NCBI GenBank assembly: GCA_030428785.1
Contig: JAUIEF010000005.1
Location: 10,919-74,918 of the forward strand
Reading direction: 5' to 3'
Source: a bacterium
GTDB lineage: Bacteria > Planctomycetota > B15-G4
Length of the DNA stretch: 64,000 nt
Of the stretch, positions 1 through 64,000 are shown piece after piece. The notes under the pieces were generated by a model. The model searched no databases and was not told the DNA's origin. It saw only the letters and a list, made by a program, of their open reading frames with translations. The first letter of the stretch is position 1. Every line of letters begins with the position of its first letter. Both the position numbers and the translations under genes were made by a program.

Positions 1-191
1 CACTGCGCATGGAGCCCGCGCAGCGTGCCGCGCACCGATCGGCTGTGGTTGTCCTGCACGAACGGCAGCGCGATGCCCGCCTCCTCGTAGCGGTCCGCCC
101 GGTACGTCTCGAGGAAGAACCCGCGGTCGTCCTGGAACACGCGGGGCTCGATGAAGACGACGCCGTCCAGCTTGGTGGTCGTGACGTTCAT
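1..191 (-). CDS. rfbC: dTDP-4-dehydrorhamnose 3,5-epimerase, 5' part (runs off the window edge)
   Basis: Manual translation of the minus strand from ATG at 191: [30 protein letters not shown]...[18 protein letters not shown]. Contains the RmlC motifs DxRGxF, QDNHS and RGLH. Not in the ORF track. Confidence 0.93.
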
Positions 192-321
192 GGGGGTCCG
201 GGCGGGAGAGAGCGGGCGCGTGGGAGGGACGGCGCGGCGCCGTGCCGCCGGTTGTACGCGAACCGGGATTCCGCTCCAACCGCCGGGGTAGAATCCGCGC
301 CCCCGTCGGCCACGAGGTCCC

Positions 322-720
322 ATGACCCACGAGACGCGCTCGATCTTCACGGTCCGCTCGTACGAGATCGACTCGTACAGCCACCTCAACAACGGGGTCT
401 ACGTGAGCTGGTACGAGCAGGGCCGGCAGGACTACCTGCGCTCGCTCGGCTTCACCTACGACGGGTTCGCGGAGCGGCGCGAATGGTTCGTGGTCGGCCG
501 CACGGAGGTCGTGTTCAAGGCGGCGATCCACGAGGGCGAGACGGTGGAGCTCGTGAGCCGCGTGGAGGAGCTCGGCCGCACGAGCGTGCGCTTCCACCAG
601 GAGATGTTCCGCGACGGCGCGTCGGTGAGCACGGCGCACACGGTCATGGTGTTCAGCGCCGACGGCGCGTCGATCCCCATCCCGGCCGACTTCCGCGCCG
701 CCGTCGAGGGCGCCGGCTGA
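322..720 (+). CDS. Acyl-CoA thioesterase (YbgC/4-HBT hotdog family)
   Basis: [22 protein letters not shown] matches the hotdog thioesterase DxxxHxNNxxY motif; 132 aa. TAGAAT -10-like box at 289-294. Confidence 0.85.
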
Positions 721-745
721 GTCGCGAGAACCGCCCGGACGAGAA

Positions 746-781
746 CCGCCGCGCGCCGGGGGGATCCCCGACACGCGGCGG
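746..781. terminator. GC-rich hairpin between convergent genes, probable bidirectional terminator
   Basis: ccgccgcg (746-753) pairs with cgcggcgg (774-781) around an inner cgggg/ccccg stem; lies between the stops at 720 and 815. No U-tract. Confidence 0.45.
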
Positions 782-814
782 CGAAGGCACGTGGCGTCGT
801 CCGTCGACGGCGCG

Positions 815-1750
815 TCAGCGCAGCTTGGGCGAGAGGACCTCGTCGGTGCTGTAGAGGAGGCCGTCGGCGGAGGCGGAGTCCTCGGCGACGGTCGCGCGGC
901 GCACGACGCCCTGCTCCTCGCCGATCTGCATCTTCGCGATCTCCTCGTAGTCGACCGCGGAGCCCTGGCCGGTCAGCACGTCGAGCTCGGCCTGCTGGCG
1001 GGCCCGCACCTCGGCGAGCTTCGCGACCATCTGGTCGAGGCTGGCCACCTCGTAGCGGCTGCACTCCTCGATGGTCTGCTTCCGCTTCTCGAGCATGTCG
1101 ATGAGCTTCTCGTTGCGGGCGATGGCGTCCACCTGACGGTCGAGCTGCCACAGCTGCGTCTGGAACTGGCCGCGCTCGGTCTCGAGCTGGTCGAGCAGCT
1201 CGGAGAGACGCTCCTCCTGCTGCTGGAGGTAGACGAGGTCGTGGGCGGCGTCGGCAGCGCGGTTGGCGTAGGCGACACGCGTCTGCGAGATCTGGTTCGC
1301 CTTGGAGCGCGCCTGGTCGAGCGTGTAGGTGCGGTTGTCGAAGCGCACGCTCGCGACGGTGCGGACACCGCCGTACGACGCCTTCTGCACGACGGCGGCC
1401 TCGGCCTCGTCGAGCAGCGGGCGCAGCGAGTCGAGGTCGCGGTCCGCCAGCGCCACGACGCGCTCGGACACCGCGCGATCGCGGTCGAGCTGTCGCATCT
1501 GCTCGCGGAGTTCCGCGAGGTCGCCGCGCACCTGTCCGATCTTGCCCGGGTACTCACGCTCGAGCTCGCGCAGCTGCGCCCGGAGCGCGACGGGGTCCTC
1601 GATGCGCTCGTCGATGTGCGACATGAGGTGCTCGCGCGCCTGGCTGACGAGGGCCGCGGTGCGGTGCGGGCCGGCGATCAACACGGCAGCACCGGCGCTG
1701 ACGGCCGTGATCACGCTCACGCGGATCAGGGTCTTGAAGATACCGGCCAT
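815..1750 (-). CDS. Coiled-coil protein with hydrophobic N-terminus, PspA/IM30-like
   Basis: Real start MAGIFKTL at 1750 with RBS aaagga. Hydrophobic ITAVSAGAAVLIAG, then IEDPVALRAQLRELE (resembles the PspA EDP motif) and long heptad-rich helices; 311 aa. Confidence 0.6.
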   Translation of the reverse strand: MAGIFKTLIRVSVITAVSAGAAVLIAGPHRTAALVSQAREHLMSHIDERIEDPVALRAQLRELEREYPGKIGQVRGDLAELREQMRQLDRDRAVSERVVALADRDLDSLRPLLDEAEAAVVQKASYGGVRTVASVRFDNRTYTLDQARSKANQISQTRVAYANRAADAAHDLVYLQQQEERLSELLDQLETERGQFQTQLWQLDRQVDAIARNEKLIDMLEKRKQTIEECSRYEVASLDQMVAKLAEVRARQQAELDVLTGQGSAVDYEEIAKMQIGEEQGVVRRATVAEDSASADGLLYSTDEVLSPKLR

Positions 1751-1899
1751 GGTCTTGTCCTTTCGTGGGGGTGTCTCTCGGTGGGCCCCTGGGGGCCGAC
1801 GAGCGCGTTGTTGGGGACACCCCGCCGGGTCTTTCACCGCGACGCCGCTCCCGCGTGGCGAATTGGCGGCCGGCCTGACATGCCCGCGGCCGGATGGCC

Positions 1900-1905
1900 T
1901 ACAAT
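1900..1905 (+). promoter_or_regulatory. -10 box TACAAT 7 nt before the ECF start codon (leaderless-type promoter)
   Basis: TACAAT-cgccgcg-ATG with no Shine-Dalgarno; ctgaca at 1875-1880 (19-nt spacer). Confidence 0.55.
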
Positions 1906-1912
1906 CGCCGCG

Positions 1913-2665
1913 ATGCTCAGCAATCTCACCACCGGCTTCATCGGCCGACTGCGCGCCCGCGACCCCGCCGCCTGGTTCGAGCTCTGGGAGACCTTCGGTC
2001 CGATCCTGAGGGCCCAGCTGTTCAAGTGGGGCGGCGGCCGCATCGGCTTCGAGACCGTCGAGGACATGTCCCAGGAGACCCTCGCGGCGCTCGCCGACTC
2101 CATCGACCGGCACGACCCCAACAAGGGTGCGCGCTTCTCGACCTGGCTCCTGGCCATCGCCAAGCACACGCTCGGCGGCGAGATCGACCGGCGCATGGCG
2201 CTCAAGCGCGGCGCCGGCAAGAAGCCCGTCGAGCTCGACGAGACCTGGGCGGGCGCGCACGACGGCCCCGGTCCGGGCGGCACCTACGAGCAGGCCGTGT
2301 TCGACGCCAAGGTCGAGGCCGCCATCCGCATGGTCGAGCGCGAGATCGACCTCATGGACTTCTCGGTCTACCGGATGCGCGTGTTCGACGGGACGAGCGG
2401 CAAGGACGTCGCCAAGGCGCTCGGCGTGAGCGAGCCGACGATCAGCCGGCGGCTCTCTCGCGTGCGCAACCTCCTGCGGGAGCGCATCGGTGAGGTCATG
2501 TCCAAGTTCAGCTTCACCGAGGAGGAGGCGCAGGAGGCGGCGCGAAACGGGGTCGACCCCAATCCCACCAAGGCCGCCGACGCGCTCTTCGACGAGGCGC
2601 TCGCCGACATCTACCACCGCCAGATGGCGTTGCGGCGGGAGGATGAGGTCAGCCGGGTCGACTGA
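1913..2665 (+). CDS. ECF sigma-70 factor with C-terminal extension
   Basis: MLSNLTTGFIGRLRARDPAAWFELW; region 2 (VEDMSQE, FSTWLLAIAK); region 4 HTH (GKDVAKALGVSEPTISRRLSRVR); ~55 extra C-terminal residues. Confidence 0.88.
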   Translation: MLSNLTTGFIGRLRARDPAAWFELWETFGPILRAQLFKWGGGRIGFETVEDMSQETLAALADSIDRHDPNKGARFSTWLLAIAKHTLGGEIDRRMALKRGAGKKPVELDETWAGAHDGPGPGGTYEQAVFDAKVEAAIRMVEREIDLMDFSVYRMRVFDGTSGKDVAKALGVSEPTISRRLSRVRNLLRERIGEVMSKFSFTEEEAQEAARNGVDPNPTKAADALFDEALADIYHRQMALRREDEVSRVD

Positions 2666-2725
2666 GCGCGGGACCGGGACGTCGCCGGTCCCGGACGCGC
2701 GGCCCGACCGGGGGATCTCGCAGGC

Positions 2726-4876
2726 ATGAATCCCATCGCCCTCCCCATCCAGCTCCTGCTCGCCCTCGCGGCCTGCTTCCTGGGCATCTGGCTGCTGGTC
2801 AAGCTGCTCGTCGGTCTGGGCTGGTTGCTGGGACAGGTGTTCCGGTTCATCCAGACCGTGCTCGGTCGCATCGGCGCGTTCGTCGTCGGCATGGGCTCCG
2901 ACGCGTTGCGCGTCGTCGGCGGCACGGTCACCGCCGCGTTCTTCGTCCCCTTCATCGTGTCGAACATCGTGTTGGGACGCTGGTCCCGCGCGAACCACTA
3001 CGGCAAGGCGCTCGAACGCGAGGCCGTGGGCGTCGGGACGAGCCTCTACCGGCTGGCCATCGGGCACGTCGGCCGCCTGCTCGGGCTCACGAGCCTCACG
3101 GACGGCATCGAGCGCCGGATCCCCGAGGCGATGGCCCGCGCGCCGGCGCCGGACCGCCCGCGCGGTCGCCCGGACGCCTTCGACGGCTACACGGTGGTCG
3201 GCTCGCTGCCGTCGGGCGGCTCCGGCGCGCGCCTCTACCTCGCGCAGCCGCTCCCCGACAAGCGCGAGCGCCTCACGCGCAACGGCCGGTCCGTGCCGGG
3301 CAAGGTGGTCATCAAGTCCTTCGACCTGGCCGACGGCTCGACCATGCCGCAGATCGTGCGCGAGAGCCGCGCGCTCGAGGCCGCCCGCGACATGGGCCTC
3401 GTGCTGGAGCACGAGCTCACCGCGTCGCGCTTCCACTACGTCATGCCGTACGTCCCGGGCGACGACCTCACGCTCGTGACGCAGCGCCTGCACGACCAGG
3501 CGGGCCCCGAGGGCCTCTCGGGTCGGCCGCTCGAGCACGCGATGGCCTACACGTCCGACCTGCTCGCGACGATGCAGCGCTTCCACGCGGCGGGCCTGTG
3601 GCACAAGGACATCAAGCCCAGCAACATCATCGTGTCCGACGGACGCGTGCACCTCGTGGATCTCGGGCTCACGACGCCGCTGCGCTCGGCGATGACGCTC
3701 ACGACGCACGGCACCGAGTACTTCCGCGACCCGGAGCTCGTCCGCCTCGCGCTGCGCGGCGTCAAGGTCCAGGAGGTCGACGGCGTCAAGTTCGACATCT
3801 ACGGCGCGGGCGCGGTGCTCTACTCGGTCATCGAGAACAGCTTCCCGGCGCACGGGAGCCTGAGCCAGATCCACAAGCGGTGCCCCGAGGCACTGCGCTG
3901 GATCGTGCGGCGCGCGATGGCGGACATGAGCAAGCGCTACGCGTCGGCGGCCGAGATGCTCGCCGACCTGCGGACCGTCATGGCCGCGAGGGACCCGTAC
4001 GCCGTGACGCCCGCGTCGCTGCCCTCGATGTCGGGCGACCCGGCGATGGCTCGCGCCATCGCCGACGAGGTCGACCGGGCCCACGCCGACGGGTTCGACG
4101 CCGCGCCGGCGATCGCCTCGATCTCCCCGCGCCAGCGGCCGGTCGCCGTCGACAAGGCGTCCGTCGCCGCGACGACGCGTCACGGCGGCCTGCGTTGGGG
4201 CGTGACCGCCGCGGTCGTCCTGCTGGGCGTGTTCGGGCTGGGCTTCGTCGCGCTGCTCTTCCGCGGCGCGAACCTCACGGCGCTCCCGGCTTCGGGCGGA
4301 CCCGACGTCTGGCCCGCCGGCGTGTCCGAGTCGTACCCGTCGCCGATCCCCGTCGGCGCCCCGACGCCCTCGGGTCAGGACTGGAAGCAGGTCGGTCCCG
4401 CGCCCTACGTGAAGGACCGCATGGCGAAGAACCTGGCGCCCCATCGGGCCGAGCCGGCGGCGCTGCTCGTCGTGGACGACCTGGCGGCCGCCGCCGACGA
4501 CGACCTCCAGGCGCGCGTCGACGGGCTGCTCCGCTCGCTCGAGCTCGCGAACTTCGAGCTGCTCGGGGTGGCCGGGGACGACGAGACGCCCGACGACGAC
4601 ATGGCGCTCGTGAGCGAGGCGCGGCTGGCGATCGGGCAGGCTTCCGCCTGGGACGGCGACGTCGCCGACCGGCTCGACCGCGTCATGGACGAAGCGGAGC
4701 CGCGGCTCTCCGGCGTCGTGCGCATCGCGCGCGGCGACACCCCGGGCACCCTCATGCTGCACGCCGTCGCGCAGCGTCAGCAGGACGCCCTCGATCTCGC
4801 CTCGCTGCTCGACCAGGGGGCGCGCGGCCGCGTGGAGATCCAGGCCCTCGAGCCCGTGGCGGTGATCAGCCGCTGA
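2726..4876 (+). CDS. Membrane-bound Hanks-type Ser/Thr protein kinase
   Basis: SGGSGARLY P-loop, VVIK, HKDIKPSN, DLG, GTEYFRDPE, DIYGAG; hydrophobic N-terminal region and a TM helix after the kinase domain (WGVTAAVVLLGVFGLGFVALLF). Confidence 0.88.
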   Translation: MNPIALPIQLLLALAACFLGIWLLVKLLVGLGWLLGQVFRFIQTVLGRIGAFVVGMGSDALRVVGGTVTAAFFVPFIVSNIVLGRWSRANHYGKALEREAVGVGTSLYRLAIGHVGRLLGLTSLTDGIERRIPEAMARAPAPDRPRGRPDAFDGYTVVGSLPSGGSGARLYLAQPLPDKRERLTRNGRSVPGKVVIKSFDLADGSTMPQIVRESRALEAARDMGLVLEHELTASRFHYVMPYVPGDDLTLVTQRLHDQAGPEGLSGRPLEHAMAYTSDLLATMQRFHAAGLWHKDIKPSNIIVSDGRVHLVDLGLTTPLRSAMTLTTHGTEYFRDPELVRLALRGVKVQEVDGVKFDIYGAGAVLYSVIENSFPAHGSLSQIHKRCPEALRWIVRRAMADMSKRYASAAEMLADLRTVMAARDPYAVTPASLPSMSGDPAMARAIADEVDRAHADGFDAAPAIASISPRQRPVAVDKASVAATTRHGGLRWGVTAAVVLLGVFGLGFVALLFRGANLTALPASGGPDVWPAGVSESYPSPIPVGAPTPSGQDWKQVGPAPYVKDRMAKNLAPHRAEPAALLVVDDLAAAADDDLQARVDGLLRSLELANFELLGVAGDDETPDDDMALVSEARLAIGQASAWDGDVADRLDRVMDEAEPRLSGVVRIARGDTPGTLMLHAVAQRQQDALDLASLLDQGARGRVEIQALEPVAVISR

Positions 4877-4901
4877 CGCGGTTCGCGCCGCGCGGCGCCG
4901 T

Positions 4902-7463
4902 TCAACGACCCGTCGCGCCGACCTCCTCGGCCCGGGCGTCGGGGGGGAGCTGCCACGCTTCGTCCCACCAGCCCGCGGCGAGCACGCCGCCGTCGCCCTC
5001 GGTGAGCACCCGCCCGTCGAAGAGCGCGTAGTCCGGGTAGCCCACGCCGGAGACGAACGGTGCGAGCGTGTCACCGAGCCGCGCGCCGCGCACCCCCGTG
5101 CTCGCGAAGGCGCCGACGAGTCCGTCCGGGTCGTCGACGCGCGGCGCGACGAACACGGCGCCGAGGTCGTCGCCCTCCCACCTGCGCTCACCGAGCCTCA
5201 GCGCGCCGCGTGTCGCGCGGAGCGGGGCGTCCTCGCCGAGCACCGCGTCCCACGCGGCGTTGTCGTCCGCATTGCCGTAGAGGATGACGTTGCACGGCGG
5301 ACGTCCTCCCGCGAGCCACTCCTCGTCGGTGACGATCGGTGCGCGACCGTTGCCGCGGTACCACCAGACCTGCCCGTCGTGCCGCGCGCGAGCGAGCAGC
5401 ACCGCATCCGTCGCGTCGTCGCCGCGCGTCCCGACGACGAGCACGAAGCTGCGGTCGAACGCGCGCTTGAAGGGCCCCATGCGGTCGGGGCGCTTGAGGC
5501 CCGGATCGCCCCGCGCTCCCCGGTGCCAGCGTCCCTCGCGCCGCTCGAGCTCGACGGTCCCCCCCTCGCCCTCCAGGACGCCGAGGTCGTCGCCGTCCAC
5601 CTCGAGTCGCGTCCCGGCGGTACGCGCGGTGACGTCGAGGGTGAGCACCCGCACATTGCTCGTCGCGATGCGATGGATGTCCGCGCCGTCCGCGGCGACA
5701 CGTCGAGCGCTCACCCGGAACGGCCGCGACTCGTCGAGGACGCGCAGGACTCCCAGGTCGTGGTGTCGCGCGTCGATGCCGGGCCCCGCGGACACCCACT
5801 CGACGTCCGCGGTCGGCGCGACCTCCGGGTGCTCGTCGAACAGCTCGAAGATGCCCGGCCAGTCGAGGCAGTCGGTGCCGGGCGCCGCGCCTCCGTCCCA
5901 CCAGTGGCCCGCGCCCTCCTGCAGGTGCACGCGCGGCGGAGCGCCGGCCTCCGTGAGCGCGGCGACCATCGCCTCCGCCTCGCTCACCGGCACGCTCGTG
6001 TCCTTGGTCCCGTGCAGCACGAAGGTCGGCACCTGCACGAGCCCGTCGAGCAGCTCGAGCGTCAGGCTCGGGCGGTCGGCCGCGTGCCAGACGTCGCGCA
6101 GCGCGCCCTCCGGTCGCCCGCCGTAGGTGTCGAATCCGCACCACCCGGCGCTCGGTGCGGCGGCGGAGAAGCCGTCCGTGTCGTTCGCCGCGAGGTGCCA
6201 CGTGCCGTGGCCGCCCATCGAGTGGCCGGTGACCTGCACGCGCCGCGGCGACACGCCGCCCGACGCGAGCGCGAGGTCCCGGACCTCGTAGGCGTCGACG
6301 CGACCCCAGTCCTGCCAGTCGAAGCCGTACGGACGACGGTTCGTCGGCGCGGCGATCCACACGCCCGGGCGGCGCGAGTAGCAGCGGGCCTGTGCGAGCG
6401 CATCGACCCCCGCTCCGTGCAGCGAGAGCACGAGCGAGGGATCCCGCGGCTCGCCACCCGCGTCGTCGGCGGCGGGCAACCACCCGAAGAACTGCACCGA
6501 GTCGTCGATGCGGGAACGGAACGTCACGCGACGGGCGGGACCGTCCTCGACGACGCGCAGTGGCACCGTCGAGCGGGCGTCGGCGACGCCGTCGGCGCGC
6601 GCGACGACGGCACGGACGACCTCTTCGACATCCGCGGAGGCGCGGGCACCGTCGCGGAACGCCTGCGGCACGGCGACCTTGGCGACCTCGAGCGGTCGCA
6701 GCGCCCCCACCTCGACGGTGCCCGGCGCGAAGAGCGCGTCGCCCGCCAGCGTGAGCACCGGCCGCACCGTCCGCTCCGAGGCGTTCACCACGAGCAGGCC
6801 CATCGGGCCGACGTCGTCCGCGCCGACGACGAGGTCGGGCACCGTGCGATCCGCGACGTCGAGCAGCAGCTCGCCCGAAGGCGAGACGAGCTCGAGGGCG
6901 AAGCGGCCGCGGATGCCCGTCACGTAGAGTTCGTTGCGCCCGGCCTCGAGCTGGACGGGCACGCCGGGCCAGCCGTAGCGATAGACGTCACCGCCGAAGG
7001 CGTCGCCGTTCACGAAGAGCTGCGACGCGCCGCGCACCCGCGCGAGCATCACGCGGCGCGTCGGGACCTCGAGGGTCGTGTGCGCCCAGGCGGCGCCGCG
7101 GCCCTCGGGGCCGCCGTCGTCGGCGACCTCACGCATCTCCCAGCGCGCCTCCTCGCCGCGCTCCCCGACGAGCGCCTCGCCCGCCCGCGGCGCGGGCGCG
7201 TCGCGGTCCAGCAGGTGGCGCGCGAAGACCGCGTCCGGCCGGAACGGGCGGCGGCCGCGGTCGTCCACCGCGGCGAGGACGAGCCAGGACGTCGCACGGA
7301 GGACCTCGGGCCCGGCCTCGTCCTCGGCCGCGTGCGCCCGCCGTGCGGGAGCCGCGCGGAGAGCCGGTGGCCTCGTCGCGGCCGATGCGGGTGCGATCAG
7401 CAGGCACGCGGCGAACAGGAGGGTCGGTCGGCGCATCGTGCGGCTCCTCGGAGGGGCCGCCAT
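4902..7463 (-). CDS. Secreted alpha/beta-hydrolase (S9 peptidase/esterase-like) with accessory domains
   Basis: Signal peptide MRRPTLLFAACLLIAPASA (alternative start 7436); catalytic triad motifs GHSMGG, LHGTKD, GAGHW. Confidence 0.8.
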   Translation of the reverse strand: MAAPPRSRTMRRPTLLFAACLLIAPASAATRPPALRAAPARRAHAAEDEAGPEVLRATSWLVLAAVDDRGRRPFRPDAVFARHLLDRDAPAPRAGEALVGERGEEARWEMREVADDGGPEGRGAAWAHTTLEVPTRRVMLARVRGASQLFVNGDAFGGDVYRYGWPGVPVQLEAGRNELYVTGIRGRFALELVSPSGELLLDVADRTVPDLVVGADDVGPMGLLVVNASERTVRPVLTLAGDALFAPGTVEVGALRPLEVAKVAVPQAFRDGARASADVEEVVRAVVARADGVADARSTVPLRVVEDGPARRVTFRSRIDDSVQFFGWLPAADDAGGEPRDPSLVLSLHGAGVDALAQARCYSRRPGVWIAAPTNRRPYGFDWQDWGRVDAYEVRDLALASGGVSPRRVQVTGHSMGGHGTWHLAANDTDGFSAAAPSAGWCGFDTYGGRPEGALRDVWHAADRPSLTLELLDGLVQVPTFVLHGTKDTSVPVSEAEAMVAALTEAGAPPRVHLQEGAGHWWDGGAAPGTDCLDWPGIFELFDEHPEVAPTADVEWVSAGPGIDARHHDLGVLRVLDESRPFRVSARRVAADGADIHRIATSNVRVLTLDVTARTAGTRLEVDGDDLGVLEGEGGTVELERREGRWHRGARGDPGLKRPDRMGPFKRAFDRSFVLVVGTRGDDATDAVLLARARHDGQVWWYRGNGRAPIVTDEEWLAGGRPPCNVILYGNADDNAAWDAVLGEDAPLRATRGALRLGERRWEGDDLGAVFVAPRVDDPDGLVGAFASTGVRGARLGDTLAPFVSGVGYPDYALFDGRVLTEGDGGVLAAGWWDEAWQLPPDARAEEVGATGR

Positions 7464-7473
7464 GATGCCAGCT

Positions 7474-9831
7474 TCACCCGAGCGCGGGCGCCTCCCGGTC
7501 GCGCAGGCACCGCTCGAGCACCAGGCCGAGCCGCTCCGCGTCGACGTCGCGGCCGAGGACGCCCGTCGCGTGGCGCGCCGGCTCCCGCTCGTCGAGTCGG
7601 CCGGCCGTGACGACGACGGTGGGCGGCGCGCGGCGGTCGGGGCGTCGGCGCGCGACCTCCTCCACCACGGCGTCGACGTCCATGTCGCCGAGCGCGGCGT
7701 CGACGAACATCGCGTCGAAGTCCTTGCGGGTCGCCGAGCGGACGGCCTCCACGCCCGACTCGCAGACGGTGACCTCGACGCCGAGCCCCTCGAGCGCGCC
7801 GACGAGCGGGTCGTGCCGTGCGTCGCGGCTCGCCAGGAGCACGTGGGTCCCCGGCGGCGCGCGCTGGGCCGAGGCCGCGTCCGGGAACGACACGTCGACG
7901 CGCGGCGCGAGCAGGTCCGTGACCGCGTGCAGGAGCTTGTCCCGGCGCACGGGGAGCATGAGCGACTCGACGCGACCGGGCGCCCCGCGACGCGGGCGCA
8001 GCGGCGGCGTCCCGAGGCGGGTGAGGACGAGCACCGGCAGGGACTCCGTCGCCGGGTCGTCGCGCAGCGCACGGAGGAAGGCGTCGGCGTCGCCGTCCGG
8101 GAGGTGCCGGTCCAGGACGAGCAGCTCGACGGGACGCGCCTCCTCGAACCCGGCGTCGAGCAGGCGCGTCGCCGTGGCGACGTCCGCCGCGTCGTCGACG
8201 CGCAGCGACCAGGCGTCGAGGTGGTGCGCGAGGACCTGGCGGACGCGCTCGTGTCCCACGACGAGGAGCGCGCGCCGCCCGGACAGGGACGCGTCGGGCC
8301 GCCGCTCGGGAAGCGGCCGACCGTGACGCGGCAGCGAGATCGTGAACGAGAAGGTCGCGCCCCGCCCCACCTCGCTGTCGACGAGCAGGTCGCCGCCCAT
8401 GAGCTCGACGAGCTGCCGGCTGATGGCCAGCCCGAGGCCCGTGCCGCCGTACTTGCGCGTCGTCGAACCGTCCACCTGGCTGAACGACTCGAAGAGCCGC
8501 GCGTGGTCGGCGGGGTCGATGCCGATGCCCGTGTCGCGCACGGAGAAGCGCACGACGGCCGAGTCCTCGCCGACGTCGACGGTCTCCGCGGAGACCACGA
8601 CCTCGCCGTCCTCGGTGAACTTCACGGCGTTGCCCACGAGGTTGATGAGCACCTGCCGGATGCGTCCGGGGTCGCCGGCGACGTCGCGCGGCGCGTGCTC
8701 CTCCACGCGGGCCACGAGCTCGACGCCCCGGGCGGCCGCCTTCTCGGCGAGCACGCCGGCGACGTCCTCCACGACGGCGCGGAGGTCCACGGCCTTCTCG
8801 TCGAGCACCAGACGCCGCGCCTCGATGCGCGAGAAGTCGAGGATGTCGTCGATCACCGCGACGAGCGACTGCCCGGCGGTGCGCATCGTGTCGGCGTACT
8901 CGCGCTGCTCGGCGTCGAGCTCGGTCGACAGCATGAGGTCCGCCATGCCGATGACGCCGTTCAACGGCGTGCGGATCTCGTGGCTCATGTTCGCGAGGAA
9001 CTCGGACTTCGCCTGTGTCGAGAGGTGCGCGCGGACGAGCGCCTCGTCGAGGTCGTGGTTACGCACGCGGAGCTCCTCCGCGATCTCCTCGGCGCGCTGC
9101 TGCTCGCGCGCCTGCCGCGCGAGCGCGCGCTGGACACGCCGCACGGCGGGCCGGAACACGAGCACGCCGGCCATGAGGAGCGACAGCAGCGTGAGCGCGA
9201 GGACCGTGAGCTCGGCCCGCTGGAGGAACGCGAGGTGCGCCGACGACTGCTCGTCATGGCGCGCGACGATGCCGTCCATGCCCGCGAAGAACGCGGCTTC
9301 ATGGACGAGCAGCTCGCGCACGGCGTCGCGGCTCTCCTCGTCGAGGCGGCCGAAGTCGCGATACTCCACGCCGTCGACGAGCCGCCGGAGCGCGCCGCGC
9401 ATCGCGTCGAACCGCGGCCCCACGGCGACGAGCATGCGCCGCTGCTCGTCACGGCCGCCGTCGGTCGCCCGCAGCTCGCGACCGAGCTCGGCGTGCGCCG
9501 CCTCCCACGTCGCCGCGGTCGCGGCGAGGTCCTCGAGCGCATGCGCGAAGTCGTCGAACCTGTCGGAGGCCTCGAGCAACAGCGCCGACCGGCAGAGCCG
9601 CGCACCGAGCGCCCGCTGGCGCGACGCGATCTCGGCGACGCGCCCGGCGCCCTCGTGCCGGAGGAACGTCATCTGGAGCAGCGCCTGTCCCGTGATGGAC
9701 AGCAGGGCCACGGCGCCCAGCGCGAGGAACGAGCGTCGGCGGAGGCGGCGGGTCGCGTCCCGCCAGTCCGCGTCCTCGCCGGAGCGCGGGCGCTCGGCGC
9801 GGGGGCGCGTGGACTCGGCGTCGGCGTCCAT
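7474..9831 (-). CDS. Hybrid sensor histidine kinase with NarX/PilJ-like periplasmic domain and two degenerate receiver domains
   Basis: Two TM helices flanking [12 protein letters not shown]; [10 protein letters not shown]-box, [10 protein letters not shown]-box, DTGIG, GGTGLGL; two C-terminal REC-like domains. Start chosen at MDADAEST. Confidence 0.88.
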
Positions 9832-10017
9832 CTCCGGAGGCTCCTGGGGGCCCGTCCGCGCGGGGTCGGCCGCGGACGGGGAGGGATCCCCTCTCATCGA
9901 CCCGGCCCGGGGGGCACCCTTAGCGGACGCGCGACGCGCCACGGGACAGCCCGATCCGGTGCGAGTGGGCGGTGCGTGGCGGGCCCGGGCGCCTCGGCAC
10001 CGGACCCGCGAGCCGGC

Positions 10018-10455
10018 TCACCCCGGCCCCATGCGATAGAGCATGACGTAGACGAGCACCCCCGTCACCGACACGTACAGCCACACGGGCAGCGTCCAGC
10101 GTGCGAGACGCCTGTGCTTGTCGAGGTTCCCGCGCGCGGCGTGCACGAGCAGCACGACGATGGGCGGGACCATGAGGGTCGCGAGCACGATGTGCGGGAC
10201 GAGCACCGCGAGGTAGACCGTCCGGATCCACCCGGTGCCCCAGAACGGCACGGACCCGACGGTGGCGTGGTACTCGAGGTAGGAGGCGAGGAACGCCGCC
10301 GAGAAGGCGAGCGCCCCGAGCATGAAGCGCTTGTGGAGCGCCTCGTCGCGCCCGCGGACCGCGAACAGCCCGCGACCGCGGATCGCCATCCAGCCCAACA
10401 CGAGCAGGACGGACGCGGAGCCGTTGAGCAGCGCGTGGAGCGCCGGGCGCGTCAC
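10018..10455 (-). CDS. DUF420 family membrane protein (cytochrome oxidase assembly-associated)
   Basis: HALLNGSASVLLVLGW, HKRFM, PHIVLA, HRRLARWTLPVWLYVSVTGVLVY; GTG start overlaps the upstream stop (GTGA). Confidence 0.85.
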   Translation of the reverse strand: MTRPALHALLNGSASVLLVLGWMAIRGRGLFAVRGRDEALHKRFMLGALAFSAAFLASYLEYHATVGSVPFWGTGWIRTVYLAVLVPHIVLATLMVPPIVVLLVHAARGNLDKHRRLARWTLPVWLYVSVTGVLVYVMLYRMGPG

Positions 10456-11957
10456 TTGGGCGTGCCGACCTCGGGGTCGCCCGTCGGCGCCTCGACGGCC
10501 GCGAGCAGCGCGACGTCGTCACGCAGACGCTCGAGCTCGAGCTCGTCGCGGTAGTCGTAGTACCCGCGCACGCGCGCCGACTTGTCGACGAGCGCGAACT
10601 TGCCGCTGTGGAAGAGCGGGGGCATGCCCGCGACCTCCTCGGCGCCGGCGTTCACCGGCAGCCGGAAGCCCGCCTCGGCGAGGTACTGGATGTCGCGCGG
10701 CGTCCCCGTGAGCAGGCGCCACGTCTCCATCGTGCCGCCGTACTTCGCGCGGTACGCCGTGAGCGCCTGGGGCCCGTCGTTGCGCGGGTCGACCGTCACG
10801 GAGAGGAAGCGCGTGGCGAGCCCCTCGTCGAGCAGCGCCGAGTAGACGTCGCTCATCTTGCCGCAGGTGACGCCGCAGCGCGTGAAGATGAAGTCCACGA
10901 TCCACACGTCGCCCAGCAGCTCCTTGCGCGTGAAGGGCTTGCCATCGTCGCCGACGAGCGAGAACTCGGGCAGGCGGCCGTGGTCGGGCAGGCCGGTGTC
11001 GTCGGAGGGACCGTCCGCCGTCGCGTCGGCGGCGGGCGAGACGAGATCGCCGGACTCCTCGGCGGTGACGCAGTCCTCGCAGGACGCGTCGCCGGGGCGG
11101 GCGGCGCACGCGACGTCGAGCGTGAGCGCGAGCAGGACCGCGGGGAGGTAGAGCACGGACGCGACGACGACGCGCCGCGCGCGCGCGCGATCGGGACGGG
11201 CGCGGAACGCGAAGGCGGCCAGGAGGAAGACCGCACCGAGCGAGAGCGCCGTGAGGCCGTAGGCGGCGCGCGCGGCGCCGAGCGTGACGGGGAGGATCGA
11301 GACGAGCATCACGGACATCACCAGGAGGGGCATCTGCCAGCGGAGGAGGGAGTCGTCGGGATCTTCGCCGGACAGCATCCGCATGCCGCCGGAGGCGTAC
11401 TGCTCCCGGTACATGGACGCGATGGCGAAGAAGTGCGGCAACTGCCAGAGGAAGACGAGGAGGAAGGCGGCCCACGAGAGCGGCGACGGCCCGCCCGCCG
11501 CGGCGGCGCCGACGAGCAGCGGAAGCGCGCCGGGGATCGCGCCGACCCAGGTGTTGCTCACGGTCCGTCGCTTGAGCGGCGTGTACACACCCAGGTAGAT
11601 CGTGATCGCGGCCGCCTGGTAAGCGAGCGCCTCGAGGCCCGCGCCGAGGCCGATCATGAGGAAGCCCGCGGTGAGCGAGACCGCGCTCGCCGCGAGCACC
11701 TGGCGCTCGGAGAGCGCGCCCGTCACGAGCGGACGCAGGCGGGTGCGCTCCATGCGCGCGTCCGCCTCGCGCTCGATGTAGTGGTTCAGCGCGCAGCCCG
11801 CCGCCGCCACGAGCAGCGTGCCGGCGAGCGCCCACGGGAGCGCGGCGAAGTCCGCCGGGCGCTCGACGAGGTAGCCGACCGCCGTGCACACGAGCACGAG
11901 GACCGCGATACGCGGCCGGACGAGCGCGGCGAGGCCGTGTCGGTCGAGACGCGCCAC
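10452..11957 (-). CDS. ctaB: Protoheme IX farnesyltransferase (heme O synthase) fused to a C-terminal SCO1/SenC copper chaperone domain
   Basis: ALNHYIEREADARMERTRLRPL, YTPLKRRT, WQLPHFFAI (CtaB); then DFIFTRCGVTC (CxxxC) and FHSGKFALVD (SCO His). Single uninterrupted frame. Confidence 0.9.
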   Translation of the reverse strand: MARLDRHGLAALVRPRIAVLVLVCTAVGYLVERPADFAALPWALAGTLLVAAAGCALNHYIEREADARMERTRLRPLVTGALSERQVLAASAVSLTAGFLMIGLGAGLEALAYQAAAITIYLGVYTPLKRRTVSNTWVGAIPGALPLLVGAAAAGGPSPLSWAAFLLVFLWQLPHFFAIASMYREQYASGGMRMLSGEDPDDSLLRWQMPLLVMSVMLVSILPVTLGAARAAYGLTALSLGAVFLLAAFAFRARPDRARARRVVVASVLYLPAVLLALTLDVACAARPGDASCEDCVTAEESGDLVSPAADATADGPSDDTGLPDHGRLPEFSLVGDDGKPFTRKELLGDVWIVDFIFTRCGVTCGKMSDVYSALLDEGLATRFLSVTVDPRNDGPQALTAYRAKYGGTMETWRLLTGTPRDIQYLAEAGFRLPVNAGAEEVAGMPPLFHSGKFALVDKSARVRGYYDYRDELELERLRDDVALLAAVEAPTGDPEVGTPK

Positions 11958-11958
11958 G

Positions 11959-12942
11959 TCAGGCCCGCTCCAGGACGCCGCCGACGGGGGCGTCGGTGAC
12001 GACCTCGGCGGTGGCGCCGCGGCGCCAGGCGCGCAACGTGAGCAGCCACGTGAGCGCGAGCAGCGCCGCACCGGTCACGACGTGCACCGAGGTGATGACG
12101 GGCGCCTTGCCGTGCCACACGACGTAGGCTCCGAGCGTGCCCTGCGCGAGCACGAGCAGCCCGCACGCGGACGCGTGCAGCCGCAGCGCCGGGAGCCGCC
12201 GCGCGACGACGACGGCCGCGCGCAGCACGAGCACCGCGACCACCACCGCGAAGCCGCGGTGCAGCATGTGGATCACCACGAGCCGGTCGACGACCTCCGG
12301 CAGGAACGCGCCCGACTCCGAGACGGGGAAGAACGGCACCGCGAGCCCCGCCTCGCTGTGGCGCATCCACGCACCGAGCAGCAGCTGGAGGAAGACGGCC
12401 GCGACGGCCGTGACGCCCGCGCGGAACGCGGAGGGCGCCGCCTTCGGGTCGGCCCCGGCGACGCGACGCCACTCACCGGTCCCCGAGTACGCCATCCACG
12501 CGACGATGCACAGGAACGTCTGCGCGAGCGCGCCGTGCGCCATGCTCACCGGCGTCGGGAGCAGGTAGATGACGGTGATGCCGCCGAGCAGCCCCTGCGC
12601 GATCACCGCGCCGAGCGCCACCCACCCGAGCTTGCGCACCCAGGCGCGCGACTCCACCGCCTGCACCCAGAACGCGAGCACGAGCGTGAGGAAGCCGACG
12701 GTCGCCGCGACCATGCGGTGCCCGTGCTCGTAGAACACGTTGCCCACCATGGGCGGCATCCACATGCCGTAGGACTTCGGCCAGTCCGGGACGGACAGGC
12801 CGGCCTCGCGGCTCTTGACCTCCGCTCCCGCGAAGATGAGGAACAGCGTCGCGCCGAAGAGCGCGAAGCCGAAGCGCCTGCGGGCCGGAGACACGACCGC
12901 CCCGGTCGTCGGGGCCGGGGCGGTCGGTCGATCGCGTGTCAC
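11959..12942 (-). CDS. ctaA: Heme A synthase (COX15/CtaA family)
   Basis: AGLSVPDWP, EHGHR, QGLLGGITV, HGALAQ, HMLHR, HVVTG; ~8 TM helices. Confidence 0.88.
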   Translation of the reverse strand: MTRDRPTAPAPTTGAVVSPARRRFGFALFGATLFLIFAGAEVKSREAGLSVPDWPKSYGMWMPPMVGNVFYEHGHRMVAATVGFLTLVLAFWVQAVESRAWVRKLGWVALGAVIAQGLLGGITVIYLLPTPVSMAHGALAQTFLCIVAWMAYSGTGEWRRVAGADPKAAPSAFRAGVTAVAAVFLQLLLGAWMRHSEAGLAVPFFPVSESGAFLPEVVDRLVVIHMLHRGFAVVVAVLVLRAAVVVARRLPALRLHASACGLLVLAQGTLGAYVVWHGKAPVITSVHVVTGAALLALTWLLTLRAWRRGATAEVVTDAPVGGVLERA

Positions 12943-12979
12943 GATCAGGATTCCTGCGTGGCCATGGAGGCCGGGAGCC

Positions 12980-13768
12980 TCAGAGCTCCCAGGTCATCTC
13001 GAAGGTGGCGGCGCCGCCCTCGACCTTGACCTTGCCCTCCTTCGAGCCGAGCGACTCGTGCCACATCTTCACGCCGTACTCGCCGTCGGGCAGGTCGGAG
13101 GTGTCGATGCGGAACGCGCCGGACGCGTCGGTCGTGCCGAAGTACGGGTGCTCCATCACGAAGCAGTACGCCTTCATCCAGGTGTGCACGTCGCACTTGA
13201 AGGTGATGGCGTCCTCGGCCTTCTTGAAGGACTTGGTGATCTCCATGCCCTTGTTGGGCATGCCGACGTTGAACTCGCGGTTCACGCTGGGCGTCGGGTG
13301 GATGTTGTGCAGGGTGTCATCGCTGTTGATGATCTTGATGTCCTGCTTCTTCATGACGCCGAACACGTGCGGGACGTACTCGCAGCCGACCTGGTCGAGC
13401 TCGACCGCCTCGTCCGGGGCCTTGTAGCGCTCGTCGGGCACGCCGGTGAGCTGGACGAAGACGTCGGCCAGGCCGCCGTTCTCGCCGCGGACGGTGCTGT
13501 GGCTCAGGCCGCCCTCGTGCATGCCGGCGCAGACCGGGTCGCTCGAGATGTCGACCGCCTCGGGAGCGGGCATGTCGCCCTTGGCCTTGATGGTGCCGGT
13601 CACGGCGCCGGCCGTCGGGGCGGCGGCGGGGTTCTTGGCGGGCGCGACCACGGCGGGCGCGGCGGCGGCGACCTTGGTCTCGGCCACGGGCACGTCGTCG
13701 GAGGCCAAGCTGTCACCGCAGGCGATCGCGGTCACGAAGGAGAGGACCAGGGCGGAGTTGCGAAGCAT
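12980..13768 (-). CDS. Lipoprotein with cupredoxin-like domain and carboxypeptidase-regulatory-like beta-sandwich
   Basis: Lipobox AIAC; DQVGCEYVPHV, HNIH, CDVHTWM; SD GAGGTGA 5 nt before ATG 13768. Confidence 0.75.
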   Translation of the reverse strand: MLRNSALVLSFVTAIACGDSLASDDVPVAETKVAAAAPAVVAPAKNPAAAPTAGAVTGTIKAKGDMPAPEAVDISSDPVCAGMHEGGLSHSTVRGENGGLADVFVQLTGVPDERYKAPDEAVELDQVGCEYVPHVFGVMKKQDIKIINSDDTLHNIHPTPSVNREFNVGMPNKGMEITKSFKKAEDAITFKCDVHTWMKAYCFVMEHPYFGTTDASGAFRIDTSDLPDGEYGVKMWHESLGSKEGKVKVEGGAATFEMTWEL

Positions 13769-13903
13769 GGGGATCACCTCTGTCGAGGAGTCGGATGGGC
13801 TGGCGCCGGGGCGCCGGTCGGGTTCCCTGTGACCCGTGTTTTCCTGCCCGGGGCACAGTCACGGTCCCAGCATAGGCAATTCGCCGGGGCCCGTGGAAGC
13901 GCG

Positions 13904-13940
13904 AGGAGCCCCTCCTCGGGGGGACCGGGGAGGGGCTCCT
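13904..13940 (-). terminator. Hairpin downstream of groEL, probable terminator
   Basis: Perfect 12-bp inverted repeat aggagcccctcc / ggaggggctcct, 50 nt past the groEL stop; a second small hairpin at about 13954-13968. Confidence 0.55.
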
Positions 13941-13989
13941 GAGCGCGCGGAAGGGGCTTTTCGAGCCCGCTCCATGCGCGAAATCGAGA

Positions 13990-15609
<1,620 letters not shown>

Positions 15610-15652
15610 GTGGGGGCTTTCTCTGTCAGTGGAAGCGTGCGGTGGCGGGCGG

Positions 15653-15985
15653 TCAGGAGACGACGGCGAGGATCTCGTCCTCGCGCACGATCAGGTAGTC
15701 CTCGCCGCCGACGGACACCTCGGTGCCCGCGTAGGAGGAGAAGATCACGCGGTCGTTCTTCTTGACCTGCAGGGCGGTGCGGCTGCCGTCGTCGGAGACG
15801 CGGCCTTCGCCCACGGCGATGACGACGCCCTCGCGCGGCTTCTCCTTGGCGCTCTCGGGCAGCACGATGCCGCCGGCGGTCGTGGTCTCGGCCTCGACGC
15901 GCTTCACGAGGACGTTGTCGCCCAGCGGGGTGATGTCGACCTTCTTGGACGTCGAGCGGGTGGTCTTGGCAGACTTGGTCGCCAT
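15653..15985 (-). CDS. groES: Co-chaperonin GroES with short basic N-terminal extension
   Basis: [32 protein letters not shown]; RBS aggag. Confidence 0.98.
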
Positions 15986-16069
15986 GTCGGTGCTTTCTCC
16001 TGTTCTGGTGGGTCGTGCGATGGCGGAGCGCGTCGCGCTCCGCGCCGGTTCAGCGATGGGTGGAACGGT

Positions 16070-16501
16070 TCAGAGCATGAGCTCGTCGAGGATGCGGTCG
16101 ACCGCCGAGCGCATCTGGCGCGCCTCGAACGGCTTGTCGAGGAACGAGGCGCCGAGCAGCTCGCAGGCGCTGCGGATCTCGCGCGCCGGGTTCCCGGACA
16201 TGAAGATGGTGGGCATGCGCCGCGGCACGGGCGGCGCGGCCGGGCCGGCGGCCCGGGCGATCCACGGGCCGGAGACGTACCGCTCGATGACCTGGAGGCC
16301 GGTCATGTCGGGCATCTCGACGTCGAGGATCGAGAAGTCGATGGGCCGCTGGAGCAGGGTCCGCAGGGCGCTCGTCCCGCAGTCGGCGACGTGGACGTCG
16401 AAGGACAGGCCCGCGAGCAGCTCCGCGACGGACTCGCGGATCGCGCGGTCGTCGTCGCCGACGAGCACGGAGAAGGCGCGGCTGTTGCGGGATCGGTCCA
16501 T
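16070..16501 (-). CDS. Single-domain response regulator
   Basis: VLVGDDD, ILDVEMPDMTG, IFMSG, LDKPF: all catalytic REC residues present. Confidence 0.88.
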   Translation of the reverse strand: MDRSRNSRAFSVLVGDDDRAIRESVAELLAGLSFDVHVADCGTSALRTLLQRPIDFSILDVEMPDMTGLQVIERYVSGPWIARAAGPAAPPVPRRMPTIFMSGNPAREIRSACELLGASFLDKPFEARQMRSAVDRILDELML

Positions 16502-16531
16502 GGCATCTGCCCGGTGCGGACACGCGTGAAA

Positions 16532-16547
16532 AGCAAACGGGGTGCCA
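16532..16547 (-). promoter_or_regulatory. sigma54 (-24/-12) promoter for the response regulator-groES-groEL run
   Basis: Minus strand TGGCACCCCGTTTGCT = GG-N10-GC with TGGCAC and TTGC consensus, 30 nt upstream of the ATG at 16501. Confidence 0.75.
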
Positions 16548-16716
16548 ACGAGCGACGGCGGACGCCCACCTCGGCGAAGGCCTCGAATCCCGGCCAGGAG
16601 GCCGACGGATCCGGGAGCGGCGATCGCGAGCCGGCCGGGCGCCGCCGGACCGCCCGGCGTACTGCGCCAGAATGGCAGCGCCCGTCGGGCCGCCCCGCCC
16701 TCGTGCCGGTGCCGAA

Positions 16717-17445
16717 ATGACAGCTGATCGCCCGCCCCGGCCGACCGCACTCCTCGCCGACCGACGGGTGTACCTCGTCGCTACGACGCCCGGCGGAGGG
16801 CCGGGGACCGCCGCCGGCAGGGCCTGGCGGGAGCGCGTCGCGACCGCCGTCGCGGCCGGGATCGACCTCGTGCAGGTCCGCGACAAGCGGGGGGACACGG
16901 CGACGCGGCGCGCGTGGCTCGCCGCCCTGCGCGCGCAGGTCGGCGGCGGCGCCCGGCTCGTCGTGAACGACGACCTCGACGCCTGCTCCGACGACACCGG
17001 CCGCGTCCTCGCCGACGGACTGCACCTGGGCCGCGACGACGCCGCGGCGCTGGGCGACGGCGACCGCGCCCTCGGGCTCCGGCGCGCACGGGAGCGCCTC
17101 GGCGCGGACCGCGCGCTCGGCACGTCGACGCGCACGCTCGTCGAGGTCGAGGCCGCCGTCGACGCGGGCGTCGACCACGTCGGCTTCGGCGCGATGGCGG
17201 CCTCCCCCACCAAGTCGGACACCGCGCCCGCCGACCCCGAGGAGCTCGCCCGCTGCGCGCGCGCCTACCCGGACCTGCCGATCTACCCCATCGGCGGCGT
17301 CACGCCCGCGCTCCTGCCGCGGCTCGCGGAGCTCGGCGTGCGACGCGTCGCGGTCGGCAGCGCGGTGCTCGACGCACCGGACCCCGCGGCCGCGGCGCGC
17401 CTCTTCGTCGAGTGGTCGCGCGAGCCGTCGCGGCCGCCGGACTGA
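16717..17445 (+). CDS. thiE: Thiamine phosphate synthase-like protein
   Basis: VQVRDK, LVVNDD, GLHLGRDD, GTST, DHVGFG, SPTK, PIGGV, VAVGSAV. Confidence 0.85.
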   Translation: MTADRPPRPTALLADRRVYLVATTPGGGPGTAAGRAWRERVATAVAAGIDLVQVRDKRGDTATRRAWLAALRAQVGGGARLVVNDDLDACSDDTGRVLADGLHLGRDDAAALGDGDRALGLRRARERLGADRALGTSTRTLVEVEAAVDAGVDHVGFGAMAASPTKSDTAPADPEELARCARAYPDLPIYPIGGVTPALLPRLAELGVRRVAVGSAVLDAPDPAAAARLFVEWSREPSRPPD

Positions 17446-17493
17446 CGCGCGCGCGGAGCAAGCGGAAGAACCGGCTCGCGCCCGCCGATCGCG

Positions 17494-20400
17494 TCACGGT
17501 CTCCACCAGCGGATCTCGCCCGACCAGTCGCAGCTCGCGAGCGTGCGGCCGTCGGGGTCGAAGGCGACGGACGACACGACGCCTCGATGGCCGCCGAGCC
17601 GCGCGACCTCGAGCCACGAGTCCGTGGTCCAGAGGCGCACCGTCCCGTCGGCGTGGCCGCTCACGAGCCGCGACCCGTCCGGATGGAACGCCAGCGCGAG
17701 GACCGGTTGCGCGCCCTCCGGGACGGGGATCGTCGCGACGATGCGCCAGGTCCCGGTGTCGACCACCAGCAGCGCGTCCCACGCGGCCGTCGCGACGAGG
17801 CGTGTGCCGTCCGGCGACACGGCGAGGCGCCCGTCGACGCCCTCGGCGCGCTCGAAGGAGGCGATCCGCGAGCCCGTCGTCGGGTCGTACACACCGAGGA
17901 AGCCGCTGCCGGAGAGCACGGCGAGCCAGGCCTCGTCGGGGCCGACGGCGAGGTCCATGCACGCGATCGCCCGCTCCTCGGCGAGCGCGAGGTCACGCAC
18001 CTCGCCGTCCCTGCCGACGCGGTGCGCGCGCCGCCGTCTCCCGGCGGCCCAGACGGAGCGACCGTCTCCGGCGACGGCGAGCCCGCGGATCCCCTCGCTC
18101 CCGAGCGCGACCTCCCGGACGACCTCGCGGCTCGAGAGGTCCCAGAAGCGGAGCCGACACGACGCGCGCAACGAGCTCACGACCGTCTCGCCGTCCGCGA
18201 GGAGCACGGCTCCGTGCGCGTCGCTCGACGGGTCGCCCGCCACGACGACCTCGGGATCGGCGGTGTCGCCGCGCCAGATCCGCAGGCGATCGTCCGGCGA
18301 CGCGACGACCAGCCGTTCGTCGTCGGGGAAGAGCACGGTGTTGCTGAACTCGCAGCCGCGTCGCGTCCAGACGTCGACGTCGTCCCAGGAGAACGAGCGG
18401 AGCGTGCCGTCGGCGTCGACGGCGACGAGCGACGGCCCGGCCGCGGCGGCCACGGTCCCCGTGCCCGGCGCCGGTCCGTGGAGCCTCGCGACGAGCTCAC
18501 CGCTCGTGACGTCCGTGAGCACGACCGTCCCTCCGGAGCCGCGGCACGCGAGCTGGTCACCGGCGGGTGAGAACGCCAGGGACCGCGGTGTGCCGGACGC
18601 GTCACGGTGGATCGAGACGGGCGCGTCCGTCCCGACGTCCCAGACGACGACCCGTCCGTCGATCGACGCCGAGGCGATCCGCGATCGCGCGGCGTCCACA
18701 GCGACGGCCGACACGACCCCCGTGTGTTCGCGCAACCGCGACGTCGGCCGGAGCGTCGCGCCGTCGAGCAGGACGACGTCCCCGGACCACAGCCCCGCGA
18801 CGACGCGACGACCGTCGGCCGACGCGACGAGGGCGCTGACCGCGCTCCCGAGCGGCGGGCTCCGGCGAGCCGCCCGGGACGCGACGAGCGGGACCTCGTG
18901 CACCACGCCCTCCCGGTCTCCGACCCACGCACGGCCCCCCGCGGCGGCCAGGCGTCCGGGCGGTCCGTCGAGCGGCCGGGTGCCGTCGCCCGCTCCCGCC
19001 CGGAGCAGGCCGTCCTCCGTGGCGACCACCGCGCCCCCATCGTCGGTGAGCGCGACGTCGTCCGCCGCGTCGGGCAGCGGACACTCGCCGCGGTATCCGC
19101 CGCCCTCCGCGTCGAACAGCAGGAGGATCGGTCCGTGCGTCGCGTTGGGCGCGTAGGTCACGGCGACCAACCCGCCGTCGCCCCCGACGGTCGAGGCGGT
19201 CAGCACCTCGTCGCGGACGTCGTGGCGCCAGCGCGAGCGGTCGAGCCGTCCGTGGAGCAGCTCCCACTCCCAGCCGCGGAGCCCCGCCGGTGACGCGTCG
19301 AGCTGGCTGCGCGCGAGCTCCGTGTTGCCCGCGCGCAGGGCGGCCTCCGCCGCGGCGATCGACGCCGTGTAGCCGGTCCACTCCGCGCGGGCCGCCTGGC
19401 GCACGGCGTCCCGGTTCGCGGCGAGCGCCAGCAGGAGCCCGACAGTCAACGCGAGCACGACGAGCGCGACGGCGCCGACGAGCAGCCGGTTGCGTCGCAC
19501 GAACGAGGTGACGCGGTAGGCCACGGTGTCCGGCTGGGCCAGCACGGGCCGACCGTCGAGCAGGCGCTCGAGGTCCGCGGCGAGCGCGCCCGCGTCCGGG
19601 TAGCGGCGCTCCGGTTCCTTGGCGAGCGCGCGCATGACCACGACGTCGAGGTCGCCGCGCGAGCTCCCCCAGCTGCCCGTCAACCGCGCGCTCGGGCGCG
19701 ACGGCGTGCGCGCGAGGATCGCGTCCTCCACCTCGCGCGGCGAGCGTCCACCCTCGTCGAAGGGCGAGCGCCCGGTCAGCGACTCGTAGAGCAGGACGCC
19801 CAGCGCGTGCACGTCCGTCGCGGTGGTGACGTCCTCGCCGCGGAGCTGCTCGGGGGCCGCGTAGCGAGGCGTGAGCAGGCGCTCGCCCGTGCGCGTGAGC
19901 AACGTCGGGTCGGGCGCCGTGCCGTCGACGGCCTTGGCGATGCCGAAGTCCAGGAGCTTGGGCGCGAACTCCGGCGTGACGAGGATGTTCGACGGCTTGA
20001 GGTCCCGGTGCACGACGCCCTCGTCGTGCGCGGAGGCGACGGCCCGGCACACCTCGGCGAGCAGCGCGACGCGGTCGCGCGGGTCGAGCGCGGCGACGGC
20101 CTCGTCGAGCGGCTTCCCGTCGACGAACTCCATGGCGAGGTACGGCCGGCCCGTGGGCGTCGCGCCGCCGTCGATGAGCCGCGCGATGCCGGGGTGGACG
20201 AGGCGCGCGAGGACGCGGCGCTCCCGCCGGAGCCGCTCGAGGAGGTCCGGCGCGTCGAGGTCGGCGCGGACGAGCTTGAGCGCGACGAGCTGCTCGTAGG
20301 TGCCGTCGTCGCGGGTCGCGAGGTGGACGTCGCCCATTCCGCCGCTGCCGAGGCGACGCAGCACGCGCCACGGCCCGATGCGGGCGCCGGGCGACTCGCC

Positions 20401-20649
20401 GAACACGCTCTCGCCGGCGGTCCAGCCCCCGGGGTCGAGGAAGCCCGGACGGGCGTCGGCGAGGTCGCCGTGCTCGAGGAGCTCCCGGACCTCGCGGGCG
20501 ACGTCGGGGTCCTCCTCGTGCAGCGCCGCCAGGTACGCCGCGCGGGCGTCGCCCGCGAGCGCCCGCGCCTCGTGGAGCCGCGCGGCGAGCCGATCCCACG
20601 GACCGGTCCCCGGCTGCCCGTCCTCGGTCGTGCCCGTCGACCCACCCAT
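17494..20649 (-). CDS. Ser/Thr protein kinase with TM helix and C-terminal WD40 repeats
   Basis: LGSGGMGDV, VALK, HRDLKPSN, DFG, YAAPEQ; TM LLVGAVALVVLALTVGLLLAL; repeated GH...FxPDG...WD/IW units. Confidence 0.93.
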   Translation of the reverse strand: MGGSTGTTEDGQPGTGPWDRLAARLHEARALAGDARAAYLAALHEEDPDVAREVRELLEHGDLADARPGFLDPGGWTAGESVFGESPGARIGPWRVLRRLGSGGMGDVHLATRDDGTYEQLVALKLVRADLDAPDLLERLRRERRVLARLVHPGIARLIDGGATPTGRPYLAMEFVDGKPLDEAVAALDPRDRVALLAEVCRAVASAHDEGVVHRDLKPSNILVTPEFAPKLLDFGIAKAVDGTAPDPTLLTRTGERLLTPRYAAPEQLRGEDVTTATDVHALGVLLYESLTGRSPFDEGGRSPREVEDAILARTPSRPSARLTGSWGSSRGDLDVVVMRALAKEPERRYPDAGALAADLERLLDGRPVLAQPDTVAYRVTSFVRRNRLLVGAVALVVLALTVGLLLALAANRDAVRQAARAEWTGYTASIAAAEAALRAGNTELARSQLDASPAGLRGWEWELLHGRLDRSRWRHDVRDEVLTASTVGGDGGLVAVTYAPNATHGPILLLFDAEGGGYRGECPLPDAADDVALTDDGGAVVATEDGLLRAGAGDGTRPLDGPPGRLAAAGGRAWVGDREGVVHEVPLVASRAARRSPPLGSAVSALVASADGRRVVAGLWSGDVVLLDGATLRPTSRLREHTGVVSAVAVDAARSRIASASIDGRVVVWDVGTDAPVSIHRDASGTPRSLAFSPAGDQLACRGSGGTVVLTDVTSGELVARLHGPAPGTGTVAAAAGPSLVAVDADGTLRSFSWDDVDVWTRRGCEFSNTVLFPDDERLVVASPDDRLRIWRGDTADPEVVVAGDPSSDAHGAVLLADGETVVSSLRASCRLRFWDLSSREVVREVALGSEGIRGLAVAGDGRSVWAAGRRRRAHRVGRDGEVRDLALAEERAIACMDLAVGPDEAWLAVLSGSGFLGVYDPTTGSRIASFERAEGVDGRLAVSPDGTRLVATAAWDALLVVDTGTWRIVATIPVPEGAQPVLALAFHPDGSRLVSGHADGTVRLWTTDSWLEVARLGGHRGVVSSVAFDPDGRTLASCDWSGEIRWWRP

Positions 20650-20712
20650 GGCCCCAGGATCGGCGAGGATCCGGCGGGCGGCAAGGGCGCGGGCTCCAGA
20701 TACGATCGCGGC

Positions 20713-21270
20713 ATGGACCCCGCCGACGTCACGGAGCTGCTCGCCCGCCTCGAGGCCGGTGACGAGGCGGCGGACGCGCAGCTCTTCCAGGTGGCGTACG
20801 ACGAGCTGCGCGCCGCGGCCCGTCGCGCGATGCAGGGAGAGCGCGCGGGGCACACGCTCCAGACGACCGCGCTCGTGCACGAGGCCTGGATGCGGCTCGG
20901 CGGAGCGGCGCGGACGAGCGGGAGCCGGGCGCACTTCCTGGCGCTCGCGGCGCGCGCGATGCGGCGGGTGCTCGTCGACCACGCGCGGGCGCGCGGGGCG
21001 GCGAAGCGCGGCGGCGACGCCCAGCGCGAGGCGCTCGACGAGGCCGTCGCGGTCTTCGAGCAGGACGGCACGGCGTTGCTGGACCTCGACGACGCGTTGC
21101 AGCGGCTCCAGGAGCGGGACGCGCGCATGGCCGAGATCGTCGAGCTGCGCTTCTTCGGCGGGCTGACGCTCGAGGAGGTCGGCCGGCGGACGGGGCTCGG
21201 CAAGTCGCGGGTGCACGAGCTCTGGGGCCTCGCGCGGGCGTGGCTCCACCGGGAGCTGTCGCGCATGTAG
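20713..21270 (+). CDS. ECF sigma factor of the kinase-associated HTLQxTALVHE type (TIGR02999-like)
   Basis: VTELL, YDELRAAAR, HTLQTTALVHEAW, LRFFGGLT; -10 TACGAT (20701-20706) 6 nt before the ATG. Confidence 0.92.
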   Translation: MDPADVTELLARLEAGDEAADAQLFQVAYDELRAAARRAMQGERAGHTLQTTALVHEAWMRLGGAARTSGSRAHFLALAARAMRRVLVDHARARGAAKRGGDAQREALDEAVAVFEQDGTALLDLDDALQRLQERDARMAEIVELRFFGGLTLEEVGRRTGLGKSRVHELWGLARAWLHRELSRM

Positions 21271-21395
21271 GGCGCGACGGCCGGGGCGGCTCGGTCGGGA
21301 GCGCTCCGGAAAACACCCGGAAGTCCGACCCGCGATCCCGCAGGGGTCGGTGGAGGCGGCGTCGTCGCCCGGGCAGTCCCCCGACCAGGAGCTCC

Positions 21396-22553
21396 ATGAT
21401 GACCCGTTCGTACCCCACGCCGCGCGGCGCCCTCGGCGCGCTCGCGCTGGCCCTGCTCGGGCTGCCGGCCGCGGCGTCCGCGCAGTACGAGGCGCACTTC
21501 GCGACCGTCGGCGGTCAGTTCTCCCAGCTCCCCTCGGCGCTCCAGTCGTTCACGAGCCCGACCTCCATCGACCTCTGGACCGCGAGCGGCCAGGACGGGT
21601 GGTGTCAGGGATGGATCAGCAACTCGAACGGATCGGTCAGCACCTCCGCCGCGCGGCTCGCCGTGGACAGCACGACCCGCAAGCAGGCGGGGTGCGCGAC
21701 CGACGCGCTCTCGCTGGTCATCTCGCGGATCGAGTGCGACGACCTCGTGTTCGAGCTCGCGGGCGGCGGGGGGAGCGGCACGATCCCCGTGATGCTCCCG
21801 GCGGGCCTCACGATCGCCGCGGACCTCGGCTACCCCGGCAACCCCGACGACGGGCTCCACGAGCTGAAGGTGGGCGTCTGCGTCGCGAACTCACCCGAGG
21901 ACCTCGTCGACGAGGCGAAGTACAAGGGCACGACAACGGACCCCGGCGAATTCCACGACCTCACGCAGATGAGCGTGCAACCGCTCGGCCAGGTGCTCGA
22001 GATCACGTTCGAGCTGCAGGTCATCGCGGTGTCGACGCAGGGCGGCGACCCCCTGGGCCACGACGTCATCGACCAGGCGGCCGCGCTCCGCCTCGGCGAC
22101 CCCGCCACGGGCGAGCTCTTCGTGCTGCCGCCGGGCGTCACGGCGAACGCGCCGTCCATCGGGCTCGTCGACAACGTGCTCACCGAGCCGTGGGTCGACC
22201 TCGGCGGCGGGTCGTCGGGCGTCGCGGGTCCGCCGACGTTGACGGGCGGCGGCACACTCACGGCCGGCGGTCCGGTGTCGCTCGCGCTCACCGACGCGCC
22301 GCCCTCGGCGCCGATGCTCGCCTGGGTGTCGTTCGCGCCGACGCCCTTCGGCGCGCTGGGCGGGACCGTGCACGCGTTCCCCTACGCGTCCCAGCTGTTC
22401 CTCGGCGCGGACGGCGCCGGTGACTGGGGCGCGACGACGACGTGGCCCGCGGTCCCCGTCGGGACGCAGGTCTGGTTCCAGTTCATCGTGCAGGACGCGA
22501 GCGTCCCCGACGGACTCACGCTCTCGAACGGCCTGCGCGCGACGACGCAGTGA
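21396..22553 (+). CDS. Secreted protein of unknown function with conserved C-terminal module
   Basis: RBS aggag; signal peptide ...LGALALALLGLPAAASA|QY; C-terminal GTQVWFQFIVQDASVPDGLTLSNGL. Confidence 0.75.
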   Translation: MMTRSYPTPRGALGALALALLGLPAAASAQYEAHFATVGGQFSQLPSALQSFTSPTSIDLWTASGQDGWCQGWISNSNGSVSTSAARLAVDSTTRKQAGCATDALSLVISRIECDDLVFELAGGGGSGTIPVMLPAGLTIAADLGYPGNPDDGLHELKVGVCVANSPEDLVDEAKYKGTTTDPGEFHDLTQMSVQPLGQVLEITFELQVIAVSTQGGDPLGHDVIDQAAALRLGDPATGELFVLPPGVTANAPSIGLVDNVLTEPWVDLGGGSSGVAGPPTLTGGGTLTAGGPVSLALTDAPPSAPMLAWVSFAPTPFGALGGTVHAFPYASQLFLGADGAGDWGATTTWPAVPVGTQVWFQFIVQDASVPDGLTLSNGLRATTQ

Positions 22554-22773
22554 CCGCCGGAGCGAGCGGCCGTCGCGCCCCCGGCGGGGCGGCCGCGATG
22601 CGTCGCGACAAGCAAGGCCGTCCGCACGCGCGCAGTGCACCCGCACCCCGCGTCGCGATCGTCGAGGCCGTCCGATGCGCAGAACCCGAGATCAGGCGCT
22701 TCACCCGCGGGCGCGGAGCGCCCGTCGGTTGCTAGCGCCTCCGAGCGACGAAGCCCACCCCGTCAATTCCGAC

Positions 22774-24321
22774 TCAGAGGTAGGAACTCACAGGACCCAT
22801 GGACCTCCGCACGAGGTCAAACACCTGGAACTCCACCGGCGCTTTCCACAACCGGTTGCGCAACCGCACCCCCGCCGACTTCCGCAGCAGGTGCGAGATG
22901 GGTCCCTTGCCGCCCGCGATGCCGTCGAACCACGGCGCCATCTGCGTGAAGCGCGCCCAGACCTTCTGGACCTCTTCGGGGATGGGGCCCCACCACGAGT
23001 TGAACTTGTAGTCGAAGAAGCGGCCCCACTCCTCGAAGGAGGTCGGCACCGGGTAGTTGTTCACCTCGACGGACGGCTGCCAGAACTGGCTCCCGGGGAT
23101 GGGCCGGTACGGGAAGACCTCGACGGAGCAGGACGGGTACCGCGTCTTCATGTCCGCGGCCTCGTAGATCGTCTCGTACATCGACTCCACGGACTCGCCG
23201 GGGTACCCGATGATGTAGGTGAGGCCGGACTTGATGTCGAGCTCGTGCATCTTGCGCATCGCCTCGTCCGTCTGGCCTTCCTTGATGGCCTTGCGGATGA
23301 GCCGCTGCGTCTCCTCGGTGCTGGCCTCGGCGCCGAACCACATGAGGTGGTTGCCGGACCGCTTCATGAGCTCGAGCGTGTCCCAGTCGTACTGGCAGAT
23401 CTGCTTGATCTCGATCGTGCCGTTCCAGTTGATGTTCAGGCCCTTGTCGAGCAGGCCCTCGCAGAACTCGATCATGCGCTTCTTGGCGACGCCGAAGTTG
23501 GCGTCCTGGAAGCGCAGCACGTCGAAGGGGTCCTTGCGGTGGATCACGGCGAGGCGCTCGACGAGCTCGTCGGCGTCGAGCGCGACCCAGCGACGACCGG
23601 CGATCTCCGGCGAGCAGCAGAACGCGCACGGCTCGGGGCAGCCGAAGCTGCTGAAGTAGCTGAAGCCGCGGTGCGGGCGGTTCGCGAGGTGGTGCGGCGG
23701 CGGCAGCCGGTTGCGCACGCGGTGACCGAACTGCGCGACGCGCTTCTGGAGGTCGTAGTACTTCTGCAGCTCGATGAGGTGGAACGACGGCTCGGGCAGG
23801 TCGTTGAGGTGCGTGACGGCGCGCTTGGGCGTCCAGTGCACGGCGCCGTCCTGCTTGATCACGAGGCCGGCGATGCCGGTGAGGTCCGCGCCGCGCCCGC
23901 CGTCCTTCCAGGCGTCGAGCAGCTCGCCGAAGGTCACCTCGCCCTGGCCGTGGACGACGGCGTCGCAGATCTCGCTGCCGAGGTAGAGCTCCGGGATCGC
24001 CGACGGGAACCAGCCGCCCCACACGATGGGCAGGTCCGGGTACCGCGTGCGCACGGCCTGCGCGACCTGCGCGCCGTCCCACACCTGGTACCCGAGGATG
24101 GCCGAGCTGCCGAAGACCTGCGCGTCGGCGCACGCCTCGAGCACCTGGTCGAGGTAGTCCGGCTCGGTCATCGCGTCGACGACGACGACCTCCCAGCCCT
24201 GCCGCTCCGCCATCGGCGCGATGTGCAGGAGCTCGAGCGGGAGGAGGTCCGCCGACGGCAGGTCCCCGATCTCGGGGTCCACGCGCGACGGCAGGAACAG
24301 GACGACTTTCGGCTTCTTCAC
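22774..24321 (-). CDS. Cobalamin-binding radical SAM protein
   Basis: N-terminal B12-binding domain (PLELLHIA, IVWGGWFPS, VVHGQGE); SFGCPEPCAFC (CxxxCxxC); FQDANF, FGAE, YIIGYPGE. Confidence 0.9.
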   Translation of the reverse strand: MKKPKVVLFLPSRVDPEIGDLPSADLLPLELLHIAPMAERQGWEVVVVDAMTEPDYLDQVLEACADAQVFGSSAILGYQVWDGAQVAQAVRTRYPDLPIVWGGWFPSAIPELYLGSEICDAVVHGQGEVTFGELLDAWKDGGRGADLTGIAGLVIKQDGAVHWTPKRAVTHLNDLPEPSFHLIELQKYYDLQKRVAQFGHRVRNRLPPPHHLANRPHRGFSYFSSFGCPEPCAFCCSPEIAGRRWVALDADELVERLAVIHRKDPFDVLRFQDANFGVAKKRMIEFCEGLLDKGLNINWNGTIEIKQICQYDWDTLELMKRSGNHLMWFGAEASTEETQRLIRKAIKEGQTDEAMRKMHELDIKSGLTYIIGYPGESVESMYETIYEAADMKTRYPSCSVEVFPYRPIPGSQFWQPSVEVNNYPVPTSFEEWGRFFDYKFNSWWGPIPEEVQKVWARFTQMAPWFDGIAGGKGPISHLLRKSAGVRLRNRLWKAPVEFQVFDLVRRSMGPVSSYL

Positions 24322-24367
24322 GATGCGGGTGTGTCCGGGGTGGGCGGGCGGCTCGGGCCCGCGGTCC

Positions 24368-24631
24368 TCAGGAGAGGACGGGTTGCTTGTTGCCGGTGAG
24401 GATCGCGTCGACCTCGCCGTCCTCGGGGAAGCGGCCGGCCTGCAGCTTGGAGAAGACCAGCTCGCCGTTCTTGGCGACCTCGAAGGCCCCCCCGTCGCTG
24501 GGGATCAGCAGCAGGGACTCGATACCGCGCTTGTGCTTCTTGAGCAGCTCCTCCGCCAGACCGACGGCTCGAGGCTCGTAGTTTCAGACGGCGCAGTAGG
24601 TGAGTTCGATCTTCACGTCGCGGGGCTCCAT
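24368..24631 (-). CDS. Rdx/SelW-SelT-SelH family selenoprotein with CxxU motif (TGA at 24586-24584 read as Sec)
   Basis: Manual translation MEPRDVKIELTYCAV-U-NYEPRAVGLAEELL...GGAFEVAKNGELVFSKLQAGRFPEDGEV; homology continues across the TGA; TAGACT -10 box at 24671-24666. Confidence 0.88.
24550..24574 (-). promoter_or_regulatory. Bacterial SECIS-like hairpin downstream of the Sec codon
   Basis: mRNA CCUC-GA-GCCG-(UCGGUC)-UGGC-G-GAGG; G-containing apical loop begins 19 nt after the UGA. Folded by eye. Confidence 0.55.
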
Positions 24632-24771
24632 TCGGGATCGGGACGTCGAGGTGAGGGACCGCTTGAGTCTAGGTCGATCCCCGGAGAGGCGCCAGTCGGG
24701 CCGGGGGCGCGGCGGCGTCCTCCGCCTGCTCATCGGCACCGCGCGGTCCCCGGGTGGACCCGACCTCTCCC

Positions 24772-26808
<2,037 letters not shown>

Positions 26809-26831
26809 CTAGCGACGGGGCGGCGGCGCGG

Positions 26832-27902
26832 TCAGCCCTCGTCGGCGGCCTCCAGGAACATCGCGTCGCCGTAGGAGAAGAGGCGGTAGCCGGCGTCGAC
26901 GGCGTGCCGGTAGGCGGCGAACACGGTCTCGTGCCCGGCGAAGGCCGCGACGAGGACCAGGAGCGTGCTCTTGGGCTGGTGGAAGTTCGTGACGAGCGCG
27001 TCGACGGCGCGGAACGCGTGGCCCTCGCGGATGAAGAGGCGCGTCTCGCCGGGACCGGCGCGCAGGGACCGGCCGTCGTCGGAGACCGCCGACTCGAGGG
27101 TGCGCACGACCGTCGTCCCGACGGCGACGACCCGGCCGCCCGCGGCGCGCGTCTCCGCGAAAGCGGCGGCCGTCGCGTCCGGGACCTCGAAGCGCTCGAC
27201 GTGCATCTCGTGGTCGTCCAGGCGCGCGGCCCGCACCGGGCGGAAGGTGCCCTCGCCGACGTCGAGCCGCAGGCGCTCGACGCGCACGCCGCGCGCCGCG
27301 ACCTCCTCGAGCAGCGCGTCGGTGAAGTGGAGGCCGGCGGTGGGCGCGGCGACGGCGGTCGCCCGGTCGCCGCGCGCGAAGACCGTCTGGTAGCGCTCGC
27401 GGTCGGCGGCGTCGCGCGGGTCGGCCTCCGCGTCGCGGCGGATGTACGGCGGCAGCGGCATGCGGCCGCTCCCGAAGACGACCGCCTCGACGTCGCGGCC
27501 GCCGCGTGCCTCGACGACGAAGCGCCCGCCGCCGAGCGCGCGCGCGACCCGCCACGGCTCGCCGGCGACGTCCAGCTCCTCGCCCTCGGCGAGCGTGCCG
27601 CGCGCGCCGAGCAGCACCGTCGCGCGCGCGCCCTCCGCCTCGATCACCAGGACCGACACGCGTCCGCCGGTGGACCGCCGCGCCGTGAGCCGCGCCGGCA
27701 TGACGCGCGCCTCGTTGAGCACGAGCAGGTCGCCGGACCGGAGCAGTCCGGGGAGGTCCGTGACGGATCGGTCCGTCGGCGGCGTGTCGGCGTGACGGAC
27801 CACGTGCAGCAGCCGGCCGCCGTCGCGCCGCTCGGGCGGCTCCTGCGCGATGGCCTCCGGCGGGTGCCGGTAGTCGTAGCGGTCGATCTCGGGCGTGTCC
27901 GT
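26832..27902 (-). CDS. queA: S-adenosylmethionine:tRNA ribosyltransferase-isomerase (start codon non-canonical or uncertain)
   Basis: YDYRHPPEAIAQEP, GRMPLPPYI, YQTVFA, AAPTAGLHF, VAVGTTVVRTLE, TNFHQPKSTL, YRLFSYGDAM. The conserved N-terminus extends upstream of the track start 27803; ACG at 27902 follows SD GAGGTG. Confidence 0.93.
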   Translation of the reverse strand, partial: TDTPEIDRYDYRHPPEAIAQEPPERRDGGRLLHVVRHADTPPTDRSVTDLPGLLRSGDLLVLNEARVMPARLTARRSTGGRVSVLVIEAEGARATVLLGARGTLAEGEELDVAGEPWRVARALGGGRFVVEARGGRDVEAVVFGSGRMPLPPYIRRDAEADPRDAADRERYQTVFARGDRATAVAAPTAGLHFTDALLEEVAARGVRVERLRLDVGEGTFRPVRAARLDDHEMHVERFEVPDATAAAFAETRAAGGRVVAVGTTVVRTLESAVSDDGRSLRAGPGETRLFIREGHAFRAVDALVTNFHQPKSTLLVLVAAFAGHETVFAAYRHAVDAGYRLFSYGDAMFLEAADEG

Positions 27903-27972
27903 CGTCGCACCTCGCTGCTGGGCCCGCGCGCGGCGCCGCGTGCGGACGCCCGCGACGCGCGGGTCGCAGAGT

Positions 27973-28587
27973 CTACGCGAGGCGGGCGATCCACCGGTCG
28001 GTGAGCCGGTGGGCTCGCTCGTGCTCGCCGTCCCGCTCGAGGTGCGCGAGCCAGGCGAGCGCGACGTCCAGCCCCAGCGGGTCGAGCAACGCGGCGGCCT
28101 CGAGCGCGCCGCGGACGTCGCCGGGCTCGGGACGCAGCGCGCGGTCCACAGCGGCGGCCTCCTCGCGGGAGGTCCCCGGCCCGCGGCGCAGGCCCTCGGT
28201 CACGGCGGCGAGGCGCGCCGCGTCGCGCGACCGCTCCTCCGCCGGCCGCCCTCCCCCGCCGCGCGCGTCCGCGAGGAGGTCCCGGGCGAGGCGCGCGAGG
28301 AGCTCCGTCGCGAGGGCCGCGCGACACGCGGCGCGCCGCCCCCGTCGTCGACGCGCGAGCGTGCCCGGCCGGTCGACCGATGCGAGCCACCGTCGCAGGT
28401 GACCCAGCTCGTCGACGAAGCGCGAACACGCCGCGCACTCCCGCACGTGCCGCGCGACCGCCGTCGCGGCCACGGGCAACGGCGCGTCGGCGGCCATCCG
28501 ACAGACGTGGTGCTGGACCGCTTCGCAGAGTCCGCGGGGCGCCGGCGACGCCGCCTGCCTCCGCACGTCGATGGTGGAGCTGCTCAT
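27973..28587 (-). CDS. Hypothetical protein with anti-sigma-type zinc-binding motif (zf-HC2/ZAS-like)
   Basis: C21-x25-H47-x3-C51-x2-C54; SD aggagg upstream; helical C-terminus with no TM. Confidence 0.55.
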
Positions 28588-28860
28588 GGACCGGGGTCCT
28601 CCTCTCGCAGGGCTGCCCGTCGAGCGGGCACGGACGTCGACGGGCGCGCGCGACGACGAGGTCCCGACCCGACGCGTCGCACGACGATCCGCGGCGCGCC
28701 GCCCCCCGGCGACGCGCGGCCCGGTGCTGCCGGACCGCGACGTGAATCACGCGCGTCGACGCGATGCGGAATTCGTACGGAGCGCGGCGCACGCCGCCGC
28801 GCACGGCGCGCGGCGCGATTGTCTGCTTACGATCCCGCCGCCCCGCGCGTCGTCCGGCAC

Positions 28861-28888
28861 TCGACACGCAACGCGTCTGCGCTACCAT
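28861..28888 (+). promoter_or_regulatory. sigma70-like promoter for pdxS
   Basis: TCGACA-16 nt-TACCAT. Confidence 0.45.
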
Positions 28889-28945
28889 GACGCCGAATTC
28901 GCACAGCCGGTGCGCCGGGGAGCGCACGGCACCCAGGAGAACGAC

Positions 28946-29836
28946 GTGACCGAAGCGCAGACCCCCCTCCGCCTCAAGACCGGCCTCGCCGAGATGCTCA
29001 AGGGCGGCGTCATCATGGACGTCACCACCGTCGAGCAGGCCACCATCGCCGAGCAGTCCGGCGCGTGCGCGGTCATGGCGCTCGAGCGCGTGCCCAGCGA
29101 CATCCGCAAGGACGGCGGGGTCGCGCGCATGGCGCGCATCGACATCATCGAGTCGATCATGGGCACCGTGTCCATCCCCGTGATGGCCAAGGCGCGCATC
29201 GGGCACTTCGCCGAGGCGCAGGTGCTCCAGCAGCTCGGCGTCGACTATATCGACGAGTCCGAGGTGCTCACGCCGGCCGACGACAAGTTCCACATCGACA
29301 AGCACGCGTTCGACGTGCCGTTCGTGTGCGGCTGCCGCAACCTCGGCGAGGCGCTGCGCCGCATCGGCGAGGGCGCCGCGATGATCCGCACGAAGGGCGA
29401 GGCCGGCTCGGGCAACATCGTCGAGGCCGTGCGCCACATGCGCCAGGTCATGAAGGACATGCGCGAGCTGCAGGTCATGGGCGAGGAGGAGCTCATGACC
29501 GCCGCCAAGGACCTCGGCGCGCCGTACGAGCTCGTGCGCATGGTCGCGCAGAGCGGCAAGCTGCCCGTCCCGAACTTCGCCGCCGGCGGCGTCGCGACGC
29601 CCGCCGACGCCGCGCTCATGATGTCGCTCGGCGCCGAGGCGGTCTTCGTCGGCTCCGGCATCTTCAAGAGCCAGGACCCGCCGACCTTCGCCGCCGCGAT
29701 CGTCAAGGCGACGACGCACTGGAACGACCCGGCCCTCGTGCTCGAGGCGTGTCGCACCGTCGCGGCCGCGCCGATGGTCGGGCTGGACGTCGCCTCCATG
29801 GAGCCCGATCAGCTGCTGCAGACGCGCGGCTGGTAG
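28946..29836 (+). CDS. pdxS: Pyridoxal 5'-phosphate synthase lyase subunit
   Basis: [55 protein letters not shown]; RBS aggaga, GTG start. Confidence 0.98.
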
Positions 29837-30408
29837 TGGTCACCGTCGGCGTCCTCGCCCTCCAGGGCGACTTCGAGGCGCACGCGCGCGCGGTCCTCGC
29901 GCTCGGGCACGAGCCGTGCGCCGTGAAGACGGCGGCGGACCTCGCCGGCACGGATGCGCTCGTCCTGCCGGGCGGCGAGTCGAGCACCATGCTCAAGCTG
30001 CTCCGCGAGGAGCGCCTGTTCGAGCCGTTGCGCGAGGCGTGCACGTCGGGGCGGCCGGTGCTCGGGACCTGCGCCGGCGCGATCCTGCTCGCGCGGTCCG
30101 TGACGAACCCGGACCAGGAGTCGCTCGGCGTGCTCGACATCGCCGTCGAGCGCAACGGCTACGGCCGGCAGCGCGACTCCTTCATCACGGAGCTGCCGCC
30201 GGGTGCGCTCGGGGGCGGCCCGCTCGAGGCCGTGTTCATCCGCGCACCGGTCATCCGCGAGACGGGGCCCGAGGTGGAGGTCGTGCTCGAGCACGACGGC
30301 CGGCCGGTGCTCGTGCGCCGCGGCGCGGTCTGGGCGGCGACCTTCCACCCGGAGATGTCCGGCGACGTGCGCGTGCTGGAGGCCGTGCTCCGGAGCGGCG
30401 ACCCGTGA
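29836..30408 (+). CDS. pdxT: PLP synthase glutaminase subunit
   Basis: GVLALQGDF, LPGGEST, GTCAG, RNGYGRQ, FIRAP, FHPE; GTG start overlaps the pdxS TAG. Confidence 0.95.
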   Translation: MVTVGVLALQGDFEAHARAVLALGHEPCAVKTAADLAGTDALVLPGGESSTMLKLLREERLFEPLREACTSGRPVLGTCAGAILLARSVTNPDQESLGVLDIAVERNGYGRQRDSFITELPPGALGGGPLEAVFIRAPVIRETGPEVEVVLEHDGRPVLVRRGAVWAATFHPEMSGDVRVLEAVLRSGDP

Positions 30409-31187
30409 GCCCCGCGAAGAAGGCCGGCCGTAAGGCCGCGACGAAGCGGGCCGCGAGGGTGTCGACCGCGAAGAGAGCCGCCCCCACCCGGAAGGCCGCC
30501 GCGAAGAAGACCGCCGGCGCGAAGCGCACGAAGCGGCGCCGCAAGCCCGGCCCCGCCGAGCGCGAGCGCATCCGGCGGGTCGTCGACACGCTCGCCGCGT
30601 ACGACCCGCACCCGAAGTGCGCGCTCGACCACGCGAACCCGTTCGAGCTGCTCGCCGCGACGATCCTCTCCGCGCAGTGCACGGACGCCCGCGTGAACAT
30701 GGTCACGCCGCAGCTCTTCACGCGCTGGCCGACGCCCGCGGACCTGGCCGCCGCCGACCAGGAGGACGTCGAGGAGGTCATCCACAGCACCGGCTTCTTC
30801 CGCAACAAGGCGAAGAACCTCATCGGGATGGCGGCCGGACTCGTCGAGCGCCACGGCGGCGAGGTCCCGCGCGACATGGACGAGCTCCTCGCGTTGCCGG
30901 GCGTCGCGCGGAAGACCGCGAACGTCGTGCGAGGCGAGTGCTTCGGGCTCGCGGACGGCATCGTCGTCGACACGCACGTCAAGCGCATCGCGGGCCGTCT
31001 CGGGCTCACGCGCGAGACCGACCCCGTCAAGGTCGAACGCGACCTCGTGGAGGTCGTCCCGCACGACCACTGGATCGCCTTCAGCCACCGGCTCATCCGG
31101 CTGGGCCGGACGGTCTGCCCCGCGCGCTCGCCGCGCTGCGAGGAGTGCCCGCTCGCCGAGGACTGCCCCAAGCGCGGGGTGGGCTGA
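30405..31187 (+). CDS. nth: Endonuclease III with Lys/Ala/Arg-rich N-terminal tail
   Basis: LLAATILSAQCTD, HhH LPGVARKTANVV, VDTHV, [4Fe-4S] motif CPARSPRCEECPLAEDC. Confidence 0.95.
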   Translation: MSPAKKAGRKAATKRAARVSTAKRAAPTRKAAAKKTAGAKRTKRRRKPGPAERERIRRVVDTLAAYDPHPKCALDHANPFELLAATILSAQCTDARVNMVTPQLFTRWPTPADLAAADQEDVEEVIHSTGFFRNKAKNLIGMAAGLVERHGGEVPRDMDELLALPGVARKTANVVRGECFGLADGIVVDTHVKRIAGRLGLTRETDPVKVERDLVEVVPHDHWIAFSHRLIRLGRTVCPARSPRCEECPLAEDCPKRGVG

Positions 31188-31306
31188 GGCCCGCGGTCGG
31201 GCGCGACCCACCGGCGTGCCGTTCGGTCGGGCGCGCCGCGCGCGCCGGTTTCCCGCCACACCCGCCCCTGCTGCGGCGCCCCGGGCATCCTTGCTATCGT
31301 GACGCG

Positions 31307-31981
31307 GTGCCACGCGACCCGGACGAAGCGCCGCTCTTCCCGCTGCCCCGCGGCGCGATCCTGCCCGGCGAACTGCTCCCGCTGCACGTCTTCGAGCCGC
31401 GCTACCGCGCCATGATGGAGGTCGTCCGCGAGGGCGCGCAGCTCATCGCCGTCGGCACGCTGCTCCCGGGGCTCGGCTGCGACGACGAGGGCCGCGCGGC
31501 GGTGGGCGGCGTCGTGGGCATCGGCCGGCTCGTCCGCGACGAGCAGAACGACGACGGCACGTCCGACATCGTCCTGCACGGCGTCACCCGCGGGCGCATC
31601 ACGGACGAGCTGCCGACCTCGCCGTTCCGCACCGTGCGCTTCGAGCGCCAGGCGCGGATCTCGGACGTGCACCCCGCGGAGGCGTTCCGGCTGCGGCGCG
31701 ACCTGCTCCAGGGCATCGCGACGCGCGCCTCCGAACCGCTCGACTTCGACGTGACGGCCGCCTTCGACGTCGGCACGCTCGCCGACCGCATCGCGAGCTC
31801 GTTGCGCCTCTCGCCCGGGGCACGCGTCGCGATGATGCAGGCCTTCGGCCTCGAGCAGCGCGTCGACACGCTGCTCCGACTGCTCGACGAGCCGCGCCAC
31901 CGCGCCCGGCTCGTCGACCTCGTCCCTTCCCTGGGCGACTTCACCCTGTCCCTCACGGACGGCAAGGACACCGCTCCATGA
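31307..31981 (+). CDS. Lon peptidase substrate-binding (LON N-terminal) domain protein
   Basis: PLFPLP...LPGELLPLHVFEPRYRAM; extended -10 TGcTATCGT (31292-31300) 6 nt before the GTG. Confidence 0.85.
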   Translation: MPRDPDEAPLFPLPRGAILPGELLPLHVFEPRYRAMMEVVREGAQLIAVGTLLPGLGCDDEGRAAVGGVVGIGRLVRDEQNDDGTSDIVLHGVTRGRITDELPTSPFRTVRFERQARISDVHPAEAFRLRRDLLQGIATRASEPLDFDVTAAFDVGTLADRIASSLRLSPGARVAMMQAFGLEQRVDTLLRLLDEPRHRARLVDLVPSLGDFTLSLTDGKDTAP

Positions 31982-34900
31982 AGACCGTTTTCGCCGCGCT
32001 GGGCGGCGCCGTGGGCACCACCCTGGCCTGCTGGCGCCTCATCCTCATCCTGTGGCTCGTCATCGCGTCGGCCGCGTGGGTGCTCAGCGCCCCCGTCCGC
32101 ACCGAGATCCAGGACACCTTCTCGCACAGCCCGATGGCGACCGGCCTGCTCCAGGCCTTCGACAGCGAGGCGTTCGTGGACTTCTGGTCGGCGGAGCGCG
32201 ACCCCGTCGGTCGGACGTCGCGGCTCGTGCGGGAGAGCGCGTTCGGCTGGATCATCCTCTGGACGATCCTCTCGGCGGGCGTGCTCGCGCGGGTCGCCGA
32301 CAAGCATCGCTTCGACGGGTTCCTCTCCGCGTGCGCGCGGTACGGGCACCGCTTCGTGTGGCTGCTCGCGCTGTCGCTCGTCGCGCTGTGGGGCGTCGGC
32401 TGGTTCAACGACCACCTGTCGGGCTGGGTGACGTCGGCGCTCGTCGGCGACGACAACGCGGCGGGCGCGGGCCTCCTCGGCTGGAGCATGACGCTCAAGA
32501 CGCTCTTCGTGCTCGCGATCATGGGCGTCGTCGTGACGTCGATCCGGTTCGCGCGGCTGCGCGTCATCCTGCTCGAGGAGCGCTTCGTGCTCGTGAGCTG
32601 GCTGAGGGCGCTCGCGTCCGTCGTGCGCCACCTGCCGTCGATCGGTCTCGGGCGCGTGCTGTCGCTGTGGCCCGTCGTGCTCGCGTTCGTCGTGTACGAG
32701 CTGGGCACGTCGGCGGTGCTCGGAGGCTGGGAGCCCATCCCCGGCCTGCGCACGGAGTGGCACCTCGTGCTCGTCATGCAGCTCGCTCAGGTGCTCCTCG
32801 TCGCCGCGCTCGTGTACCGCATGGCGGTGGACGCGCGGCTGTGGATCATCGTCGCGCCGACGGTGGAGCTGGGCGCTCCCACGGCGGCGGTCGCGGCCGC
32901 GACGGCGACGGCGGGCGGCGCGACGGCGATGTCCGGGACGGGCGGAGCCGCGGCTCCCGCGGGCGCTCCGGCAGCGCCCGTGCCGGCCGGCGCCGCGGCC
33001 GGAACCGCCACCGGCGCGACGACCGGAGCAGCAGCCGGAGCCGGGACCGGGCCCGCGACCGGAGTGGCAGCCGGAGCCTCGGCGGCGCCTCCGGCGTCCG
33101 CGAAGCCGGCGGGATCGCCCGCGCCGGCCAAGTCGCCGGACGCCCCGGGCGGGTCCCCGGCGCGCACGGGCGGCGACGCGTCCGCCGCCGGCGGCGCGCC
33201 GGACGTGACCTCGGTCTCCGTGAGCGGCGCGGGCCGCGAGACGACGGCCGCGAAGCCGGCGGTCCCCGCGAAGCCGCCCGCATCGCCGTCCCCCGCTCCC
33301 GGGTCGTCCGAGCCGACCTCCTCGGTGCCGAGCGACACGACGACGATCGCGACGACCCGCTCGAGCACGCCGAAGTCCCCGGACGGCGCGCCCCCGAAGG
33401 CGGCGGGCGGCTCCTCCCCGAGCGGCGCCTCGTCCTCCGGATCGGGCTCCCCGTTCTTCCCCGACGCGCCGCCTCCGAAGCGCCCGGACGATGAATGCCC
33501 GACGTCGGGGAGCGGCGGCACGAAGGGCTTCCTCGTGCTGGCGCTCGCGCTGACGGCGGGCGTGCGGCTCGCGGCGCAGGACGCGCCCGCCGCGCCCGCC
33601 ACCGCGAGCGAGCCCCCCGCCGTCGCGCGGTCGGACGACCGGCGCCCGGTCCACCGCAACGCGTACGCCATCGACGTCACGGTCGACGTGCTCGGGCGCA
33701 CCGTCGGCGGCGTGGAGCGGGCCACGTTCATCAACGAGACGTCGAAGCCCGTCGACGAACTGTGGATGCACCTCTACGCGTCCGCGTTCAGCAACACGAA
33801 GACGATCTGGATCGCGAACGGCCGCGAGGACGCGATCGAGGACCGCGGCGACGAGCTCGGCGGGTACCTCGACGTGCGGTCCGTGCGCACGCCCGACGGA
33901 CGCGACCTCGCCGACGCCACGAGCATCGCGAACACGCTCATGCGCGTGTCGCTCGACGAACCCGTGCCGCCCGGCGGACGCACGACGATCGTCGTCGAGT
34001 TCGAGACGCGCTTCCCGCACATCATCGCGCGCATGGGCCAGGTCGGCCGGCACATCGACGGCATGCAGTGGTTCCCGAAGTTCTGCGCGCACGGTGAGAA
34101 CGGCTGGCGCAAGCGGCCCTTCTACCGGACCGGCGAGTTCTTCGCGGACTTCGGCTCGTACGAGGTCACCTTCCACTACCCGGAGACCGTGGGCGACGAG
34201 CCGCTCGTGCTCGAGGCCACGGGCGTGCCCGGCGAGGCCCAGCCCGACGGCGCGGGGTGGCTGCGGCGCACCTTCCGCGCGGACGACGTGCACGACTTCG
34301 CGTTCTGCGCGGACACGGCGTTCCGCCGGTACGAGGACACGTGGGAGGACCCGACCTCCGGGCGCACCGTGGAGGTCGTCTACCTCTGCCAGCCGTACGC
34401 GGAGCCCAAGGCCGAGCAGGTCCTGTCCGTGCTCCGGAGCTGCCTCGACGCGTCGGCGACCTGGTGGATGCCGTATCCGTACCCGCGCCTCGTCGTCGAC
34501 GGGCTGCCCCACTCGCGGGGAGGCGGCATGGAGTACCCCATGCTGTTCACGATCAGCCAGCGGTTCCCCAACCACCTCGGCTGGTTCGTCGACCTCACCG
34601 AGGACCCCGCGGGCGTCACCGCGCACGAGTTCGGTCACCAGTACTGGTACGGCATCCTCGCGTCGGACGAGGTCGAGGAGGCCTGGCTCGACGAGGGCGT
34701 GAACGACTGGGGCACGACGAAGCTCATCGAGCACCACTGGCCGGACGCCGGGCGCACCGACGCGTTCACGTTCCTCGACCGGAAGCTCGTGCGCGAGGCG
34801 TTCAACGGCGGCGTGCGCGGCGGCCTGCCCTTCACCGCCGCCGAGATGTCGCTGCAGAACGTGCTCGGTTGGAGGACGAGCCCGTTCCACGACACGCCCC

Positions 34901-35859
34901 CGGTCGCCGAGCCGGCGCGCCGCCCGACGCTGCTCGGCTTCCGCGTGCCGGACGTCGCCTCGCTCCGTCTCCCCGACATGAGCGCCGATCGGCCGGTGTG
35001 GGACAAGGCGCGCTACCGCTCCGTCGCGACGACGCGCCCGCTGTCGGCGCCGTCGCGGGACTTCACCGAGGGCTACGGCGGGCTCGTCTACAACAAGACG
35101 TCGCTCGTCCTCGAGACGCTCGAGCGACACCTCGGCGACGAGGTCATGGGCGAGGTCATGAAGACCTACGTCGACCGCTTCGCCTTCGACCACCCGCGCG
35201 GCGAGGACTTCCTGGGCGTCGTGAGCGAGGTGACCGACGGCGCGCACGACGACCTCCTCGACCAGCTCATCCGCACGACACGGACCGTGGACTGGTCCGT
35301 GCAGGAGGTCACGTCGCGCAAGGTCGAGCCGCTCGTCGGGTACACCGACCAGCGGCGTCCGGGCGACCCGGTCGCGTGGACCGGCCCCGAGCCGGAGGGG
35401 GACGGCGACCCGGACGAGGCCCCGTCCATCCCACGCCGCGTCTGGCGCTACCTCTTCGACGCGCCCTACCCGGGCACCGGCTCGGCGTCCGCCGCCGACG
35501 CGCCCACCCGGCCGACCTTCGAGGACGCCGCGGAGGCTCCCGCCCAGTGGGCCACCCGCTACGTCGTCCGCCAGCTCGGTCAGGTCGAGGCGCCCGTCGA
35601 GGTCGAGGCGCGGTTCGCGGACGGCAGCGTGCAGCGGCACACCTGGGACGGCGTCGGCGGGTACCAGGCCTTCGAGCACCTCACGTCGTCGAAGCTCACG
35701 GCGGTCGTCATCGATCCGGACCGCAAGTTCATCCTCGACCTCGACGTGAACAACAACGGGTACGTGCTGCAGGCCGACCACACGACGACGCGCGCGCTCG
35801 CGGCCTACTCACACTTCTGGACGCAGGGCGTACTCGGCGCCTGGTCGCTCGTCTTCTGA
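31978..35859 (+). CDS. Polytopic membrane domain + Ala/Pro/Ser-rich linker + M1-family (gluzincin) metallopeptidase in a single ORF
   Basis: Several N-terminal TM helices, ~200-aa low-complexity linker, GGMEYP, HEFGH, EAWLDEG, YNK; ATGA overlap with the upstream gene. Confidence 0.8.
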   Translation: MKTVFAALGGAVGTTLACWRLILILWLVIASAAWVLSAPVRTEIQDTFSHSPMATGLLQAFDSEAFVDFWSAERDPVGRTSRLVRESAFGWIILWTILSAGVLARVADKHRFDGFLSACARYGHRFVWLLALSLVALWGVGWFNDHLSGWVTSALVGDDNAAGAGLLGWSMTLKTLFVLAIMGVVVTSIRFARLRVILLEERFVLVSWLRALASVVRHLPSIGLGRVLSLWPVVLAFVVYELGTSAVLGGWEPIPGLRTEWHLVLVMQLAQVLLVAALVYRMAVDARLWIIVAPTVELGAPTAAVAAATATAGGATAMSGTGGAAAPAGAPAAPVPAGAAAGTATGATTGAAAGAGTGPATGVAAGASAAPPASAKPAGSPAPAKSPDAPGGSPARTGGDASAAGGAPDVTSVSVSGAGRETTAAKPAVPAKPPASPSPAPGSSEPTSSVPSDTTTIATTRSSTPKSPDGAPPKAAGGSSPSGASSSGSGSPFFPDAPPPKRPDDECPTSGSGGTKGFLVLALALTAGVRLAAQDAPAAPATASEPPAVARSDDRRPVHRNAYAIDVTVDVLGRTVGGVERATFINETSKPVDELWMHLYASAFSNTKTIWIANGREDAIEDRGDELGGYLDVRSVRTPDGRDLADATSIANTLMRVSLDEPVPPGGRTTIVVEFETRFPHIIARMGQVGRHIDGMQWFPKFCAHGENGWRKRPFYRTGEFFADFGSYEVTFHYPETVGDEPLVLEATGVPGEAQPDGAGWLRRTFRADDVHDFAFCADTAFRRYEDTWEDPTSGRTVEVVYLCQPYAEPKAEQVLSVLRSCLDASATWWMPYPYPRLVVDGLPHSRGGGMEYPMLFTISQRFPNHLGWFVDLTEDPAGVTAHEFGHQYWYGILASDEVEEAWLDEGVNDWGTTKLIEHHWPDAGRTDAFTFLDRKLVREAFNGGVRGGLPFTAAEMSLQNVLGWRTSPFHDTPPVAEPARRPTLLGFRVPDVASLRLPDMSADRPVWDKARYRSVATTRPLSAPSRDFTEGYGGLVYNKTSLVLETLERHLGDEVMGEVMKTYVDRFAFDHPRGEDFLGVVSEVTDGAHDDLLDQLIRTTRTVDWSVQEVTSRKVEPLVGYTDQRRPGDPVAWTGPEPEGDGDPDEAPSIPRRVWRYLFDAPYPGTGSASAADAPTRPTFEDAAEAPAQWATRYVVRQLGQVEAPVEVEARFADGSVQRHTWDGVGGYQAFEHLTSSKLTAVVIDPDRKFILDLDVNNNGYVLQADHTTTRALAAYSHFWTQGVLGAWSLVF

Positions 35860-35885
35860 GCGGCTCCCCGGAGGATCCGAACGCC

Positions 35886-37487
35886 ATGCCCGACCGGCAC
35901 CCGTCCGTCCCGTCACGCTCCCGTCCGGTCGCCCGTCGCGGCGCCGCGCTCGTCGCGGCCGTGACCGCCACGCTGGCGTGCGGCGAACCGACTCCGCCCC
36001 GCGACGTGAACCTGCTGCTCGTGAGCTGGGACACGCTGCGCGCCGACCGGCTCGGCGCGTACGGCAACGACGAGTGGGGCGAGAGCCCGTCACCGCGCGT
36101 CGACGCGCTCGCCGCCTCCGGCGTCGTGTTCGAGACGGCCTACGCGCCGCGCGGGCAGACGCACCCGTCCATCGGCTCGCTGCTCACCGGCAAGTACCCG
36201 GCGACGACGGGACTGCGCGAGAACGCGTACCCGATGCCGGAGGAGCACACGACGCTCTTCGAGCACCTCGACGCCGCCGGGTACCAGACCGGCGTCTTCA
36301 TCGCGAACTTCGAGGTCGCGCACCCCGTCGAGGGCTGGGTCGCCCGCGGGGCCGACGTCTCGGCGGACGGCTACGGCGGCGAGCGCACGGGCGTCACCCA
36401 GAAGAACGAGGGCAAGCTGCAGGTCGAGTGGGACGACCGCGTCGAGCGCGCGGCCGCCGCCTTCCTCCGGGGCGTGGACACGTCGCGGCCGTTCGCGCTC
36501 TGGACGCACTACTACGACATCCACAAGCCCTACAACCCGCCGGCAGGGCTCGTCGACCGCTACGGGACGTCGCCCGACGTCTCCGGCCCGCTCGAGGCGC
36601 CGGGCCCGTTCTCCGCCCCGCAGCTCGAGCTCTTCCTCGGGAGCATCACGCTCGGCCGGAAGCCGCCGGCATCCGACGCGGACCTCGTGCGCGTCCGCGG
36701 GCTCTACGACGCGACCGTGCGCGCCACCGACGACCGCCTCACGCGCATCCTGCAGCAGCTCGACGACATGGGCGAGCTCGAGGACACGTACGTCGTCTTC
36801 ACCTCGGACCACGGCGAGGAGCTCTACGACCACAACCGGTACTTCTATCACGGCGCCTCGGTCTACGACGGCGTCGTGCGGGTGCCGCTCGTCGTGGCCG
36901 GGCCGGACGTCCTCGAGGGCCTGCGGGTCCGCAGCCTCGGCCGCACGATCGACGTCACGCCGACGGTGCTCGACCTGCTCGGGCTTGCCGCGGACCCCGA
37001 GATGGAGGGCGTGTCGCTGGCGCCCGTGCTGCGGGGCGAGGCCGCCGAGACCGGCGTCGACCACGCGGTCGTCGAGTGGCAGGACCTCATCTTCGCGGTG
37101 AGCGACGGGCGGCGGAAGCTCATCTACAACGAGCGCCACACCTGGCCGCGCAAGGCGCCCTACGCATACGTCGACGGCGTGGGCTTCGAGATCGACTGCA
37201 TCGAGGCCTACGACCTCGTCGCCGACCCCTTCGAGCAGACGAACCTCCTCGAGGGCTTCGACCTCGCCGCGATCGACGGCGGGCGCGCGCTGCCCGAGGA
37301 GTTCCGCCCGCTCTATCGCGCGCTGCGCGACTTCAAGGCCGACCCCCGGCACAGCGGCGAGATGGACCTCGACACGCTCGACGAGGCCGCCCGCAAGCGG
37401 CTCGCGCAGCTCGGCTACGTCGGCGCCGGCTCCGTGAGCGACGGGCGCTCGGACAGCATGTTCGCGGATCCCTGCGTGACACGCTGA
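35886..37487 (+). CDS. Sulfatase-like (alkaline phosphatase superfamily) lipoprotein
   Basis: Lipobox LACG, DTLRAD, THPSIGSLLTG, HYYDIHKPY, TSDHGE, HG, C-terminal LAQLGY. Confidence 0.85.
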   Translation: MPDRHPSVPSRSRPVARRGAALVAAVTATLACGEPTPPRDVNLLLVSWDTLRADRLGAYGNDEWGESPSPRVDALAASGVVFETAYAPRGQTHPSIGSLLTGKYPATTGLRENAYPMPEEHTTLFEHLDAAGYQTGVFIANFEVAHPVEGWVARGADVSADGYGGERTGVTQKNEGKLQVEWDDRVERAAAAFLRGVDTSRPFALWTHYYDIHKPYNPPAGLVDRYGTSPDVSGPLEAPGPFSAPQLELFLGSITLGRKPPASDADLVRVRGLYDATVRATDDRLTRILQQLDDMGELEDTYVVFTSDHGEELYDHNRYFYHGASVYDGVVRVPLVVAGPDVLEGLRVRSLGRTIDVTPTVLDLLGLAADPEMEGVSLAPVLRGEAAETGVDHAVVEWQDLIFAVSDGRRKLIYNERHTWPRKAPYAYVDGVGFEIDCIEAYDLVADPFEQTNLLEGFDLAAIDGGRALPEEFRPLYRALRDFKADPRHSGEMDLDTLDEAARKRLAQLGYVGAGSVSDGRSDSMFADPCVTR

Positions 37488-37551
37488 CGAGGCGGCCGCC
37501 TCGCGGGCTGTCGTAGCGCCCGGCCGGATCGCGACCCGCCCCCCCAACGCA

Positions 37552-37588
37552 AGACGGGCGCCGCGGCTCGTCGCCGCGACGCCCGTCT
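37552..37588. terminator. Hairpin between convergent genes
   Basis: agacgggcg / cgcccgtct outer stem with cgcggc / gccgcg inner stem. Confidence 0.5.
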
Positions 37589-37618
37589 CCGGTCGTCAGA
37601 CCGTCTGCGCGATCGGGA

Positions 37619-39289
37619 TCAGAGGATCTGGATCGACAGGCCGTCCGTGCCGTAGATGCCGCCCGGCGGGACCGCGCCCGGGTCGGAGACGAACCACTGG
37701 GCGTAGAACTCGAAGCCCGCGAGGATCGCGTCGCCGGGGATCGGCATGTTGAAGCTCGCGAGGCCGTCCGCGCTCGTGGTGACCGGCGCCTTCAGGAAGA
37801 TGCCGCCGATGCCCACGTTGACCGGGACCGGGAAGCGCGGGTCCGGGTAGGGCGTGCCGGCGGGATCGTCGTTGAACGACAGCACGAGCGTGGCCGGACG
37901 GTTCGGACGCGCGTCGCCGAGACCGATCACGAAGTTGGCGTTGCCGCGGTTCGCGGGGCCGTTCGTGAAGATGCTGGCGAAGCCGCCGACGCTGTCCATG
38001 CTCGCGACGCCGAAGTTCACGTTCAGCGACGGCAGCTCGCTGCGGAGCGTCGGGCGTGTGAACGGGAAGACGTTGTCCACGAGGCGGCTGTCGGTCATGC
38101 CGTTCTCGATGAAGTCGACGAGGTCGAGCTTCTCCTGGGCCGTGAGGTTCAGGACGAGGATGTTCGCGTCGAGGTTGCCGTCGTCGAAGTTGCCGCCCTG
38201 GTCGTAGAAGTCCACGAGCTCGGTGATGCTGTCGACCGAGCCGTTGTGGAAGAGCGGCACTCGGAGCGCGGCGTTGCGGACCATCGGCGTCTTGAACTTG
38301 GCGATGTCGGCCGGGTCACCCGTGAACCCCATGCGGCCGGGGTCGTCCGCATCGGGGCGGACACCGACGTTGTGGTAGTCGTTGTTCATGGTGAACGGCA
38401 GCGTGTGACAGGCCGCGCAGTTCGCGTTGCCCTGGAAGAGGTCGAAGCCGGGCTGGAACGGGCCCAGGTCCGGGTTCACGCCCTTCAGGAAGTCGTCGAG
38501 CGCCGTCTCGTCCGAGATGAGCGTGCGCTCGTAGTTCGCGATGGCGAACGCGATGCGCTTGGACGTGACGTCCGGCGTGCCGTAGACCGCCTCAAACATG
38601 TCGGGGTAGGTCGGGTTGTCGGCGAGGAAGTCGAGCATCTCGGCCGGCAGGTTCGTGGCGAGCGCCATGGGCGTCGCGGTCTCGAGCTTCGCGGTGATGT
38701 CGTCCCAGGTGCGACCCAGGCTGGACATCTCGACATCGGAGAGCGGCGGCCCGACGGCCTGGCTCTCGAGCGCGCCGAGGTACGGGATCTCGACGAGACC
38801 GGTCTGCGGGTCGGTGAACGCCTGCGTGGCGCGGCCGTCCCAGAAGACGTCGTTGAAGTAGACGGAGTTGACCGTCGGCGGCGCCTTGCGGTCCGTCGAC
38901 TGCACGGCGAAGCCGTGGCTGGCGGAGAAGAGCAGGTCGTTCGTGAAGTGGTCGATGCGGCGGACACCCGGCGAACCGTTGATGTCGTCATCCGTGCCGA
39001 ACACGTTGTCGGGACCGGGGTGCGTCGCGGCGCCGATGGAGCGCGGGTCCGATCCGCCGTTCTCGTGGATGTGGCAGGTGCCGCACGACATGGTGTTGTC
39101 GTGGCTCATCTGCTCTTCCCAGAACAGGAACTTGCCGAGCGTGTCCTGGTCGGGCAGCAGCGGGTTCTCCGCCGGGAACTCGGGCGGGTTCGGCAGGGGC
39201 GCGTCGGCCTGCGACATCGCGGCAGGCGTCATCACCGCGGCGGCCAGCGCCGCGCAGGCGCCCAGCGTGCGGAAGCGGATGGGTGTCAT
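37619..39289 (-). CDS. Di-heme cytochrome c peroxidase/MauG family protein with C-terminal extra domain
   Basis: Signal peptide; LGKFLFWE, CGTCH, FWDGRA, CAACH, FKTPMVRN, PLFHNG; ~130-aa C-terminal extension. Confidence 0.9.
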   Translation of the reverse strand: MTPIRFRTLGACAALAAAVMTPAAMSQADAPLPNPPEFPAENPLLPDQDTLGKFLFWEEQMSHDNTMSCGTCHIHENGGSDPRSIGAATHPGPDNVFGTDDDINGSPGVRRIDHFTNDLLFSASHGFAVQSTDRKAPPTVNSVYFNDVFWDGRATQAFTDPQTGLVEIPYLGALESQAVGPPLSDVEMSSLGRTWDDITAKLETATPMALATNLPAEMLDFLADNPTYPDMFEAVYGTPDVTSKRIAFAIANYERTLISDETALDDFLKGVNPDLGPFQPGFDLFQGNANCAACHTLPFTMNNDYHNVGVRPDADDPGRMGFTGDPADIAKFKTPMVRNAALRVPLFHNGSVDSITELVDFYDQGGNFDDGNLDANILVLNLTAQEKLDLVDFIENGMTDSRLVDNVFPFTRPTLRSELPSLNVNFGVASMDSVGGFASIFTNGPANRGNANFVIGLGDARPNRPATLVLSFNDDPAGTPYPDPRFPVPVNVGIGGIFLKAPVTTSADGLASFNMPIPGDAILAGFEFYAQWFVSDPGAVPPGGIYGTDGLSIQIL

Positions 39290-39395
39290 TCGGACCTCTT
39301 GCGAAGCGAGAGAGAAAAGGTGATGGGGGGAGTCCAGCGGACGGCCGCCCGCCGGATCCGAGGATCCGGCCCGGGAACGGCGACACGGCCAGAGA

Positions 39396-39425
39396 AGTCT
39401 ACCCCGACTCCGAAAAAGGTGTCAA
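39396..39425 (-). promoter_or_regulatory. sigma70 promoter for the peroxidase gene
   Basis: Minus strand TTGACA-18 nt-TAGACT in a locally AT-rich patch. Confidence 0.65.
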
Positions 39426-39489
39426 TGCATAAGCATTTCGCTCAACTCCATACGATGAAACGACTTACGGCATCCACCCTGGGAATCCG

Positions 39490-40347
39490 ATGAATAGCCA
39501 CGAACCGCCGGCGTCCCCCACCGCGCGCTGGGCGCGCTCGTCCTGCGCCTGGGTCACGCACGCCGAGGCCATCGCGATCATGACGCGGGACGCGAGCGAC
39601 GCGCTCGTCGAGGCGCTCGACGCACCCGCCGACGGACGCGTCCTGGACGTCGCCTGCGGCCCAGGCGATCCCTCGCTGCGTCTCGCGAGGAGCCGATCGT
39701 CGGTCGGGAGCGTCGTCGCGATCGACGCGTCGGTGGTCATGCTGCGCCACGCCGCCGAACGGGCCGCCGAGGACGACCTCCGCCTGCGCGGGATCCACGC
39801 ACGCGGTGAGCACCTGCCGTTCCGCGACTCCTCCTTCGACGCGCTCTGCTCGCGCTTCGGCGTCATGTTCTTCGAGGACGTCCCCGCGTCGCTCGCGGAC
39901 GCCCGTCGCGTGCTGCGTCCCGGCGGGCGCGCCGTCTACGCCGTGTGGGCCCCGCGCGAGGACAACGCCTACTTCACGGTCGCCGACGAGGTGCTCGACG
40001 AGCACGGCTGCCCCGCCGCCGAGGTCCCGCCCGACGCGCCGACGCCGTTCCGATTCGGGACGTCCGGAGAGCTCGCGGCGCTCATGCGGAGTGCCGGCTT
40101 CGCCGACGTGTCGGAGCGCTCCGTATCCATCGCCATGCGACTCCCCGGCTTCGGGCCGGGCGACCTGCTGGACTTCCAGCGGACGATCTCGCCGTCCATA
40201 GGCGACCGGTCCGCGGAGCTCACGGACGACGCGCTCGGCGAGGTGCGGAGCGCGATGGCCCGCCGGCTCGCGCCGTGGACCACGGACGACGGGCTGTCGC
40301 TGCCCGGTCGGATCCTGATCGTCGCGGGTTCGCGGCCGGCGACGTGA
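39490..40347 (+). CDS. Class I SAM-dependent methyltransferase
   Basis: VLDVACGPG, LPFRDSSFDALCSRFGVMFF, RVLRPGGR. Confidence 0.88.
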   Translation: MNSHEPPASPTARWARSSCAWVTHAEAIAIMTRDASDALVEALDAPADGRVLDVACGPGDPSLRLARSRSSVGSVVAIDASVVMLRHAAERAAEDDLRLRGIHARGEHLPFRDSSFDALCSRFGVMFFEDVPASLADARRVLRPGGRAVYAVWAPREDNAYFTVADEVLDEHGCPAAEVPPDAPTPFRFGTSGELAALMRSAGFADVSERSVSIAMRLPGFGPGDLLDFQRTISPSIGDRSAELTDDALGEVRSAMARRLAPWTTDDGLSLPGRILIVAGSRPAT

Positions 40348-40403
40348 CGCGGTCGCGGGGGCGCCCTGCTCCCGTCGGGGAGCCGGGCGCCCCGCGCGCC
40401 GCG

Positions 40404-41513
40404 TCAGGGCTGCATGCCGCCCGAGGTGAGCAACGTCGCCATCTCGTCGAGGTCGAGCACGAGCGGCACGCGCGGGTCGTTGCTGTTGAGCATGACGTGG
40501 CGCACGTTGAGGTTCTGCGCCGCCTCGAGCGCCAGGAAGATCGAACCGCCCGTCGAGTTGAGGATGTCGTTGCGCAGCTGGTTGCGCAGCGCCTCCGCCT
40601 GGTCCACGGCGAGCTGCCCCTGCGCGCCGAGCGAGATGGCCTCGGCCTCGCCCTCCGCGCGGACACGCGTCTCGTAGACCATCGCGGCCGCCTCGACCTC
40701 CGCGATCATGACCTCGTAACGGCTGCGCTCCTCCTGCAGGACCTTGTTCCACTCCTCCGTCTTGGACTTGATCTCCGCCTCGATCTGCTTCTCGATCGAG
40801 TTCGTGACCTTCTCCTCGTCGGCCTGCGCCGTGAGCGCCACGTCGAGCAGGGCCTTCTGCGTGTAGTACTGCTTCTCCTGGAGCTTGGCCTCGTACTGCG
40901 CGCCGAACGCGACGCGGCGGATGAGGATCGCGTCGGCCGAGACGTGGAACTCAGCGAGCGTCGCGTTGAGGTCGGGGAGCACGTCCGACGCGCGCTGGAC
41001 CCGCTTCTCGGTGTCCTGGAAGTCCTCGGACGTGAGGTTCGAGAGCTTGTTGCGCAGCACGCTCTCGACCTTCGACTTCACGTTCTGCGCGTAGTCGGCC
41101 ATGATGCCGTCCGACACGATGCGCCACGCGCCGCCTTCGATGATGCGGTACGGCACCGTCAGGTCGAGCGTCGTGAGGTTGCCGTCCGTCGTGCGCAGCT
41201 CCATGGGCTGGTCCCAGATCGTCGTCTGGAGACCGTGCTCGGTGACACCGCGCGGCTGGTCGCGGGCGGACTCGACGGACGCCGTGAAGTGCAGGAAGTG
41301 CGTCCGCCGCGGGAGGTAGTGCCATTTGTGCACGCCGGTGATGCCCCAGTACGTGCCCGTGGTGAAGTCCTCCTGCGTGATGCCGCCGCCCCACAGCGAC
41401 TGACGCACGCCGATGTCCATGGGCTGGACGCGCTCGAAGAGCAGCATGCAGAGGATCGAGGTCGCGACGAGCAGCGTGACGGCCGTGGCGAGCGTGCGAG
41501 CGAAGCGTGTCAT
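40404..41513 (-). CDS. SPFH/Band 7 domain membrane protein
   Basis: N-terminal TM, LRTTDGNLTTLDLTVPYRI, coiled-coil tail, ends VLDLDEM. Confidence 0.8.
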   Translation of the reverse strand: MTRFARTLATAVTLLVATSILCMLLFERVQPMDIGVRQSLWGGGITQEDFTTGTYWGITGVHKWHYLPRRTHFLHFTASVESARDQPRGVTEHGLQTTIWDQPMELRTTDGNLTTLDLTVPYRIIEGGAWRIVSDGIMADYAQNVKSKVESVLRNKLSNLTSEDFQDTEKRVQRASDVLPDLNATLAEFHVSADAILIRRVAFGAQYEAKLQEKQYYTQKALLDVALTAQADEEKVTNSIEKQIEAEIKSKTEEWNKVLQEERSRYEVMIAEVEAAAMVYETRVRAEGEAEAISLGAQGQLAVDQAEALRNQLRNDILNSTGGSIFLALEAAQNLNVRHVMLNSNDPRVPLVLDLDEMATLLTSGGMQP

Positions 41514-42664
41514 CGTCCACCTCCGAGCGCGGCCGTGGTGCCGCCGGACGACTCGAGCTCGACGCGCGTCGGGCTGGAGTCCTTCGTGTAGGGCACGAGC
41601 GAGAACTCGATGTCCCGCAGGCGTTCGGCCAGCCGCTCGCGCACGAGCACCTCACCCTGCTTGGCGAGCGCCTCCGTCTTGGCCTTGAGGCCCTCCGCCT
41701 CCTTGAGCGCCTTCTCGCGCATGCCGCGCGCCTCCTCCATGAGCCGCGCCTGCGACGCCTGGCCGTCACCGACGACGCGCGTCTTGTAGGCGTCCGCCGC
41801 GCGCTCGATGCGCACGCGCTCCTTCTGGGCCGAGATGAACTCGGCGTTGAGCGTGCCCTTGAGCGACTCGAACTCCACCGTCTTCGTCGAGTCGATCTCG
41901 GCGAGCCTGCGCTCGCGCTCTCGACGGAGCTGCTCGGCGCGGGCCTTGATGCGCTCGACCTCCTGGTTGGCCACCTTGCGGTCCTCGATGGCCTTCTCGT
42001 ACCGCTCGTCGAACTTGGGCTTCGGCGTGATGATCTGGATCACGTCGATCCCGTGGTCGTTGAGCATCGCGTTGAGCCGGTCGCGCGACTCCGCCGCGGC
42101 GATGTTGTAGTTGGTCGGGTCGGAGATCTCGGACGAGGAGAACTTCCCGAACTCGTCGCGCAGGATCGACCGGGCGAATGCGCGCACCCAGTTGATCTTG
42201 AAGTTGTCGCCGGAGCCCGAGTCGGCCAGCACGACGTCCGCCTTGAGCGGGTCGATGCGGTACTGCAGCTCCATGCGGTCGAACCACAGGTTCGAGCCGT
42301 CGTTGGCGCGCACCGTGAGCTTCTTCACGTGGTTGCTGTCCTGGTCGCGGTCGCCCTCCATCACGAAGAGCTGCACGCTCTTGTCGAACAGGAAGCCCTG
42401 CTCGAGGAACGGGATGAAGAACTGGTACCCCGGCTGCGTGTGGACCTGCGTCTCGCCCGTGAGGTAGTTCGCGATGACCGCGACCTGGTCGGCGTTCACC
42501 TCGATGATGCCGCCCTGCCCGCTGGCCAGCACGACGATCAACATGAGCGCGAGGACCACGACCAGCGCGAGGATGACGGCTCGGGCGGGTCGCCGCCGCG
42601 AGGAGCGCCGGTCCGGCGGATCCGTCTCCGCGAAGGCGCGTTCGAAGTCTTCTGAGGATGCCAT
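41510..42664 (-). CDS. SPFH/Band 7 domain membrane protein (HflC/HflK-like)
   Basis: TM helix, PGYQFFIPF, TVRANDG, ILRDEFG, coiled coil; ATGA overlap with the next SPFH gene. Confidence 0.8.
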   Translation of the reverse strand: MASSEDFERAFAETDPPDRRSSRRRPARAVILALVVVLALMLIVVLASGQGGIIEVNADQVAVIANYLTGETQVHTQPGYQFFIPFLEQGFLFDKSVQLFVMEGDRDQDSNHVKKLTVRANDGSNLWFDRMELQYRIDPLKADVVLADSGSGDNFKINWVRAFARSILRDEFGKFSSSEISDPTNYNIAAAESRDRLNAMLNDHGIDVIQIITPKPKFDERYEKAIEDRKVANQEVERIKARAEQLRRERERRLAEIDSTKTVEFESLKGTLNAEFISAQKERVRIERAADAYKTRVVGDGQASQARLMEEARGMREKALKEAEGLKAKTEALAKQGEVLVRERLAERLRDIEFSLVPYTKDSSPTRVELESSGGTTAALGGGR

Positions 42665-42877
42665 GGGGCCTCCGGGACGAGTGCCGAGGCGGACCCCGGC
42701 GTCGAGGTGTGCCCCCCCGGCCGAGCCCGCGTCGGGCCCATTGTTGGGCATCCGGAGGCCGGATTGCACCTCCCGTCCCGTGCTCGACGACGCGCGCGGA
42801 CGCATCGGAGCGCGGTGCTCCGGCGGAAAGGCGGGCTCCGGGATGCGCGCCCGGAGCCCGCCAGTGCAAGCCGTCGG

Positions 42878-43699
42878 TCAGTCGACGAAGTGCACGGTGA
42901 AGCGGTTGCTCACGAACTCGACGGACGCGCCGTCCTCCGAGAGCACGGCGAACGCGAGGTAGAGCTCGTCCGGCACGCCGGCCGGGAACAACGTGTCGAG
43001 CTGCGCCTGCGTGAGCGACGCACGACCGTCCTCGGTCGCCGTGAGCTCGCCGACGAAGCCGGGCAGCACGCCGAGCGCGGTCGCGCGGAGGAACGCGGTC
43101 GTCGTCGCGTCCACGGCGAACGGGAGCTCCGCCTCGCCGACGGTCGTGACGCCGCCGGTCGTGCTCGCCACCACGACGTACGGGTGGTGCGCGAAGCCTC
43201 CGGCGTGGTCGTCACCGTGCGTGTGGTCCGCCTCCGGGATGGAGATCGAGAGACGGATGTCGTCGTCCCCCGTGCTCGTCCCCGGGACGAGACCGAGCGC
43301 GGTGAGCGCGCCGCCCCGACCCTCCTCGAGGTCGAGCAGCGCCGCCGAACCGCCGACGGTGCTGCGCAACACGAGGTGGCCGTTGTGCTCGAACGCCTCG
43401 AGCATCGTCGTCTGCGCGGTGACCGCCGCGATGATGTCCTCGTTCGGCATGAGGCCGCCGGAGAGCGCGATCGTGTGCGTGGCGTTCCCGTCGGAGACGC
43501 TGAACTGGGCGTCGGCCGGGACCTCGAACGAGTGACCTTCGCTGAGCCGGTACGTCGGCACGCCGCTGCCCTTCACGAACGTGATGTCCGTGAGGATCTC
43601 CGTGGCCGAGGCGCTCGAGAGCGGCACGGGCACGTGGTGGGCGAAGACGACGCTCGCCAGCAGGGCGGCGGAGAGGGTGGTGATGAAACGCTTGGACAT
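42878..43699 (-). CDS. Secreted protein with His-rich loop, unknown function
   Basis: Signal peptide MSKRFITTLSAALLASVVFA|HH; DHTHGDDHAGGFAHH; RBS aagga. Confidence 0.7.
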   Translation of the reverse strand: MSKRFITTLSAALLASVVFAHHVPVPLSSASATEILTDITFVKGSGVPTYRLSEGHSFEVPADAQFSVSDGNATHTIALSGGLMPNEDIIAAVTAQTTMLEAFEHNGHLVLRSTVGGSAALLDLEEGRGGALTALGLVPGTSTGDDDIRLSISIPEADHTHGDDHAGGFAHHPYVVVASTTGGVTTVGEAELPFAVDATTTAFLRATALGVLPGFVGELTATEDGRASLTQAQLDTLFPAGVPDELYLAFAVLSEDGASVEFVSNRFTVHFVD

Positions 43700-43902
43700 G
43701 ATGAATGGTCCTTGTGGATGTTCCTGGGTACGGACCCCGACGGGATCCGCGGTGGGTGCCCCGGCGTCCGCCCGATCGGGGGCGGAGCGGGACCGTGAGC
43801 GGACGGCGAGCCGCCGGGCCCGCCGTCGACCGGATGTCCGGACGACGGGCATCCGGGTCGTGGAGCCGGGAGCGCGCGCCGTGCGGCGGCGCGCCCGGTG
43901 GC

Positions 43903-44265
43903 TCAGCCGCGGGGAGGCGGCGGCTCCGGCGCTCGGGACCAGGACTCGGGGACGCGCTCCGCCTCCACGCGCGGGAACGCGGGGGGCCGCGAGGGCGTCA
44001 GGAGTTCGCGCGCGTCGTCGGGCCGCATGACGACGGGCCCCGGCGACGTCGCGGACACGCCTTCGCGCGGCGCGCCGCACGTGCAGCCGGACTCGAGGCG
44101 GACCGTGCCGTCGGAGGGAAGGGCGTCCTCGACGCAGCAGCAGCGGTCCCCGCCGCAGGCCGCCTCGTCGAGCACGAACCGCACGACGCGCCCGAGCTCG
44201 GACGCCGGCACCCACGACGCCGCGACGAGCGTCCAGGCGATGAGCGTGCGGAGGCGGCGCGGCAT
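43903..44265 (-). CDS. Small Cys-rich, Pro-tailed protein (DUF2946-like upstream ORF)
   Basis: Hydrophobic N-terminus, CGGDRCCC and GCTCG, C-terminus RAPEPPPPRG. Confidence 0.55.
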   Translation of the reverse strand: MPRRLRTLIAWTLVAASWVPASELGRVVRFVLDEAACGGDRCCCVEDALPSDGTVRLESGCTCGAPREGVSATSPGPVVMRPDDARELLTPSRPPAFPRVEAERVPESWSRAPEPPPPRG

Positions 44266-44326
44266 GGCGTCTCGTGCGACGCCCGCCTGCCCGCGGGGGT
44301 CCGTCCTTCTCTGGATGAGTGGCCCG

Positions 44327-45988
<1,662 letters not shown>

Positions 45989-46177
45989 GGGACCCTCTCG
46001 ACGACGGGGTGCGGTGACGCGGGCGACGCGGTGCGGTGCGCGCCGGCCGCCGGGACTCGCCTGAGCGCGCCCCGGGGAACCCCGGATCATACGCACCGGC
46101 TCCGGTCGCGTCGCGCCCGTCCGCGAGGTCGGGCGACGTCGCGCCGCCTTCCCCGGCCGCCTCCGATGCGGGGGCCG

Positions 46178-48502
46178 TCAGCGCTCGAGGATGTACGACG
46201 CCGCCGCGTCGTCGGGACGCTGCGGCCAGATGTCCACGTGGAACAGCTCGGCGTCGACCTGCACGCTGCGCTCCGCGAGCACCTCGACGCCCTCCACCCC
46301 CACCGGCCGGTAGAGCATCATCGTGTACTCACCGGGCGGCATGTCCTGGACGCGGAACGCGCCGTCCGTCGACGGCCGCACGCACCAGTCGCTCTCGCCG
46401 AGCCACTCCGAGCGCCAGTCGGGGACCGCCGCGCCGAGGAACGCGAGACAGAGGTCCGGGTGGTCGGCCGGCCCGTACCAGCCGATGTCGCCCTGCACGG
46501 TGTGGAACGGCGGGATCCGGAGGTCGAACGGCTCGAGCGTCGCGAGGTCGAGCCAGCCCCCCGTCGACGCGACGGGCGCGGACACGGGGCCGCGATCGAG
46601 CCGCACGTCGAAGAACGACGTGCCCGCCGGCGCCGTGGCGATCCGGACGACGTGCCGCCCCGTCACGCCGAGCGGCACGGTGACGTTCCCCGACCAGCTG
46701 CTGCCCGTCCACGGGTTCCACGTCGTCTGCTGCACGAGGTAGCGGCGGTTCGGGAGCAGGCCCTCGACGCCGACGGGTGACGAGCTCACGTCCGTGAACT
46801 GCCGCAGCGGGATCTCCCCGCGCTCCGTCGCGAAGTCGACGGGGAACGGCCCCCAGGTCGAGAAGAGGAGCGCGCCGTGCGGGTGCGCGAGCTCCGAGAC
46901 GAGCACCAACCGCTGGTCGGCCTCCGCCTCGAGGACGAGGCCGAACCGCCCGGCCGCGTCCGTCGCGCCCTCCCACGCGAGCTCGAACTCCGGCGGCAGG
47001 CCGGCGTCCAGCACGTGCATGCCCTCGGGGCCGCCGCGATCCGACACGAACGCGCGGACCGTCGCGCCCGGGATGCCGTCGTCCTCCCAGACGCCGGAGC
47101 GCACGCTCCCCGACACGCGGCGCGCGCCGGGGCCGGGCGAGAGGTACTCGGGGAGCACGCGCGCGTCGCGACGCCGCTCGACGCGCGTCACGCGGTTCCA
47201 CGACTGGTACCCGGGCGCCGAGAGCCGCAGCGTGACGGTCTCGCCGATGCGGTCGGGCGGCAGCGCGAGCAGGAACGAGCCCGTGGCGTCCGTGCTCCCG
47301 GCGACGAGCTCGTCGCCGCGCGCGTCCGTGAGCCGCGCGAGGCCGTCGCCGATGGGCTCGCTCGTCGCGGCGTCGAGCAGCGTGCCGGCGACGGCGCCGC
47401 CGGGGTCGAGCGCGAGCGACACGAAGGGCGCGCCCGGCTCGACGCGCACCCAGCCGTCGCTCTCCGCGAGCTGCAGCCCCTGCGAGCGGCCGCCCAGGAA
47501 CCAGCTCTCGCCGTCGTCGGCGCGGAGGTGCTGCGGCGAGAAGACGCGCCCCACCGTGAAGCGCCCGTCCTGGTCGGTGAAGACGACGTCCTCGACGTAG
47601 CGGTCGAGCCCCGGCCCGCGGTCGACGTGCACCTCGACGCCGGGCATGGGGTAGCCGTCCGCGTCCACGACGCGCCCGGCGAGCGGCGTCGCCGCCCAGG
47701 TCACGAGGTCCGGCAGCTCCTGCGTCGGGTGCGGCAGCGGGACGTGCATGCGCTCGGACGCCATCGCCTCGTCGACGACGGACACGACGAGGTCCACGAC
47801 GTTCGTGTCGTCGAAGGGCTCCACGTAGTAGTGCCCGGTCTCGTTCGTGCGGCCGCCCGTCTCGGCCGGCGCGACCGCCTGCACGCTCGTGATCGACACG
47901 TCGCCGCGCTCGCTGTCCTCGAGGTACGCGGGACGCGGCGGCCAGTACCGGCGCGCGACGACCTGCGCGCCGGCGACCGGGTCGCCGAAGTCGTTCGTCA
48001 CGCGGCCGAACCAGCCGCGCGTCGGGCGCAGCGCGAGCACGACCTCGCCGCCGAGGTCGGTCACGGCGTCGAGGAGCAGCTCGCCCGACTCGTAGCCCTC
48101 GGCGGACGCGGTGACGTGCAGCGACTCGACCCGGTCGGGCACGGGCACGTCGAGCGACCCGTCGAGCGACGGGCGCGCGCCGCGCAGCAGGACGAGCTCG
48201 CCGGACGCGACGCGCACCGTCGCGCCGGTGATCGGCTCGCCGTCGGGCCAGCGCTCGACGCTCAGGTGGAGGCGGCGCTCGGCGAGCGGGCGCGGGACGG
48301 GCGTCGGCGCGCCGCGCGCGCCCGGGCCGCCGTCACCGCCGCGCTCCGCGCCCTCCGGCGGCACGTGCGCGTCGCCGGGCCGTCCGTCGACGAGCTCGCC
48401 CTCGACCTCGCGCCCGTCCGTCGACGCGACGACGAGCAGCACGCCCGTCACGAGCACGGCCGAGACCGCGACGAGGACCGACGTCCGGCGGGCGGGTGAC
48501 AT
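46178..48502 (-). CDS. Membrane-anchored protein with multiple carboxypeptidase-regulatory-like beta-sandwich repeats
   Basis: N-terminal TM; repeated GRVxDxxGxPxxGAxV...TDxxGxF units. Confidence 0.7.
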   Translation of the reverse strand: MSPARRTSVLVAVSAVLVTGVLLVVASTDGREVEGELVDGRPGDAHVPPEGAERGGDGGPGARGAPTPVPRPLAERRLHLSVERWPDGEPITGATVRVASGELVLLRGARPSLDGSLDVPVPDRVESLHVTASAEGYESGELLLDAVTDLGGEVVLALRPTRGWFGRVTNDFGDPVAGAQVVARRYWPPRPAYLEDSERGDVSITSVQAVAPAETGGRTNETGHYYVEPFDDTNVVDLVVSVVDEAMASERMHVPLPHPTQELPDLVTWAATPLAGRVVDADGYPMPGVEVHVDRGPGLDRYVEDVVFTDQDGRFTVGRVFSPQHLRADDGESWFLGGRSQGLQLAESDGWVRVEPGAPFVSLALDPGGAVAGTLLDAATSEPIGDGLARLTDARGDELVAGSTDATGSFLLALPPDRIGETVTLRLSAPGYQSWNRVTRVERRRDARVLPEYLSPGPGARRVSGSVRSGVWEDDGIPGATVRAFVSDRGGPEGMHVLDAGLPPEFELAWEGATDAAGRFGLVLEAEADQRLVLVSELAHPHGALLFSTWGPFPVDFATERGEIPLRQFTDVSSSPVGVEGLLPNRRYLVQQTTWNPWTGSSWSGNVTVPLGVTGRHVVRIATAPAGTSFFDVRLDRGPVSAPVASTGGWLDLATLEPFDLRIPPFHTVQGDIGWYGPADHPDLCLAFLGAAVPDWRSEWLGESDWCVRPSTDGAFRVQDMPPGEYTMMLYRPVGVEGVEVLAERSVQVDAELFHVDIWPQRPDDAAASYILER

Positions 48503-48675
48503 GGCGCGCTCCGTGGGTGCGGTGCGAGGACCATCCTACGACGGATCGGCCGACGGCGGGTCGGGCGCGCGGACCGCTCTCCGACACGTCACGTCCCGTC
48601 CGCAACGCCCTCCCCGACGCACGGCCCCTTCGACGCACGGGGCGCCGCGCGTCTTCCCGACCCCGCGCGCTCCCG

Positions 48676-50205
48676 TCAGTCGAGCGGGCCGACGACGCGC
48701 TCCGCCGCCGCGACGAGGCTCCCGTCGCGCACGCGCGCCGCGACGGCCTCGATGTCCGTGGACAGGACCCGGTCGCGGGTGAGCGGCTTCAGGTCCGCGC
48801 GCAATGCCTTGCGCACCGCCTCCACCGCCGGCGACGCCTTGAACCGCTTCTCGAACGCGAGCCCGTGGAACGCGGCCATGAGCTCCACCGCGACGACGTA
48901 CGTCACGTTGTCGACGATCTGCCGCGCCTGACGCGCCGCGTGCGTCGCCATGGACACGTGGTCCTCCTTGCCGGCGGACGTCGGCACGGAGTCGACGGAG
49001 GCCGGGTGCGCGAGCACCTTGTTCTCCGACACGAGGGCGGCCGCCGTGACCTGCGCGATCATGAGGCCGCTGTTGAGGCCGCTGCCGTGCGCGAGGAACG
49101 CGGGCAGGCCGGAGAGGTCCGGGTTCACGAGGTTCTCGATACGACGCTCGGAGATGTTCGCGAGCTCGGCCACGGCGATCTTGAGCAGGTCGGCGGCCAC
49201 CGCGACGGGCTGCGCGTGGAAGTTGCCGCCGGAGAGCACGTCGCCCTCCGGGAACACGAGCGGGTTGTCCGTGACGGCGTTCGCCTCGCGCACGACGACG
49301 CCCTCGACGTACGCGAGCGCGTCCCAGCTCGCGCCGTGCACCTGGGGCGCGCACCGCAGGCTGTAGTTGTCCTGCACGCGCTCGCAGTCCTCGTGGGACG
49401 CGCGGATCTCGCTGCCTTCGACGAGCCGCCGCAGGTTCGACGCGACGCGTGACTGACCCTCGTGCCCGCGCAGGTCGTGGATGCGCGGATCGTAGGCCGC
49501 GTCCGTCCCCTTGTACGCCTCGAGCGTGCACGCCGTCGCGACGTCCGCCGCCTTCGCAAGCCGCCGTGCGCGCACGAGCGCGTCCGCGAGGATCGCCGTC
49601 GAGACCTGCGTCCCGTTGAGGAGCGACAGCCCCTCCTTGCTGTGCAGCCGAACGGGCGACAGGCCGGCGGCCTCGAGCGCCTCGCGCCCGCCCAGCTCGC
49701 GTCGCCCGCGCCACGCGCGCCCCTCGCCGATGAGCACGAGCGCCATGTGCGCGAGCGGGGCGAGGTCGCCGGACGCCCCCACCGAGCCTTGCGCCGGCAG
49801 CACCGGCACGACGCCGGCGTTGAACACGTCGACGGCGCGCTGGAGCAGCAGCGGCCGGACGCCTGACCGCCCGTGCGCCATGTTCGCGATGCGCAGCGCG
49901 AAGGCGAGCCGGCAGACCTCGCGCTCGAGCGGCGGGCCGACGCCCGACGCGTGGCTCCGCACGAGGTTCACCTGGAGGGCGCGCAGGTCGTCGTTCGAGA
50001 CGCGGACGGCGGCCAGCTTGCCGAAGCCCGTGTTGATGCCGTAGCAGACGCGGCCCTCGTCCATGGCGGCCTCGACGACGCGCCGGGACGCCCGCACGGC
50101 CTCGAGCGTGCCCTCGTCGACGGCGAGGCGCGGAGGACGGGCTCCCAGGAGGGCGGAGAGGTCGTCGAGCTGCAGCCGTTCGCTGCCGAGGCGGAGGGTG
50201 GGCAT
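48676..50205 (-). CDS. hutH: Histidine ammonia-lyase
   Basis: YGINTGFG, MIO motif GASGDLAPL, KEGLSLLNGT, QDNYSLRC, HASSVD-like SVDSVPTSAGKEDHVSM. Confidence 0.97.
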   Translation of the reverse strand: MPTLRLGSERLQLDDLSALLGARPPRLAVDEGTLEAVRASRRVVEAAMDEGRVCYGINTGFGKLAAVRVSNDDLRALQVNLVRSHASGVGPPLEREVCRLAFALRIANMAHGRSGVRPLLLQRAVDVFNAGVVPVLPAQGSVGASGDLAPLAHMALVLIGEGRAWRGRRELGGREALEAAGLSPVRLHSKEGLSLLNGTQVSTAILADALVRARRLAKAADVATACTLEAYKGTDAAYDPRIHDLRGHEGQSRVASNLRRLVEGSEIRASHEDCERVQDNYSLRCAPQVHGASWDALAYVEGVVVREANAVTDNPLVFPEGDVLSGGNFHAQPVAVAADLLKIAVAELANISERRIENLVNPDLSGLPAFLAHGSGLNSGLMIAQVTAAALVSENKVLAHPASVDSVPTSAGKEDHVSMATHAARQARQIVDNVTYVVAVELMAAFHGLAFEKRFKASPAVEAVRKALRADLKPLTRDRVLSTDIEAVAARVRDGSLVAAAERVVGPLD

Positions 50206-50284
50206 GGCGCACACGATGGATGCCGGGAGCCTCCCGGGTCAACGCCATCTTGCGCCCGCGGCGAGGGGCCGGATCATGCGTGCC

Positions 50285-52978
50285 ATGGGAGGTCAGGTCG
50301 CCCGCCGCCTCGCGCTCCTCGGAGCGATCCTGCTGAGTGCGCCGTCCGTGTCCGCGGAGCGCGTGTTCTCGGAGTTCGACCTGCTGGGCTGGCGACGGGC
50401 GGGCGTCGTGAGCGTCGAGGCCGGGGCGCTGGAGGGCGGCACGGTCGCCGACCTGCTCGACCGGAGCGTCGCCACGGTGGCGGACGTCCCGTCGCGTGTG
50501 ACGCTCGTGTTCGACACGCCGCAGCTCGTGCGCGACGTGACGCTCGTCCCCGGCGGGACCGATCGCGTCGACGTCACGCTCACGGTGGTCGCGGAGGACG
50601 GACGCCGGTTCGCCGCCGGCGAGGAGTCGGTCGCCGACGGACGTCACGCCGTCTTCCACCTGCTCGACGTGCTCACCGACCGGCTCGAGTTCGCCGTGTC
50701 GCGCCCCGGCGGAGGCGCCGTGCCGGTCGCGGGCGTGCGCGTGCTCGGCGCGCTCGACGTCGACCGTCTGAACCTCGAGGGCGTCCCCGACGCGCTGCCG
50801 GAGGGCGGCGCGTTCCCGCTCGTCGTGACGGGCCGCGACTCGTTCGGCGGTCGGCCCGACCTCACGTCGCTCGTGCGCGTGGGCGTGACACCGGCGCGCG
50901 CGGTGAGCGTGGAGGGCGGCCGCCTCGTCATGCGCGCGAGCGGGCCGATCACGCTCGCGGCGCACCTCGGCGACCTCGAGAGCCCGCGGCGCGACCTCAT
51001 GGTCCAGAAGCTGCTCGCCGCGCCCGCCGCGCCCGCGCTCACGCCCGGACACCGCCAGATCCGCGTGCACCTCGAGGGCGAGCCGCCGTTCGAGGTGTTC
51101 CGGCGTCCGCCGGGCGGCAAGAGCGGGCGTGCGATCGGTCGCGCCGACGGCCACCTCTTCTTCGACGACGACGTGGAGCCGGGCTCGGCGCACCAGTACT
51201 CCGTCCGGCGCATCGACGCGTTCGGCAACCCGCTCACGGAGGTGAGCGCGGAGACGCGCGGGCGCGCGCACTCGCAGCGCCCCGCCGGCGCGCTGGACCT
51301 GGGTCGCCTGCCCGTGCTCGTCGTCGTGTACCAGGACTCGCTCGAGGGCGGCGCGGAGGAGGCCCGGCGTATCGAGGAGAGCCTGGAGGCGGCGCGACTC
51401 TTCGTGTTCCGTCACTCGGCCGGGCGGCTGCACCTCGACCTCACCTTCCTGCGGCGCTCGGGGCCGACGCCGTCGACGGCGGGCCCGACGATGGCGCTCG
51501 TCGAGCGCGACCTGCGCCGCCACGGCATCGCGGACGACGCGTACGGGCTGGTGTTCGTGCTCGCCGGGGACCTCGACGGCTCGTGGGGCAACTTCTCGCT
51601 GCTCGGCGGGACGGCGGGCGCGTTCGGGCGCGATGCGAGCGTGCCCACGCCGCCCGGCGCGCTCGGCCCCGACCCGGCCGCCGCGTGGAACTTCGTCCAC
51701 GAGCTGCAGCACGTCCTCAACGACCGCGTCGCGGCATCCGTCGGCGTCACCGGCCTGCCCACGGGCCACTTCGACCAGGACTACGCGACGGGTCGGCTCG
51801 GCGGCTCCGGCCTCGTGCTGGACGTGGGCGAGGCGTGGGACGGCCAGGCCGCGCTCCTGCGGCTCACCGAGTCCTGGGCCGAGGTCGGTCCGCCGTTCCG
51901 ACGTCCGCACGAGACGGTGGACGCGGACGGCGACGGCTTCCCGGACGACGACCCCGCGCTCGCGATCGACGAGGCGCGCTACGGCAGCTCACCGACGACC
52001 GCCGACACGGATGACGACGGGCTGGGCGACCTCTCGGAGCTCATGGCCGGTCTCTACGGGGGCACAGACCCGACCGCCCCCGACACGGACGACGACGGCC
52101 TGCGCGACGGCGACGACCCGTGGCCGCTCTCCGACTTCACGGGCCGCATCCCGCACGGCGACACGCCGGCGTTCGTCGCCGCCGGGCCGGACCCGCGCGA
52201 CCCGGCGGTGCGGCTCGACGCCGGCTGGACCGCGTCCGCGCTCGTGCTGCGCGTCGCGACGCGCGCACCGTGCGACGTGTTCCTCGACCTCGACGGGAGC
52301 GGCGCGCTCGGACGCTGGGAGACGGACACGCTCGTCGGCGTCGGCGACGACGACGCGTCGACCGGTGGGTCGGACGTCTACGCCGGCCCGGCGCGCCTGT
52401 CGATCCGCGCGCACGAGGATCCGACGGGTGTCTACGTCGGCCAGCGCCCGCTACCCGAGGCGACGCTCGTCGCGACCGAGGAGGACGGCTGGAGCGTGGT
52501 GACCGTGACGCTCCCGCCGGCGCTCGGCCCCGGCGCGTCGGACGTCCACGTGCGCGAGGGCGCGACGCCGGCGGACGGCCTGCGTCTCGAAGCGGGTCGC
52601 GTGCTCGGCCTGGGCGTCACCGTGCACGCCTCGACGGCCGGGCTCGCGCGCGCCTTCGACGCCTGGCGCGACGACGTGCCGTGGGTCAGCCTCTTCGAGC
52701 CCCACCGCCTGCTCGACGCGACGCTCGCGGCACCGGAGGAGACCGACGCGCCGGACGGGGAGCACGCGCCCACGGAACCTGTCGGGGAACCGGCCGGGGA
52801 AGCGGCCGACCCGAGCGAACCGGACGAGGTCCCGCAGGACGGTGCCGACGACGGTGCCAGCGACGTCCCCGACGAGGACGCGGCGGGCGCCGACGACGAC
52901 ACGAGCGGCGCCGACGCGGCCGCGGACGACGACGCCGGGACACCGGCGGAGGACGGCGGGAGCGCCGCGGCCTCCTGA
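50285..52978 (+). CDS. Large secreted multidomain protein with HExxH motif, Ca-binding DxDxDG repeats and acidic tail
   Basis: Signal peptide; HELQH; DADGDGFPD, DTDDDGLGD, DTDDDGLRD; Asp/Glu-rich C-terminus. Confidence 0.7.
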   Translation: MGGQVARRLALLGAILLSAPSVSAERVFSEFDLLGWRRAGVVSVEAGALEGGTVADLLDRSVATVADVPSRVTLVFDTPQLVRDVTLVPGGTDRVDVTLTVVAEDGRRFAAGEESVADGRHAVFHLLDVLTDRLEFAVSRPGGGAVPVAGVRVLGALDVDRLNLEGVPDALPEGGAFPLVVTGRDSFGGRPDLTSLVRVGVTPARAVSVEGGRLVMRASGPITLAAHLGDLESPRRDLMVQKLLAAPAAPALTPGHRQIRVHLEGEPPFEVFRRPPGGKSGRAIGRADGHLFFDDDVEPGSAHQYSVRRIDAFGNPLTEVSAETRGRAHSQRPAGALDLGRLPVLVVVYQDSLEGGAEEARRIEESLEAARLFVFRHSAGRLHLDLTFLRRSGPTPSTAGPTMALVERDLRRHGIADDAYGLVFVLAGDLDGSWGNFSLLGGTAGAFGRDASVPTPPGALGPDPAAAWNFVHELQHVLNDRVAASVGVTGLPTGHFDQDYATGRLGGSGLVLDVGEAWDGQAALLRLTESWAEVGPPFRRPHETVDADGDGFPDDDPALAIDEARYGSSPTTADTDDDGLGDLSELMAGLYGGTDPTAPDTDDDGLRDGDDPWPLSDFTGRIPHGDTPAFVAAGPDPRDPAVRLDAGWTASALVLRVATRAPCDVFLDLDGSGALGRWETDTLVGVGDDDASTGGSDVYAGPARLSIRAHEDPTGVYVGQRPLPEATLVATEEDGWSVVTVTLPPALGPGASDVHVREGATPADGLRLEAGRVLGLGVTVHASTAGLARAFDAWRDDVPWVSLFEPHRLLDATLAAPEETDAPDGEHAPTEPVGEPAGEAADPSEPDEVPQDGADDGASDVPDEDAAGADDDTSGADAAADDDAGTPAEDGGSAAAS

Positions 52979-53055
52979 GGCGCGCGCGGACCGGGGCTCC
53001 CGGCAGCCCGTGGCGTACGTCATGCGGCGCGAGGACGCCGCGACTGCACCGGCTG

Positions 53056-53622
53056 CTAGCCGGCTGACGCGTCGGCGGCCTCGGGCTCGTCGACGGAGCG
53101 CATGTTCTCGTAGTCGCGGTCGTCCGCGGCCGGGTCGAACTGGAAGATGCCCGCCACGAAGTCGAGCACCTCGCCGACGCGCACCTCGAGGTCGATGCCG
53201 ATGAGCAGCATGAGCTGCGCGCGGAACGTCAGCAGGTCGAGGTCGAACTCGCCGGTCGCGGGCTGGAAGCCCATGCCGCCCTCGCCGAACGTCCAGCCGT
53301 AGTCACCGCTGTAGTAGTCGAGCGGCGGGCCGATCTCCTCCTCGTGGTGGCCGACGAGCAGGCCCCAGCTCCGGATGGACTCGCGCCACGCGCCGACGGC
53401 CCGGTTGTGCCAGCCCCACGCGAAGGTGTTGTGCGTGTACGCGCCGCCCAGGTGCAGCAGGCGGGTGGCCTCGGCCTTGACGGCGATGCCCGGCCCGAAC
53501 ATGAGGTGGACCCTCAGGATGTCCGAGAAGTCCGCCACGCGGTTCACGACGTAGTTGTCGCGGGTCGCGCAGGCGGGGAAGACGAGCAGGGACGTCAGGA
53601 GGCAGGCTGCGAGGGCTCTCAT
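53056..53622 (-). CDS. Hypothetical lipoprotein
   Basis: MRALAACLLTSLLVFPAC lipobox; coding-like codon usage. Confidence 0.65.
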   Translation of the reverse strand: MRALAACLLTSLLVFPACATRDNYVVNRVADFSDILRVHLMFGPGIAVKAEATRLLHLGGAYTHNTFAWGWHNRAVGAWRESIRSWGLLVGHHEEEIGPPLDYYSGDYGWTFGEGGMGFQPATGEFDLDLLTFRAQLMLLIGIDLEVRVGEVLDFVAGIFQFDPAADDRDYENMRSVDEPEAADASAG

Positions 53623-53932
53623 GGAGGCTTCTCTACGTGGGTGGTCCGAACCGGCGTCGGGAGTCTTCTGTAACAACCCGCCGGGGGCGAACCAACCGCG
53701 AGCCCTCCGCCGCCGCGCGGCCGCCGAGCCGCCGCGGACGACGCATGCGCGACCAACCATGTGACGGAGCGGGGCGCCGGCCGTCGGGCCCTCGCGGGAG
53801 CCTCCGCGGAGGCGGGGTTTTCCTCACAAACCTCGCGGTTCGGCCGGTTCCGGCCGTTATTCTCCGCCTTCGGTTGCCCCCGGGGCCGCCAGCGTCCACG
53901 TGAGTTCTCGTCCGAGTCCGAAGGAGAGCGAG

Positions 53933-54115
53933 ATGTCCGACAAGGAAAGCTTCATCATCGGCAGCAAGGTCAAGGCGATGCTGAAGGCGAAGGGTCTGAT
54001 GTGCTCCGGCGAGCTGCCGGACGCCGTGTCCGCCAAGGTCCGCGAGATGCTCGAGGCCGCCTGCGAGCGCACGACGGCCAACAAGCGCTCGACGGTCCGT
54101 CCGCACGACCTGTAG
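53933..54115 (+). CDS. Bacterial histone-fold protein (60 aa, single histone fold)
   Basis: MSDKESFIIGSKVKAMLKAKGLMCSGELPDAVSAKVREMLEAACERTTANKRSTVRPHDL; RBS aaggag; alpha1-alpha2-alpha3 pattern with R-x-T-V-x-x-x-D histone signature. Confidence 0.88.
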   Translation: MSDKESFIIGSKVKAMLKAKGLMCSGELPDAVSAKVREMLEAACERTTANKRSTVRPHDL

Positions 54116-54126
54116 GCCCCTGCCGG

Positions 54127-54212
54127 CCGCGCGTCGCCGCTCGACGCGCGGCGTTCCCCGGAGACGGGGGCGAACCCCGGGCGGGGGATCGATCGACGAG
54201 CCCCCGCCCGGG
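54127..54212 (+). terminator. Two strong hairpins immediately after the histone gene
   Basis: ccgcgcgtcg / cgacgcgcgg (54127-54151) and cccgggcggggg / cccccgcccggg (54176-54212). Confidence 0.5.
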
Positions 54213-54222
54213 CACGCGCCGG

Positions 54223-55275
54223 ATGTCCGAACCCCGTTTCCTCTTCTCGCCCGTCGACGCCGATCCGGCGCGCACGCTCTACGTCGACGGCACCGAGGCG
54301 GGTTTCCGGAACCTCAGTCACTGGCCCGGGAACAGCACGCCTCCCCCGCTCAAGCGCGACCTGAGCACCGGCATCGCGCTCGCCTGGGCCGCGCTCGCGC
54401 CGCAGGAGCGGGAACGCGTTCTCGGTCCGTTCGACCGGGTGGCCAACAACCACTACGACACGGACGGCGTGCTCTCGTGCTGGGTCGCGACGGCGCCCGA
54501 CCGGATCGCGGCCGTGGGGGCGTCCGAAGGCGAGACGGCCGAGACCCTGCGCCGGGCGGCCGCCACGGGTGACTTCGGCACCTGGAACGGCCCCGACGCC
54601 CTGGCCCTCGAGCTCACGCTCATGGCGTTGCCGGACCACCCGGGGTCGCCGGTGCCGCGGGGCGCTCCGGACGGCCCGACGGAGGCCGCCGACGCCCGTC
54701 GCAAGGCGGACTGCTACCGCTGGGCGTTCCAGCACCTCCCGACCCTGCTCGAGGACCCGTTCCGGCACGCGGTCCTCTGGCGACCGCGGTTCGACGCGAT
54801 CTGCGCGGACGTCGAGCGCGTGGAGCGCGGCGAGGACCTCGAGGTGGACGACTTCCCCGCCGAGGACCTCGCCGTCGTCCGCGCGCCGCGGGACCTCACC
54901 CGCATCGGGCTGCACCACGCCGCCGGAGACCGGAGCCGCGTGCTCCTCGTGTGGACGGACGGCGCCGGGACGCGTTACCGGTTCCTCGACCGCGTCGAGT
55001 CGTGGTTCGAGCTCGTGAGCCGGGACGTCCCGGCGCGCGTGCCGCTCACGACGCTCGTCGACGCGCTGCGCCGGCGCGAGGGCGCGGCCGCGGGCGACCC
55101 CGTGACCTGGTGGCGCACGCCGCTCACCGTGCCCGTGGCGCAGCTCGGGTTCTCCGACCCGGCCGCCGCGGGCGACGGGTTCTCGGACGACCCCGGAGTC
55201 GACGGCTTCCCGCCGAGCCGTCTGCCCGAGCCGGAGGTCGTGGCGATGCTGCGCGAGGCGCTCGCCGCCGGCTGA
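54223..55275 (+). CDS. Uncharacterised protein (DUF6687-like, possible DHH-related phosphoesterase)
   Basis: VDG...LSHWPGNSTP, NNHYDTDGVLS, AATGDF; family name recalled, not searched. Confidence 0.6.
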   Translation: MSEPRFLFSPVDADPARTLYVDGTEAGFRNLSHWPGNSTPPPLKRDLSTGIALAWAALAPQERERVLGPFDRVANNHYDTDGVLSCWVATAPDRIAAVGASEGETAETLRRAAATGDFGTWNGPDALALELTLMALPDHPGSPVPRGAPDGPTEAADARRKADCYRWAFQHLPTLLEDPFRHAVLWRPRFDAICADVERVERGEDLEVDDFPAEDLAVVRAPRDLTRIGLHHAAGDRSRVLLVWTDGAGTRYRFLDRVESWFELVSRDVPARVPLTTLVDALRRREGAAAGDPVTWWRTPLTVPVAQLGFSDPAAAGDGFSDDPGVDGFPPSRLPEPEVVAMLREALAAG

Positions 55276-55284
55276 GCCGCCGCC

Positions 55285-55611
55285 TCAGAACGGGAGCGTG
55301 CCGCCGGCCTCGCCGGCGTCGTCGTCGTACTCCTCGTCCTCGACGAGCTCCGGGTCCTCGTCGTCCGGGTCCGCGTGCGTCGGAGCCTGGGAGTCGGCGG
55401 CCAGCTCGGCGACGACCTCCTTGACCTCGTGACGCGCGGCGGCGAGGCGCTCGCGGCACAGTCGGATGAGCTCGCTCGCCTCCTTGATGCGGGCGGCGAG
55501 CTGGTCCACGTCGTCGGCCTCGCGCTCGAGCGCCTCGAGGATCTCGTCGAGACGCGCGCGCGCCTCGGCGAAGGTGGGCTCGGACTTGCGGGCGGCCTTC
55601 TTGGCGGGCAT
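55285..55611 (-). CDS. xseB: Exodeoxyribonuclease VII small subunit
   Basis: TFAEARARLDEILEALE...LIRLCRERL; directly downstream of xseA. Confidence 0.9.
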   Translation of the reverse strand: MPAKKAARKSEPTFAEARARLDEILEALEREADDVDQLAARIKEASELIRLCRERLAAARHEVKEVVAELAADSQAPTHADPDDEDPELVEDEEYDDDAGEAGGTLPF

Positions 55612-55657
55612 GGCGGGATTCCGGGGTCGGGTCGTCGTCGTGTGCGGGGCGGGCGGT

Positions 55658-57172
55658 TCAGTCCGCCGGCGGGACGTCGCCGGCGGGCGGGTCATCGGAC
55701 GCCGCGGCGTCGGTCGGCCGCGCGGCGGTCACGCGGACGTCGAGCTCGCCGTCGCGGAGGACCGCGGTGAGGGCCTGATCGGGCGCGGCCGTCGCCGCGT
55801 CCATGAGGATGCGGCCGTCGTCGCGACGCAGGTAGGCGTAGCCGCGGGCGAGCACCGACCGCGGGTCGAGCAGGCGCAGCCGCTCGCCGAGCGCGTCGAG
55901 CGCGGCGTCGGCGCGGGACAGGTTCACGTCGGCGCGCGTCGCGAGGCGTTGCGCGTCGGCCGCGAGCGCGCCCTCGCGTCGGCCGAGGTGCTCGACGTGC
56001 GCGCCGCTCACGAGGCGGGAGCGGCCGCGGTCGACGGCCTCCTGCGCCGCGGTCAGGGCGGCGGCGCCGCGGTCGAGGACCTCCCGCCAGCACGCGGCGA
56101 GCGACACGTCGGCGTCGCGCAGCGCGGAGAGCCCACCCTGCCGCAGGTCGCGGCCCGCGCGCTCGAGCCAGACCCGCTGGTCGTGGAGCGTGCGCCGCAC
56201 GTGGTCGAGCAGGTCGACGCGCGCGCCCTCGAGCTCGTCGGCGGCCTGCCGCACGCGCGCCACGACGAACTCGGCGGCGGCCGTCGGCGTGCGGCACGCG
56301 GTGTTCGCCATGGCGTCGGAGACCGACGTGTCGATCTCGTGGCCGAGGCCCGTGAGCACCGGCACCGGGCAGGTCGCGACCGCGCGCGCGATCTCCTCGC
56401 GGTCGAACCACGAGAGGTCGAGCCGCGAGCCGCCGCCGCGCACGAGGAGCACGGCGTCCAGCCCGCGGCGACCGAGCGTCGCGAGCGCGGCGCACACGGA
56501 CGGCGTCGTCTCGGCGCCCTGCGTGCGCGCGTCGCAGAACAGCACGCGGATGCCGAGCCCCGACTGCTCGAGCGTCTTCATGACGTCCTGGTGCGCGGCG
56601 CTCCCGCGCGACGTCACGAGGCCGACGGTGAGCGGCACGTCCGGCAGGACGAGCGCCTTGTTCCAGTGGTGCGCGCCCTCGCCCTGGAGGCGCGCGAGCA
56701 CCTCGCGGCGCTGCGCGTCGAGGATGCCGAGCGTGTGCTCGGGGTCGATGTCCTCGATGGTGAAGCTCAGCTGTCCGCGCGGCGCGTAGAAGTCCGGCTT
56801 CACGAGCGCGCGCAGGACGAGGCCGTCGGCGGGCTCGAGCCGCGTCCGCAGCCGGCCGCGCCGACCGAAGAGCTTCTCCACCGTGCCCTGCCACATCTTC
56901 ACGGAGAGCGAGGCGCGGCGGTCGCCCTTCGCCTGGTCGTCGACGAGCTCGAAGTACCAGTGGCGGCCCGAGCGTCGGTTGGCGGCGGCGGCGCGCGCGC
57001 GGTCCCACCCGACGGCCTCGCCGACGAGCCAGAACGGACGCGGGAAGCCGCGCCTCAGGAGGCCCTGGATGCGCTCGCCGACCTGCGGGACGGTGAGGGT
57101 CTCCTCGTCCTCGCCGCGGTCCGTCGGCGCGGCCGTATCCCAGGCGAGGTCCCAGTCATCGGAGGCGGCCAT
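55658..57172 (-). CDS. xseA: Exodeoxyribonuclease VII large subunit
   Basis: LTVPQV, GRHWYFEL, VGLVTSRGSAAHQD, VRGGGS, PVLTGLGHEID, TPTAAAE; TACAAT 7 nt before the ATG. Confidence 0.95.
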   Translation of the reverse strand: MAASDDWDLAWDTAAPTDRGEDEETLTVPQVGERIQGLLRRGFPRPFWLVGEAVGWDRARAAAANRRSGRHWYFELVDDQAKGDRRASLSVKMWQGTVEKLFGRRGRLRTRLEPADGLVLRALVKPDFYAPRGQLSFTIEDIDPEHTLGILDAQRREVLARLQGEGAHHWNKALVLPDVPLTVGLVTSRGSAAHQDVMKTLEQSGLGIRVLFCDARTQGAETTPSVCAALATLGRRGLDAVLLVRGGGSRLDLSWFDREEIARAVATCPVPVLTGLGHEIDTSVSDAMANTACRTPTAAAEFVVARVRQAADELEGARVDLLDHVRRTLHDQRVWLERAGRDLRQGGLSALRDADVSLAACWREVLDRGAAALTAAQEAVDRGRSRLVSGAHVEHLGRREGALAADAQRLATRADVNLSRADAALDALGERLRLLDPRSVLARGYAYLRRDDGRILMDAATAAPDQALTAVLRDGELDVRVTAARPTDAAASDDPPAGDVPPAD

Positions 57173-57267
57173 CCGGGCCATTGTAGCCGGGTCGTGTCGC
57201 ACCGAACGACCGTGCTACCATCCCGCCCCTTTCGCAACGACGCACCACGAGACGGAGTCCTCGGAGC

Positions 57268-58194
57268 ATGTCGCACAAGGTCGTGATCATCGGTTCGGGC
57301 CCCGCCGGCTACACAGCCGCGCTCTACACCTCGCGCGCCGACCTCGCCCCCGTCCTCTACGAGGGACTCCAGCCGGGCGGCCAGCTCACGATCACCACGG
57401 ACGTCGAGAACTTCCCGGGCTTCCCGGAAGGCGTCATCGGCCCCGACCTCATGGAGCGCATGAAGAGCCAGGCCGCGCGCTTCGGGACGGACATCCGCCA
57501 GGGGTACATCCAAAAGGTGGACTTCAGCAAGCGCCCGTTCGTGCTCAACGACGGCAAGGAGGACCTCGAGGCGGACGCGGTCATCGTGTCCACGGGCGCG
57601 ACGGCGAAGCTGCTCGGCATCCCGGGCGAGGACCACCTCATGGGCTACGGCGTCTCCGCCTGCGCGACCTGCGACGCGGCCTTCTTCCGGGACGTGCACG
57701 TCGCGGTCATCGGCGGCGGCGACAGCGCCATGGAGGAGGCCAACTACCTCACCAAGTTCGCGAGCAAGGTGACGATCATCCACCGCCGCGAGGAGTTCCG
57801 CGCCAGCCAGATCATGCTCAAGCGCGCGCAGGACAACGAGAAGATCGAGTTCGTGCTGAACACGGTCGTCGACGAGATGCTGACGCACGACGACAAGCGC
57901 CGTCTCCGCGCGCTCAAGCTGCGCAACACCCAGTCGGACGAGGTGAGCGAGATGCCCGTCGACGGCGCGTTCGTCGCCATCGGGCACAAGCCGAACACCG
58001 AGATGTTCGCGGGCCAGCTCGACATGCACGACACCGGCTACCTCAAGGTGCACGACGGCACGCACACGAGCGTCGAGGGCGTGTTCGCCGCCGGCGACGT
58101 GGCCGACGCCGAGTACCGCCAGGCGATCACCGCCGCGGGCACCGGCTGCATGGCGGCGCTCGACGCGGAGCGCTGGCTCGCCGAGCAGGAGTGA
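57268..58194 (+). CDS. trxB: Thioredoxin-disulfide reductase
   Basis: [36 protein letters not shown]; extended -10 TGcTACCAT at 57213-57221. Confidence 0.97.
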
Positions 58195-58284
58195 CGCGGA
58201 GGGCGGACCCCGGCGCGGGACGGGTCGTCTCGCGCCGGATCGCGGCGCCGGCCCGGACTCCCGGGACCCGCGGCGCCGCGCGCC

Positions 58285-59181
58285 TCAGACGAGCGGCGGC
58301 ATGAGGGTCAGGCGGTACGCGCCGACCTCCTGGAAGCCCACCTTCTCGTAGGCGCGCCGGGCGGCCTTGTTCCGCTCGTCGACGTGGAGCGCGATGAACG
58401 GCAGCTCCTCGCGGCCGAGCAGGTCGCGGCAGAGCGTCCAGAGCGCGCGGGTCGCGATGCCCTCGCGGCGCAGGTCCTTGGGCGTGTAGACGCCCTCGAG
58501 GAGCCCGCCCTCGGCGCCCGAGACGGCCATGTCGGCCTTGAAGACGGGGCGGCCCTCGGCGTCGCGGCAGAGGTAGGCGCGGCCCTCGACGACCTTCTCG
58601 GTCATGCGCAGGCGGTAGTGGCGGCGGTCGATGGCCGCGTCCTCGAGCTTGAGGTCCTCGGCGACCATCGCGCAGGCCAGGTCCGTGAGCTCGTCGATCG
58701 AGTCGAGGCTCGCCTGCTCCATGTCGATCTCCTTGATGCCCTTCTTGGCGATCGTCGAGGAGTCGATGGTGTAGTAGGTCTGCTTCCGGTCGAGCACCGG
58801 CTTGCGGCCGCTCTTCTTCTTGTACTTGGAGAGGAACTCGCGGCCGGCGTTGAACTCGCTCACCACGATGCCGAACAGGTACCCGGCCTCGAGGATCGGC
58901 TCCACGAACTCGGCGGCGACCCAGGGCTCGTCGACGCTCAGGACGAGCGTCCCCGTGTTCCCGATGAAGAGCAGGCCGCGGAGCGACTGGTCCTCGTCGT
59001 AGGCGCCCAGGAAGCGCCCGTGGGAGGGGTGCCGGGTGTCCGTCATGCCCCCGCGCTGGATGCGGGAGATGAGGAAGACGTTCTCGCGGGGGTCACCCCG
59101 CAGGAACGCCAGGGCGACGGCCGCGGGGACCTTCTCGGTCACGCGGAGCGAATGGGCGGCTTTGGTTGCGCTGATGGCCAT
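58285..59181 (-). CDS. GNAT family acetyltransferase (DUF4081-type N-terminus)
   Basis: GVYTPKDLRREGIAT acetyl-CoA motif, NKAARRAYEKVGF. Confidence 0.8.
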   Translation of the reverse strand: MAISATKAAHSLRVTEKVPAAVALAFLRGDPRENVFLISRIQRGGMTDTRHPSHGRFLGAYDEDQSLRGLLFIGNTGTLVLSVDEPWVAAEFVEPILEAGYLFGIVVSEFNAGREFLSKYKKKSGRKPVLDRKQTYYTIDSSTIAKKGIKEIDMEQASLDSIDELTDLACAMVAEDLKLEDAAIDRRHYRLRMTEKVVEGRAYLCRDAEGRPVFKADMAVSGAEGGLLEGVYTPKDLRREGIATRALWTLCRDLLGREELPFIALHVDERNKAARRAYEKVGFQEVGAYRLTLMPPLV

Positions 59182-59584
59182 GACGGTTTCCCCCCGCGAG
59201 AAGCCCGTGGGCTGGCTGCAGGGGCGCAGTGTATCCCAATGTCAAGAGACCGGTGGCTCTTCCCGGGAAGGAACGCGCCGGGGCCACGGCCGGTTCGTCG
59301 CGAGGAGGGCGGAACCTGCGTTCCGCACCGGATCCCGCACCGATCCGCGACGCGAGGACTCGCGTCGTGCCGTCACCCGCCACGCAATTCCCGGGGCGAG
59401 ATCAAACCCGTACGGGATAAGCCGAGCGACCCCGATTGGCAAGCCCGGGTTCCCAAAAAGGCGATTCGCGGCCGTCCGCGCCGCGAACGGGCCATCGGTC
59501 GTGCGCGAGGACGCCGCCGATCGCGTCGCGTCACGCGCCTCCCCGGCGCTCGGCGCGCCGCGTCGCCCCGGGGTCGAGCCCGGA

Positions 59585-61930
59585 TCAGGCGCGCACGGCC
59601 TCGCCCGAGCGGCCGCCGAGCAGGGCCGCCATCCGGCGCCGGCGGTCGTCGGCCTCGTCGACGAACCGCTGGATGCCGGCCCGCAGGCTCGCCGGGTCGA
59701 GGTGCGCCTCGGCCACGATCTGGTCCACCGAGCCGCCCGTCCGCCAGCGGTCGTCCCAGTCGGGCGAGACGACGTAGTCGCGCGCGACGGCGTGCGGGAT
59801 CCAGTTGCCCATGAGGCGGGCCGCGGTGTTCGTGACGACCATCGACTCCGCCCACTCGGCGTCCGGGAGCACCCGGTCGCGCCAGGCCTTCGGCTGCCGG
59901 CGGAAGAGCGCGTGGCTGACGGCCGCGACGACCTTGACGTTGGGGCCGCCGTCGTCGAGCCAGGGCAGCACCTCCATCATGCTGGCCGTCGTCGACGTGC
60001 CGCGCACGATGACGGTGCCCTCCGGCGGACGGCCGGGGTCGAACGGGCGGATGACGTAGGCGCCCTTGGCCGCCTCCTGGTGGCCGTCCATGCCCAGCGC
60101 CTCGCGGTCCGGGATCGTGATCGGCGGGCGCGTCAGGTGCAGCACGATGATCGGGATGCCGGAGCCCAGCGCCGCCGCGAGCACGACCGGCACCTCGTTG
60201 GCCTCCCACGGGTGGAGGTTCACGACGTGGCCCGTCGGGAAGAGCGACGTGACGCCCGGGCTGAAGATGCCGAAGTGCGTGCGGCTGTCCTCGGCGGTCT
60301 CCGGACCGCTGTGCCCCGCGACCCAGATGACCTTGCCCAGCTTGATCTGGCTGTCCTGGCACATCTGGCTGAACAGCCGCATGAGGCCGTACTTGAGGTA
60401 GCTGAACGAGCCGTAGGTCGAGCAGCCCGCGTTGTACCCGCGGAACTCCTCGAAGGGCTTCGTCGAGAAGTTCACCGACGCGATGCCGCAGCACAGGCCT
60501 GCGTTCGTGAACTCGGTGATCTCCTGCGGCAGGACGGCGCCGCCCCGGTTGCTCGAGCGCTCGAACCAGCCGTAGCCGGCGAAGTCCTTCCACGGCTTGC
60601 CGAAGCCGGCGATGTTCGTGCTCTCCGCGAGATCCGCGGCGCACACGAGGAAGAGCGGACGCCCGTAGGTGTCGTGGCCGACGGCGTTCGCGTACGCGCC
60701 GAAGCGCGCGAAGCCCGCGCGGTTCGGCGCCTTGGCCCCCGGCTCCACGAAGAGCTCGTCGGGGAGCTCCGCCGGGTCGTTGAGCGCGGGGTCCTCGGTC
60801 GGGTCGGCGGAGAGGTCCCAGGTGAAGCCGGGCACCGTGTCCGGGACGGACTCGCCGAGCTCCGTGAGCCGGTCCGTGAGCAGCTCGAGCGTGGCCTCGT
60901 CGTCGAGCAGGGCCGACAGCGCGCGCTGCATGTTGTCGCGGGTCTGCGCGACACGGTCCTCGCGGGAGGCCGGCGGCTCGGCGCCGCGGCCGTCGAAGTC
61001 GACGCCGTAGGTCTCGCGGAACGCGTCGCGCGCCGCCCAGAAGGCCGCGTCGTTGTACTTGTGCGGCGAGCCGTGCGACGCGTTGTCGTACTTGCCGTAG
61101 CCGCGACCCTTGCGCGTGCGGAACCACACGCAGGCCGGCGTGTCGGCGTCGCGATCGGCGAGCACCTCGTGGAACGCCTCGACGAGGTGGCCGAAACCCG
61201 AGCCGTCCTCCGCGCCGGCGACGCGCCAGCCGTACGGCTCGAACCACGACCGCGGCGTCCCGGGCACGACGCTGCTCACCCTCTGGTCGTCGATGCCGTA
61301 GTCGTTCCAGTCGAGCAGGTAGACGAGGTTGCCGAGGCCGAGGCCCCACGCCGTGTTCTTCACCTCGTGGTGCGCGCCCGCGGTGTGCCCGCCCTCGCCC
61401 TCCATCGCGAAGACGCGCACCTCGCCGGCGCCGGCGTGCCGGAGCGCCATCGCCTGACCGCACGCGAACGGGGCGCCGTGTCCGGACGGGCCGGTGTTCG
61501 CCTTGAAGAAGAGCGTCTTGCCCTCCATCTCCGCGTGACCCGGGAGGCCGCCGTTCTGTCGCAGCGTGAGCAGGTCGTCCGGCAGCAGCGTGAACTCCCG
61601 GCCGAGCGGCGCGGCGTAGCGGTCGTCACCGGTGCGCTCGTGCCGGACCCGGAGCGCCTCGTTGAAGACACCGAGCACCGCGTACACCACCGGGTTCACG
61701 TGACCCGCGACGAGCACGAAGCGGTCGGCGAAGCGCTTCTCCGGGTGCCCGATGTCCCAGCGCATGGCCCCCGACAGCATGAGGGTGACCATGGCGTGGA
61801 CCTTCGAGCGGCTGCCGCCCGGGTGACCGCTCTGGGAGAGGTTCAGCGTGAAGTCGAGGCACTGGTCGACCACGTCCTGGACCCGCGTCCACCGGGGGAT
61901 CTCGGACCGCAGCTGCTGGAGAGGGAGCAT
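59585..61930 (-). CDS. tkt: Transketolase-like ThDP-dependent enzyme (divergent)
   Basis: GHPGGS, PGHAE, TGPSGHG, GEGGHTAG, HGSPH, ADLAES, EDSRTH; 781 aa. Confidence 0.75.
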   Translation of the reverse strand: MLPLQQLRSEIPRWTRVQDVVDQCLDFTLNLSQSGHPGGSRSKVHAMVTLMLSGAMRWDIGHPEKRFADRFVLVAGHVNPVVYAVLGVFNEALRVRHERTGDDRYAAPLGREFTLLPDDLLTLRQNGGLPGHAEMEGKTLFFKANTGPSGHGAPFACGQAMALRHAGAGEVRVFAMEGEGGHTAGAHHEVKNTAWGLGLGNLVYLLDWNDYGIDDQRVSSVVPGTPRSWFEPYGWRVAGAEDGSGFGHLVEAFHEVLADRDADTPACVWFRTRKGRGYGKYDNASHGSPHKYNDAAFWAARDAFRETYGVDFDGRGAEPPASREDRVAQTRDNMQRALSALLDDEATLELLTDRLTELGESVPDTVPGFTWDLSADPTEDPALNDPAELPDELFVEPGAKAPNRAGFARFGAYANAVGHDTYGRPLFLVCAADLAESTNIAGFGKPWKDFAGYGWFERSSNRGGAVLPQEITEFTNAGLCCGIASVNFSTKPFEEFRGYNAGCSTYGSFSYLKYGLMRLFSQMCQDSQIKLGKVIWVAGHSGPETAEDSRTHFGIFSPGVTSLFPTGHVVNLHPWEANEVPVVLAAALGSGIPIIVLHLTRPPITIPDREALGMDGHQEAAKGAYVIRPFDPGRPPEGTVIVRGTSTTASMMEVLPWLDDGGPNVKVVAAVSHALFRRQPKAWRDRVLPDAEWAESMVVTNTAARLMGNWIPHAVARDYVVSPDWDDRWRTGGSVDQIVAEAHLDPASLRAGIQRFVDEADDRRRRMAALLGGRSGEAVRA

Positions 61931-61945
61931 GGTTCTAGGTTTCTG

Positions 61946-61974
61946 TTGAAGATGCGATGGGGCGCGGGATTATA
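61946..61974. promoter_or_regulatory. Overlapping divergent promoter elements for tkt and cvpA
   Basis: Perfect TATAAT on the minus strand (61974-61969) upstream of tkt; TTGAAG-16 nt-GATTAT on the plus strand upstream of cvpA. Confidence 0.5.
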
Positions 61975-62017
61975 GGGCCTGCGTTGCATGTCTCTCCATG
62001 CCCTCGGAGGCGTCCCC

Positions 62018-62575
62018 ATGGGCGCTGAGAACTCGCTCTTGGACATCGCGGCCATCGACATCATCTTCCTGGCCCTCGCCGTCATGGGCATCGTCATGGG
62101 CGTGATGCGCGGGCTGGGGCCGGTCTTCGGCATGCTCCTCTGGCTGCTCGTGAGCCTGTGGCTCGCCCAGCAGCTCACCCCCACGATCCTGGGCTGGATG
62201 CCGAACAGCCCGAGCGACGCGAGCTCCCAGCTCTCCGCGTTCGGGTTCATCTCCGGCGTGCTGCTCATCCTGCCCGCCATGGCCCGCCTGCTCGGCGGCG
62301 CCGGCGGCAAGAAGAAGAGCGACCCCGAGGCGCAGTACCGCCCGTTCGGCGTGCTCGTCGGGCTGCTCTGCGCGGTGCTCCTCTTCACCCTGCTCACGCC
62401 GTTCGTGCTGCGCATCGAGTGGGTGTCGGACAGCTACGGCAAGGGCCGCACGCCCGAGGTGGCCGTGCAGACCGCCGGCACCGCGAGCTGGTTCTTCCCC
62501 GAGCCGCACCGCGACGCGCTCGAGCAGTCCGGCGTGGGCTCGGCCCGTCAGGCGGGCGCGCGCGGACGCCGCTGA
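62018..62575 (+). CDS. CvpA family membrane protein
   Basis: DIIFLALAVMGIVMGVMRGL pattern, four TM segments; RBS ggagg. Confidence 0.7.
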   Translation: MGAENSLLDIAAIDIIFLALAVMGIVMGVMRGLGPVFGMLLWLLVSLWLAQQLTPTILGWMPNSPSDASSQLSAFGFISGVLLILPAMARLLGGAGGKKKSDPEAQYRPFGVLVGLLCAVLLFTLLTPFVLRIEWVSDSYGKGRTPEVAVQTAGTASWFFPEPHRDALEQSGVGSARQAGARGRR

Positions 62576-62644
62576 GGCGGCGTCACTCAGGACGCGTCGT
62601 CGAGGTCCCGATGCCGGAGGTCCCGGTCCCGGGCCGCCGCCCGA

Positions 62645-63175
62645 TCAGAACAGCGTGTAGATGAAGGGCGAGAGCACCGGGCTCGCGGCGGCCGCCACGA
62701 GCAGGAGGCCCACGGTCATCAGGATGAAGATGACCGGGAGCATGTACCAGTGGCCGCGGTCCCAGGCGGAGAGCACCACGCCGCCCACGGTCGTGATCTT
62801 GCGGCGCGCGTAGAACAGCACGAGCGCGAGGATCGCGACGATGAACCACGTGAACGCCGCGCCCATGAACGGGATGCGCGCCGTGGGGACCTCGGGCGTC
62901 GAGAGCAGCCCGCCGAAGGTGATGACCTCCTCCGGCGGCACGACGGCCTGCATCCAGTCGAAGAGCACGATGACGCCGTACACGAAGCCGAGCAGGCACC
63001 CGACCTTCACGTACGACATCGGCAGGCTCTCGTCGCGCTTGTAGGCGCTGAAGTAGAGCGTGCCGAAGAGCGCCCAGAGCACGAGGAACACGATCTCCAT
63101 CGTGCCCAGCGGGCCGTCTCCGGAGGTCGCGGTGCCCTGGAGGGCGGCCAGGAACTGCATGCCGGCGGTACTCAT
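62645..63175 (-). CDS. Membrane protein ending in a DUF5989/SxtK-like module
   Basis: Several TM helices, then WYMLPVIFILMTVGLLLVAAAASPVLSPFIYTLF; TGATG overlap with the carbamoyltransferase stop. Confidence 0.75.
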   Translation of the reverse strand: MSTAGMQFLAALQGTATSGDGPLGTMEIVFLVLWALFGTLYFSAYKRDESLPMSYVKVGCLLGFVYGVIVLFDWMQAVVPPEEVITFGGLLSTPEVPTARIPFMGAAFTWFIVAILALVLFYARRKITTVGGVVLSAWDRGHWYMLPVIFILMTVGLLLVAAAASPVLSPFIYTLF

Positions 63176-64000
63176 CAGCTCACCATCTCCGCGACGCGAT
63201 CGCCCTCGTGCCGGAGCATGAACGGCGTGCTGTCGATGATCTTCTTGGCTTCCTTGTAGACCACGTAGTTGCCGAGGTAGAGCGCGTCCATCTCGCTGCG
63301 GCTGAACGTGTTGAAGGCCTGCGCGGGCGTCTCGACGATCGGCTCGCCCTTCAGGTTGAAGGACGTGTTGAGGATGACGGGCACGCCCGTCTTCTCGCCG
63401 AAGCGCTCGATGAGCCGGTGGTAGCCGGGGTTCCACTTCTTGATGACCGTCTGCAGGCGGCCCGACCCGTCGACGTGCGTGATCGCCGGGATCTCGGAGC
63501 GCTTCTCCTCGCGGACCGGCACGACGTAGAGCATGAAGCGCGCGGGCCACAGCTCGTCGCCGTCCTTCAGGTCGAAGTACTCGCGCGCCCGCTCCTCGAT
63601 GACGCTCGGCGCAAACGGCCGGAACGCCTCGCGGAACTTGATCTTCGCGTTGACGATCTCCTTCATCCTGTCGCTGCGCGCGTCGGCGATGATGGAGCGC
63701 GAGCCGAGGGCGCGCGGCCCCCACTCGAAGCGGCCGCGGAACCAGCCGCCCACCTTGCCCTCGATGAGGTCGTCGGAGACGCGGTCGAAGAACTCCTCGT
63801 CGTCCTCGATCTTCTCGAACGGGATCTCGTTCTCCCGGAGGAAGGCCTCGATCTGCTCGTCCGTGTACTCGCTGCCGAGGTACGCGTGCTCGAGCGGCCC
63901 GGTGCGCGGCTGGTCGAGCAGGTGGTGGCAGGCCCAGAGCGCCGCGCCCGCCGCGCCGCCGTCGTCGCCGGCCGCGGGGTGCACGTAGATCTGCTCGGCC
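63175..64000 (-). CDS. Carbamoyltransferase (NodU/CmcH family), 3' part (runs off the window edge)
   Basis: PAAGDDGGAAGAA, YLGSEY, GRFEWGPRALGSRSI, KIKFREAFRPFAPS, HVDGSGRLQTV, LNTSFN. Confidence 0.93.
   Translation of the reverse strand, partial: AEQIYVHPAAGDDGGAAGAALWACHHLLDQPRTGPLEHAYLGSEYTDEQIEAFLRENEIPFEKIEDDEEFFDRVSDDLIEGKVGGWFRGRFEWGPRALGSRSIIADARSDRMKEIVNAKIKFREAFRPFAPSVIEERAREYFDLKDGDELWPARFMLYVVPVREEKRSEIPAITHVDGSGRLQTVIKKWNPGYHRLIERFGEKTGVPVILNTSFNLKGEPIVETPAQAFNTFSRSEMDALYLGNYVVYKEAKKIIDSTPFMLRHEGDRVAEMVS

Follow-up and report, generated by a model that had tools for sequence, protein, structure and literature searches.

Three adjacent genes in the window (the whole 64,000-nt stretch of DNA that was analysed, 72% G+C), encoding a membrane-anchored helical hairpin protein (the coil protein), an ECF sigma factor and a membrane Hanks-type Ser/Thr kinase, form one conserved module of many Planctomycetota, which we consider fairly probable to be a kinase-gated ECF system that reads a bipartite promoter and has an envelope-stress coil protein as its main output. 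The initial annotation of this DNA had described a coil gene divergent from a sigma gene, the latter followed after 60 nt by a kinase gene, and this arrangement was backed by homologues: hundreds of conserved ones for each of the three proteins identify the reading frames as genes and not chance ORFs, and the sigma stop codon ends at 2665 while the kinase ATG lies at 2726. The absence of an adjacent anti-sigma gene was likewise borne out, since both flanks of the triad are occupied by other genes, a thioesterase and a peptidase, and the HxxxCxxC zinc anti-sigma motif was not found at the kinase N-terminus. The locus reads as follows.

322-720, forward strand: 4HBT thioesterase gene, flanking the triad
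815-1750, reverse strand: coil gene (translated ORF, 311 aa), encoding a membrane-anchored long helical hairpin
1913-2665, forward strand: ECF sigma gene (250 aa), with Pfam and NCBIfam matches above cut-off
2726-4876, forward strand: membrane Hanks-type Ser/Thr kinase gene (716 aa), with a Pkinase match
4902-8072, reverse strand: S9 peptidase gene, flanking the triad

A failure of the three genes to co-occur in related genomes had been named beforehand as grounds for abandoning the proposal; across Planctomycetota the triad was found to be conserved and its members to occur together. Of 78 loci, 74 have the sigma gene upstream of the coil gene in divergent orientation, and the kinase gene comes after the sigma gene in 65 of 69; the triad outlasts the surrounding synteny, the thioesterase and peptidase flanks being kept only in the closest family. 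Among 401 Planctomycetota genomes, 45 encode both coil protein and sigma factor, two only the former, five only the latter and 349 neither (Fisher p = 2.5e-51, without correction for phylogeny); genomes G004 and G013 lack both, G013 being only 58% complete. The carriers are Phycisphaerae-type lineages and the Engelhardtia mirabilis group, and the sigma factor was found only in coil-bearing families and was absent from the other families sampled.

The sigma factor is linked to the coil gene by a bipartite motif, yGAAA-N16-CCCA(A/C)nAAC, which in 74 of 75 loci lies 50-135 nt upstream of the coil start, with fixed spacing and directed toward that gene. Two copies are present in the window.

1807-1836, reverse strand: candidate ECF-dependent coil promoter, TGAAAG-N15-CCCAACAAC, ending 56 nt upstream of the ATG
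2543-2572, forward strand: second motif copy, CGAAAC-N15-TCCCACCAAG, within sigma codons R211-K220, 153 nt upstream of the kinase gene and oriented toward it

The copy upstream of the coil gene, which predicts a transcription start near 1800, scores 28.9 bits and is the top site in the 5.68-Mb genome, where eight sites reach at least 17 bits in 11.4 million positions as compared to none in a shuffled genome. Loci left out of matrix construction all scored at least 17 bits, except one (L143, 11.8 bits). The motif is kept 5' of the coil gene where the sigma gene is not adjacent, and also in front of coil homologues with 24–28% identity. In distant genomes, where the sigma-kinase operon stands apart from the coil gene, a copy of the motif precedes that operon, as in classical ECF autoregulation, so that the motif is most likely this sigma factor's own promoter. 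The embedded copy, absent from the clades with a motif upstream of the sigma operon, scores only 10.7 bits in the window but occupies the same position of the sigma gene in 60 of 75 orthologues. It is maintained by rare codons, which is evidence for selection on the DNA: of 69 orthologues, 58 use CGA, as compared to 5.9% of Arg codons elsewhere, 57 use AAT (Asn, 16%) and 62 use CCC (Pro, 46%). The motif also precedes orthologous genes in different genomes, including a few weaker copies before genes for small exported or membrane proteins, in two genomes each.

The motif could in principle be read by another factor, an unrelated regulator or a different sigma factor, with the neighbourhood reflecting shared membrane biology, and the strict pattern is indeed only slightly commoner genome-wide than its reversed control. 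We regard this as very improbable, as most genomes hold two copies within the sigma factor's own locus, the motif goes with each of the two where coil gene and sigma operon have come apart, motif, coil gene and sigma gene share the same phylogenetic range, and two short gene-facing blocks around a fixed 16-nt spacer, at this distance from the start, are typical of ECF promoters. The motif is thus most likely the promoter read by the sigma factor of the triad. Its conservation before the coil gene, inside the sigma gene and before distant sigma operons agrees with the earlier proposal that the coil gene is the output of the circuit, and very probably this gene is the sigma factor's main transcriptional target. 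A probable terminator follows it, so that the coil gene is likely monocistronic.

745-782, reverse strand: 17-bp hairpin followed by UUCUCGU just 3' of the coil stop codon, a probable terminator by RNA folding (-66.1 kcal/mol, z = -3.4; none of 200 shuffles as good)

The sigma factor was matched by Sigma70_r2 (35.2 bits), Sigma70_r4_2 (29.2 bits) and TIGR02937 (50.6 bits), all above cut-off, and shares 59–87% identity with 75 orthologues from related loci and 37–47% with those of distant clades. Its AF2 model was compact (pTM 0.80), with AlgU, RpoE and SigW as the best Foldseek matches. The features of the gene and of its upstream region are given below.

1875-1880, forward strand: CTGACA, 19 nt upstream of TACAAT
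1900-1905, forward strand: TACAAT, a sigma-70-type -10 box by sequence, ending 7 nt before the sigma ATG
2054-2056, forward strand: codon of Thr48, at the first-Asp position of the sigma-2.2 DAED/DxxDxxQE motif; candidate phospho-switch
2495-2662, forward strand: C-terminal extension, residues about 195-250 (about 55 aa), delimited by conservation and AF2

TACAAT lies so close to the ATG as to suggest an mRNA with no leader or a very short one. In 24 of 75 loci a TAnAAT-type box occurs no more than 22 nt from the sigma start, and some others among those listed have one somewhat further upstream; a scan with a strict consensus found no complete -35/-10 pair.

The kinase gene encodes a Pkinase match of 65.6 bits over residues 194-424, and the catalytic motifs (GGSG, VVIK, HKDxKPxN, DLG and THGTEYxxDPE) are intact and kept in 65 orthologues. 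Hydrophobic segments were found at residues 1-42, 60-84 and 489-520, the last of which is predicted to place the C-terminal domain (residues 521-716) outside the cytoplasm; this third of the protein is variable among orthologues.

3173-4015, forward strand: kinase catalytic domain, residues about 150-430, from the Pkinase match and conservation
4190-4285, forward strand: kinase transmembrane segment, residues 489-520 (hydropathy 2.58)

Direct phosphorylation of an ECF factor in the sigma-2.2 region by an adjacent Hanks kinase has been described for ECF43 (PMC13147305, PMC8999054). In its pairs EcfP/PknT from Vibrio parahaemolyticus and EcfK/PknS from Xanthomonas citri, as in the triad, the ECF gene lies beside a transmembrane Hanks kinase gene and no anti-sigma factor is present, and in both cases the acidic sigma-2.2 motif, as defined in the same studies, is altered and contains a conserved Thr (PMC13147305, PMC8999054). 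In ECF43 this motif reads S/Q-T-T-A with the phospho-Thr at position 3, whereas the triad sigma reads T-V-x-D, with Thr at position 1 and the fourth Asp retained. The triad sigma further differs in its conserved 55-aa C-terminal extension and in the placement of its promoter, which lies 5' of a divergently transcribed target and within the sigma coding sequence instead of 5' of the sigma gene. Closer in lineage are ECF59-ECF62 and ECF217, planctomycetal groups lacking an anti-sigma factor and with a conserved neighbouring Ser/Thr kinase, for which phosphorylation is only predicted (PMC7826278, PMC8999054). Their named representatives are from Planctomycetales and Rhodopirellula, while the triad sigma was seen only in the coil-bearing families sampled, and neither a coil partner nor the promoter motif is described for these groups in those two studies.

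In the window the sigma-2.2 stretch reads T-V-E-D-M-S-Q-E. Thr48 is invariant in all 75 orthologues and retained in a clade with 40% identity (ETIKDVSQE), most orthologues have Q, R or K at position 3, and DAED positions 1 and 3 are accordingly non-acidic in most members while D51 is retained. An invariant Thr replacing the first Asp of DAED, together with the lack of an anti-sigma gene, makes gating of the sigma factor by the kinase plausible. With D51 retained and E50 present in the window's protein, the sigma factor may nonetheless bind core polymerase without phosphorylation. In that case the kinase might have different substrates, perhaps including the coil protein, and the sigma factor be set by its abundance or by its C-terminal extension, as in ECF41/42. 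The extension is conserved (S200 and T202 invariant within an [FY]SFT motif, D227 also invariant) and includes a confident helix at residues 222-249 (pLDDT 87-93), and the structures best matching the compact model were anti-sigma-bound ECF conformations. This explanation is nevertheless quite improbable, given that Thr48 is invariant at a polymerase-contacting position that is normally acidic, that the sigma-kinase pair stays linked even in clades whose coil gene lies elsewhere, and that the described kinase-linked ECF groups all lack an anti-sigma factor and are taken to be kinase substrates.

The coil protein belongs to an undescribed family without a Pfam model. Searches against Pfam and NCBIfam returned no family at its cut-off, a sequence search of the PDB gave no match, and none of the more than 580 homologues carries a Pfam domain. 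The AF2 model (pLDDT 76.5) places two long helices (residues 53-124 and 144-231, pLDDT 91-98) on either side of a beta hairpin at residues 134-143, giving a helical hairpin of about 11-13 nm.

1670-1729, reverse strand: hydrophobic anchor at the N-terminus of the coil protein, residues about 8-27 (hydropathy segments 7-27 and 11-29)
1583-1603, reverse strand: IEDPVAL, coil residues 50-56 in translation, the PspA-like motif of the initial annotation

That annotation had called the product a membrane-anchored, PspA/ESCRT-III-like protein. The anchor and the motif were recovered: residues 11-29 are hydrophobic without charged residues, the uncharged span measures 17-23 residues in 89 relatives, G27 and R30 after the anchor are invariant columns, and P53 of IEDPVAL is invariant in close relatives. 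The likeness to PspA found no such support. In a distant branch comprising half of the family, VDELxxR stands in place of IEDPVAL and EDP is lost. PF04012 did not match the window's protein and matched only four of 29 relatives weakly (E 0.0055 at best), with many generic coiled-coil families ranking higher, while the family profile found no PspA, Vipp1 or ESCRT-III chain in the PDB and an exhaustive profile search retrieved 281 proteins, all from the family itself. The suggested Foldseek comparison with PspA/Vipp1 gave no match at E <= 0.001 and only non-specific helical matches. Vipp1 was nominally first (6zvr, E 2.3e-3, TM 0.28/0.36; 8qbr, TM 0.36/0.50), but V-ATPase subunit D superposed better (TM 0.41/0.58), and chemoreceptor, BAR and Tc-toxin helices were about as good.

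A true but very divergent, membrane-anchored member of the PspA/IM30/ESCRT-III superfamily that has replaced canonical PspA in these lineages and remodels or seals the cytoplasmic membrane under the kinase-gated sigma factor would account for several observations. Vipp1 structures nominally lead the Foldseek matches, and in a calibration a true ECF sigma model, compared with real ECF structures, itself reached no better than E 5.5e-4 and TM 0.26-0.38. The succession of anchor, short helix, EDP motif and long hairpin, with two more helices after it, is reminiscent of alpha0-alpha5. An hhalign comparison between the family and 25 PspA sequences from planctomycetes scored 34.7-36.5 (P = 2-3e-4), when 40 block shuffles reached 24.7 at most and the reversed alignment 18. 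It pairs MxGIFK with MGIF and IDxxIEDP with LDxAEDP, so that IEDPVAL falls opposite the AEDP of planctomycete PspA. This similarity is limited to 13-56 N-terminal columns at 38–47% probability. Coil protein and canonical PspA also have a near-exclusive distribution, as PF04012 is carried by three of 47 coil genomes and 102 of 354 others (p = 6e-4, uncorrected), with no such protein in the window's own genome or in families f1, f9, f45, f78 and f58. On the other hand, the coil hairpin is about twice the length of that of PspA, ends in a beta-hairpin tip and starts from a hydrophobic anchor instead of an amphipathic helix. Taking this together with the search results above, we consider membership in the PspA superfamily unlikely, and kinship is not established. 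Basic residues flank the anchor almost equally (2.1 before, 2.2 after), favouring neither orientation, and a PspA-like role on the cytoplasmic face can therefore not be assumed. In genetic layout the triad resembles the Psp (pspF/pspABC) and Lia (liaIH-liaFSR) systems, where a stress-induced membrane coiled-coil protein is encoded beside its own inducing regulator, but that regulator is a sigma-54 activator or a two-component system instead of a kinase and an ECF sigma factor.

In cpxP/cpxRA and pspA/pspF, a specific target gene is divergent from the regulator operon, and the gene with the strongest motif here is placed in the same manner. CpxP, a small all-helical envelope protein able to feed back on its sensor kinase, is an analogy of layout only, as signalling chemistry, protein family and anchoring all differ. 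The coil protein might accordingly be mainly a feedback regulator, as CpxP is for CpxA and PspA for PspF, bound to the kinase through membrane or periplasmic parts and titrated off by envelope damage, a possibility that is compatible with an effector role. Both proteins are membrane-anchored, the linkage of their genes is very stable, and the 50–60% identity of the coil protein across families, unusually high for a coiled coil, suggests specific partners. Against this, the coil gene is unlinked from the kinase gene in families f58 and f23, and the extracytoplasmic domain is the least conserved part of the kinase, making a conserved periplasmic contact unlikely; feedback as the main function is therefore doubtful.

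In the kinase-gated mechanism that we infer, from the reading of the motif by the sigma factor and its phosphorylation by the kinase to the role of the coil protein, the sigma and kinase genes would be co-transcribed from a housekeeping-type promoter, and the sigma factor would be weak or inactive until phosphorylated by the kinase in response to a cue from the membrane or periplasm. Thr48, which occupies the position of the first acidic residue on the RNA polymerase-contacting sigma-2.2 surface, is the candidate site, with the SFT motif of the C-terminal extension as an alternative. Active sigma factor would then read the bipartite motif, one copy driving the divergent coil gene and the embedded copy driving extra kinase transcription as positive feedback. 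The coil protein, held by its single N-terminal hydrophobic helix, would most likely be an effector of envelope stress working at the cytoplasmic membrane, perhaps with additional feedback on the kinase. The regulation is thus of a known kind, while the family of the output protein is new.

The region of the window holding the module has a G+C content of approximately 72%, and long spurious ORFs are therefore abundant. Despite this background, the following three ORFs are real genes:

815-1750, minus strand: P0001, a membrane-anchored coiled-coil protein of 311 aa (the coil protein)
1913-2665, plus strand: P0002, an ECF (group 4) sigma factor of 250 aa (Sigma70_r2 35.2, cut-off 24; Sigma70_r4_2 29.2, cut-off 25.7; Sigma70_ECF 25.2, cut-off 21.1; TIGR02937 50.6, cut-off 42.9)
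2726-4876, plus strand: P0003, a Hanks-type kinase of 716 aa (Pkinase, PF00069, 65.6 bits, cut-off 31.7; hydrophobic segments 1-42, 60-84 and 489-520)

The three-gene layout is as described in the initial annotation, including the IEDPVAL sequence at residues 50-56 of the coil protein. The gap between the sigma and kinase genes is exactly 60 nt, and a domain search of the genes neighbouring the sigma gene found no anti-sigma domain. A potential hairpin in the gap (2666-2700) was considered as an attenuator and rejected, being no better than shuffled sequences (z = -0.01). The module is flanked by a 4HBT thioesterase on one side and an S9 peptidase on the other. The latter, a large gene for an S9-family peptidase or esterase (4902-8072, minus strand) convergent with the kinase gene, keeps its synteny in the closest family only and thus probably lies outside the module; it adjoins a gene (7474-9942, minus strand) whose 822-aa product is a hybrid histidine kinase containing receiver domains. 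At the window edge, a fragment of an RmlC-like (dTDP-4-dehydrorhamnose epimerase) gene (3-392, minus strand) shows an apparent opposite-strand overlap with the start of the thioesterase ORF (322-720, plus strand).

Within the GTDB family of the organism, the order thioesterase, coil gene, divergent sigma and kinase genes was found in all 13 coil-bearing genomes (13/13), and the two coil-less genomes also had no sigma gene, one of them (G013) being only 58% complete. Such a shared order could by itself be plain synteny. At twenty loci from other families, the triad was retained in families f9, f78, f45 and f98 (the kinase was missed at one f9 locus), with coil protein identities down to 26%, sigma identities down to 44% and both the thioesterase and peptidase flanks gone. 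Among the best 80 loci found when 185,579 species genomes were scanned, the sigma gene was located divergently upstream in 74 of the 78 with enough sequence, with the kinase gene next in 65 of 69; the records of these loci are Planctomycetota and Phycisphaerae metagenome-assembled genomes, plus the cultured Engelhardtia mirabilis Pla133. In an even set of 401 Planctomycetota genomes, 45 encoded both the coil protein and the sigma factor and 349 neither, while five had only the sigma factor and two only the coil protein, one of the latter having a sigma gene split at contig ends (p = 2.5e-51, uncorrected for phylogeny). The initial annotation's expectation that the three genes co-occur in related genomes is thereby borne out and, as judged from this comparative evidence, they form one module. 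Carriers of the coil family belong to Phycisphaerae-type lineages and the Engelhardtia group, and the family is absent from the sampled budding Pirellula-like families. The carrier lineages match the planctomycetes for which binary fission, or switching between division modes, has been reported, a match which may be plain phylogeny.

Alignment of 75 coil-sigma intergenic regions yielded a bipartite element with fixed spacing, yGAAA(t)-N15-(t)CCCA(A/C)nAAC, which reads toward the coil gene and is positioned 50-135 nt upstream of its start codon. A search matrix built from 49 sites located the element on the coil strand in 74 of the 75 regions, and all non-training loci scored at least 17 bits except one (L143, 11.8 bits). 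The 5.68-Mb genome contains eight sites of at least 17 bits, compared to none in a shuffled genome, and the top-scoring site genome-wide is that of the coil gene itself:

1807-1836, minus strand: bipartite element upstream of the coil gene, 28.9 bits

The element is still found upstream of the coil gene at five loci where the sigma gene is non-adjacent, and is recognizable in most of the coil homologs sharing 24-28% identity (families f58, f23, f98 and f33). In 14/14 of these distant genomes a sigma ortholog is encoded elsewhere (39-46% identity over the full length), the kinase gene follows the unlinked sigma gene wherever downstream sequence is present, and most of the unlinked sigma operons are themselves preceded by this element, oriented on the operon strand. 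A promoter element upstream of its own sigma operon is the classical layout of ECF autoregulation. Of the evidence available, this joint movement of the element with target and regulator argues most strongly for its being the cognate promoter of the module's sigma factor, as predicted here from sequence comparison.

Nearly all sigma genes in the clade of the window (60 of 75 sigma genes) have a second copy of the motif, CGAAAy-N15-TCCCAnnAAG, on the coding strand at nt 627-639, where it encodes the peptide motif RNGxxxNPxK:

2543-2572, plus strand: embedded motif copy, approximately 90 nt before the sigma stop codon and facing the kinase gene

Codon usage at this site is strongly biased: Arg211 is encoded by CGA in 58 of 69 genes (5.9% of Arg codons elsewhere in these genes), Asn217 by AAT in 57 of 69 (16% of Asn codons elsewhere) and Pro218 by CCC in 62 of 69 (46% of Pro codons elsewhere), which argues for selection on the DNA and not on the peptide alone. 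In the clades with the element upstream of the sigma operon, both the embedded DNA element and the peptide motif are missing. As for the sigma gene itself, a sigma-70-type -10 box (TACAAT, 1900-1905) ends 7 nt before the ATG with no Shine-Dalgarno sequence in between; similar -10 boxes precede the sigma gene in relatives, and the TACAAT-to-ATG layout is also found in close relatives. This suggests constitutive expression of the sigma factor from a leaderless or short-leader mRNA, a proposal limited to the -10 box upstream of the sigma gene, as scanning 600-5200 with the strict sigma-70 consensus turned up no promoter. Both sigma factor and kinase would then be expressed at a basal level, and activated sigma factor would raise the coil protein and, via the embedded promoter, the kinase alone.

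The best Foldseek matches of the sigma factor model were AlgU, RpoE and SigW, in ECF structures bound to an anti-sigma factor. All the catalytic motifs of the kinase, namely GGSG, VVIK, HKDxKPxN (HKDIKPSN), DLG and THGTEYxxDPE (THGTEYFRDPE), are kept in 65 orthologs, corresponding to the Gly-rich loop, catalytic Lys, HxD...N catalytic loop, DxG and activation/P+1 loop of Hanks-type kinases. The predicted extracytoplasmic C-terminal third is variable. Canonical ECF sigma factors have a DAED sequence in region 2.2 (DxxDxxQE) which contacts the beta' subunit, and in ECF43 uncharged residues take the place of DAED, the region reading S/Q-T-T-A, with the Thr in position 3 being phosphorylated by the neighboring kinase (PMC13147305, PMC8999054). 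The module resembles ECF43 in having an adjacent Hanks-type kinase gene (60 nt downstream here; 65/69 related loci with enough sequence) and no anti-sigma gene. Its region 2.2 differs, however, reading T48-V-x-D51-L-S-Q-E, i.e. with Thr in position 1 and Asp in position 4 instead of the STTA or QTTA of ECF43. T48 is invariant in 75/75 sigma orthologs and is also kept in the clade of 40% identity; D51 is likewise invariant, and in position 3, where Q, R, K or E occurs, the residue is mostly Q, R or K. The acidic patch is partly lost and a Thr is fixed, which is compatible with a phospho-switch but distinct from the ECF43 signature. The sigma factor additionally has a C-terminal extension with invariant S200 and T202 and a helix (222-249) modelled with confidence. 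Its AF2 model has a compact shape (pTM 0.80), with low confidence in region 2.2 (residues 41-70, pLDDT 54-60). Together with the anti-sigma-bound structures found by Foldseek, these features of the extension and the model make it a live alternative that the extension is regulatory.

Beyond the coil gene, the second-best site in the genome (contig C76:20124-20153, 27.5 bits) precedes by 35 nt a gene whose 188-aa product is a lipoprotein; it has an LPAC lipobox and helical repeats resembling those of apolipoproteins (PF01442, E 1e-6, sub-threshold). In the genome of a relative (G002) the motif precedes a different small exported helical-repeat protein, analogous to the lipoprotein; a tblastn search for homologs of the latter beside motif sites in eight relatives found none. 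For three further small membrane or exported proteins, weaker copies of the motif are present upstream of orthologs in two genomes each (C122:13564 and C255:55629 in the genome studied here, and loci L228, L217, L211 and L222), and these genes are possible minor regulon members. The additional motif-marked genes are weak candidates, yet they would fit an envelope-directed regulon.

Clustered at 90%, the coil family comprises over 580 members, and 281 when clustered at 50%; all are approximately 270-340 aa long, and no Pfam model exists for any of them. Sequence conservation is unusually high for a coiled coil (50-60% identity between families). In the AF2 model (pLDDT 76.5), an N-terminal hydrophobic helix is followed by a helix comprising residues 28-49, a 72-residue helix, a beta hairpin (134-143), an 88-residue helix (pLDDT 91-98 across the long helical hairpin) and two shorter helices. 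Basic residues number about two on either side of the membrane anchor (net charge +2.1 before and +0.7 after), and the positive-inside rule gave no orientation, cytoplasmic or periplasmic, for the coiled coil. Pfam and NCBIfam scans returned only sub-threshold generic coiled-coil matches (SMC, Phage_scaffold, APG6_N, DUF1664), and the source annotation 'chromosome segregation ATPase' was therefore rejected as a coiled-coil artefact.

The initial annotation regarded the coil protein as a PspA/ESCRT-III-like output of the circuit, an identity which sequence searches did not substantiate. PspA_IM30 (PF04012, gathering score 33.9 bits) was absent among the matches of P0001 at E <= 1 and was matched by only 4 of 29 family members (best E 0.0055); a family profile searched against PDB sequences found no PspA or Vipp1, only an Mce protein at E 5.6, and among 1.84 billion proteins it retrieved 281 matches, all from its own family. 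The structural comparison was divided. The ESCRT-III fold has alpha4 and alpha5 after an alpha1-alpha2/3 hairpin; the model of the coil protein shows a long hairpin, predicted with confidence, and two more helices. Vipp1 ranked first in Foldseek (E 2.3e-3, TM 0.28-0.36), but no match reached E <= 1e-3 and V-ATPase subunit D superposed better than Vipp1 (TM 0.41/0.58). Using hhalign, the MAGIFK and IEDP motifs aligned, at a probability of 38-47%, with the MGIF and AEDP motifs of PspA from planctomycetes, a similarity exceeding shuffled and reversed controls; global and low-threshold alignments did not carry this significant match past the N-terminus. In PspA, an amphipathic helix alpha0 at the N-terminus leads into a conserved (A)EDP turn. 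In the coil family, an uncharged hydrophobic span of 17-23 residues is inserted between MAGIFK and IEDP, and EDP is absent from the distant branch. A canonical PspA/IM30 gene was not found in the genome studied here (G000) or in families f1, f9, f45, f78 and f58, and is present in 105 of the 401 Planctomycetota genomes. Two points remain in favor of a link to PspA, namely the N-terminal similarity and the distributions of the coil family and PF04012 proteins, which are almost mutually exclusive. On balance we consider true homology to PspA/ESCRT-III unlikely. A more elaborate reading also appears improbable: a deeply diverged, membrane-anchored PspA/ESCRT-III branch that has replaced canonical PspA in these lineages and is controlled by a kinase-phosphorylated ECF sigma factor, with a promoter in the sigma factor's own coding sequence giving kinase-specific positive feedback. 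If true, this would be the first ESCRT-III-like membrane-remodelling protein under such control. A literature search joining Planctomycetes, ECF sigma factors and PspA gave no match.

Taken together, what the initial annotation observed is confirmed and its interpretation is partly supported. Planctomycetota are rich in ECF sigma factors linked to kinases; to our knowledge, none of these has been characterized in the phylum, nor have their targets. The kind of regulation, an ECF sigma factor with a Hanks-type kinase in place of an anti-sigma factor, is known, and it has already been predicted for several planctomycetal ECF groups (PMC7826278, PMC8999054). New are the defined, predicted promoter, its copy inside the sigma gene, the Thr in position 1 of region 2.2 and the output protein family. 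The comparative data provide a complete, testable circuit, with a sensor kinase, a sigma factor with a specific candidate phospho-site, a defined promoter motif and a tiny regulon in which one output protein dominates; among the carriers, at least Engelhardtia mirabilis Pla133 is in culture and has a complete genome. The putative embedded promoter, kept by rare codons, would clearly exemplify a regulatory code overlapping a protein code, as well as feedback that reaches the kinase and bypasses the sigma factor. The coil protein is the founding member of a family not described before, with 281 clusters at 50% identity, and the occurrence of this family in genomes lacking PspA makes the protein a reasonable candidate for the role of an alternative effector of membrane stress.

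Follow-up and report, generated by a model that had tools for sequence, protein, structure and literature searches.

Does a single terminal module recur on otherwise unrelated exported proteins at this planctomycete locus and, if so, what might it do for them? The window analysed here is a 64,000-nt stretch of contig JAUIEF010000005.1 (positions 10,919–74,918, forward strand; all coordinates below are window positions) from assembly GCA_030428785.1, a 5.7-Mb, 85% complete genome of the Planctomycetota lineage B15-G4. The initial annotation proposed that three proteins encoded in the window, here called P1, P2 and P3, share such a module, and the translations of all three do start with signal-peptide-like sequences, as it stated. 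Profile searches placed P1 (HMM E = 3.7e-47) and P2 (8.3e-11) in one domain family, so the proposal stands for this pair; the family HMM did not match the P3 tail at a cut-off as loose as E ≤ 10, and the claim falls for the third protein. The motifs originally listed for the module (L-x-D-A-x-P, aromatic-x-Q-aromatic-x-V-x-D and S-N/D-G-L) proved to be conserved columns of the family.

P1 (21396–22553, plus strand) is a 385-aa exported protein made up of a signal peptide, a cargo region of about 230 aa and the terminal domain. The signal peptide, read from the translation, covers residues 1–30 (21396–21485, plus strand; MMTRSYPTPRGALGALALALLGLPAAASA|Q) and ends in the cleavage motif AAASA|Q. 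Neither Pfam nor NCBIfam gave a match to the full protein, and the cargo is without an assigned family and has no paralogue in the host genome. The terminal domain (residues 263–385; 22182–22550, plus strand) is of the canonical 'GGTVHAFP' subtype and ends in Q, where the family usually has P. An AlphaFold2 model of the tail (pLDDT 96.9) is all-beta, with 11 strands and no helix. When used as a phmmer query against six-frame ORFs of the genome, this tail retrieved 124 domain matches at E ≤ 1e-5, nearly all of them extreme C-terminal. Divergent from P1 lies a minus-strand gene encoding a Ser/Thr kinase with WD40 propellers (17497–21249; Pkinase 1.2e-39 plus WD40), mentioned here as context and as one of 17 kinases whose genes directly adjoin a carrier gene.

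P2 (37619–39289, minus strand) is a 556-aa exported protein in which a di-haem MauG/MbnH-like cytochrome c peroxidase is followed by a divergent copy of the terminal domain (residues ~420–556; 37622–38032, minus strand) containing the insertion NDDPAGTPYPDPRFPVPVNV. The cargo matches PF03150 (CCP_MauG) above cut-off (2.7e-36), which assigns it to the di-haem cytochrome c peroxidase/MauG family, and its translation contains two CxxCH haem motifs, CGTCH and CAACH. Matches to TIGR03791 and TIGR04039 (~1e-36) fell below the cut-offs of these models (~125 bits versus 363–444), and the assignment does not extend to the equivalog level (MauG, MbnH). Six paralogues encoded in the host genome are without the terminal domain. 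Compared by BLASTP alone, the P1 and P2 tails are marginally similar (24% identity, E = 0.053), a pairwise resemblance that would not stand by itself and is made solid by the family context. When P2 and the two sequences closest to it were left out of the HMM, the P2 tail still scored 24.8 bits (genome-wide E = 0.0018), compared with a shuffle maximum of 5.6 bits (n = 1000). These two sequences, themselves clear members of the family (5e-11 and 1.5e-6), are also matched by P2 directly (5e-6 and 9e-5). Because of the leave-out score and the direct matches, we place the P2 tail in the family, on sequence grounds, as a divergent member that carries an inserted loop.

P3 (42878–43699, minus strand), a 273-aa exported His-rich protein (HGDDH..HHPY), lies outside the family. 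Comparison of the family with P3 alone by hhalign returned a probability of 7%, and comparison with a six-sequence alignment of P3 homologues returned 8.9% over 33 columns only (WPAGvP...SN / FPAGlP...VSN). The AlphaFold2 model of P3 (pLDDT 69) has two helices in the tail region, whereas the domain itself is all-beta. HMM, hhalign and predicted secondary structure thus rule out P3 as a third carrier; its homologues form a small family of six clusters.

The initial annotation had called for a genome-wide HMM count. An iterated HMM of the domain, which is about 124 residues long, found 166 ORFs in the host genome, a minimum for the number of different cargoes that bear it; this outcome bears out the initial expectation of many, mostly C-terminal matches on signal-peptide proteins. 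In 164 of the 166 no more than 10 residues separate the domain from the stop codon, and in two it directly follows the signal peptide, a minority at odds with the strictly C-terminal position first proposed. It is single-copy in each carrier, never tandem, and even the smallest carriers hold a cargo, there being no tag-only protein in the genome. The terminal residue is Pro in 124 of 166 copies (75%), and 52 copies end in TTP; the consensus end, ...LSNALRATTP or ...LSNAxxxTTP, contains no hydrophobic helix. Three polar residues, Q100, D105 and N116, are nearly invariant. The 20 residues ahead of the domain have ordinary cargo composition, with neither a linker nor a conserved cleavage motif. 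Paralogous tags resemble one another far more closely than their cargoes do: the median identity of a tag to its nearest paralogue is 58%, the cargoes being unrelated. Nearest-neighbour identity reaches 92%, which shows that part of the expansion is recent paralogy, and the unrelatedness of the cargoes implies many independent gains or retentions of the domain.

The domain is present in each of the 42 genomes of the class, at 4 to more than 100 copies per genome, and in 57 of 301 sampled Planctomycetota genomes. Since about 15 additional families, from other classes of Planctomycetota, have it too, it is not confined to one lineage, and its description as lineage-specific was too narrow. A library of 1.84 billion proteins contains 10,465 clusters that match the domain, and the best 150 of these all carry it at the very C-terminus; with the 166 carriers found here, this agrees well with the predicted architecture, in which a variable cargo stands between a signal peptide and a conserved terminal module. 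Among 28 copies in outgroup genomes, 24 are C-terminal and four N-terminal. It could be argued that the domain has no common partner or function and is only a structural spacer, an Ig-like 'foot' that domain shuffling and gene duplication have multiplied, since Ig-like domains are frequent fillers in bacterial surface proteins and some of the expansion is recent. We regard this as very unlikely, because a filler would not be expected to be terminal in 166 of 166 carriers, never tandem and never the sole domain, to retain a C-terminal Pro in three-quarters of its copies, to keep its position from class to class within the phylum and among the 150 best public clusters, or to have been gained or retained so often on unrelated cargoes.

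To characterize the carriers, we called signal peptides by a heuristic applied to stop-to-stop ORFs. The signal-peptidase-I motif AxA|Q was present in 53 of 158 carriers (34%) compared with 134 of 2310 controls (5.8%), and a stricter signal-peptide heuristic recognized 60% of carriers and 26% of controls. Lipoboxes were rarer in carriers (2/158, 1%) than in controls (6.4%). The MAFFT cargo consensus reads L..L..LA..A.AQ. Cargo families, assigned for 94 carriers, include FG-GAP, SGL/NHL/SBBP propellers, PKD, SASA, Spondin_N and CHRD as well as peptidases M14/M12B/M36/M10, multicopper oxidase and sulfatase, most cargoes being non-enzymatic repeat proteins of the FG-GAP, NHL and PKD types. Judged from these family assignments, the cargo range is diverse and typically extracytoplasmic. 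The redox cargoes comprise the di-haem peroxidase, a cupredoxin-like protein and multicopper oxidases, which normally work in the periplasm, and the destination of the tag may therefore not be the cell surface.

The presence of several metallopeptidases among the secreted enzymes with C-terminal copies raises the question of whether the domain is a pro-domain or intramolecular chaperone, like PPC domains or the aqualysin pro-sequence, that is later cut off and has no sorting role. PPC domains (PF04151) are likewise C-terminal beta-sandwiches on secreted enzymes, and of comparable size. However, neither PF04151 nor any other Pfam model matched significantly at E ≤ 5, and the domain is found mainly on non-protease cargo, including the many repeat proteins that would need no pro-domain. 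The lack of a cleavage motif or linker ahead of the domain and the existence of N-terminal copies also speak against this reading, and the conserved free C-terminal Pro suggests that the end is retained. Such a function appears highly improbable to us.

Structure prediction indicates that the domain is a compact, autonomously folding, all-beta unit of 11 predicted strands at one end of the mature protein. In searches with 21 members at E ≤ 5, 19 had no Pfam-A match, the matches of the other two being unrelated and insignificant, and none matched an NCBIfam model, sorting-signal models included. A profile search of PDB sequences returned nothing at E ≤ 10, and Foldseek comparison of the domain model with the PDB gave no match at E ≤ 1e-3, with TMq < 0.5. 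Homology to a curated family or solved structure was thus absent from all four resources; a literature search found no paper describing the domain, in keeping with the suggestion that it is undescribed. The weak Foldseek neighbours include beta-GRP/CBM39 (TM up to 0.51) and the C-terminal O-antigen-binding domain of Wzt. Glycan-binding sandwiches such as these would suit a CBM- or lectin-type module that targets exoenzymes and adhesins to an external substrate (a polysaccharide, or a prey or host surface) and not to the cell's own envelope; the generic Ig-like beta-sandwich, the N-terminal copies, which also occur for binding modules, and the nearly invariant Q100, D105 and N116 are all compatible with ligand binding. 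Every structural match is weak, however, and CBMs vary in position, occur in tandem and sit behind linkers, whereas this domain is single, terminal and linkerless. Moreover, the redox cargoes would gain little from substrate targeting. We therefore consider an external ligand-binding role unlikely.

We compared the domain with known terminal sorting modules. The C-terminal domains (CTDs) of the type IX secretion system (T9SS) are likewise folded beta-sandwiches that form the very C-terminal end of Sec-exported proteins otherwise unrelated to one another. A genome holds from tens to more than 100 such carriers, and the cargo spectrum is similar, with proteases, adhesin-like repeats, PKD and glycan-active enzymes. 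The positional signature of this system, an extreme C-terminal location combined with a Sec signal, is also found here (164/166 C-terminal, signal-peptide features enriched). However, the T9SS models of Bacteroidota (PF18962/TIGR04183, type A Por_Secre_tail; TIGR04131, type B) matched none of the 21 members at E ≤ 5 and none of the full proteins, and no T9SS CTD is among the top 50 Foldseek matches. At 124 aa and 11 predicted strands the domain is also larger than the 7-stranded Ig-like T9SS sandwich (~70–100 aa), and it differs in having some N-terminal copies and a conserved C-terminal Pro. To our knowledge, the T9SS is not known in Planctomycetota. Its machinery comprises the SprA/Sov translocon, PorV, PorU and GldKLMN, and its cargo is cut by PorU and then either linked to anionic LPS or released. 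A search of the host genome, an 85% complete assembly, for SprA_N (PF14349) gave no match, and 14 control genomes likewise gave none. Dockerins of cellulosomal enzymes are small terminal modules as well, mostly C- and occasionally N-terminal, that bring up to ~100–200 different secreted proteins per genome to a common partner, and it is to this arrangement that we liken the domain. They are ~70-aa Ca-binding helical duplicated segments with linkers (PF00404), in contrast to a linkerless, all-beta domain of 124 aa with no Pfam match. The PEP-CTERM/exosortase, LPXTG/sortase, GlyGly-CTERM/rhombosortase and MYXO-CTERM systems also combine a signal peptide, variable cargo and a C-terminal tag on many carriers per genome, but their short tags consist of a motif, a transmembrane helix and a basic tail, whereas the domain is soluble and folded, lacks a hydrophobic helix and has no NCBIfam match. 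Finally, the cargo beta-barrel domain of T11SS (Slam) is a folded C-terminal beta domain on Sec-exported proteins, one that marks surface delivery; classical Slam cargo is a lipoprotein with an 8-stranded barrel, unlike the lipobox-poor carriers (2/158) and the sandwich model obtained here. By analogy, the logic of the tag would be best read as that of T9SS CTDs or dockerins, with no detectable homology to either.

Taken together, these observations lead us to favour, with moderate confidence, a folded all-beta terminal tag on unrelated Sec-exported proteins that would address or anchor them through a common envelope partner. P1 and P2 would then, on balance, probably be two cargoes of this tag, and P3 would not. 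Carriers would leave by Sec export followed by signal-peptidase-I cleavage, and the folded tag might then be bound by one common envelope partner (a receptor, a translocon or a surface polymer), which could pass the cargo across the outer membrane or hold it at a common site. For this set of carriers the tag may replace lipoprotein anchoring. Copies that directly follow the signal peptide suit a module for docking or anchoring better than a signal that threads from the C-terminus. The N-terminal copies, seen here (2/166) and in outgroups (4/28), would be incompatible with a purely C-terminal secretion signal. The domain may act in export, surface anchoring or S-layer attachment, as suggested initially.

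The envelopes of Planctomycetota are unusual and their secreted and surface proteomes very large, yet little is known of how these proteins reach the surface or stay there. One uncurated domain on more than 100 proteins per genome in a class, and in more than 10,000 public clusters, should offer a strong handle on surface sorting. It would delimit the likely exoproteome of mostly uncultured bacteria and could act as bait for the partner, be it receptor, translocon or polymer. With a curated Pfam/NCBIfam model, thousands of 'hypothetical proteins' would be better annotated, and the tag could serve surface display in cultivable relatives.

Our search for machinery covered gene neighbourhoods, outer-membrane candidates and co-occurrence across genomes, and no translocon, protease or receptor for the domain was identified in any of these. 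Carrier genes are scattered among housekeeping genes (in the window thiE, ligA, queA, pdxS, hutU and hutH). The only family enriched beside them is that of Ser/Thr kinases (17/60 versus 8.2% background, p = 4e-6), whose role is regulatory and not that of an export apparatus. Candidates selected by a C-terminal aromatic beta-signal were ordinary porins, a TonB-dependent receptor and an alginate-export-like barrel; three ~1700-aa proteins with a terminal aromatic residue proved to be lipoproteins with a poly-Gly linker and not barrels. Supposedly low-copy genomes did not serve as a route to cargo–machinery pairs, since they contain many divergent copies and the loci had 1.5 kb of flank only. A 'YFQF' family considered as barrels consists of MBOAT acyltransferases. 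MBOAT proteins occur in 55 of 57 domain-positive and 110 of 244 domain-negative genomes. We rejected MBOAT as an obligatory protein-acylating anchor enzyme because it is widespread and expanded in domain-free lineages too, because its partners are AlgX- or SGNH-like polysaccharide-type acyltransferases, and because the specific partner family is patchy (19/301 genomes, missing from 7 of 16 in the host's order).

A more specific version of the tag hypothesis, which we put forward tentatively and hold to be possible rather than probable, is that the domain marks an undescribed Planctomycetota pathway for sorting or surface display, parallel to the T9SS and evolutionarily unrelated to it. The sandwich with its free C-terminal Pro might then be read by dedicated envelope machinery, possibly a secretin or receptor, that would export or dock 4–5% of the proteome. 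Were such a dedicated pathway to exist, it would represent a new type of protein sorting for bacteria. Seven secretin channels are encoded in the host genome.

P1 (21396-22553, + strand), 385 aa long with an evident signal peptide (…LPAAASA-Q) and no match in Pfam or NCBIfam, and P2 (37619-39289, − strand), a 556-aa cytochrome c peroxidase, end in the same all-beta domain. In P2 a signal peptide and a CCP_MauG di-haem domain (PF03150 at 2.7e-36, two CxxCH motifs) are followed by a tail of ~137 aa. When compared directly by BLASTP, the two tails gave a marginal alignment (24% identity, E=0.053). Using the 123-aa P1 tail as query against ORFs from all six frames of the source assembly (5.68 Mb, 321 contigs, 85% complete), phmmer returned 124 domain matches at E<=1e-5, nearly all at the ORF's extreme C-terminal end. 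Iteration produced a family HMM of 124 positions that converged on 166 ORFs, in 164 of which the domain ends no more than 10 residues from the stop codon. Against this profile P1 reaches 3.7e-47 and P2 8.3e-11. Since iteration might itself have drawn in P2, we rebuilt the HMM from first-round matches only, omitting P2 and its two nearest relatives, which are unambiguous members. The P2 tail scored 24.8 bits against this leave-out HMM (genome-wide E=0.0018), and the maximum from 1000 shuffles was 5.6 bits.

The initial annotation had included a third exported protein, P3 (42878-43699, − strand; 273 aa with a signal peptide and no Pfam or NCBIfam match), among the proteins sharing this module, which it took to be a candidate sorting or anchoring domain. 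The tails of P1 and P3 show no significant pairwise similarity. P3 gave no match to the family HMM even at E<=10, hhalign of the family with a profile of P3 and five homologous clusters returned a probability of 8.9% over 33 columns, and the AlphaFold2 model of P3 (pLDDT 69) places two helices in the tail. The HMM, hhalign and modelling results thus rule out P3 as a member. The shared module therefore holds for P1 and P2, on the strength of the HMM and the leave-out test, but not for P3, and the sorting or anchoring interpretation is supported in part. P3 itself belongs to a tiny family (six clusters) of exported proteins of ~270-330 aa with a conserved His-rich motif, HGDDH..G..HHPY, which possibly binds metal; its gene is flanked on one side by hutU and hutH, of histidine utilisation, and on the other by two SPFH/Band-7 genes.

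The consensus of the terminal domain is ADPWTDLGGGTAGTAGVPTLTGTGTLTPGSPVTLTLTDAPPSALALLWLGFSSTPVPFLGGTLVAFPFVVQLLFATDAAGALSLSTTWPAGLPSGTELYLQFWVQDPSAPDGLALSNALRATTP. In a sample of 21 sequences G61 and Q100 are invariant, and G8, L20, G24, G60, P67, G80, P89, D105 and N116 nearly so. The final residue is proline in 124 of the 166 copies, 52 of which close with TTP. There are two main subtypes, GGT.H (73 copies) and GG.LVP (41 copies), and pairwise identity has a median of 32%, rising to 58% for the nearest paralogue. AlphaFold2, supplied with the 21-sequence alignment, predicted eleven strands and no helix (pLDDT 96.9, pTM 0.88). Foldseek of this model against the PDB produced no match at E<=1e-3; those ranked highest were generic sandwiches (Ig-like, FN3, macroglobulin, CBM39 and Wzt-C) with TMq below 0.5, and the T9SS CTD was absent from the top 50. 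A profile search of PDB sequences yielded nothing at E<=10, and none of the 21 members matched a meaningful Pfam-A or NCBIfam family at E<=5. The domain resembles both the T9SS CTD and the dockerin in its way of working but matches neither of them in the sequence and fold tests, and we therefore assign it to neither class. That it is a module for binding an external ligand, rather than a sorting or anchoring tag, we consider unlikely.

The domain is a real, large-scale and uncurated feature. Public sources name the carriers 'hypothetical protein', 'uncharacterized membrane protein' or similar, and their precomputed Pfam annotation covers the cargo only. A close relative is a Planctomycetota MAG. 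Within the class, which comprises a single order, all 42 genomes encode the domain, with 4-11 copies in one family and >100, the scoring cap, in the family to which the window belongs. Across the phylum, an evenly drawn sample contained it in 57 of 301 genomes at E<=1e-5, with about 15 families outside the class represented among the 57, and of 28 copies detected at 30 outgroup loci, 24 end at the stop codon and four are N-proximal. Of the 1.84 billion representative proteins in a library, 10,465 match at E<=1e-3 (4,891 at E<=1e-10); in the best 150 of the 10,465 the domain is C-terminal throughout.

A hydrophobic run followed by AxA-Q, of signal-peptidase-I type, occurs in 53 of 158 untruncated carriers compared with 134 of 2310 control ORFs, whereas lipoboxes are found in 2/158 and 148/2310, respectively. 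A stricter signal-peptide heuristic accepted 95/158 carriers and 206/800 controls; a looser one, passed by 69% of controls, was dropped as useless. MAFFT alignment of the cargo parts gave the consensus L..L..LA..A.AQ. Among 94 carriers tallied with Pfam, about 22 contain FG-GAP repeats, and the other cargoes include propellers (SGL, NHL, SBBP, Vgb-lyase-like), PKD domains, peptidases M14, M12B, M36 and M10, multicopper oxidases, a sulfatase, SASA esterase, MBL, Spondin_N, CHRD, RCC1 and metallophosphoesterase. Even the smallest carriers (243-320 aa) retain cargo, for example a cupredoxin-like domain, and the source genome encodes no tag-only protein. The two copies that are not C-terminal, in an MBL-fold hydrolase (contig C175, 43417-45378, − strand) and a giant multidomain protein of ~1650 aa (C250, 29124-36089, + strand), immediately follow the signal peptide, so that in every case the domain is terminal in the mature protein. 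P2 is MauG/MbnH-like; none of its six paralogues elsewhere in the genome carries the domain, the fusion being confined to the P2 copy.

On balance, we infer that the domain is a tag, a handle common to the carriers that a single envelope partner recognises for sorting or anchoring. This reading rests on its strictly terminal, single-copy position, the conserved free C-terminal proline, the avoidance of lipoproteins, conservation far exceeding that of the cargoes and an architecture kept across classes. It is also never found without cargo, and the 20 residues that precede it are composed like ordinary cargo, so that there is no linker. That the domain is a mere structural spacer seems very improbable, and a removable pro-domain has an equally slight claim. 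The few N-terminal copies, together with redox cargoes of periplasmic type (P2 is one), suit docking or retention better than a secretion signal of the threading kind. On the same grounds the destination may be the periplasmic face, the outer membrane or the surface.

The window (G+C ~73%) contains no gene resembling export machinery. The genes between P1, P2 and P3 are housekeeping genes, encoding thiamine-phosphate synthase, a B12-binding radical SAM enzyme, LigA, QueA, PdxS, an endonuclease III-like protein, a Ser/Thr kinase with WD40 propellers, an M1-like peptidase, a methyltransferase, two SPFH proteins, urocanase and histidine ammonia-lyase. Between P1 and P2 lies a gene (31978-35859, + strand) for a 1293-aa protein with a hydrophobic C-terminus (...GVLGAWSLVF), annotated solely by a weak, partial Peptidase_M1 match (aa 1020-1087); the next ORF, 35978-37516, belongs to no family.

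Genome-wide, a SprA_N search found nothing but is uninformative, as it gave no signal in the control genomes either, and the outer-membrane candidates from a C-terminal beta-signal screen proved to be ordinary porins and receptors. The screen also turned up 11 AlgI-like MBOAT O-acyltransferase paralogues, an unusually high number (contigs C205, C26, C112, C255, C277, C155, C27 (two), C153, C36 and C52), most ending in FxYFQF and each with a membrane protein, AlgX-like or unannotated and SGNH-like, as its partner. MBOAT occurs in 55/57 domain-positive and 110/244 domain-negative genomes (p=3e-14, uncorrected for phylogeny). However, it is also common and expanded in lineages without the domain, and its specific partner family does not share this co-occurrence, being present in only 19/301 genomes and missing from 7/16 of the own order; for these reasons, and given the AlgX-/SGNH-like partners, we do not consider MBOAT/SGNH to be the tag machinery. 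MBOAT is at most a hint of a surface polymer that is acetylated. The 5.7-Mb genome also encodes seven secretin-domain proteins (PF00263, all above cut-off; C209, C275, C211, C106, C78 (two) and C58), a large set of T2SS-, T4P- or Tad-type outer-membrane channels. The genome thus has channels of secretin type through which folded periplasmic proteins could pass, although nothing ties them to the tag yet. Three paralogous lipoproteins of ~1650 aa (C275, 51717-57173; C197, 4692-9983; C302, 3-5183) have a lipobox, LPAC, followed by about 12 Gly, contain Gly-rich beta-helix-like segments and belong to no Pfam family.

Carrier genes are scattered: 114 stand alone, and the rest form 19 pairs, 3 triplets and one run of five. 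Ser/Thr kinases are the only family enriched beside them. A kinase directly adjoins a carrier gene in 17 of 60 cases, compared with a background of 8.2% (p=4e-6), in divergent, tandem and convergent orientations. Such adjacency points to regulation rather than transport. These kinases, from a family of about 60, combine Pkinase with sensor arrays, of WD40 or another type; kinases that span the membrane and bear WD40 or TPR arrays in the periplasm are known to have expanded in this section of the phylum (PMC11032199). The neighbours may be pairs of receptor kinase and secreted partner. In the window, the kinase at 17497-21249 (− strand) adjoins P1 (21396-22553, + strand) in this way.

Follow-up and report, generated by a model that had tools for sequence, protein, structure and literature searches.

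Small selenoproteins of the SelW type, with selenocysteine (Sec) in a CxxU motif, were recognised in bacteria about 20 years ago. They have been reported from Geobacter, Desulfotalea, Alkaliphilus, Desulfotomaculum and Symbiobacterium, with very few or no Cys homologues in Sec-containing organisms (PMC1794560), and a 'SELENOW-like protein, PF10262, CxxU' is also found among bacterial selenoproteins (PMC13188914). The gene described here lies in the window, by which we mean the whole 64 000-nucleotide stretch of DNA that was analysed; it is a further orthologue of this family, and we consider it very probably to be a genuine and intact gene for a small SelW-like selenoprotein of the Rdx family. 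Its predicted product is of the same size (about 75–85 aa) as bacterial SelW-like selenoproteins such as those of Geobacter sulfurreducens, Desulfotalea psychrophila and Symbiobacterium thermophilum (PMC1794560), and the CxxU motif is again found near the N-terminus, the predicted SECIS hairpin again within the ORF just after the UGA, and Cys orthologues again few or absent in Sec-using organisms. There is no difference of kind between them, the window gene being an orthologue from an uncultured, very GC-rich lineage, the closest relatives of which bear the label Planctomycetota, and standing, within its family, beside a gene for a B12-radical SAM protein. The Cys-containing SelW-related proteins of solved structure (2fa8, Agrobacterium Atu0228; 2p0g, Vibrio cholerae; 2obk, Pseudomonas fluorescens; 3dex, Streptomyces SAV_2001) have the same fold, with the redox motif in the same place, but carry CxxC, without recoding, and are only 28–36% identical to the window protein. 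Mammalian selenoprotein W (2npb) and MIEN1 (2ljk) also have the Rdx thioredoxin-like fold, with CxxU or CxxC in the β1–α1 loop, at a weaker similarity (TM 0.64–0.71). Furthermore, in eukaryotes, as in mammalian SelW, the SECIS is located in the 3' UTR and is used by SBP2/eEFSec, whereas that predicted in the window is located in the ORF and would be served by the SelB system. Since SelW-like CxxU proteins and in-ORF SECIS elements are already established, the locus by itself opens no new biological question.

A preliminary description of this DNA, made from the sequence alone, had claimed that YCAV-TGA-NYEPRA continues in frame into GGAFEV...VFSKLQAGRFPEDGEV and that the gene is missing from a mechanical list of ORFs. 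Both claims are borne out, the former by the sequence and by its translation with TGA read as U, on the minus strand and without any shift in coordinates. The frame runs from ATG 24631 (ATG GAG CCC CGC GAC) into GTG 24616, passes through TAC TGC GCC GTC TGA AAC TAC and then remains open until the terminal TGA (Table 1). Translated from ATG 24631 it reads MEPRDVKIELTYCAVUNYEPRAVGLAEELLKKHKRGIESLLLIPSDGGAFEVAKNGELVFSKLQAGRFPEDGEVDAILTGNKQPVLS, with the motif YCAV-U-NYEPR; from GTG 24616 the product has 81 residues. The gene is missed because ORF finders treat TGA as a stop. The segment 3' of the TGA contains no ATG, GTG or TTG start, and the 15 codons on its N-terminal side are merged into a spurious 638-aa ORF (24584–26500, minus strand) that overlaps ligA. 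This ORF is an artefact of GC-rich sequence, an alternative frame through ligA, and by terminating at the Sec codon it hides the N-terminus of the selenoprotein. A protein database search returned no entry for the product encoded in the window, and 11 of the 12 homologues found in a large protein database are fragments of 54–65 aa that begin after the TGA, the pattern left when gene callers cut a selenoprotein short, and one that agrees with the earlier expectation that such programs would truncate or miss the gene. What matters in practice is the annotation: ORF calling from stop to stop does not reveal the gene, and nearly all of its database relatives are without the active site.

Table 1. 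Positions of the features of the SelW-like selenoprotein locus in the window
Feature	Position	Strand	Remarks
SelW-like (Rdx family) selenoprotein gene, very probable	24368..24616	-	81 codons from GTG, Sec at codon 11; stop TGA 24370-24368
Predicted selenocysteine codon, in-frame TGA	24584..24586	-	Second position of CxxU redox motif
Cys8 codon TGC	24593..24595	-	First residue of CxxU; C8 column invariant (44-sequence protein alignment)
GGAG, putative Shine-Dalgarno-like sequence	24626..24629	-	9 nt upstream of GTG 24616
TGGCGC-N17-TAGACT, candidate promoter (-35 / -10 like)	24666..24694	-	Conserved in nearest relatives
Predicted bacterial SECIS upper hairpin	24553..24567	-	Stem CCGUC (24567-24563) / GGCGG (24557-24553), apical loop GGUCU (24562-24558)

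Translation probably starts at GTG 24616 rather than at ATG 24631, because the ATG overlaps the GGAG and the GTG column is conserved across relatives. Indeed, an upstream DNA alignment of nine loci contains a single conserved start column, [AGT]TG, which corresponds to GTG 24616, with GGAG-like purine tracts 6–9 nt 5' of this column in the relatives. The TAGACT box that had been noticed ahead of the gene is present at 24671–24666, with TGGCGC 17 nt upstream, and the pair is conserved in five to six close relatives; in the same alignment TGGCGC-N17-TAGACT is conserved in the window and at loci L101, L021, L024 and L022, and partly at L025 and L027. A sigma-70 consensus scan called no promoter at the TAGACT box, and we regard the pair as a candidate promoter only.

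Assignment of the product to the Rdx/SelW-like family, as originally proposed, agrees with family profiles, solved homologues and the predicted fold. The Pfam Rdx profile (PF10262) matched with an E value of 5.2e-19 and 68.7 bits against a cut-off of 22.6, and NCBIfam TIGR02174 ('SelT/SelW/SelH family') with 58.2 bits against a cut-off of 34.2; the score with the equivalog NF041051 (SelTWH_Campy) was 87.1 bits, just under its cut-off of 88, and on these sequence scores the gene is assigned to the broader SelT/SelW/SelH subfamily only and not to that equivalog. Sequence matches to the bacterial SelW-related structures 2p0g, 2fa8, 3dex, 2obk, 2oka and 2ojl had E values of 1e-9 to 1e-6 and were followed by MIEN1 and mouse SelW. 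The CxxC of the PDB homologues aligns with C8 and U11, the second Cys of 2p0g and 2fa8 falling on the TGA codon, so that the earlier placement of the TGA at the second redox position is upheld. An AlphaFold2 model built with an alignment of 44 read-through orthologues had a pLDDT of 96.7 and, numbered from GTG 24616, the order β1(2–8)–α1(14–31)–β2–β3–β4–α2, with the CxxU (C8-A-V-U11) in the β1–α1 loop. When this model was compared with the PDB using Foldseek, SelW-related proteins filled the first 21 places (TM up to 0.87), headed by 2obk, 2fa8, 3dex and 2p0g (TM 0.82–0.87, rmsd about 1 Å), with MIEN1, mouse SelW and thioredoxins ranking below. The protein is thus predicted to adopt the thioredoxin-like β-α-β-β-β-α fold of SelW. 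Residues C8, G43, S56 and K57 and position 11 are invariant in the 44-sequence alignment.

The TGA itself is conserved far beyond chance. When prokaryotic genomes were scanned, one for each species, 295 confirmed relatives were obtained, and TGA was present at the CxxU position in all of the best 80; the relatives bearing it came from Planctomycetota, Latescibacterota, Chloroflexota, Gemmatimonadota, Bacillota, Fibrobacterota, Desulfobacterota-like and other groups. When the organism's own genome was taken together with its 30 nearest relatives, the Rdx gene was found in 23 of the 31, and each of the 25 Rdx matches held exactly one internal TGA. The sole full-length database entry, P0002, which derives from a 776 bp metagenome scaffold in ENA (L101), has Gly at this position, encoded by a genuine GGA codon and not by TGA. 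At this locus (L101:236-484; a close homologue, 87% identity) the GGA replaces the TGA and the sequence of the SECIS hairpin is retained; the GGA may be a sequencing error, or an isolated variant or recent Sec-to-Gly change.

The preliminary description had also placed a SECIS-like hairpin at 24574–24550, and this claim stands in part. A hairpin is present inside those bounds in a covarying 5-bp register that begins 16 nt after the UGA, with its loop beginning 21 nt after, whereas the longer register of the MFE fold (CCUC..GCCG/UGGC.GAGG, essentially 24574–24550) is without covariation, and the 5-bp helix is preferred to it. Covariation was assessed in an ungapped alignment, anchored at the UGA, of 68 distinct sequences in which columns 20–24 pair with columns 30–34. 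These columns were paired in 82% of cells, as against 74% in shuffles and 16–63% in controls in which the partner strand was slid, and double-sided changes were seen in 41 cells, as against 8.0±3.4 in shuffles, none of 500 shuffles reaching as high a number and the slid controls giving at most 18. Stems such as CCAUC/GAUGG, CUUCC/GGAAG and CGGCC/GGCCG illustrate the exchange, in which the encoded amino acids switch together (Val-to-Ile with Ala-to-Met). Within the hairpin, synonymous sites are frozen at codons 17, 19, 20 and 21: among 15 close relatives Ala17 was GCC in 15 of 15, Gly19 was GGT in 11 of 11 and Leu20 was CTG in 15 of 15, as compared with third-position entropies of 1.3–1.8 bits for the other Gly, Ala and Pro codons, and GGT is an odd choice for Gly in a genome of 74% GC. 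From the covariation and the frozen synonymous sites we take the 5-bp hairpin to be the SECIS, its binding by SelB being putative.

A 48-nt stretch carrying the hairpin had an MFE of -14.7 kcal/mol and a pair probability of 0.87 for the helix; the 81-nt fold around the TGA showed no extra stability over shuffles (z -0.01), folding energy alone being uninformative because the DNA is 74% GC. The proposed comparison with bSECISearch was made against the published criteria of the model, namely a loop of 3–9 nt, G in the first two loop positions, an upper stem of 4–16 bp, and a spacing of 16–37 nt from the UGA with an MFE of at most -7.5 kcal/mol (PMC13188914). The hairpin agrees in all four respects, having a 5-nt loop led by GGU, a 5-bp stem, a spacing of 21 nt and the MFE given above, and it shares with the consensus (PMC13188914, Fig. 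2A) the small apical loop starting G-G-U, the short G+C-rich upper stem, the spacing range and the location within the ORF. An Rfam scan of 24300–24750 gave only matches at the level of chance, and none to this hairpin. In Escherichia coli the loop of the fdhF SECIS is also GGUC(U), with G23 and U24 contacting SelB. In the window the distance between UGA and loop is one codon greater than in fdhF, and no bulged U is evident in the hairpin.

Decoding of UGA as Sec in bacteria depends on a dedicated machinery, which the preliminary description had supposed the organism to possess and had suggested looking for. Indeed, in the organism's own genome assembly (321 contigs, 85% complete) selA, selB, selD and tRNA-Sec were all found, each above its curated cut-off. 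The selD gene (347.9 bits) itself has U, in NCAG-U-AAKIP, and adjoins selA (464 bits); the tRNA-Sec with anticodon TCA (UCA in RNA; 74.5 bits) is located on the same contig as these two, and selB (306.6 bits, or 332.5 with a C-terminal piece) on a contig different from that of selA, selD and selC.

Given the frame, the family, the conserved UGA, the covarying hairpin and this machinery, we infer that Sec is inserted at the UGA. Our working model is that the ribosome would meet the UGA at codon 11, where SelB-GTP carrying Sec-tRNA(Sec) (anticodon UCA) would bind the in-ORF hairpin CCGUC-GGUCU-GGCGG and deliver Sec without termination, after which translation would continue to the true stop, also a TGA but one without a SECIS. 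The SelB-dependent step in this model is taken from established bacterial Sec decoding and from the conservation of the parts. By analogy with the Rdx family, Cys8 and Sec11 would most likely cycle between the reduced thiol/selenol and a selenenylsulfide, and the product is most likely a thiol-dependent oxidoreductase.

Other explanations of the in-frame TGA have to be weighed against this model. It might be a nonsense mutation that has disabled a CxxC Rdx gene, of which only a 10-residue peptide would now be made, and TGA is the commonest stop codon of this genome; but decay of this kind would yield no conserved TGA, open frame or covarying hairpin, and such a pseudogene is very unlikely when the same TGA recurs in all of the best 80 relatives, which span several phyla, and in every related genome with the gene, when the frame 3' of it is open and conserved, with G43, S56 and K57 invariant, and when a covarying hairpin follows. 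An equally small chance attaches to an assembly or sequencing error that has disguised a TGC or TGT codon for Cys in an ordinary CxxC protein. The assembly is fragmented, and the related scaffold with GGA differs at the first base of this very codon, yet TGA is seen in independent assemblies from dozens of studies, and a SECIS hairpin with frozen GGT and GCC sites would be pointless beside a Cys codon. We think it no less improbable that the UGA is read as something other than Sec, either through genome-wide reassignment to Trp or Gly or through near-cognate read-through. The Gly of P0002 might seem to favour such a reading, but, as noted above, it is encoded by GGA and is not a recoded TGA. 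TGA is the stop codon of ligA, of the radical SAM gene and of the selenoprotein gene itself, as well as of 834 (78%) of the genome's 1063 long coding-like ORFs, so that it is a normal stop here and decoding of the UGA must be local and not the result of an altered genetic code; moreover, the full selA/selB/selC/selD set is present and it is at this position that the Rdx family has its redox-active Cys/Sec. Local insertion of Sec thus remains our preferred reading.

A question of a different sort is whether the selenoprotein acts as a free-standing general oxidoreductase or as the dedicated partner of a neighbouring enzyme. Upstream, ligA (with NAD-dependent ligase domains) ends 155 nt before GTG 24616, and downstream a gene with B12-binding and Radical_SAM domains starts 46 nt after the selenoprotein gene, the gap between them being 24367–24322. 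Linkage to ligA was considered and discarded, ligA having been lost upstream in several relatives that retain the selW–radical SAM pair. The pair itself (22774–24631, minus strand) is adjacent and co-oriented, a terminator scan called nothing between its two genes, and of 14 newly fetched genomes from the same taxonomic family 13 have this arrangement too, also where ligA has been replaced or is absent. However, the adjacency is missing in f4 and f5, two sister families within the order, and in all the other phyla that have the gene and, since the linkage is limited to one family, the gene order may be mere inheritance. We therefore regard it as unlikely that the selenoprotein is the dedicated partner of the downstream B12-binding radical SAM enzyme, and give slightly less weight still to the fuller proposal that the two genes form a conserved unit in this Planctomycetota-labelled family, with the SelW-like protein perhaps as its dedicated redox partner. 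If true, a radical SAM partnership would be the first defined physiological role for a bacterial Rdx protein. The general oxidoreductase remains the reading that we favour.

This organism clearly makes use of the Sec trait. Its genome was scanned in a simple way for open coding-like frames in which a similar hairpin comes after a TGA, and the ten top frames match protein families with the TGA at the redox motif: FdhA, a BCP peroxiredoxin, two Redoxin/AhpC proteins, two AhpD-like proteins, a PrdB/GrdB-like protein, an ArsC-like protein, a thioredoxin-like protein and an SsuA-like binding protein. Most of these families (FdhA, Prx, AhpD-like, PrdB-like and ArsC-like) are already known to include selenoproteins. 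The locus also marks the organism as a heavy user of selenium, with the Sec machinery and at least 11 candidate selenoproteins, which is useful ecology for an uncultured lineage. Apart from the SsuA-like protein, the genes of the proteins named above carry the TGA with a GU-loop hairpin at C160:6112, C116:19532, C133:2505, C94:9758, C54:29342, C271:358, C146:1123, C122:15226 and C191:10964, and the selD gene on C60 has one as well, so that the genome looks rich in selenoproteins; several of these hairpins have the identical loop GGUCU.

A separate observation concerns another locus of the same genome, outside the window (L122; C227:5080-5082, plus strand), at which an SsuA/NMT1-like ABC substrate-binding protein has an in-frame TGA in LPVT-U-HLTCPVT. 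The score of its product against the selenoprotein binding protein SaoX was 65 bits, far below the cut-off of 300. The TGA is kept in 10 relatives, and Cys is found at this position in three paralogues or orthologues (LPVTCHLTCPVT); L122 may represent a further family of Sec-containing binding proteins.

Follow-up and report, generated by a model that had tools for sequence, protein, structure and literature searches.

A probable face-to-face histone, akin to HLp of Leptospira, encoded by a single-copy core gene of a planctomycete class

Face-to-face (FtF) histones are defined by a torus-shaped tetramer, and their conserved residues in the protein D4GZE0 are R41, N45, R47, T49 and D54 (Schwab 2024, PMC11390915). 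HLp of Leptospira perolatii, which has an orthologue in L. interrogans, is a tetrameric DNA-wrapping histone (PDB 9QT0, 9QT1 and 9QT2), in which the contacts between dimers are made by R49, N53 and R55, and the clamp is formed by R55 and D62 (Hu 2025, PMC12701072). The bacterial dimer histones are devoid of the R and N residues of tetramerisation (Schwab 2024, PMC11390915). Planctomycetota have been listed with the principal bacterial phyla in which FtF histones occur (Schwab 2024, PMC11390915; Hu 2025, PMC12701072), and both their occurrence in this phylum and their phylogenetic persistence there have already been published (Hocher 2023, PMC10627809; PMC11390915; PMC12701072). The novelty implied in the earlier note on this DNA is thus not sustained, and the present instance adds no new concept. 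The histone described below is a correct identification and an uncharacterised member of the published FtF family.

The window, i.e. the whole stretch of 64,000 nucleotides analysed, carries at 53933-54115 on the forward strand an open reading frame of 60 codons and a stop, encoding the protein MSDKESFIIGSKVKAMLKAKGLMCSGELPDAVSAKVREMLEAACERTTANKRSTVRPHDL. The product has 11 K+R against 8 D+E residues, a pI of 9.1 and a mass of 6.5 kDa. A Shine-Dalgarno sequence GAAGGAG, read directly at 53920-53926 on the same strand, lies 6 nt before the ATG; the basic protein of 60 residues with a strong ribosome-binding site, as first noted, is borne out by these data. The same ATG and an equally spaced GGAG-type site are found in 12/12 orthologous loci of the family, while the sequence further upstream diverges. 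On account of this conservation, a GTG-extended frame of 71 residues was ruled out as the product. The assignment of the gene to the singlet α3-truncated histone fold of the face-to-face, HLp-like type draws on its translation, phmmer, profile, AlphaFold2 and Foldseek results, and on its codon changes.

The possibility of a chance open reading frame in GC-rich DNA, or of a recently transferred mobile gene, was weighed against the pattern of conservation. The GC content of the window is 73%, and as a result long spurious frames abound in the list for the region around the locus, many of them overlapping it. The histone gene and its same-genus orthologue are, however, separated by 28 nucleotide differences, resulting in 24 synonymous-only and 3 non-synonymous codon changes, and the GC3 of the frame is 0.90; the gene is under purifying selection. 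The conserved synteny, the agreement of the gene tree with taxonomy and the blank phage and plasmid searches also speak against a chance or mobile origin, which is refuted by the conservation pattern and retains a negligible probability.

The search of PDB sequences by phmmer with the single sequence placed HLp of Leptospira perolatii (9QT0) at the top (E 1.7e-12, 50 bits), followed by HBb of Bdellovibrio (8FVX, 8CMP; E ∼8e-3, 20 bits) and the archaeal FtF histone HTkC (9F2C; E 0.035). A family profile built from the alignment of 41 relatives of the planctomycete histone recorded 91.4 bits for HLp (E 3.9e-25), 43.7 bits for HBb (E 3e-10) and 38.6 bits for HTkC (E 1.1e-8). The Pfam models CBFD_NFYB_HMF (15.4 bits, cut-off 21.4) and DUF1931 (PF09123; 14.8 bits, cut-off 21.8, the model being covered only partly) remain below their thresholds, and the NCBIfam search with the protein gave no match. 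This explains why the relatives are named 'hypothetical protein' in NCBI records; some are 'histone H3/H4' at JGI. A real FtF histone thus stands behind a 'hypothetical protein' annotation, having been missed by Pfam and NCBIfam at their thresholds. Among the representatives at 50% identity, many top-scoring relatives (P0067-P0082 and others) are 118-160 residues long and match the query twice, being natural doublet (pseudodimeric) forms of an FtF-like fold.

The AlphaFold2 monomer model, built from the same alignment, has a pLDDT of 88.6 and comprises α1 (10-19), L1 (20-27), α2 (28-49), L2 (50-56) and a one-turn α3 (57-59). This layout agrees with the α1/L1, long α2 and L2/α3 elements proposed from the letters, including the Arg-Asp clamp, located at R52-D59. 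Foldseek ranked HLp first (TM 0.89/0.95, rmsd 0.7 Å across 56 residues), then HTkC (TM 0.85) and HBb (TM 0.86, rmsd 0.9 Å), and then eukaryotic H3/H4, NF-Y and TAF folds. The histone fold put forward earlier is thereby upheld, with HLp, HTkC and HBb as its best matches.

Residues were mapped from the alignments, the HLp number being that of the planctomycete histone plus 3. R49, N53, R55 and D62 of HLp correspond to R46, N50, R52 and D59, and the residues invariant across the 41 relatives are S11, K12, K14, A43, R46, N50, R52, S53, T54, V55 and D59. The tetramerisation residues of the FtF class (R48 and N52 in its logo) are hence present as R46 and N50 in all of these proteins, and the RxTxxxxD motif, consisting of the Arg-Asp clamp and the L2 threonine, as R52, T54 and D59. 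The chain ends with D59-L60-stop, one residue past the clamp aspartate, a position from which the terminal carboxylate could contact the Arg in the facing dimer, and all 41 relatives carry L or I at this position. The α2 helix (28-49) is shortened and α3 is cut to 3-4 residues (57-59), as in the FtF class, and the closest sequence neighbours fall in the bacterial FtF cluster, as evident from the profile bits and from the Leptospirales adjoining the clade in the gene tree. Other histone classes differ: R and N are missing from the bacterial dimer type, HBb having S and D in their place; nucleosomal archaeal histones (PF00808) have an α3 of ∼10 residues as compared to the single turn here, where the Pfam score is also below threshold; and the DUF1931 pseudodimers contain two folds in ∼138 residues, whereas the present protein is a singlet of 60. 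Hallmark residues, spacing, fold and C-terminus all agree with the FtF class, so that the protein belongs to this class at the level of sequence and fold, and by homology to HLp the protein is predicted to form the tetramer and to wrap DNA.

A reading in which the protein acts in the manner of HBb, as a dimer that bends or coats DNA and forms no wrapping tetramer, has some grounds, as HBb is also a significant relative and its structure fits the monomer model nearly as well as that of HLp. It is nevertheless unlikely, since R46 and N50 occur in the protein and in all 41 relatives, at the positions where HBb has S and D and whose R/N pair is missing from dimer histones (Schwab 2024), and the profile score of HLp is twice that of HBb. 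The earlier proposal of closest similarity to the Leptospira face-to-face type is in line with these comparisons, HLp exceeding HBb by 50 to 20 bits with the single sequence and by 91 to 44 with the profile, while R46, N50, R52 and D59 are invariant. It is thus concluded with good confidence that the gene encodes a singlet α3-truncated histone of the bacterial FtF subgroup, an orthologue in kind of the Leptospira protein HLp.

The correspondence with HLp extends to its DNA-contacting residues. A13, S14, K15, K17, K21, T27, G29, T56 and T57 of HLp align with G10, S11, K12, K14, K18, C24, G26, S53 and T54; 6/9 are identical, and 2 more are conservative changes. This match is suggestive of the wrapping of ∼60 bp of DNA without sequence specificity. 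By homology to HLp, two chains would associate through antiparallel α2 helices into a head-to-tail histone-fold dimer, and two such dimers would join at both ends into a closed, torus-shaped tetramer, held by R46, N50, R52 and the C-terminal carboxylate of L60. The DNA would then run around the rim of the tetramer, with predicted contacts at the paired helix ends (G10-S11-K12), the α1 lysines (K14 and K18) and the L1/L2 bridge (C24, G26, S53 and T54).

An alternative is that the histone fold serves a role outside chromatin, for example as a transcription factor with specific targets or as an adaptor between proteins that is tied to the neighbouring DUF6687 gene. The latter, of 350 codons at 54223-55275 on the forward strand (Pfam PF20392, E 1.3e-45), is co-oriented with the histone gene and adjoins it in 12/12 family loci; its protein gave no solved relative in the structure search and no match in NCBIfam. 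NF-Y and TAFs are among the weaker Foldseek matches, histone folds do serve outside chromatin, and prokaryotic histone-fold proteins are not necessarily all global organisers (Schwab 2024, PMC11390915). Against this role, the adjacency is lost beyond the family (0/14 order-level loci), whereas the histone itself is retained throughout the class and in half of the phylum; strong hairpins lie between the histone and DUF6687 genes; and the residues matching the DNA-backbone contacts of HLp are the most conserved ones. A non-chromatin function is accordingly judged improbable, and a functional coupling of DUF6687 to the histone was ruled out, its adjacency being limited to one family. The assignment as an FtF chromatin protein is preferred, and the gene neighbourhood provides no argument for a functional module.

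The local order comprises a gene for a protein of 971 residues (+), a lipoprotein-like gene (−), the histone (+), DUF6687 (+), xseB and xseA (−), a thioredoxin-reductase-like gene (+) and a GNAT gene (−). The order of lipoprotein-like gene, histone, DUF6687 and xseB is kept in 12/12 family loci, and the 971-residue gene was seen in 6/12 within the 1.5-kb flanks fetched. The 971-residue protein (50063-52978) belongs to no Pfam family and, together with the lipoprotein-like protein of 188 residues (53056-53622), is retained beside the histone in two of the order's families. Several relatives (L008-L012) carry a tandem duplication of the lipoprotein-like gene, and its product matches the model of the Leptospira adhesin LIC13411 weakly, with 20.8 bits against a cut-off of 150. 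The GNAT acetyltransferase gene (298 codons, 58285-59181, reverse strand) lies ∼4 kb from the histone gene and shows no link to it.

The region upstream of the gene contains a candidate −10 element, TATTCT (53858-53863, forward strand), 75 nt upstream of the ATG; it is the sole TATNNT in 300 nt, and its presence agrees with the box reported earlier at this position. A single TATNNT, mostly within GTATTCT and at −51 to −101 from the ATG, occurs within 300 nt upstream in 10/12 family loci, as compared to a chance expectation, estimated from base composition, of ∼0.1 matches per locus. The σ70 consensus scan found no full promoter upstream of the histone, so that the promoter function of TATTCT is given here as an inference, for which the box is a good candidate. 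Directly upstream of it, a GC-rich inverted repeat CGGCCGG-TT-CCGGCCG (53841-53856, forward strand) is possibly an operator over the −35 region, or a product of chance in GC-rich DNA; several orthologous loci (among L002-L011) have short palindromes at the same place, each with a different sequence. The 14-bp perfect palindrome GCCTCCGCGGAGGC, previously described as flanking the gene, is present at 53800-53813, but is not conserved in the two same-genus loci; it is probably not functional, and a regulatory role was ruled out by its absence even within the genus. The 5' UTR of the histone shows no structure beyond chance (z 0.38).

Downstream of the gene, the first hairpin past the stop codon (54126-54152, forward strand) has an 11-bp perfect stem and a 5-nt loop, and is specific to the genome of the window. 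It is followed, ahead of the DUF6687 gene, by an element at 54156-54212 on the forward strand that is a candidate for the termination or stabilisation of transcripts and is composed of a small hairpin (54156-54169) and a long one (54176-54212) with a 16-bp stem (94%). The two downstream hairpins of the initial description are therefore found at 54126-54152 and 54176-54212, together with the small one. The sequence of the element, CCCCGGARACGGGGGC-N-CCCGGGCGGGG...CCCCGCCCGG, is kept across three genomes of the genus (the window's own, L002 and L003), and hairpins follow the histone stop codon in 11/12 family loci. The 107-nt spacer past the stop has a folding energy of −75.1 kcal mol−1 (z −3.49), and 0/200 shuffled sequences were as stable. 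A REP-like repeat or a known RNA was ruled out, as the element has one match in the genome of the window and the Rfam search on the hairpins gave no match. The hairpins are followed by no T-run, and the terminator scan found no site downstream of the gene; the element could act either in termination, though lacking a U-tract, or as the leader of DUF6687. As read from the DNA, the start codon, Shine-Dalgarno sequence, −10-like box and hairpins fit a discrete, efficiently translated transcript, the strong expression proposed earlier being putative, and the gene probably has its own promoter (with the conserved GTATTCT box), a strong ribosome-binding site and stable hairpins after it.

The histone gene is present as a single copy in the 5.68-Mb metagenome-assembled genome (MAG) of the window, which is 85% complete. 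It was found in 36/41 relatives and in 18/19 of the high-quality genomes, in 29/30 genomes of the class with completeness of at least 85%, and in 198/401 genomes sampled across the phylum, i.e. about half. Its identity declines with taxonomic distance, from 93-95% between members of the genus to 68-85% in the family and 40-61% at the level of the order. In the gene tree the families are recovered (support 94/93 for family f1), and 7 changes of family label are needed, where the minimum is 6 and shuffling gives 16.6 on average. This agreement with taxonomic families points to vertical descent, the histone gene belonging, as a single copy, to the core genes of its planctomycete class. Phage and plasmid relatives were searched for and none was found, which ruled out a phage or plasmid origin.

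Three genomes of one sister family (G022, G025 and G028) contain a second, much more divergent copy (E about 1e-11). Close relatives also occur in L030 (JBLIMM010000044.1), L040 and L049, from MAGs titled Pseudohongiellaceae, Myxococcales or Nitriliruptorales at NCBI; the contig of L030 is that of G015, which is placed in the window's own family, so that at least the title of L030 looks like a mislabelling or misbinning. A relative of 100 residues (L054, G285:C1:2064139-2064315), from a single-contig genome of the same phylum that is 99% complete, has an N-terminal tail of ∼45 residues made of AKKT repeats, resembling linker histones.

HU/IHF (PF00216) was not found in the window's own MAG. 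Two such genes occur in each of both same-genus genomes, and the family is present in 37/41 relatives and 399/401 genomes of the phylum; at 85% completeness, the genes lie almost certainly in the unassembled parts of the MAG. Replacement of HU by the histone is ruled out by the presence of HU/IHF in both congeners and in these 399 genomes: the histone coexists with HU/IHF and does not stand in for the classical nucleoid proteins. The near-universal occurrence of HU/IHF in the phylum further suggests that the histone is not necessarily the principal chromatin protein; it probably acts as one abundant nucleoid-associated protein beside HU/IHF. The present analysis thus adds a planctomycete context to the family, in which the gene is a single-copy class core gene of vertical descent, found in about half of the 401 phylum genomes and alongside HU/IHF. 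Condensed nucleoids are a known trait of planctomycetes, which makes the histone there a reasonable target for chromatin work.

The two cysteines of the protein had been suggested to allow redox control. C24 occurs in 31/41 relatives, being replaced by T, S or V in the others, and its counterpart in HLp is T27, which contacts DNA; C44 is present in 17/41, being replaced by V, L, I or A, and aligns with L47 of HLp, a buried residue of the dimer core. The two positions do not co-vary across the 41 relatives, and a conserved disulphide switch is hence unsupported; the redox pair was ruled out on this ground and by the location of C44 at a hydrophobic-core position, contrary to the suggestion. The N-terminal tail in the family of the window is short (MSDKES) with a net charge of −1, unlike the lysine-rich tail of many bacterial FtF histones, and the more distant planctomycete relatives do have lysine-rich tails. 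C24 at the position of T27, together with the lack of a basic tail, might permit DNA wrapping to be switched by oxidation or modification of its thiol, a speculative idea with a slim chance of being correct; if true, it would make the protein a redox-responsive bacterial chromatin protein.

When compared to the known systems, the protein is closest to HLp, with ∼45% identity and 60 residues as compared to 63. Both have a shortened α2 and a one-turn α3, the R, N and R tetramer residues, the R-D clamp, the SKVK motif of the paired ends and the L1/L2 contacts, and both chains end in a hydrophobic residue directly past the aspartate. The differences are that HLp belongs to another phylum, and that the planctomycete locus has a lipoprotein-like gene and DUF6687 as neighbours and no conserved SMC, MAP or DUF350 neighbours. 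Leptospira lacks HU, whereas the planctomycete lineage has HU/IHF. T27, S52 and T61 of HLp are replaced by Cys, Ala and His, respectively, in the planctomycete histone.

The archaeal FtF histones HTkC of Thermococcus kodakarensis and D4GZE0 of Haloferax volcanii share the same α3-truncated fold (TM 0.85), and D4GZE0 has the identical R...N.R.T....D spacing (R41, N45, R47, T49 and D54; Schwab 2024, PMC11390915). HTkC differs by its 30% identity and 39 profile bits, and the archaeal proteins form a cluster apart from that of the bacterial FtF histones. HBb (Bd0055) of Bdellovibrio bacteriovorus (PDB 8FVX, 8CMP) resembles the protein in its α3-truncated fold, SKVK motif and RKT...D ending; unlike the tetramer predicted here, it is strictly dimeric, devoid of the two tetramerisation residues and only 32% identical. 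With HMfB and the CBFD_NFYB_HMF family, the histone fold and the RxTxxxxD motif are shared, whereas nucleosomal histones of the HMfB type have a longer α2, an α3 of 10 residues and a four-helix-bundle tetramer interface, and form hypernucleosomes.
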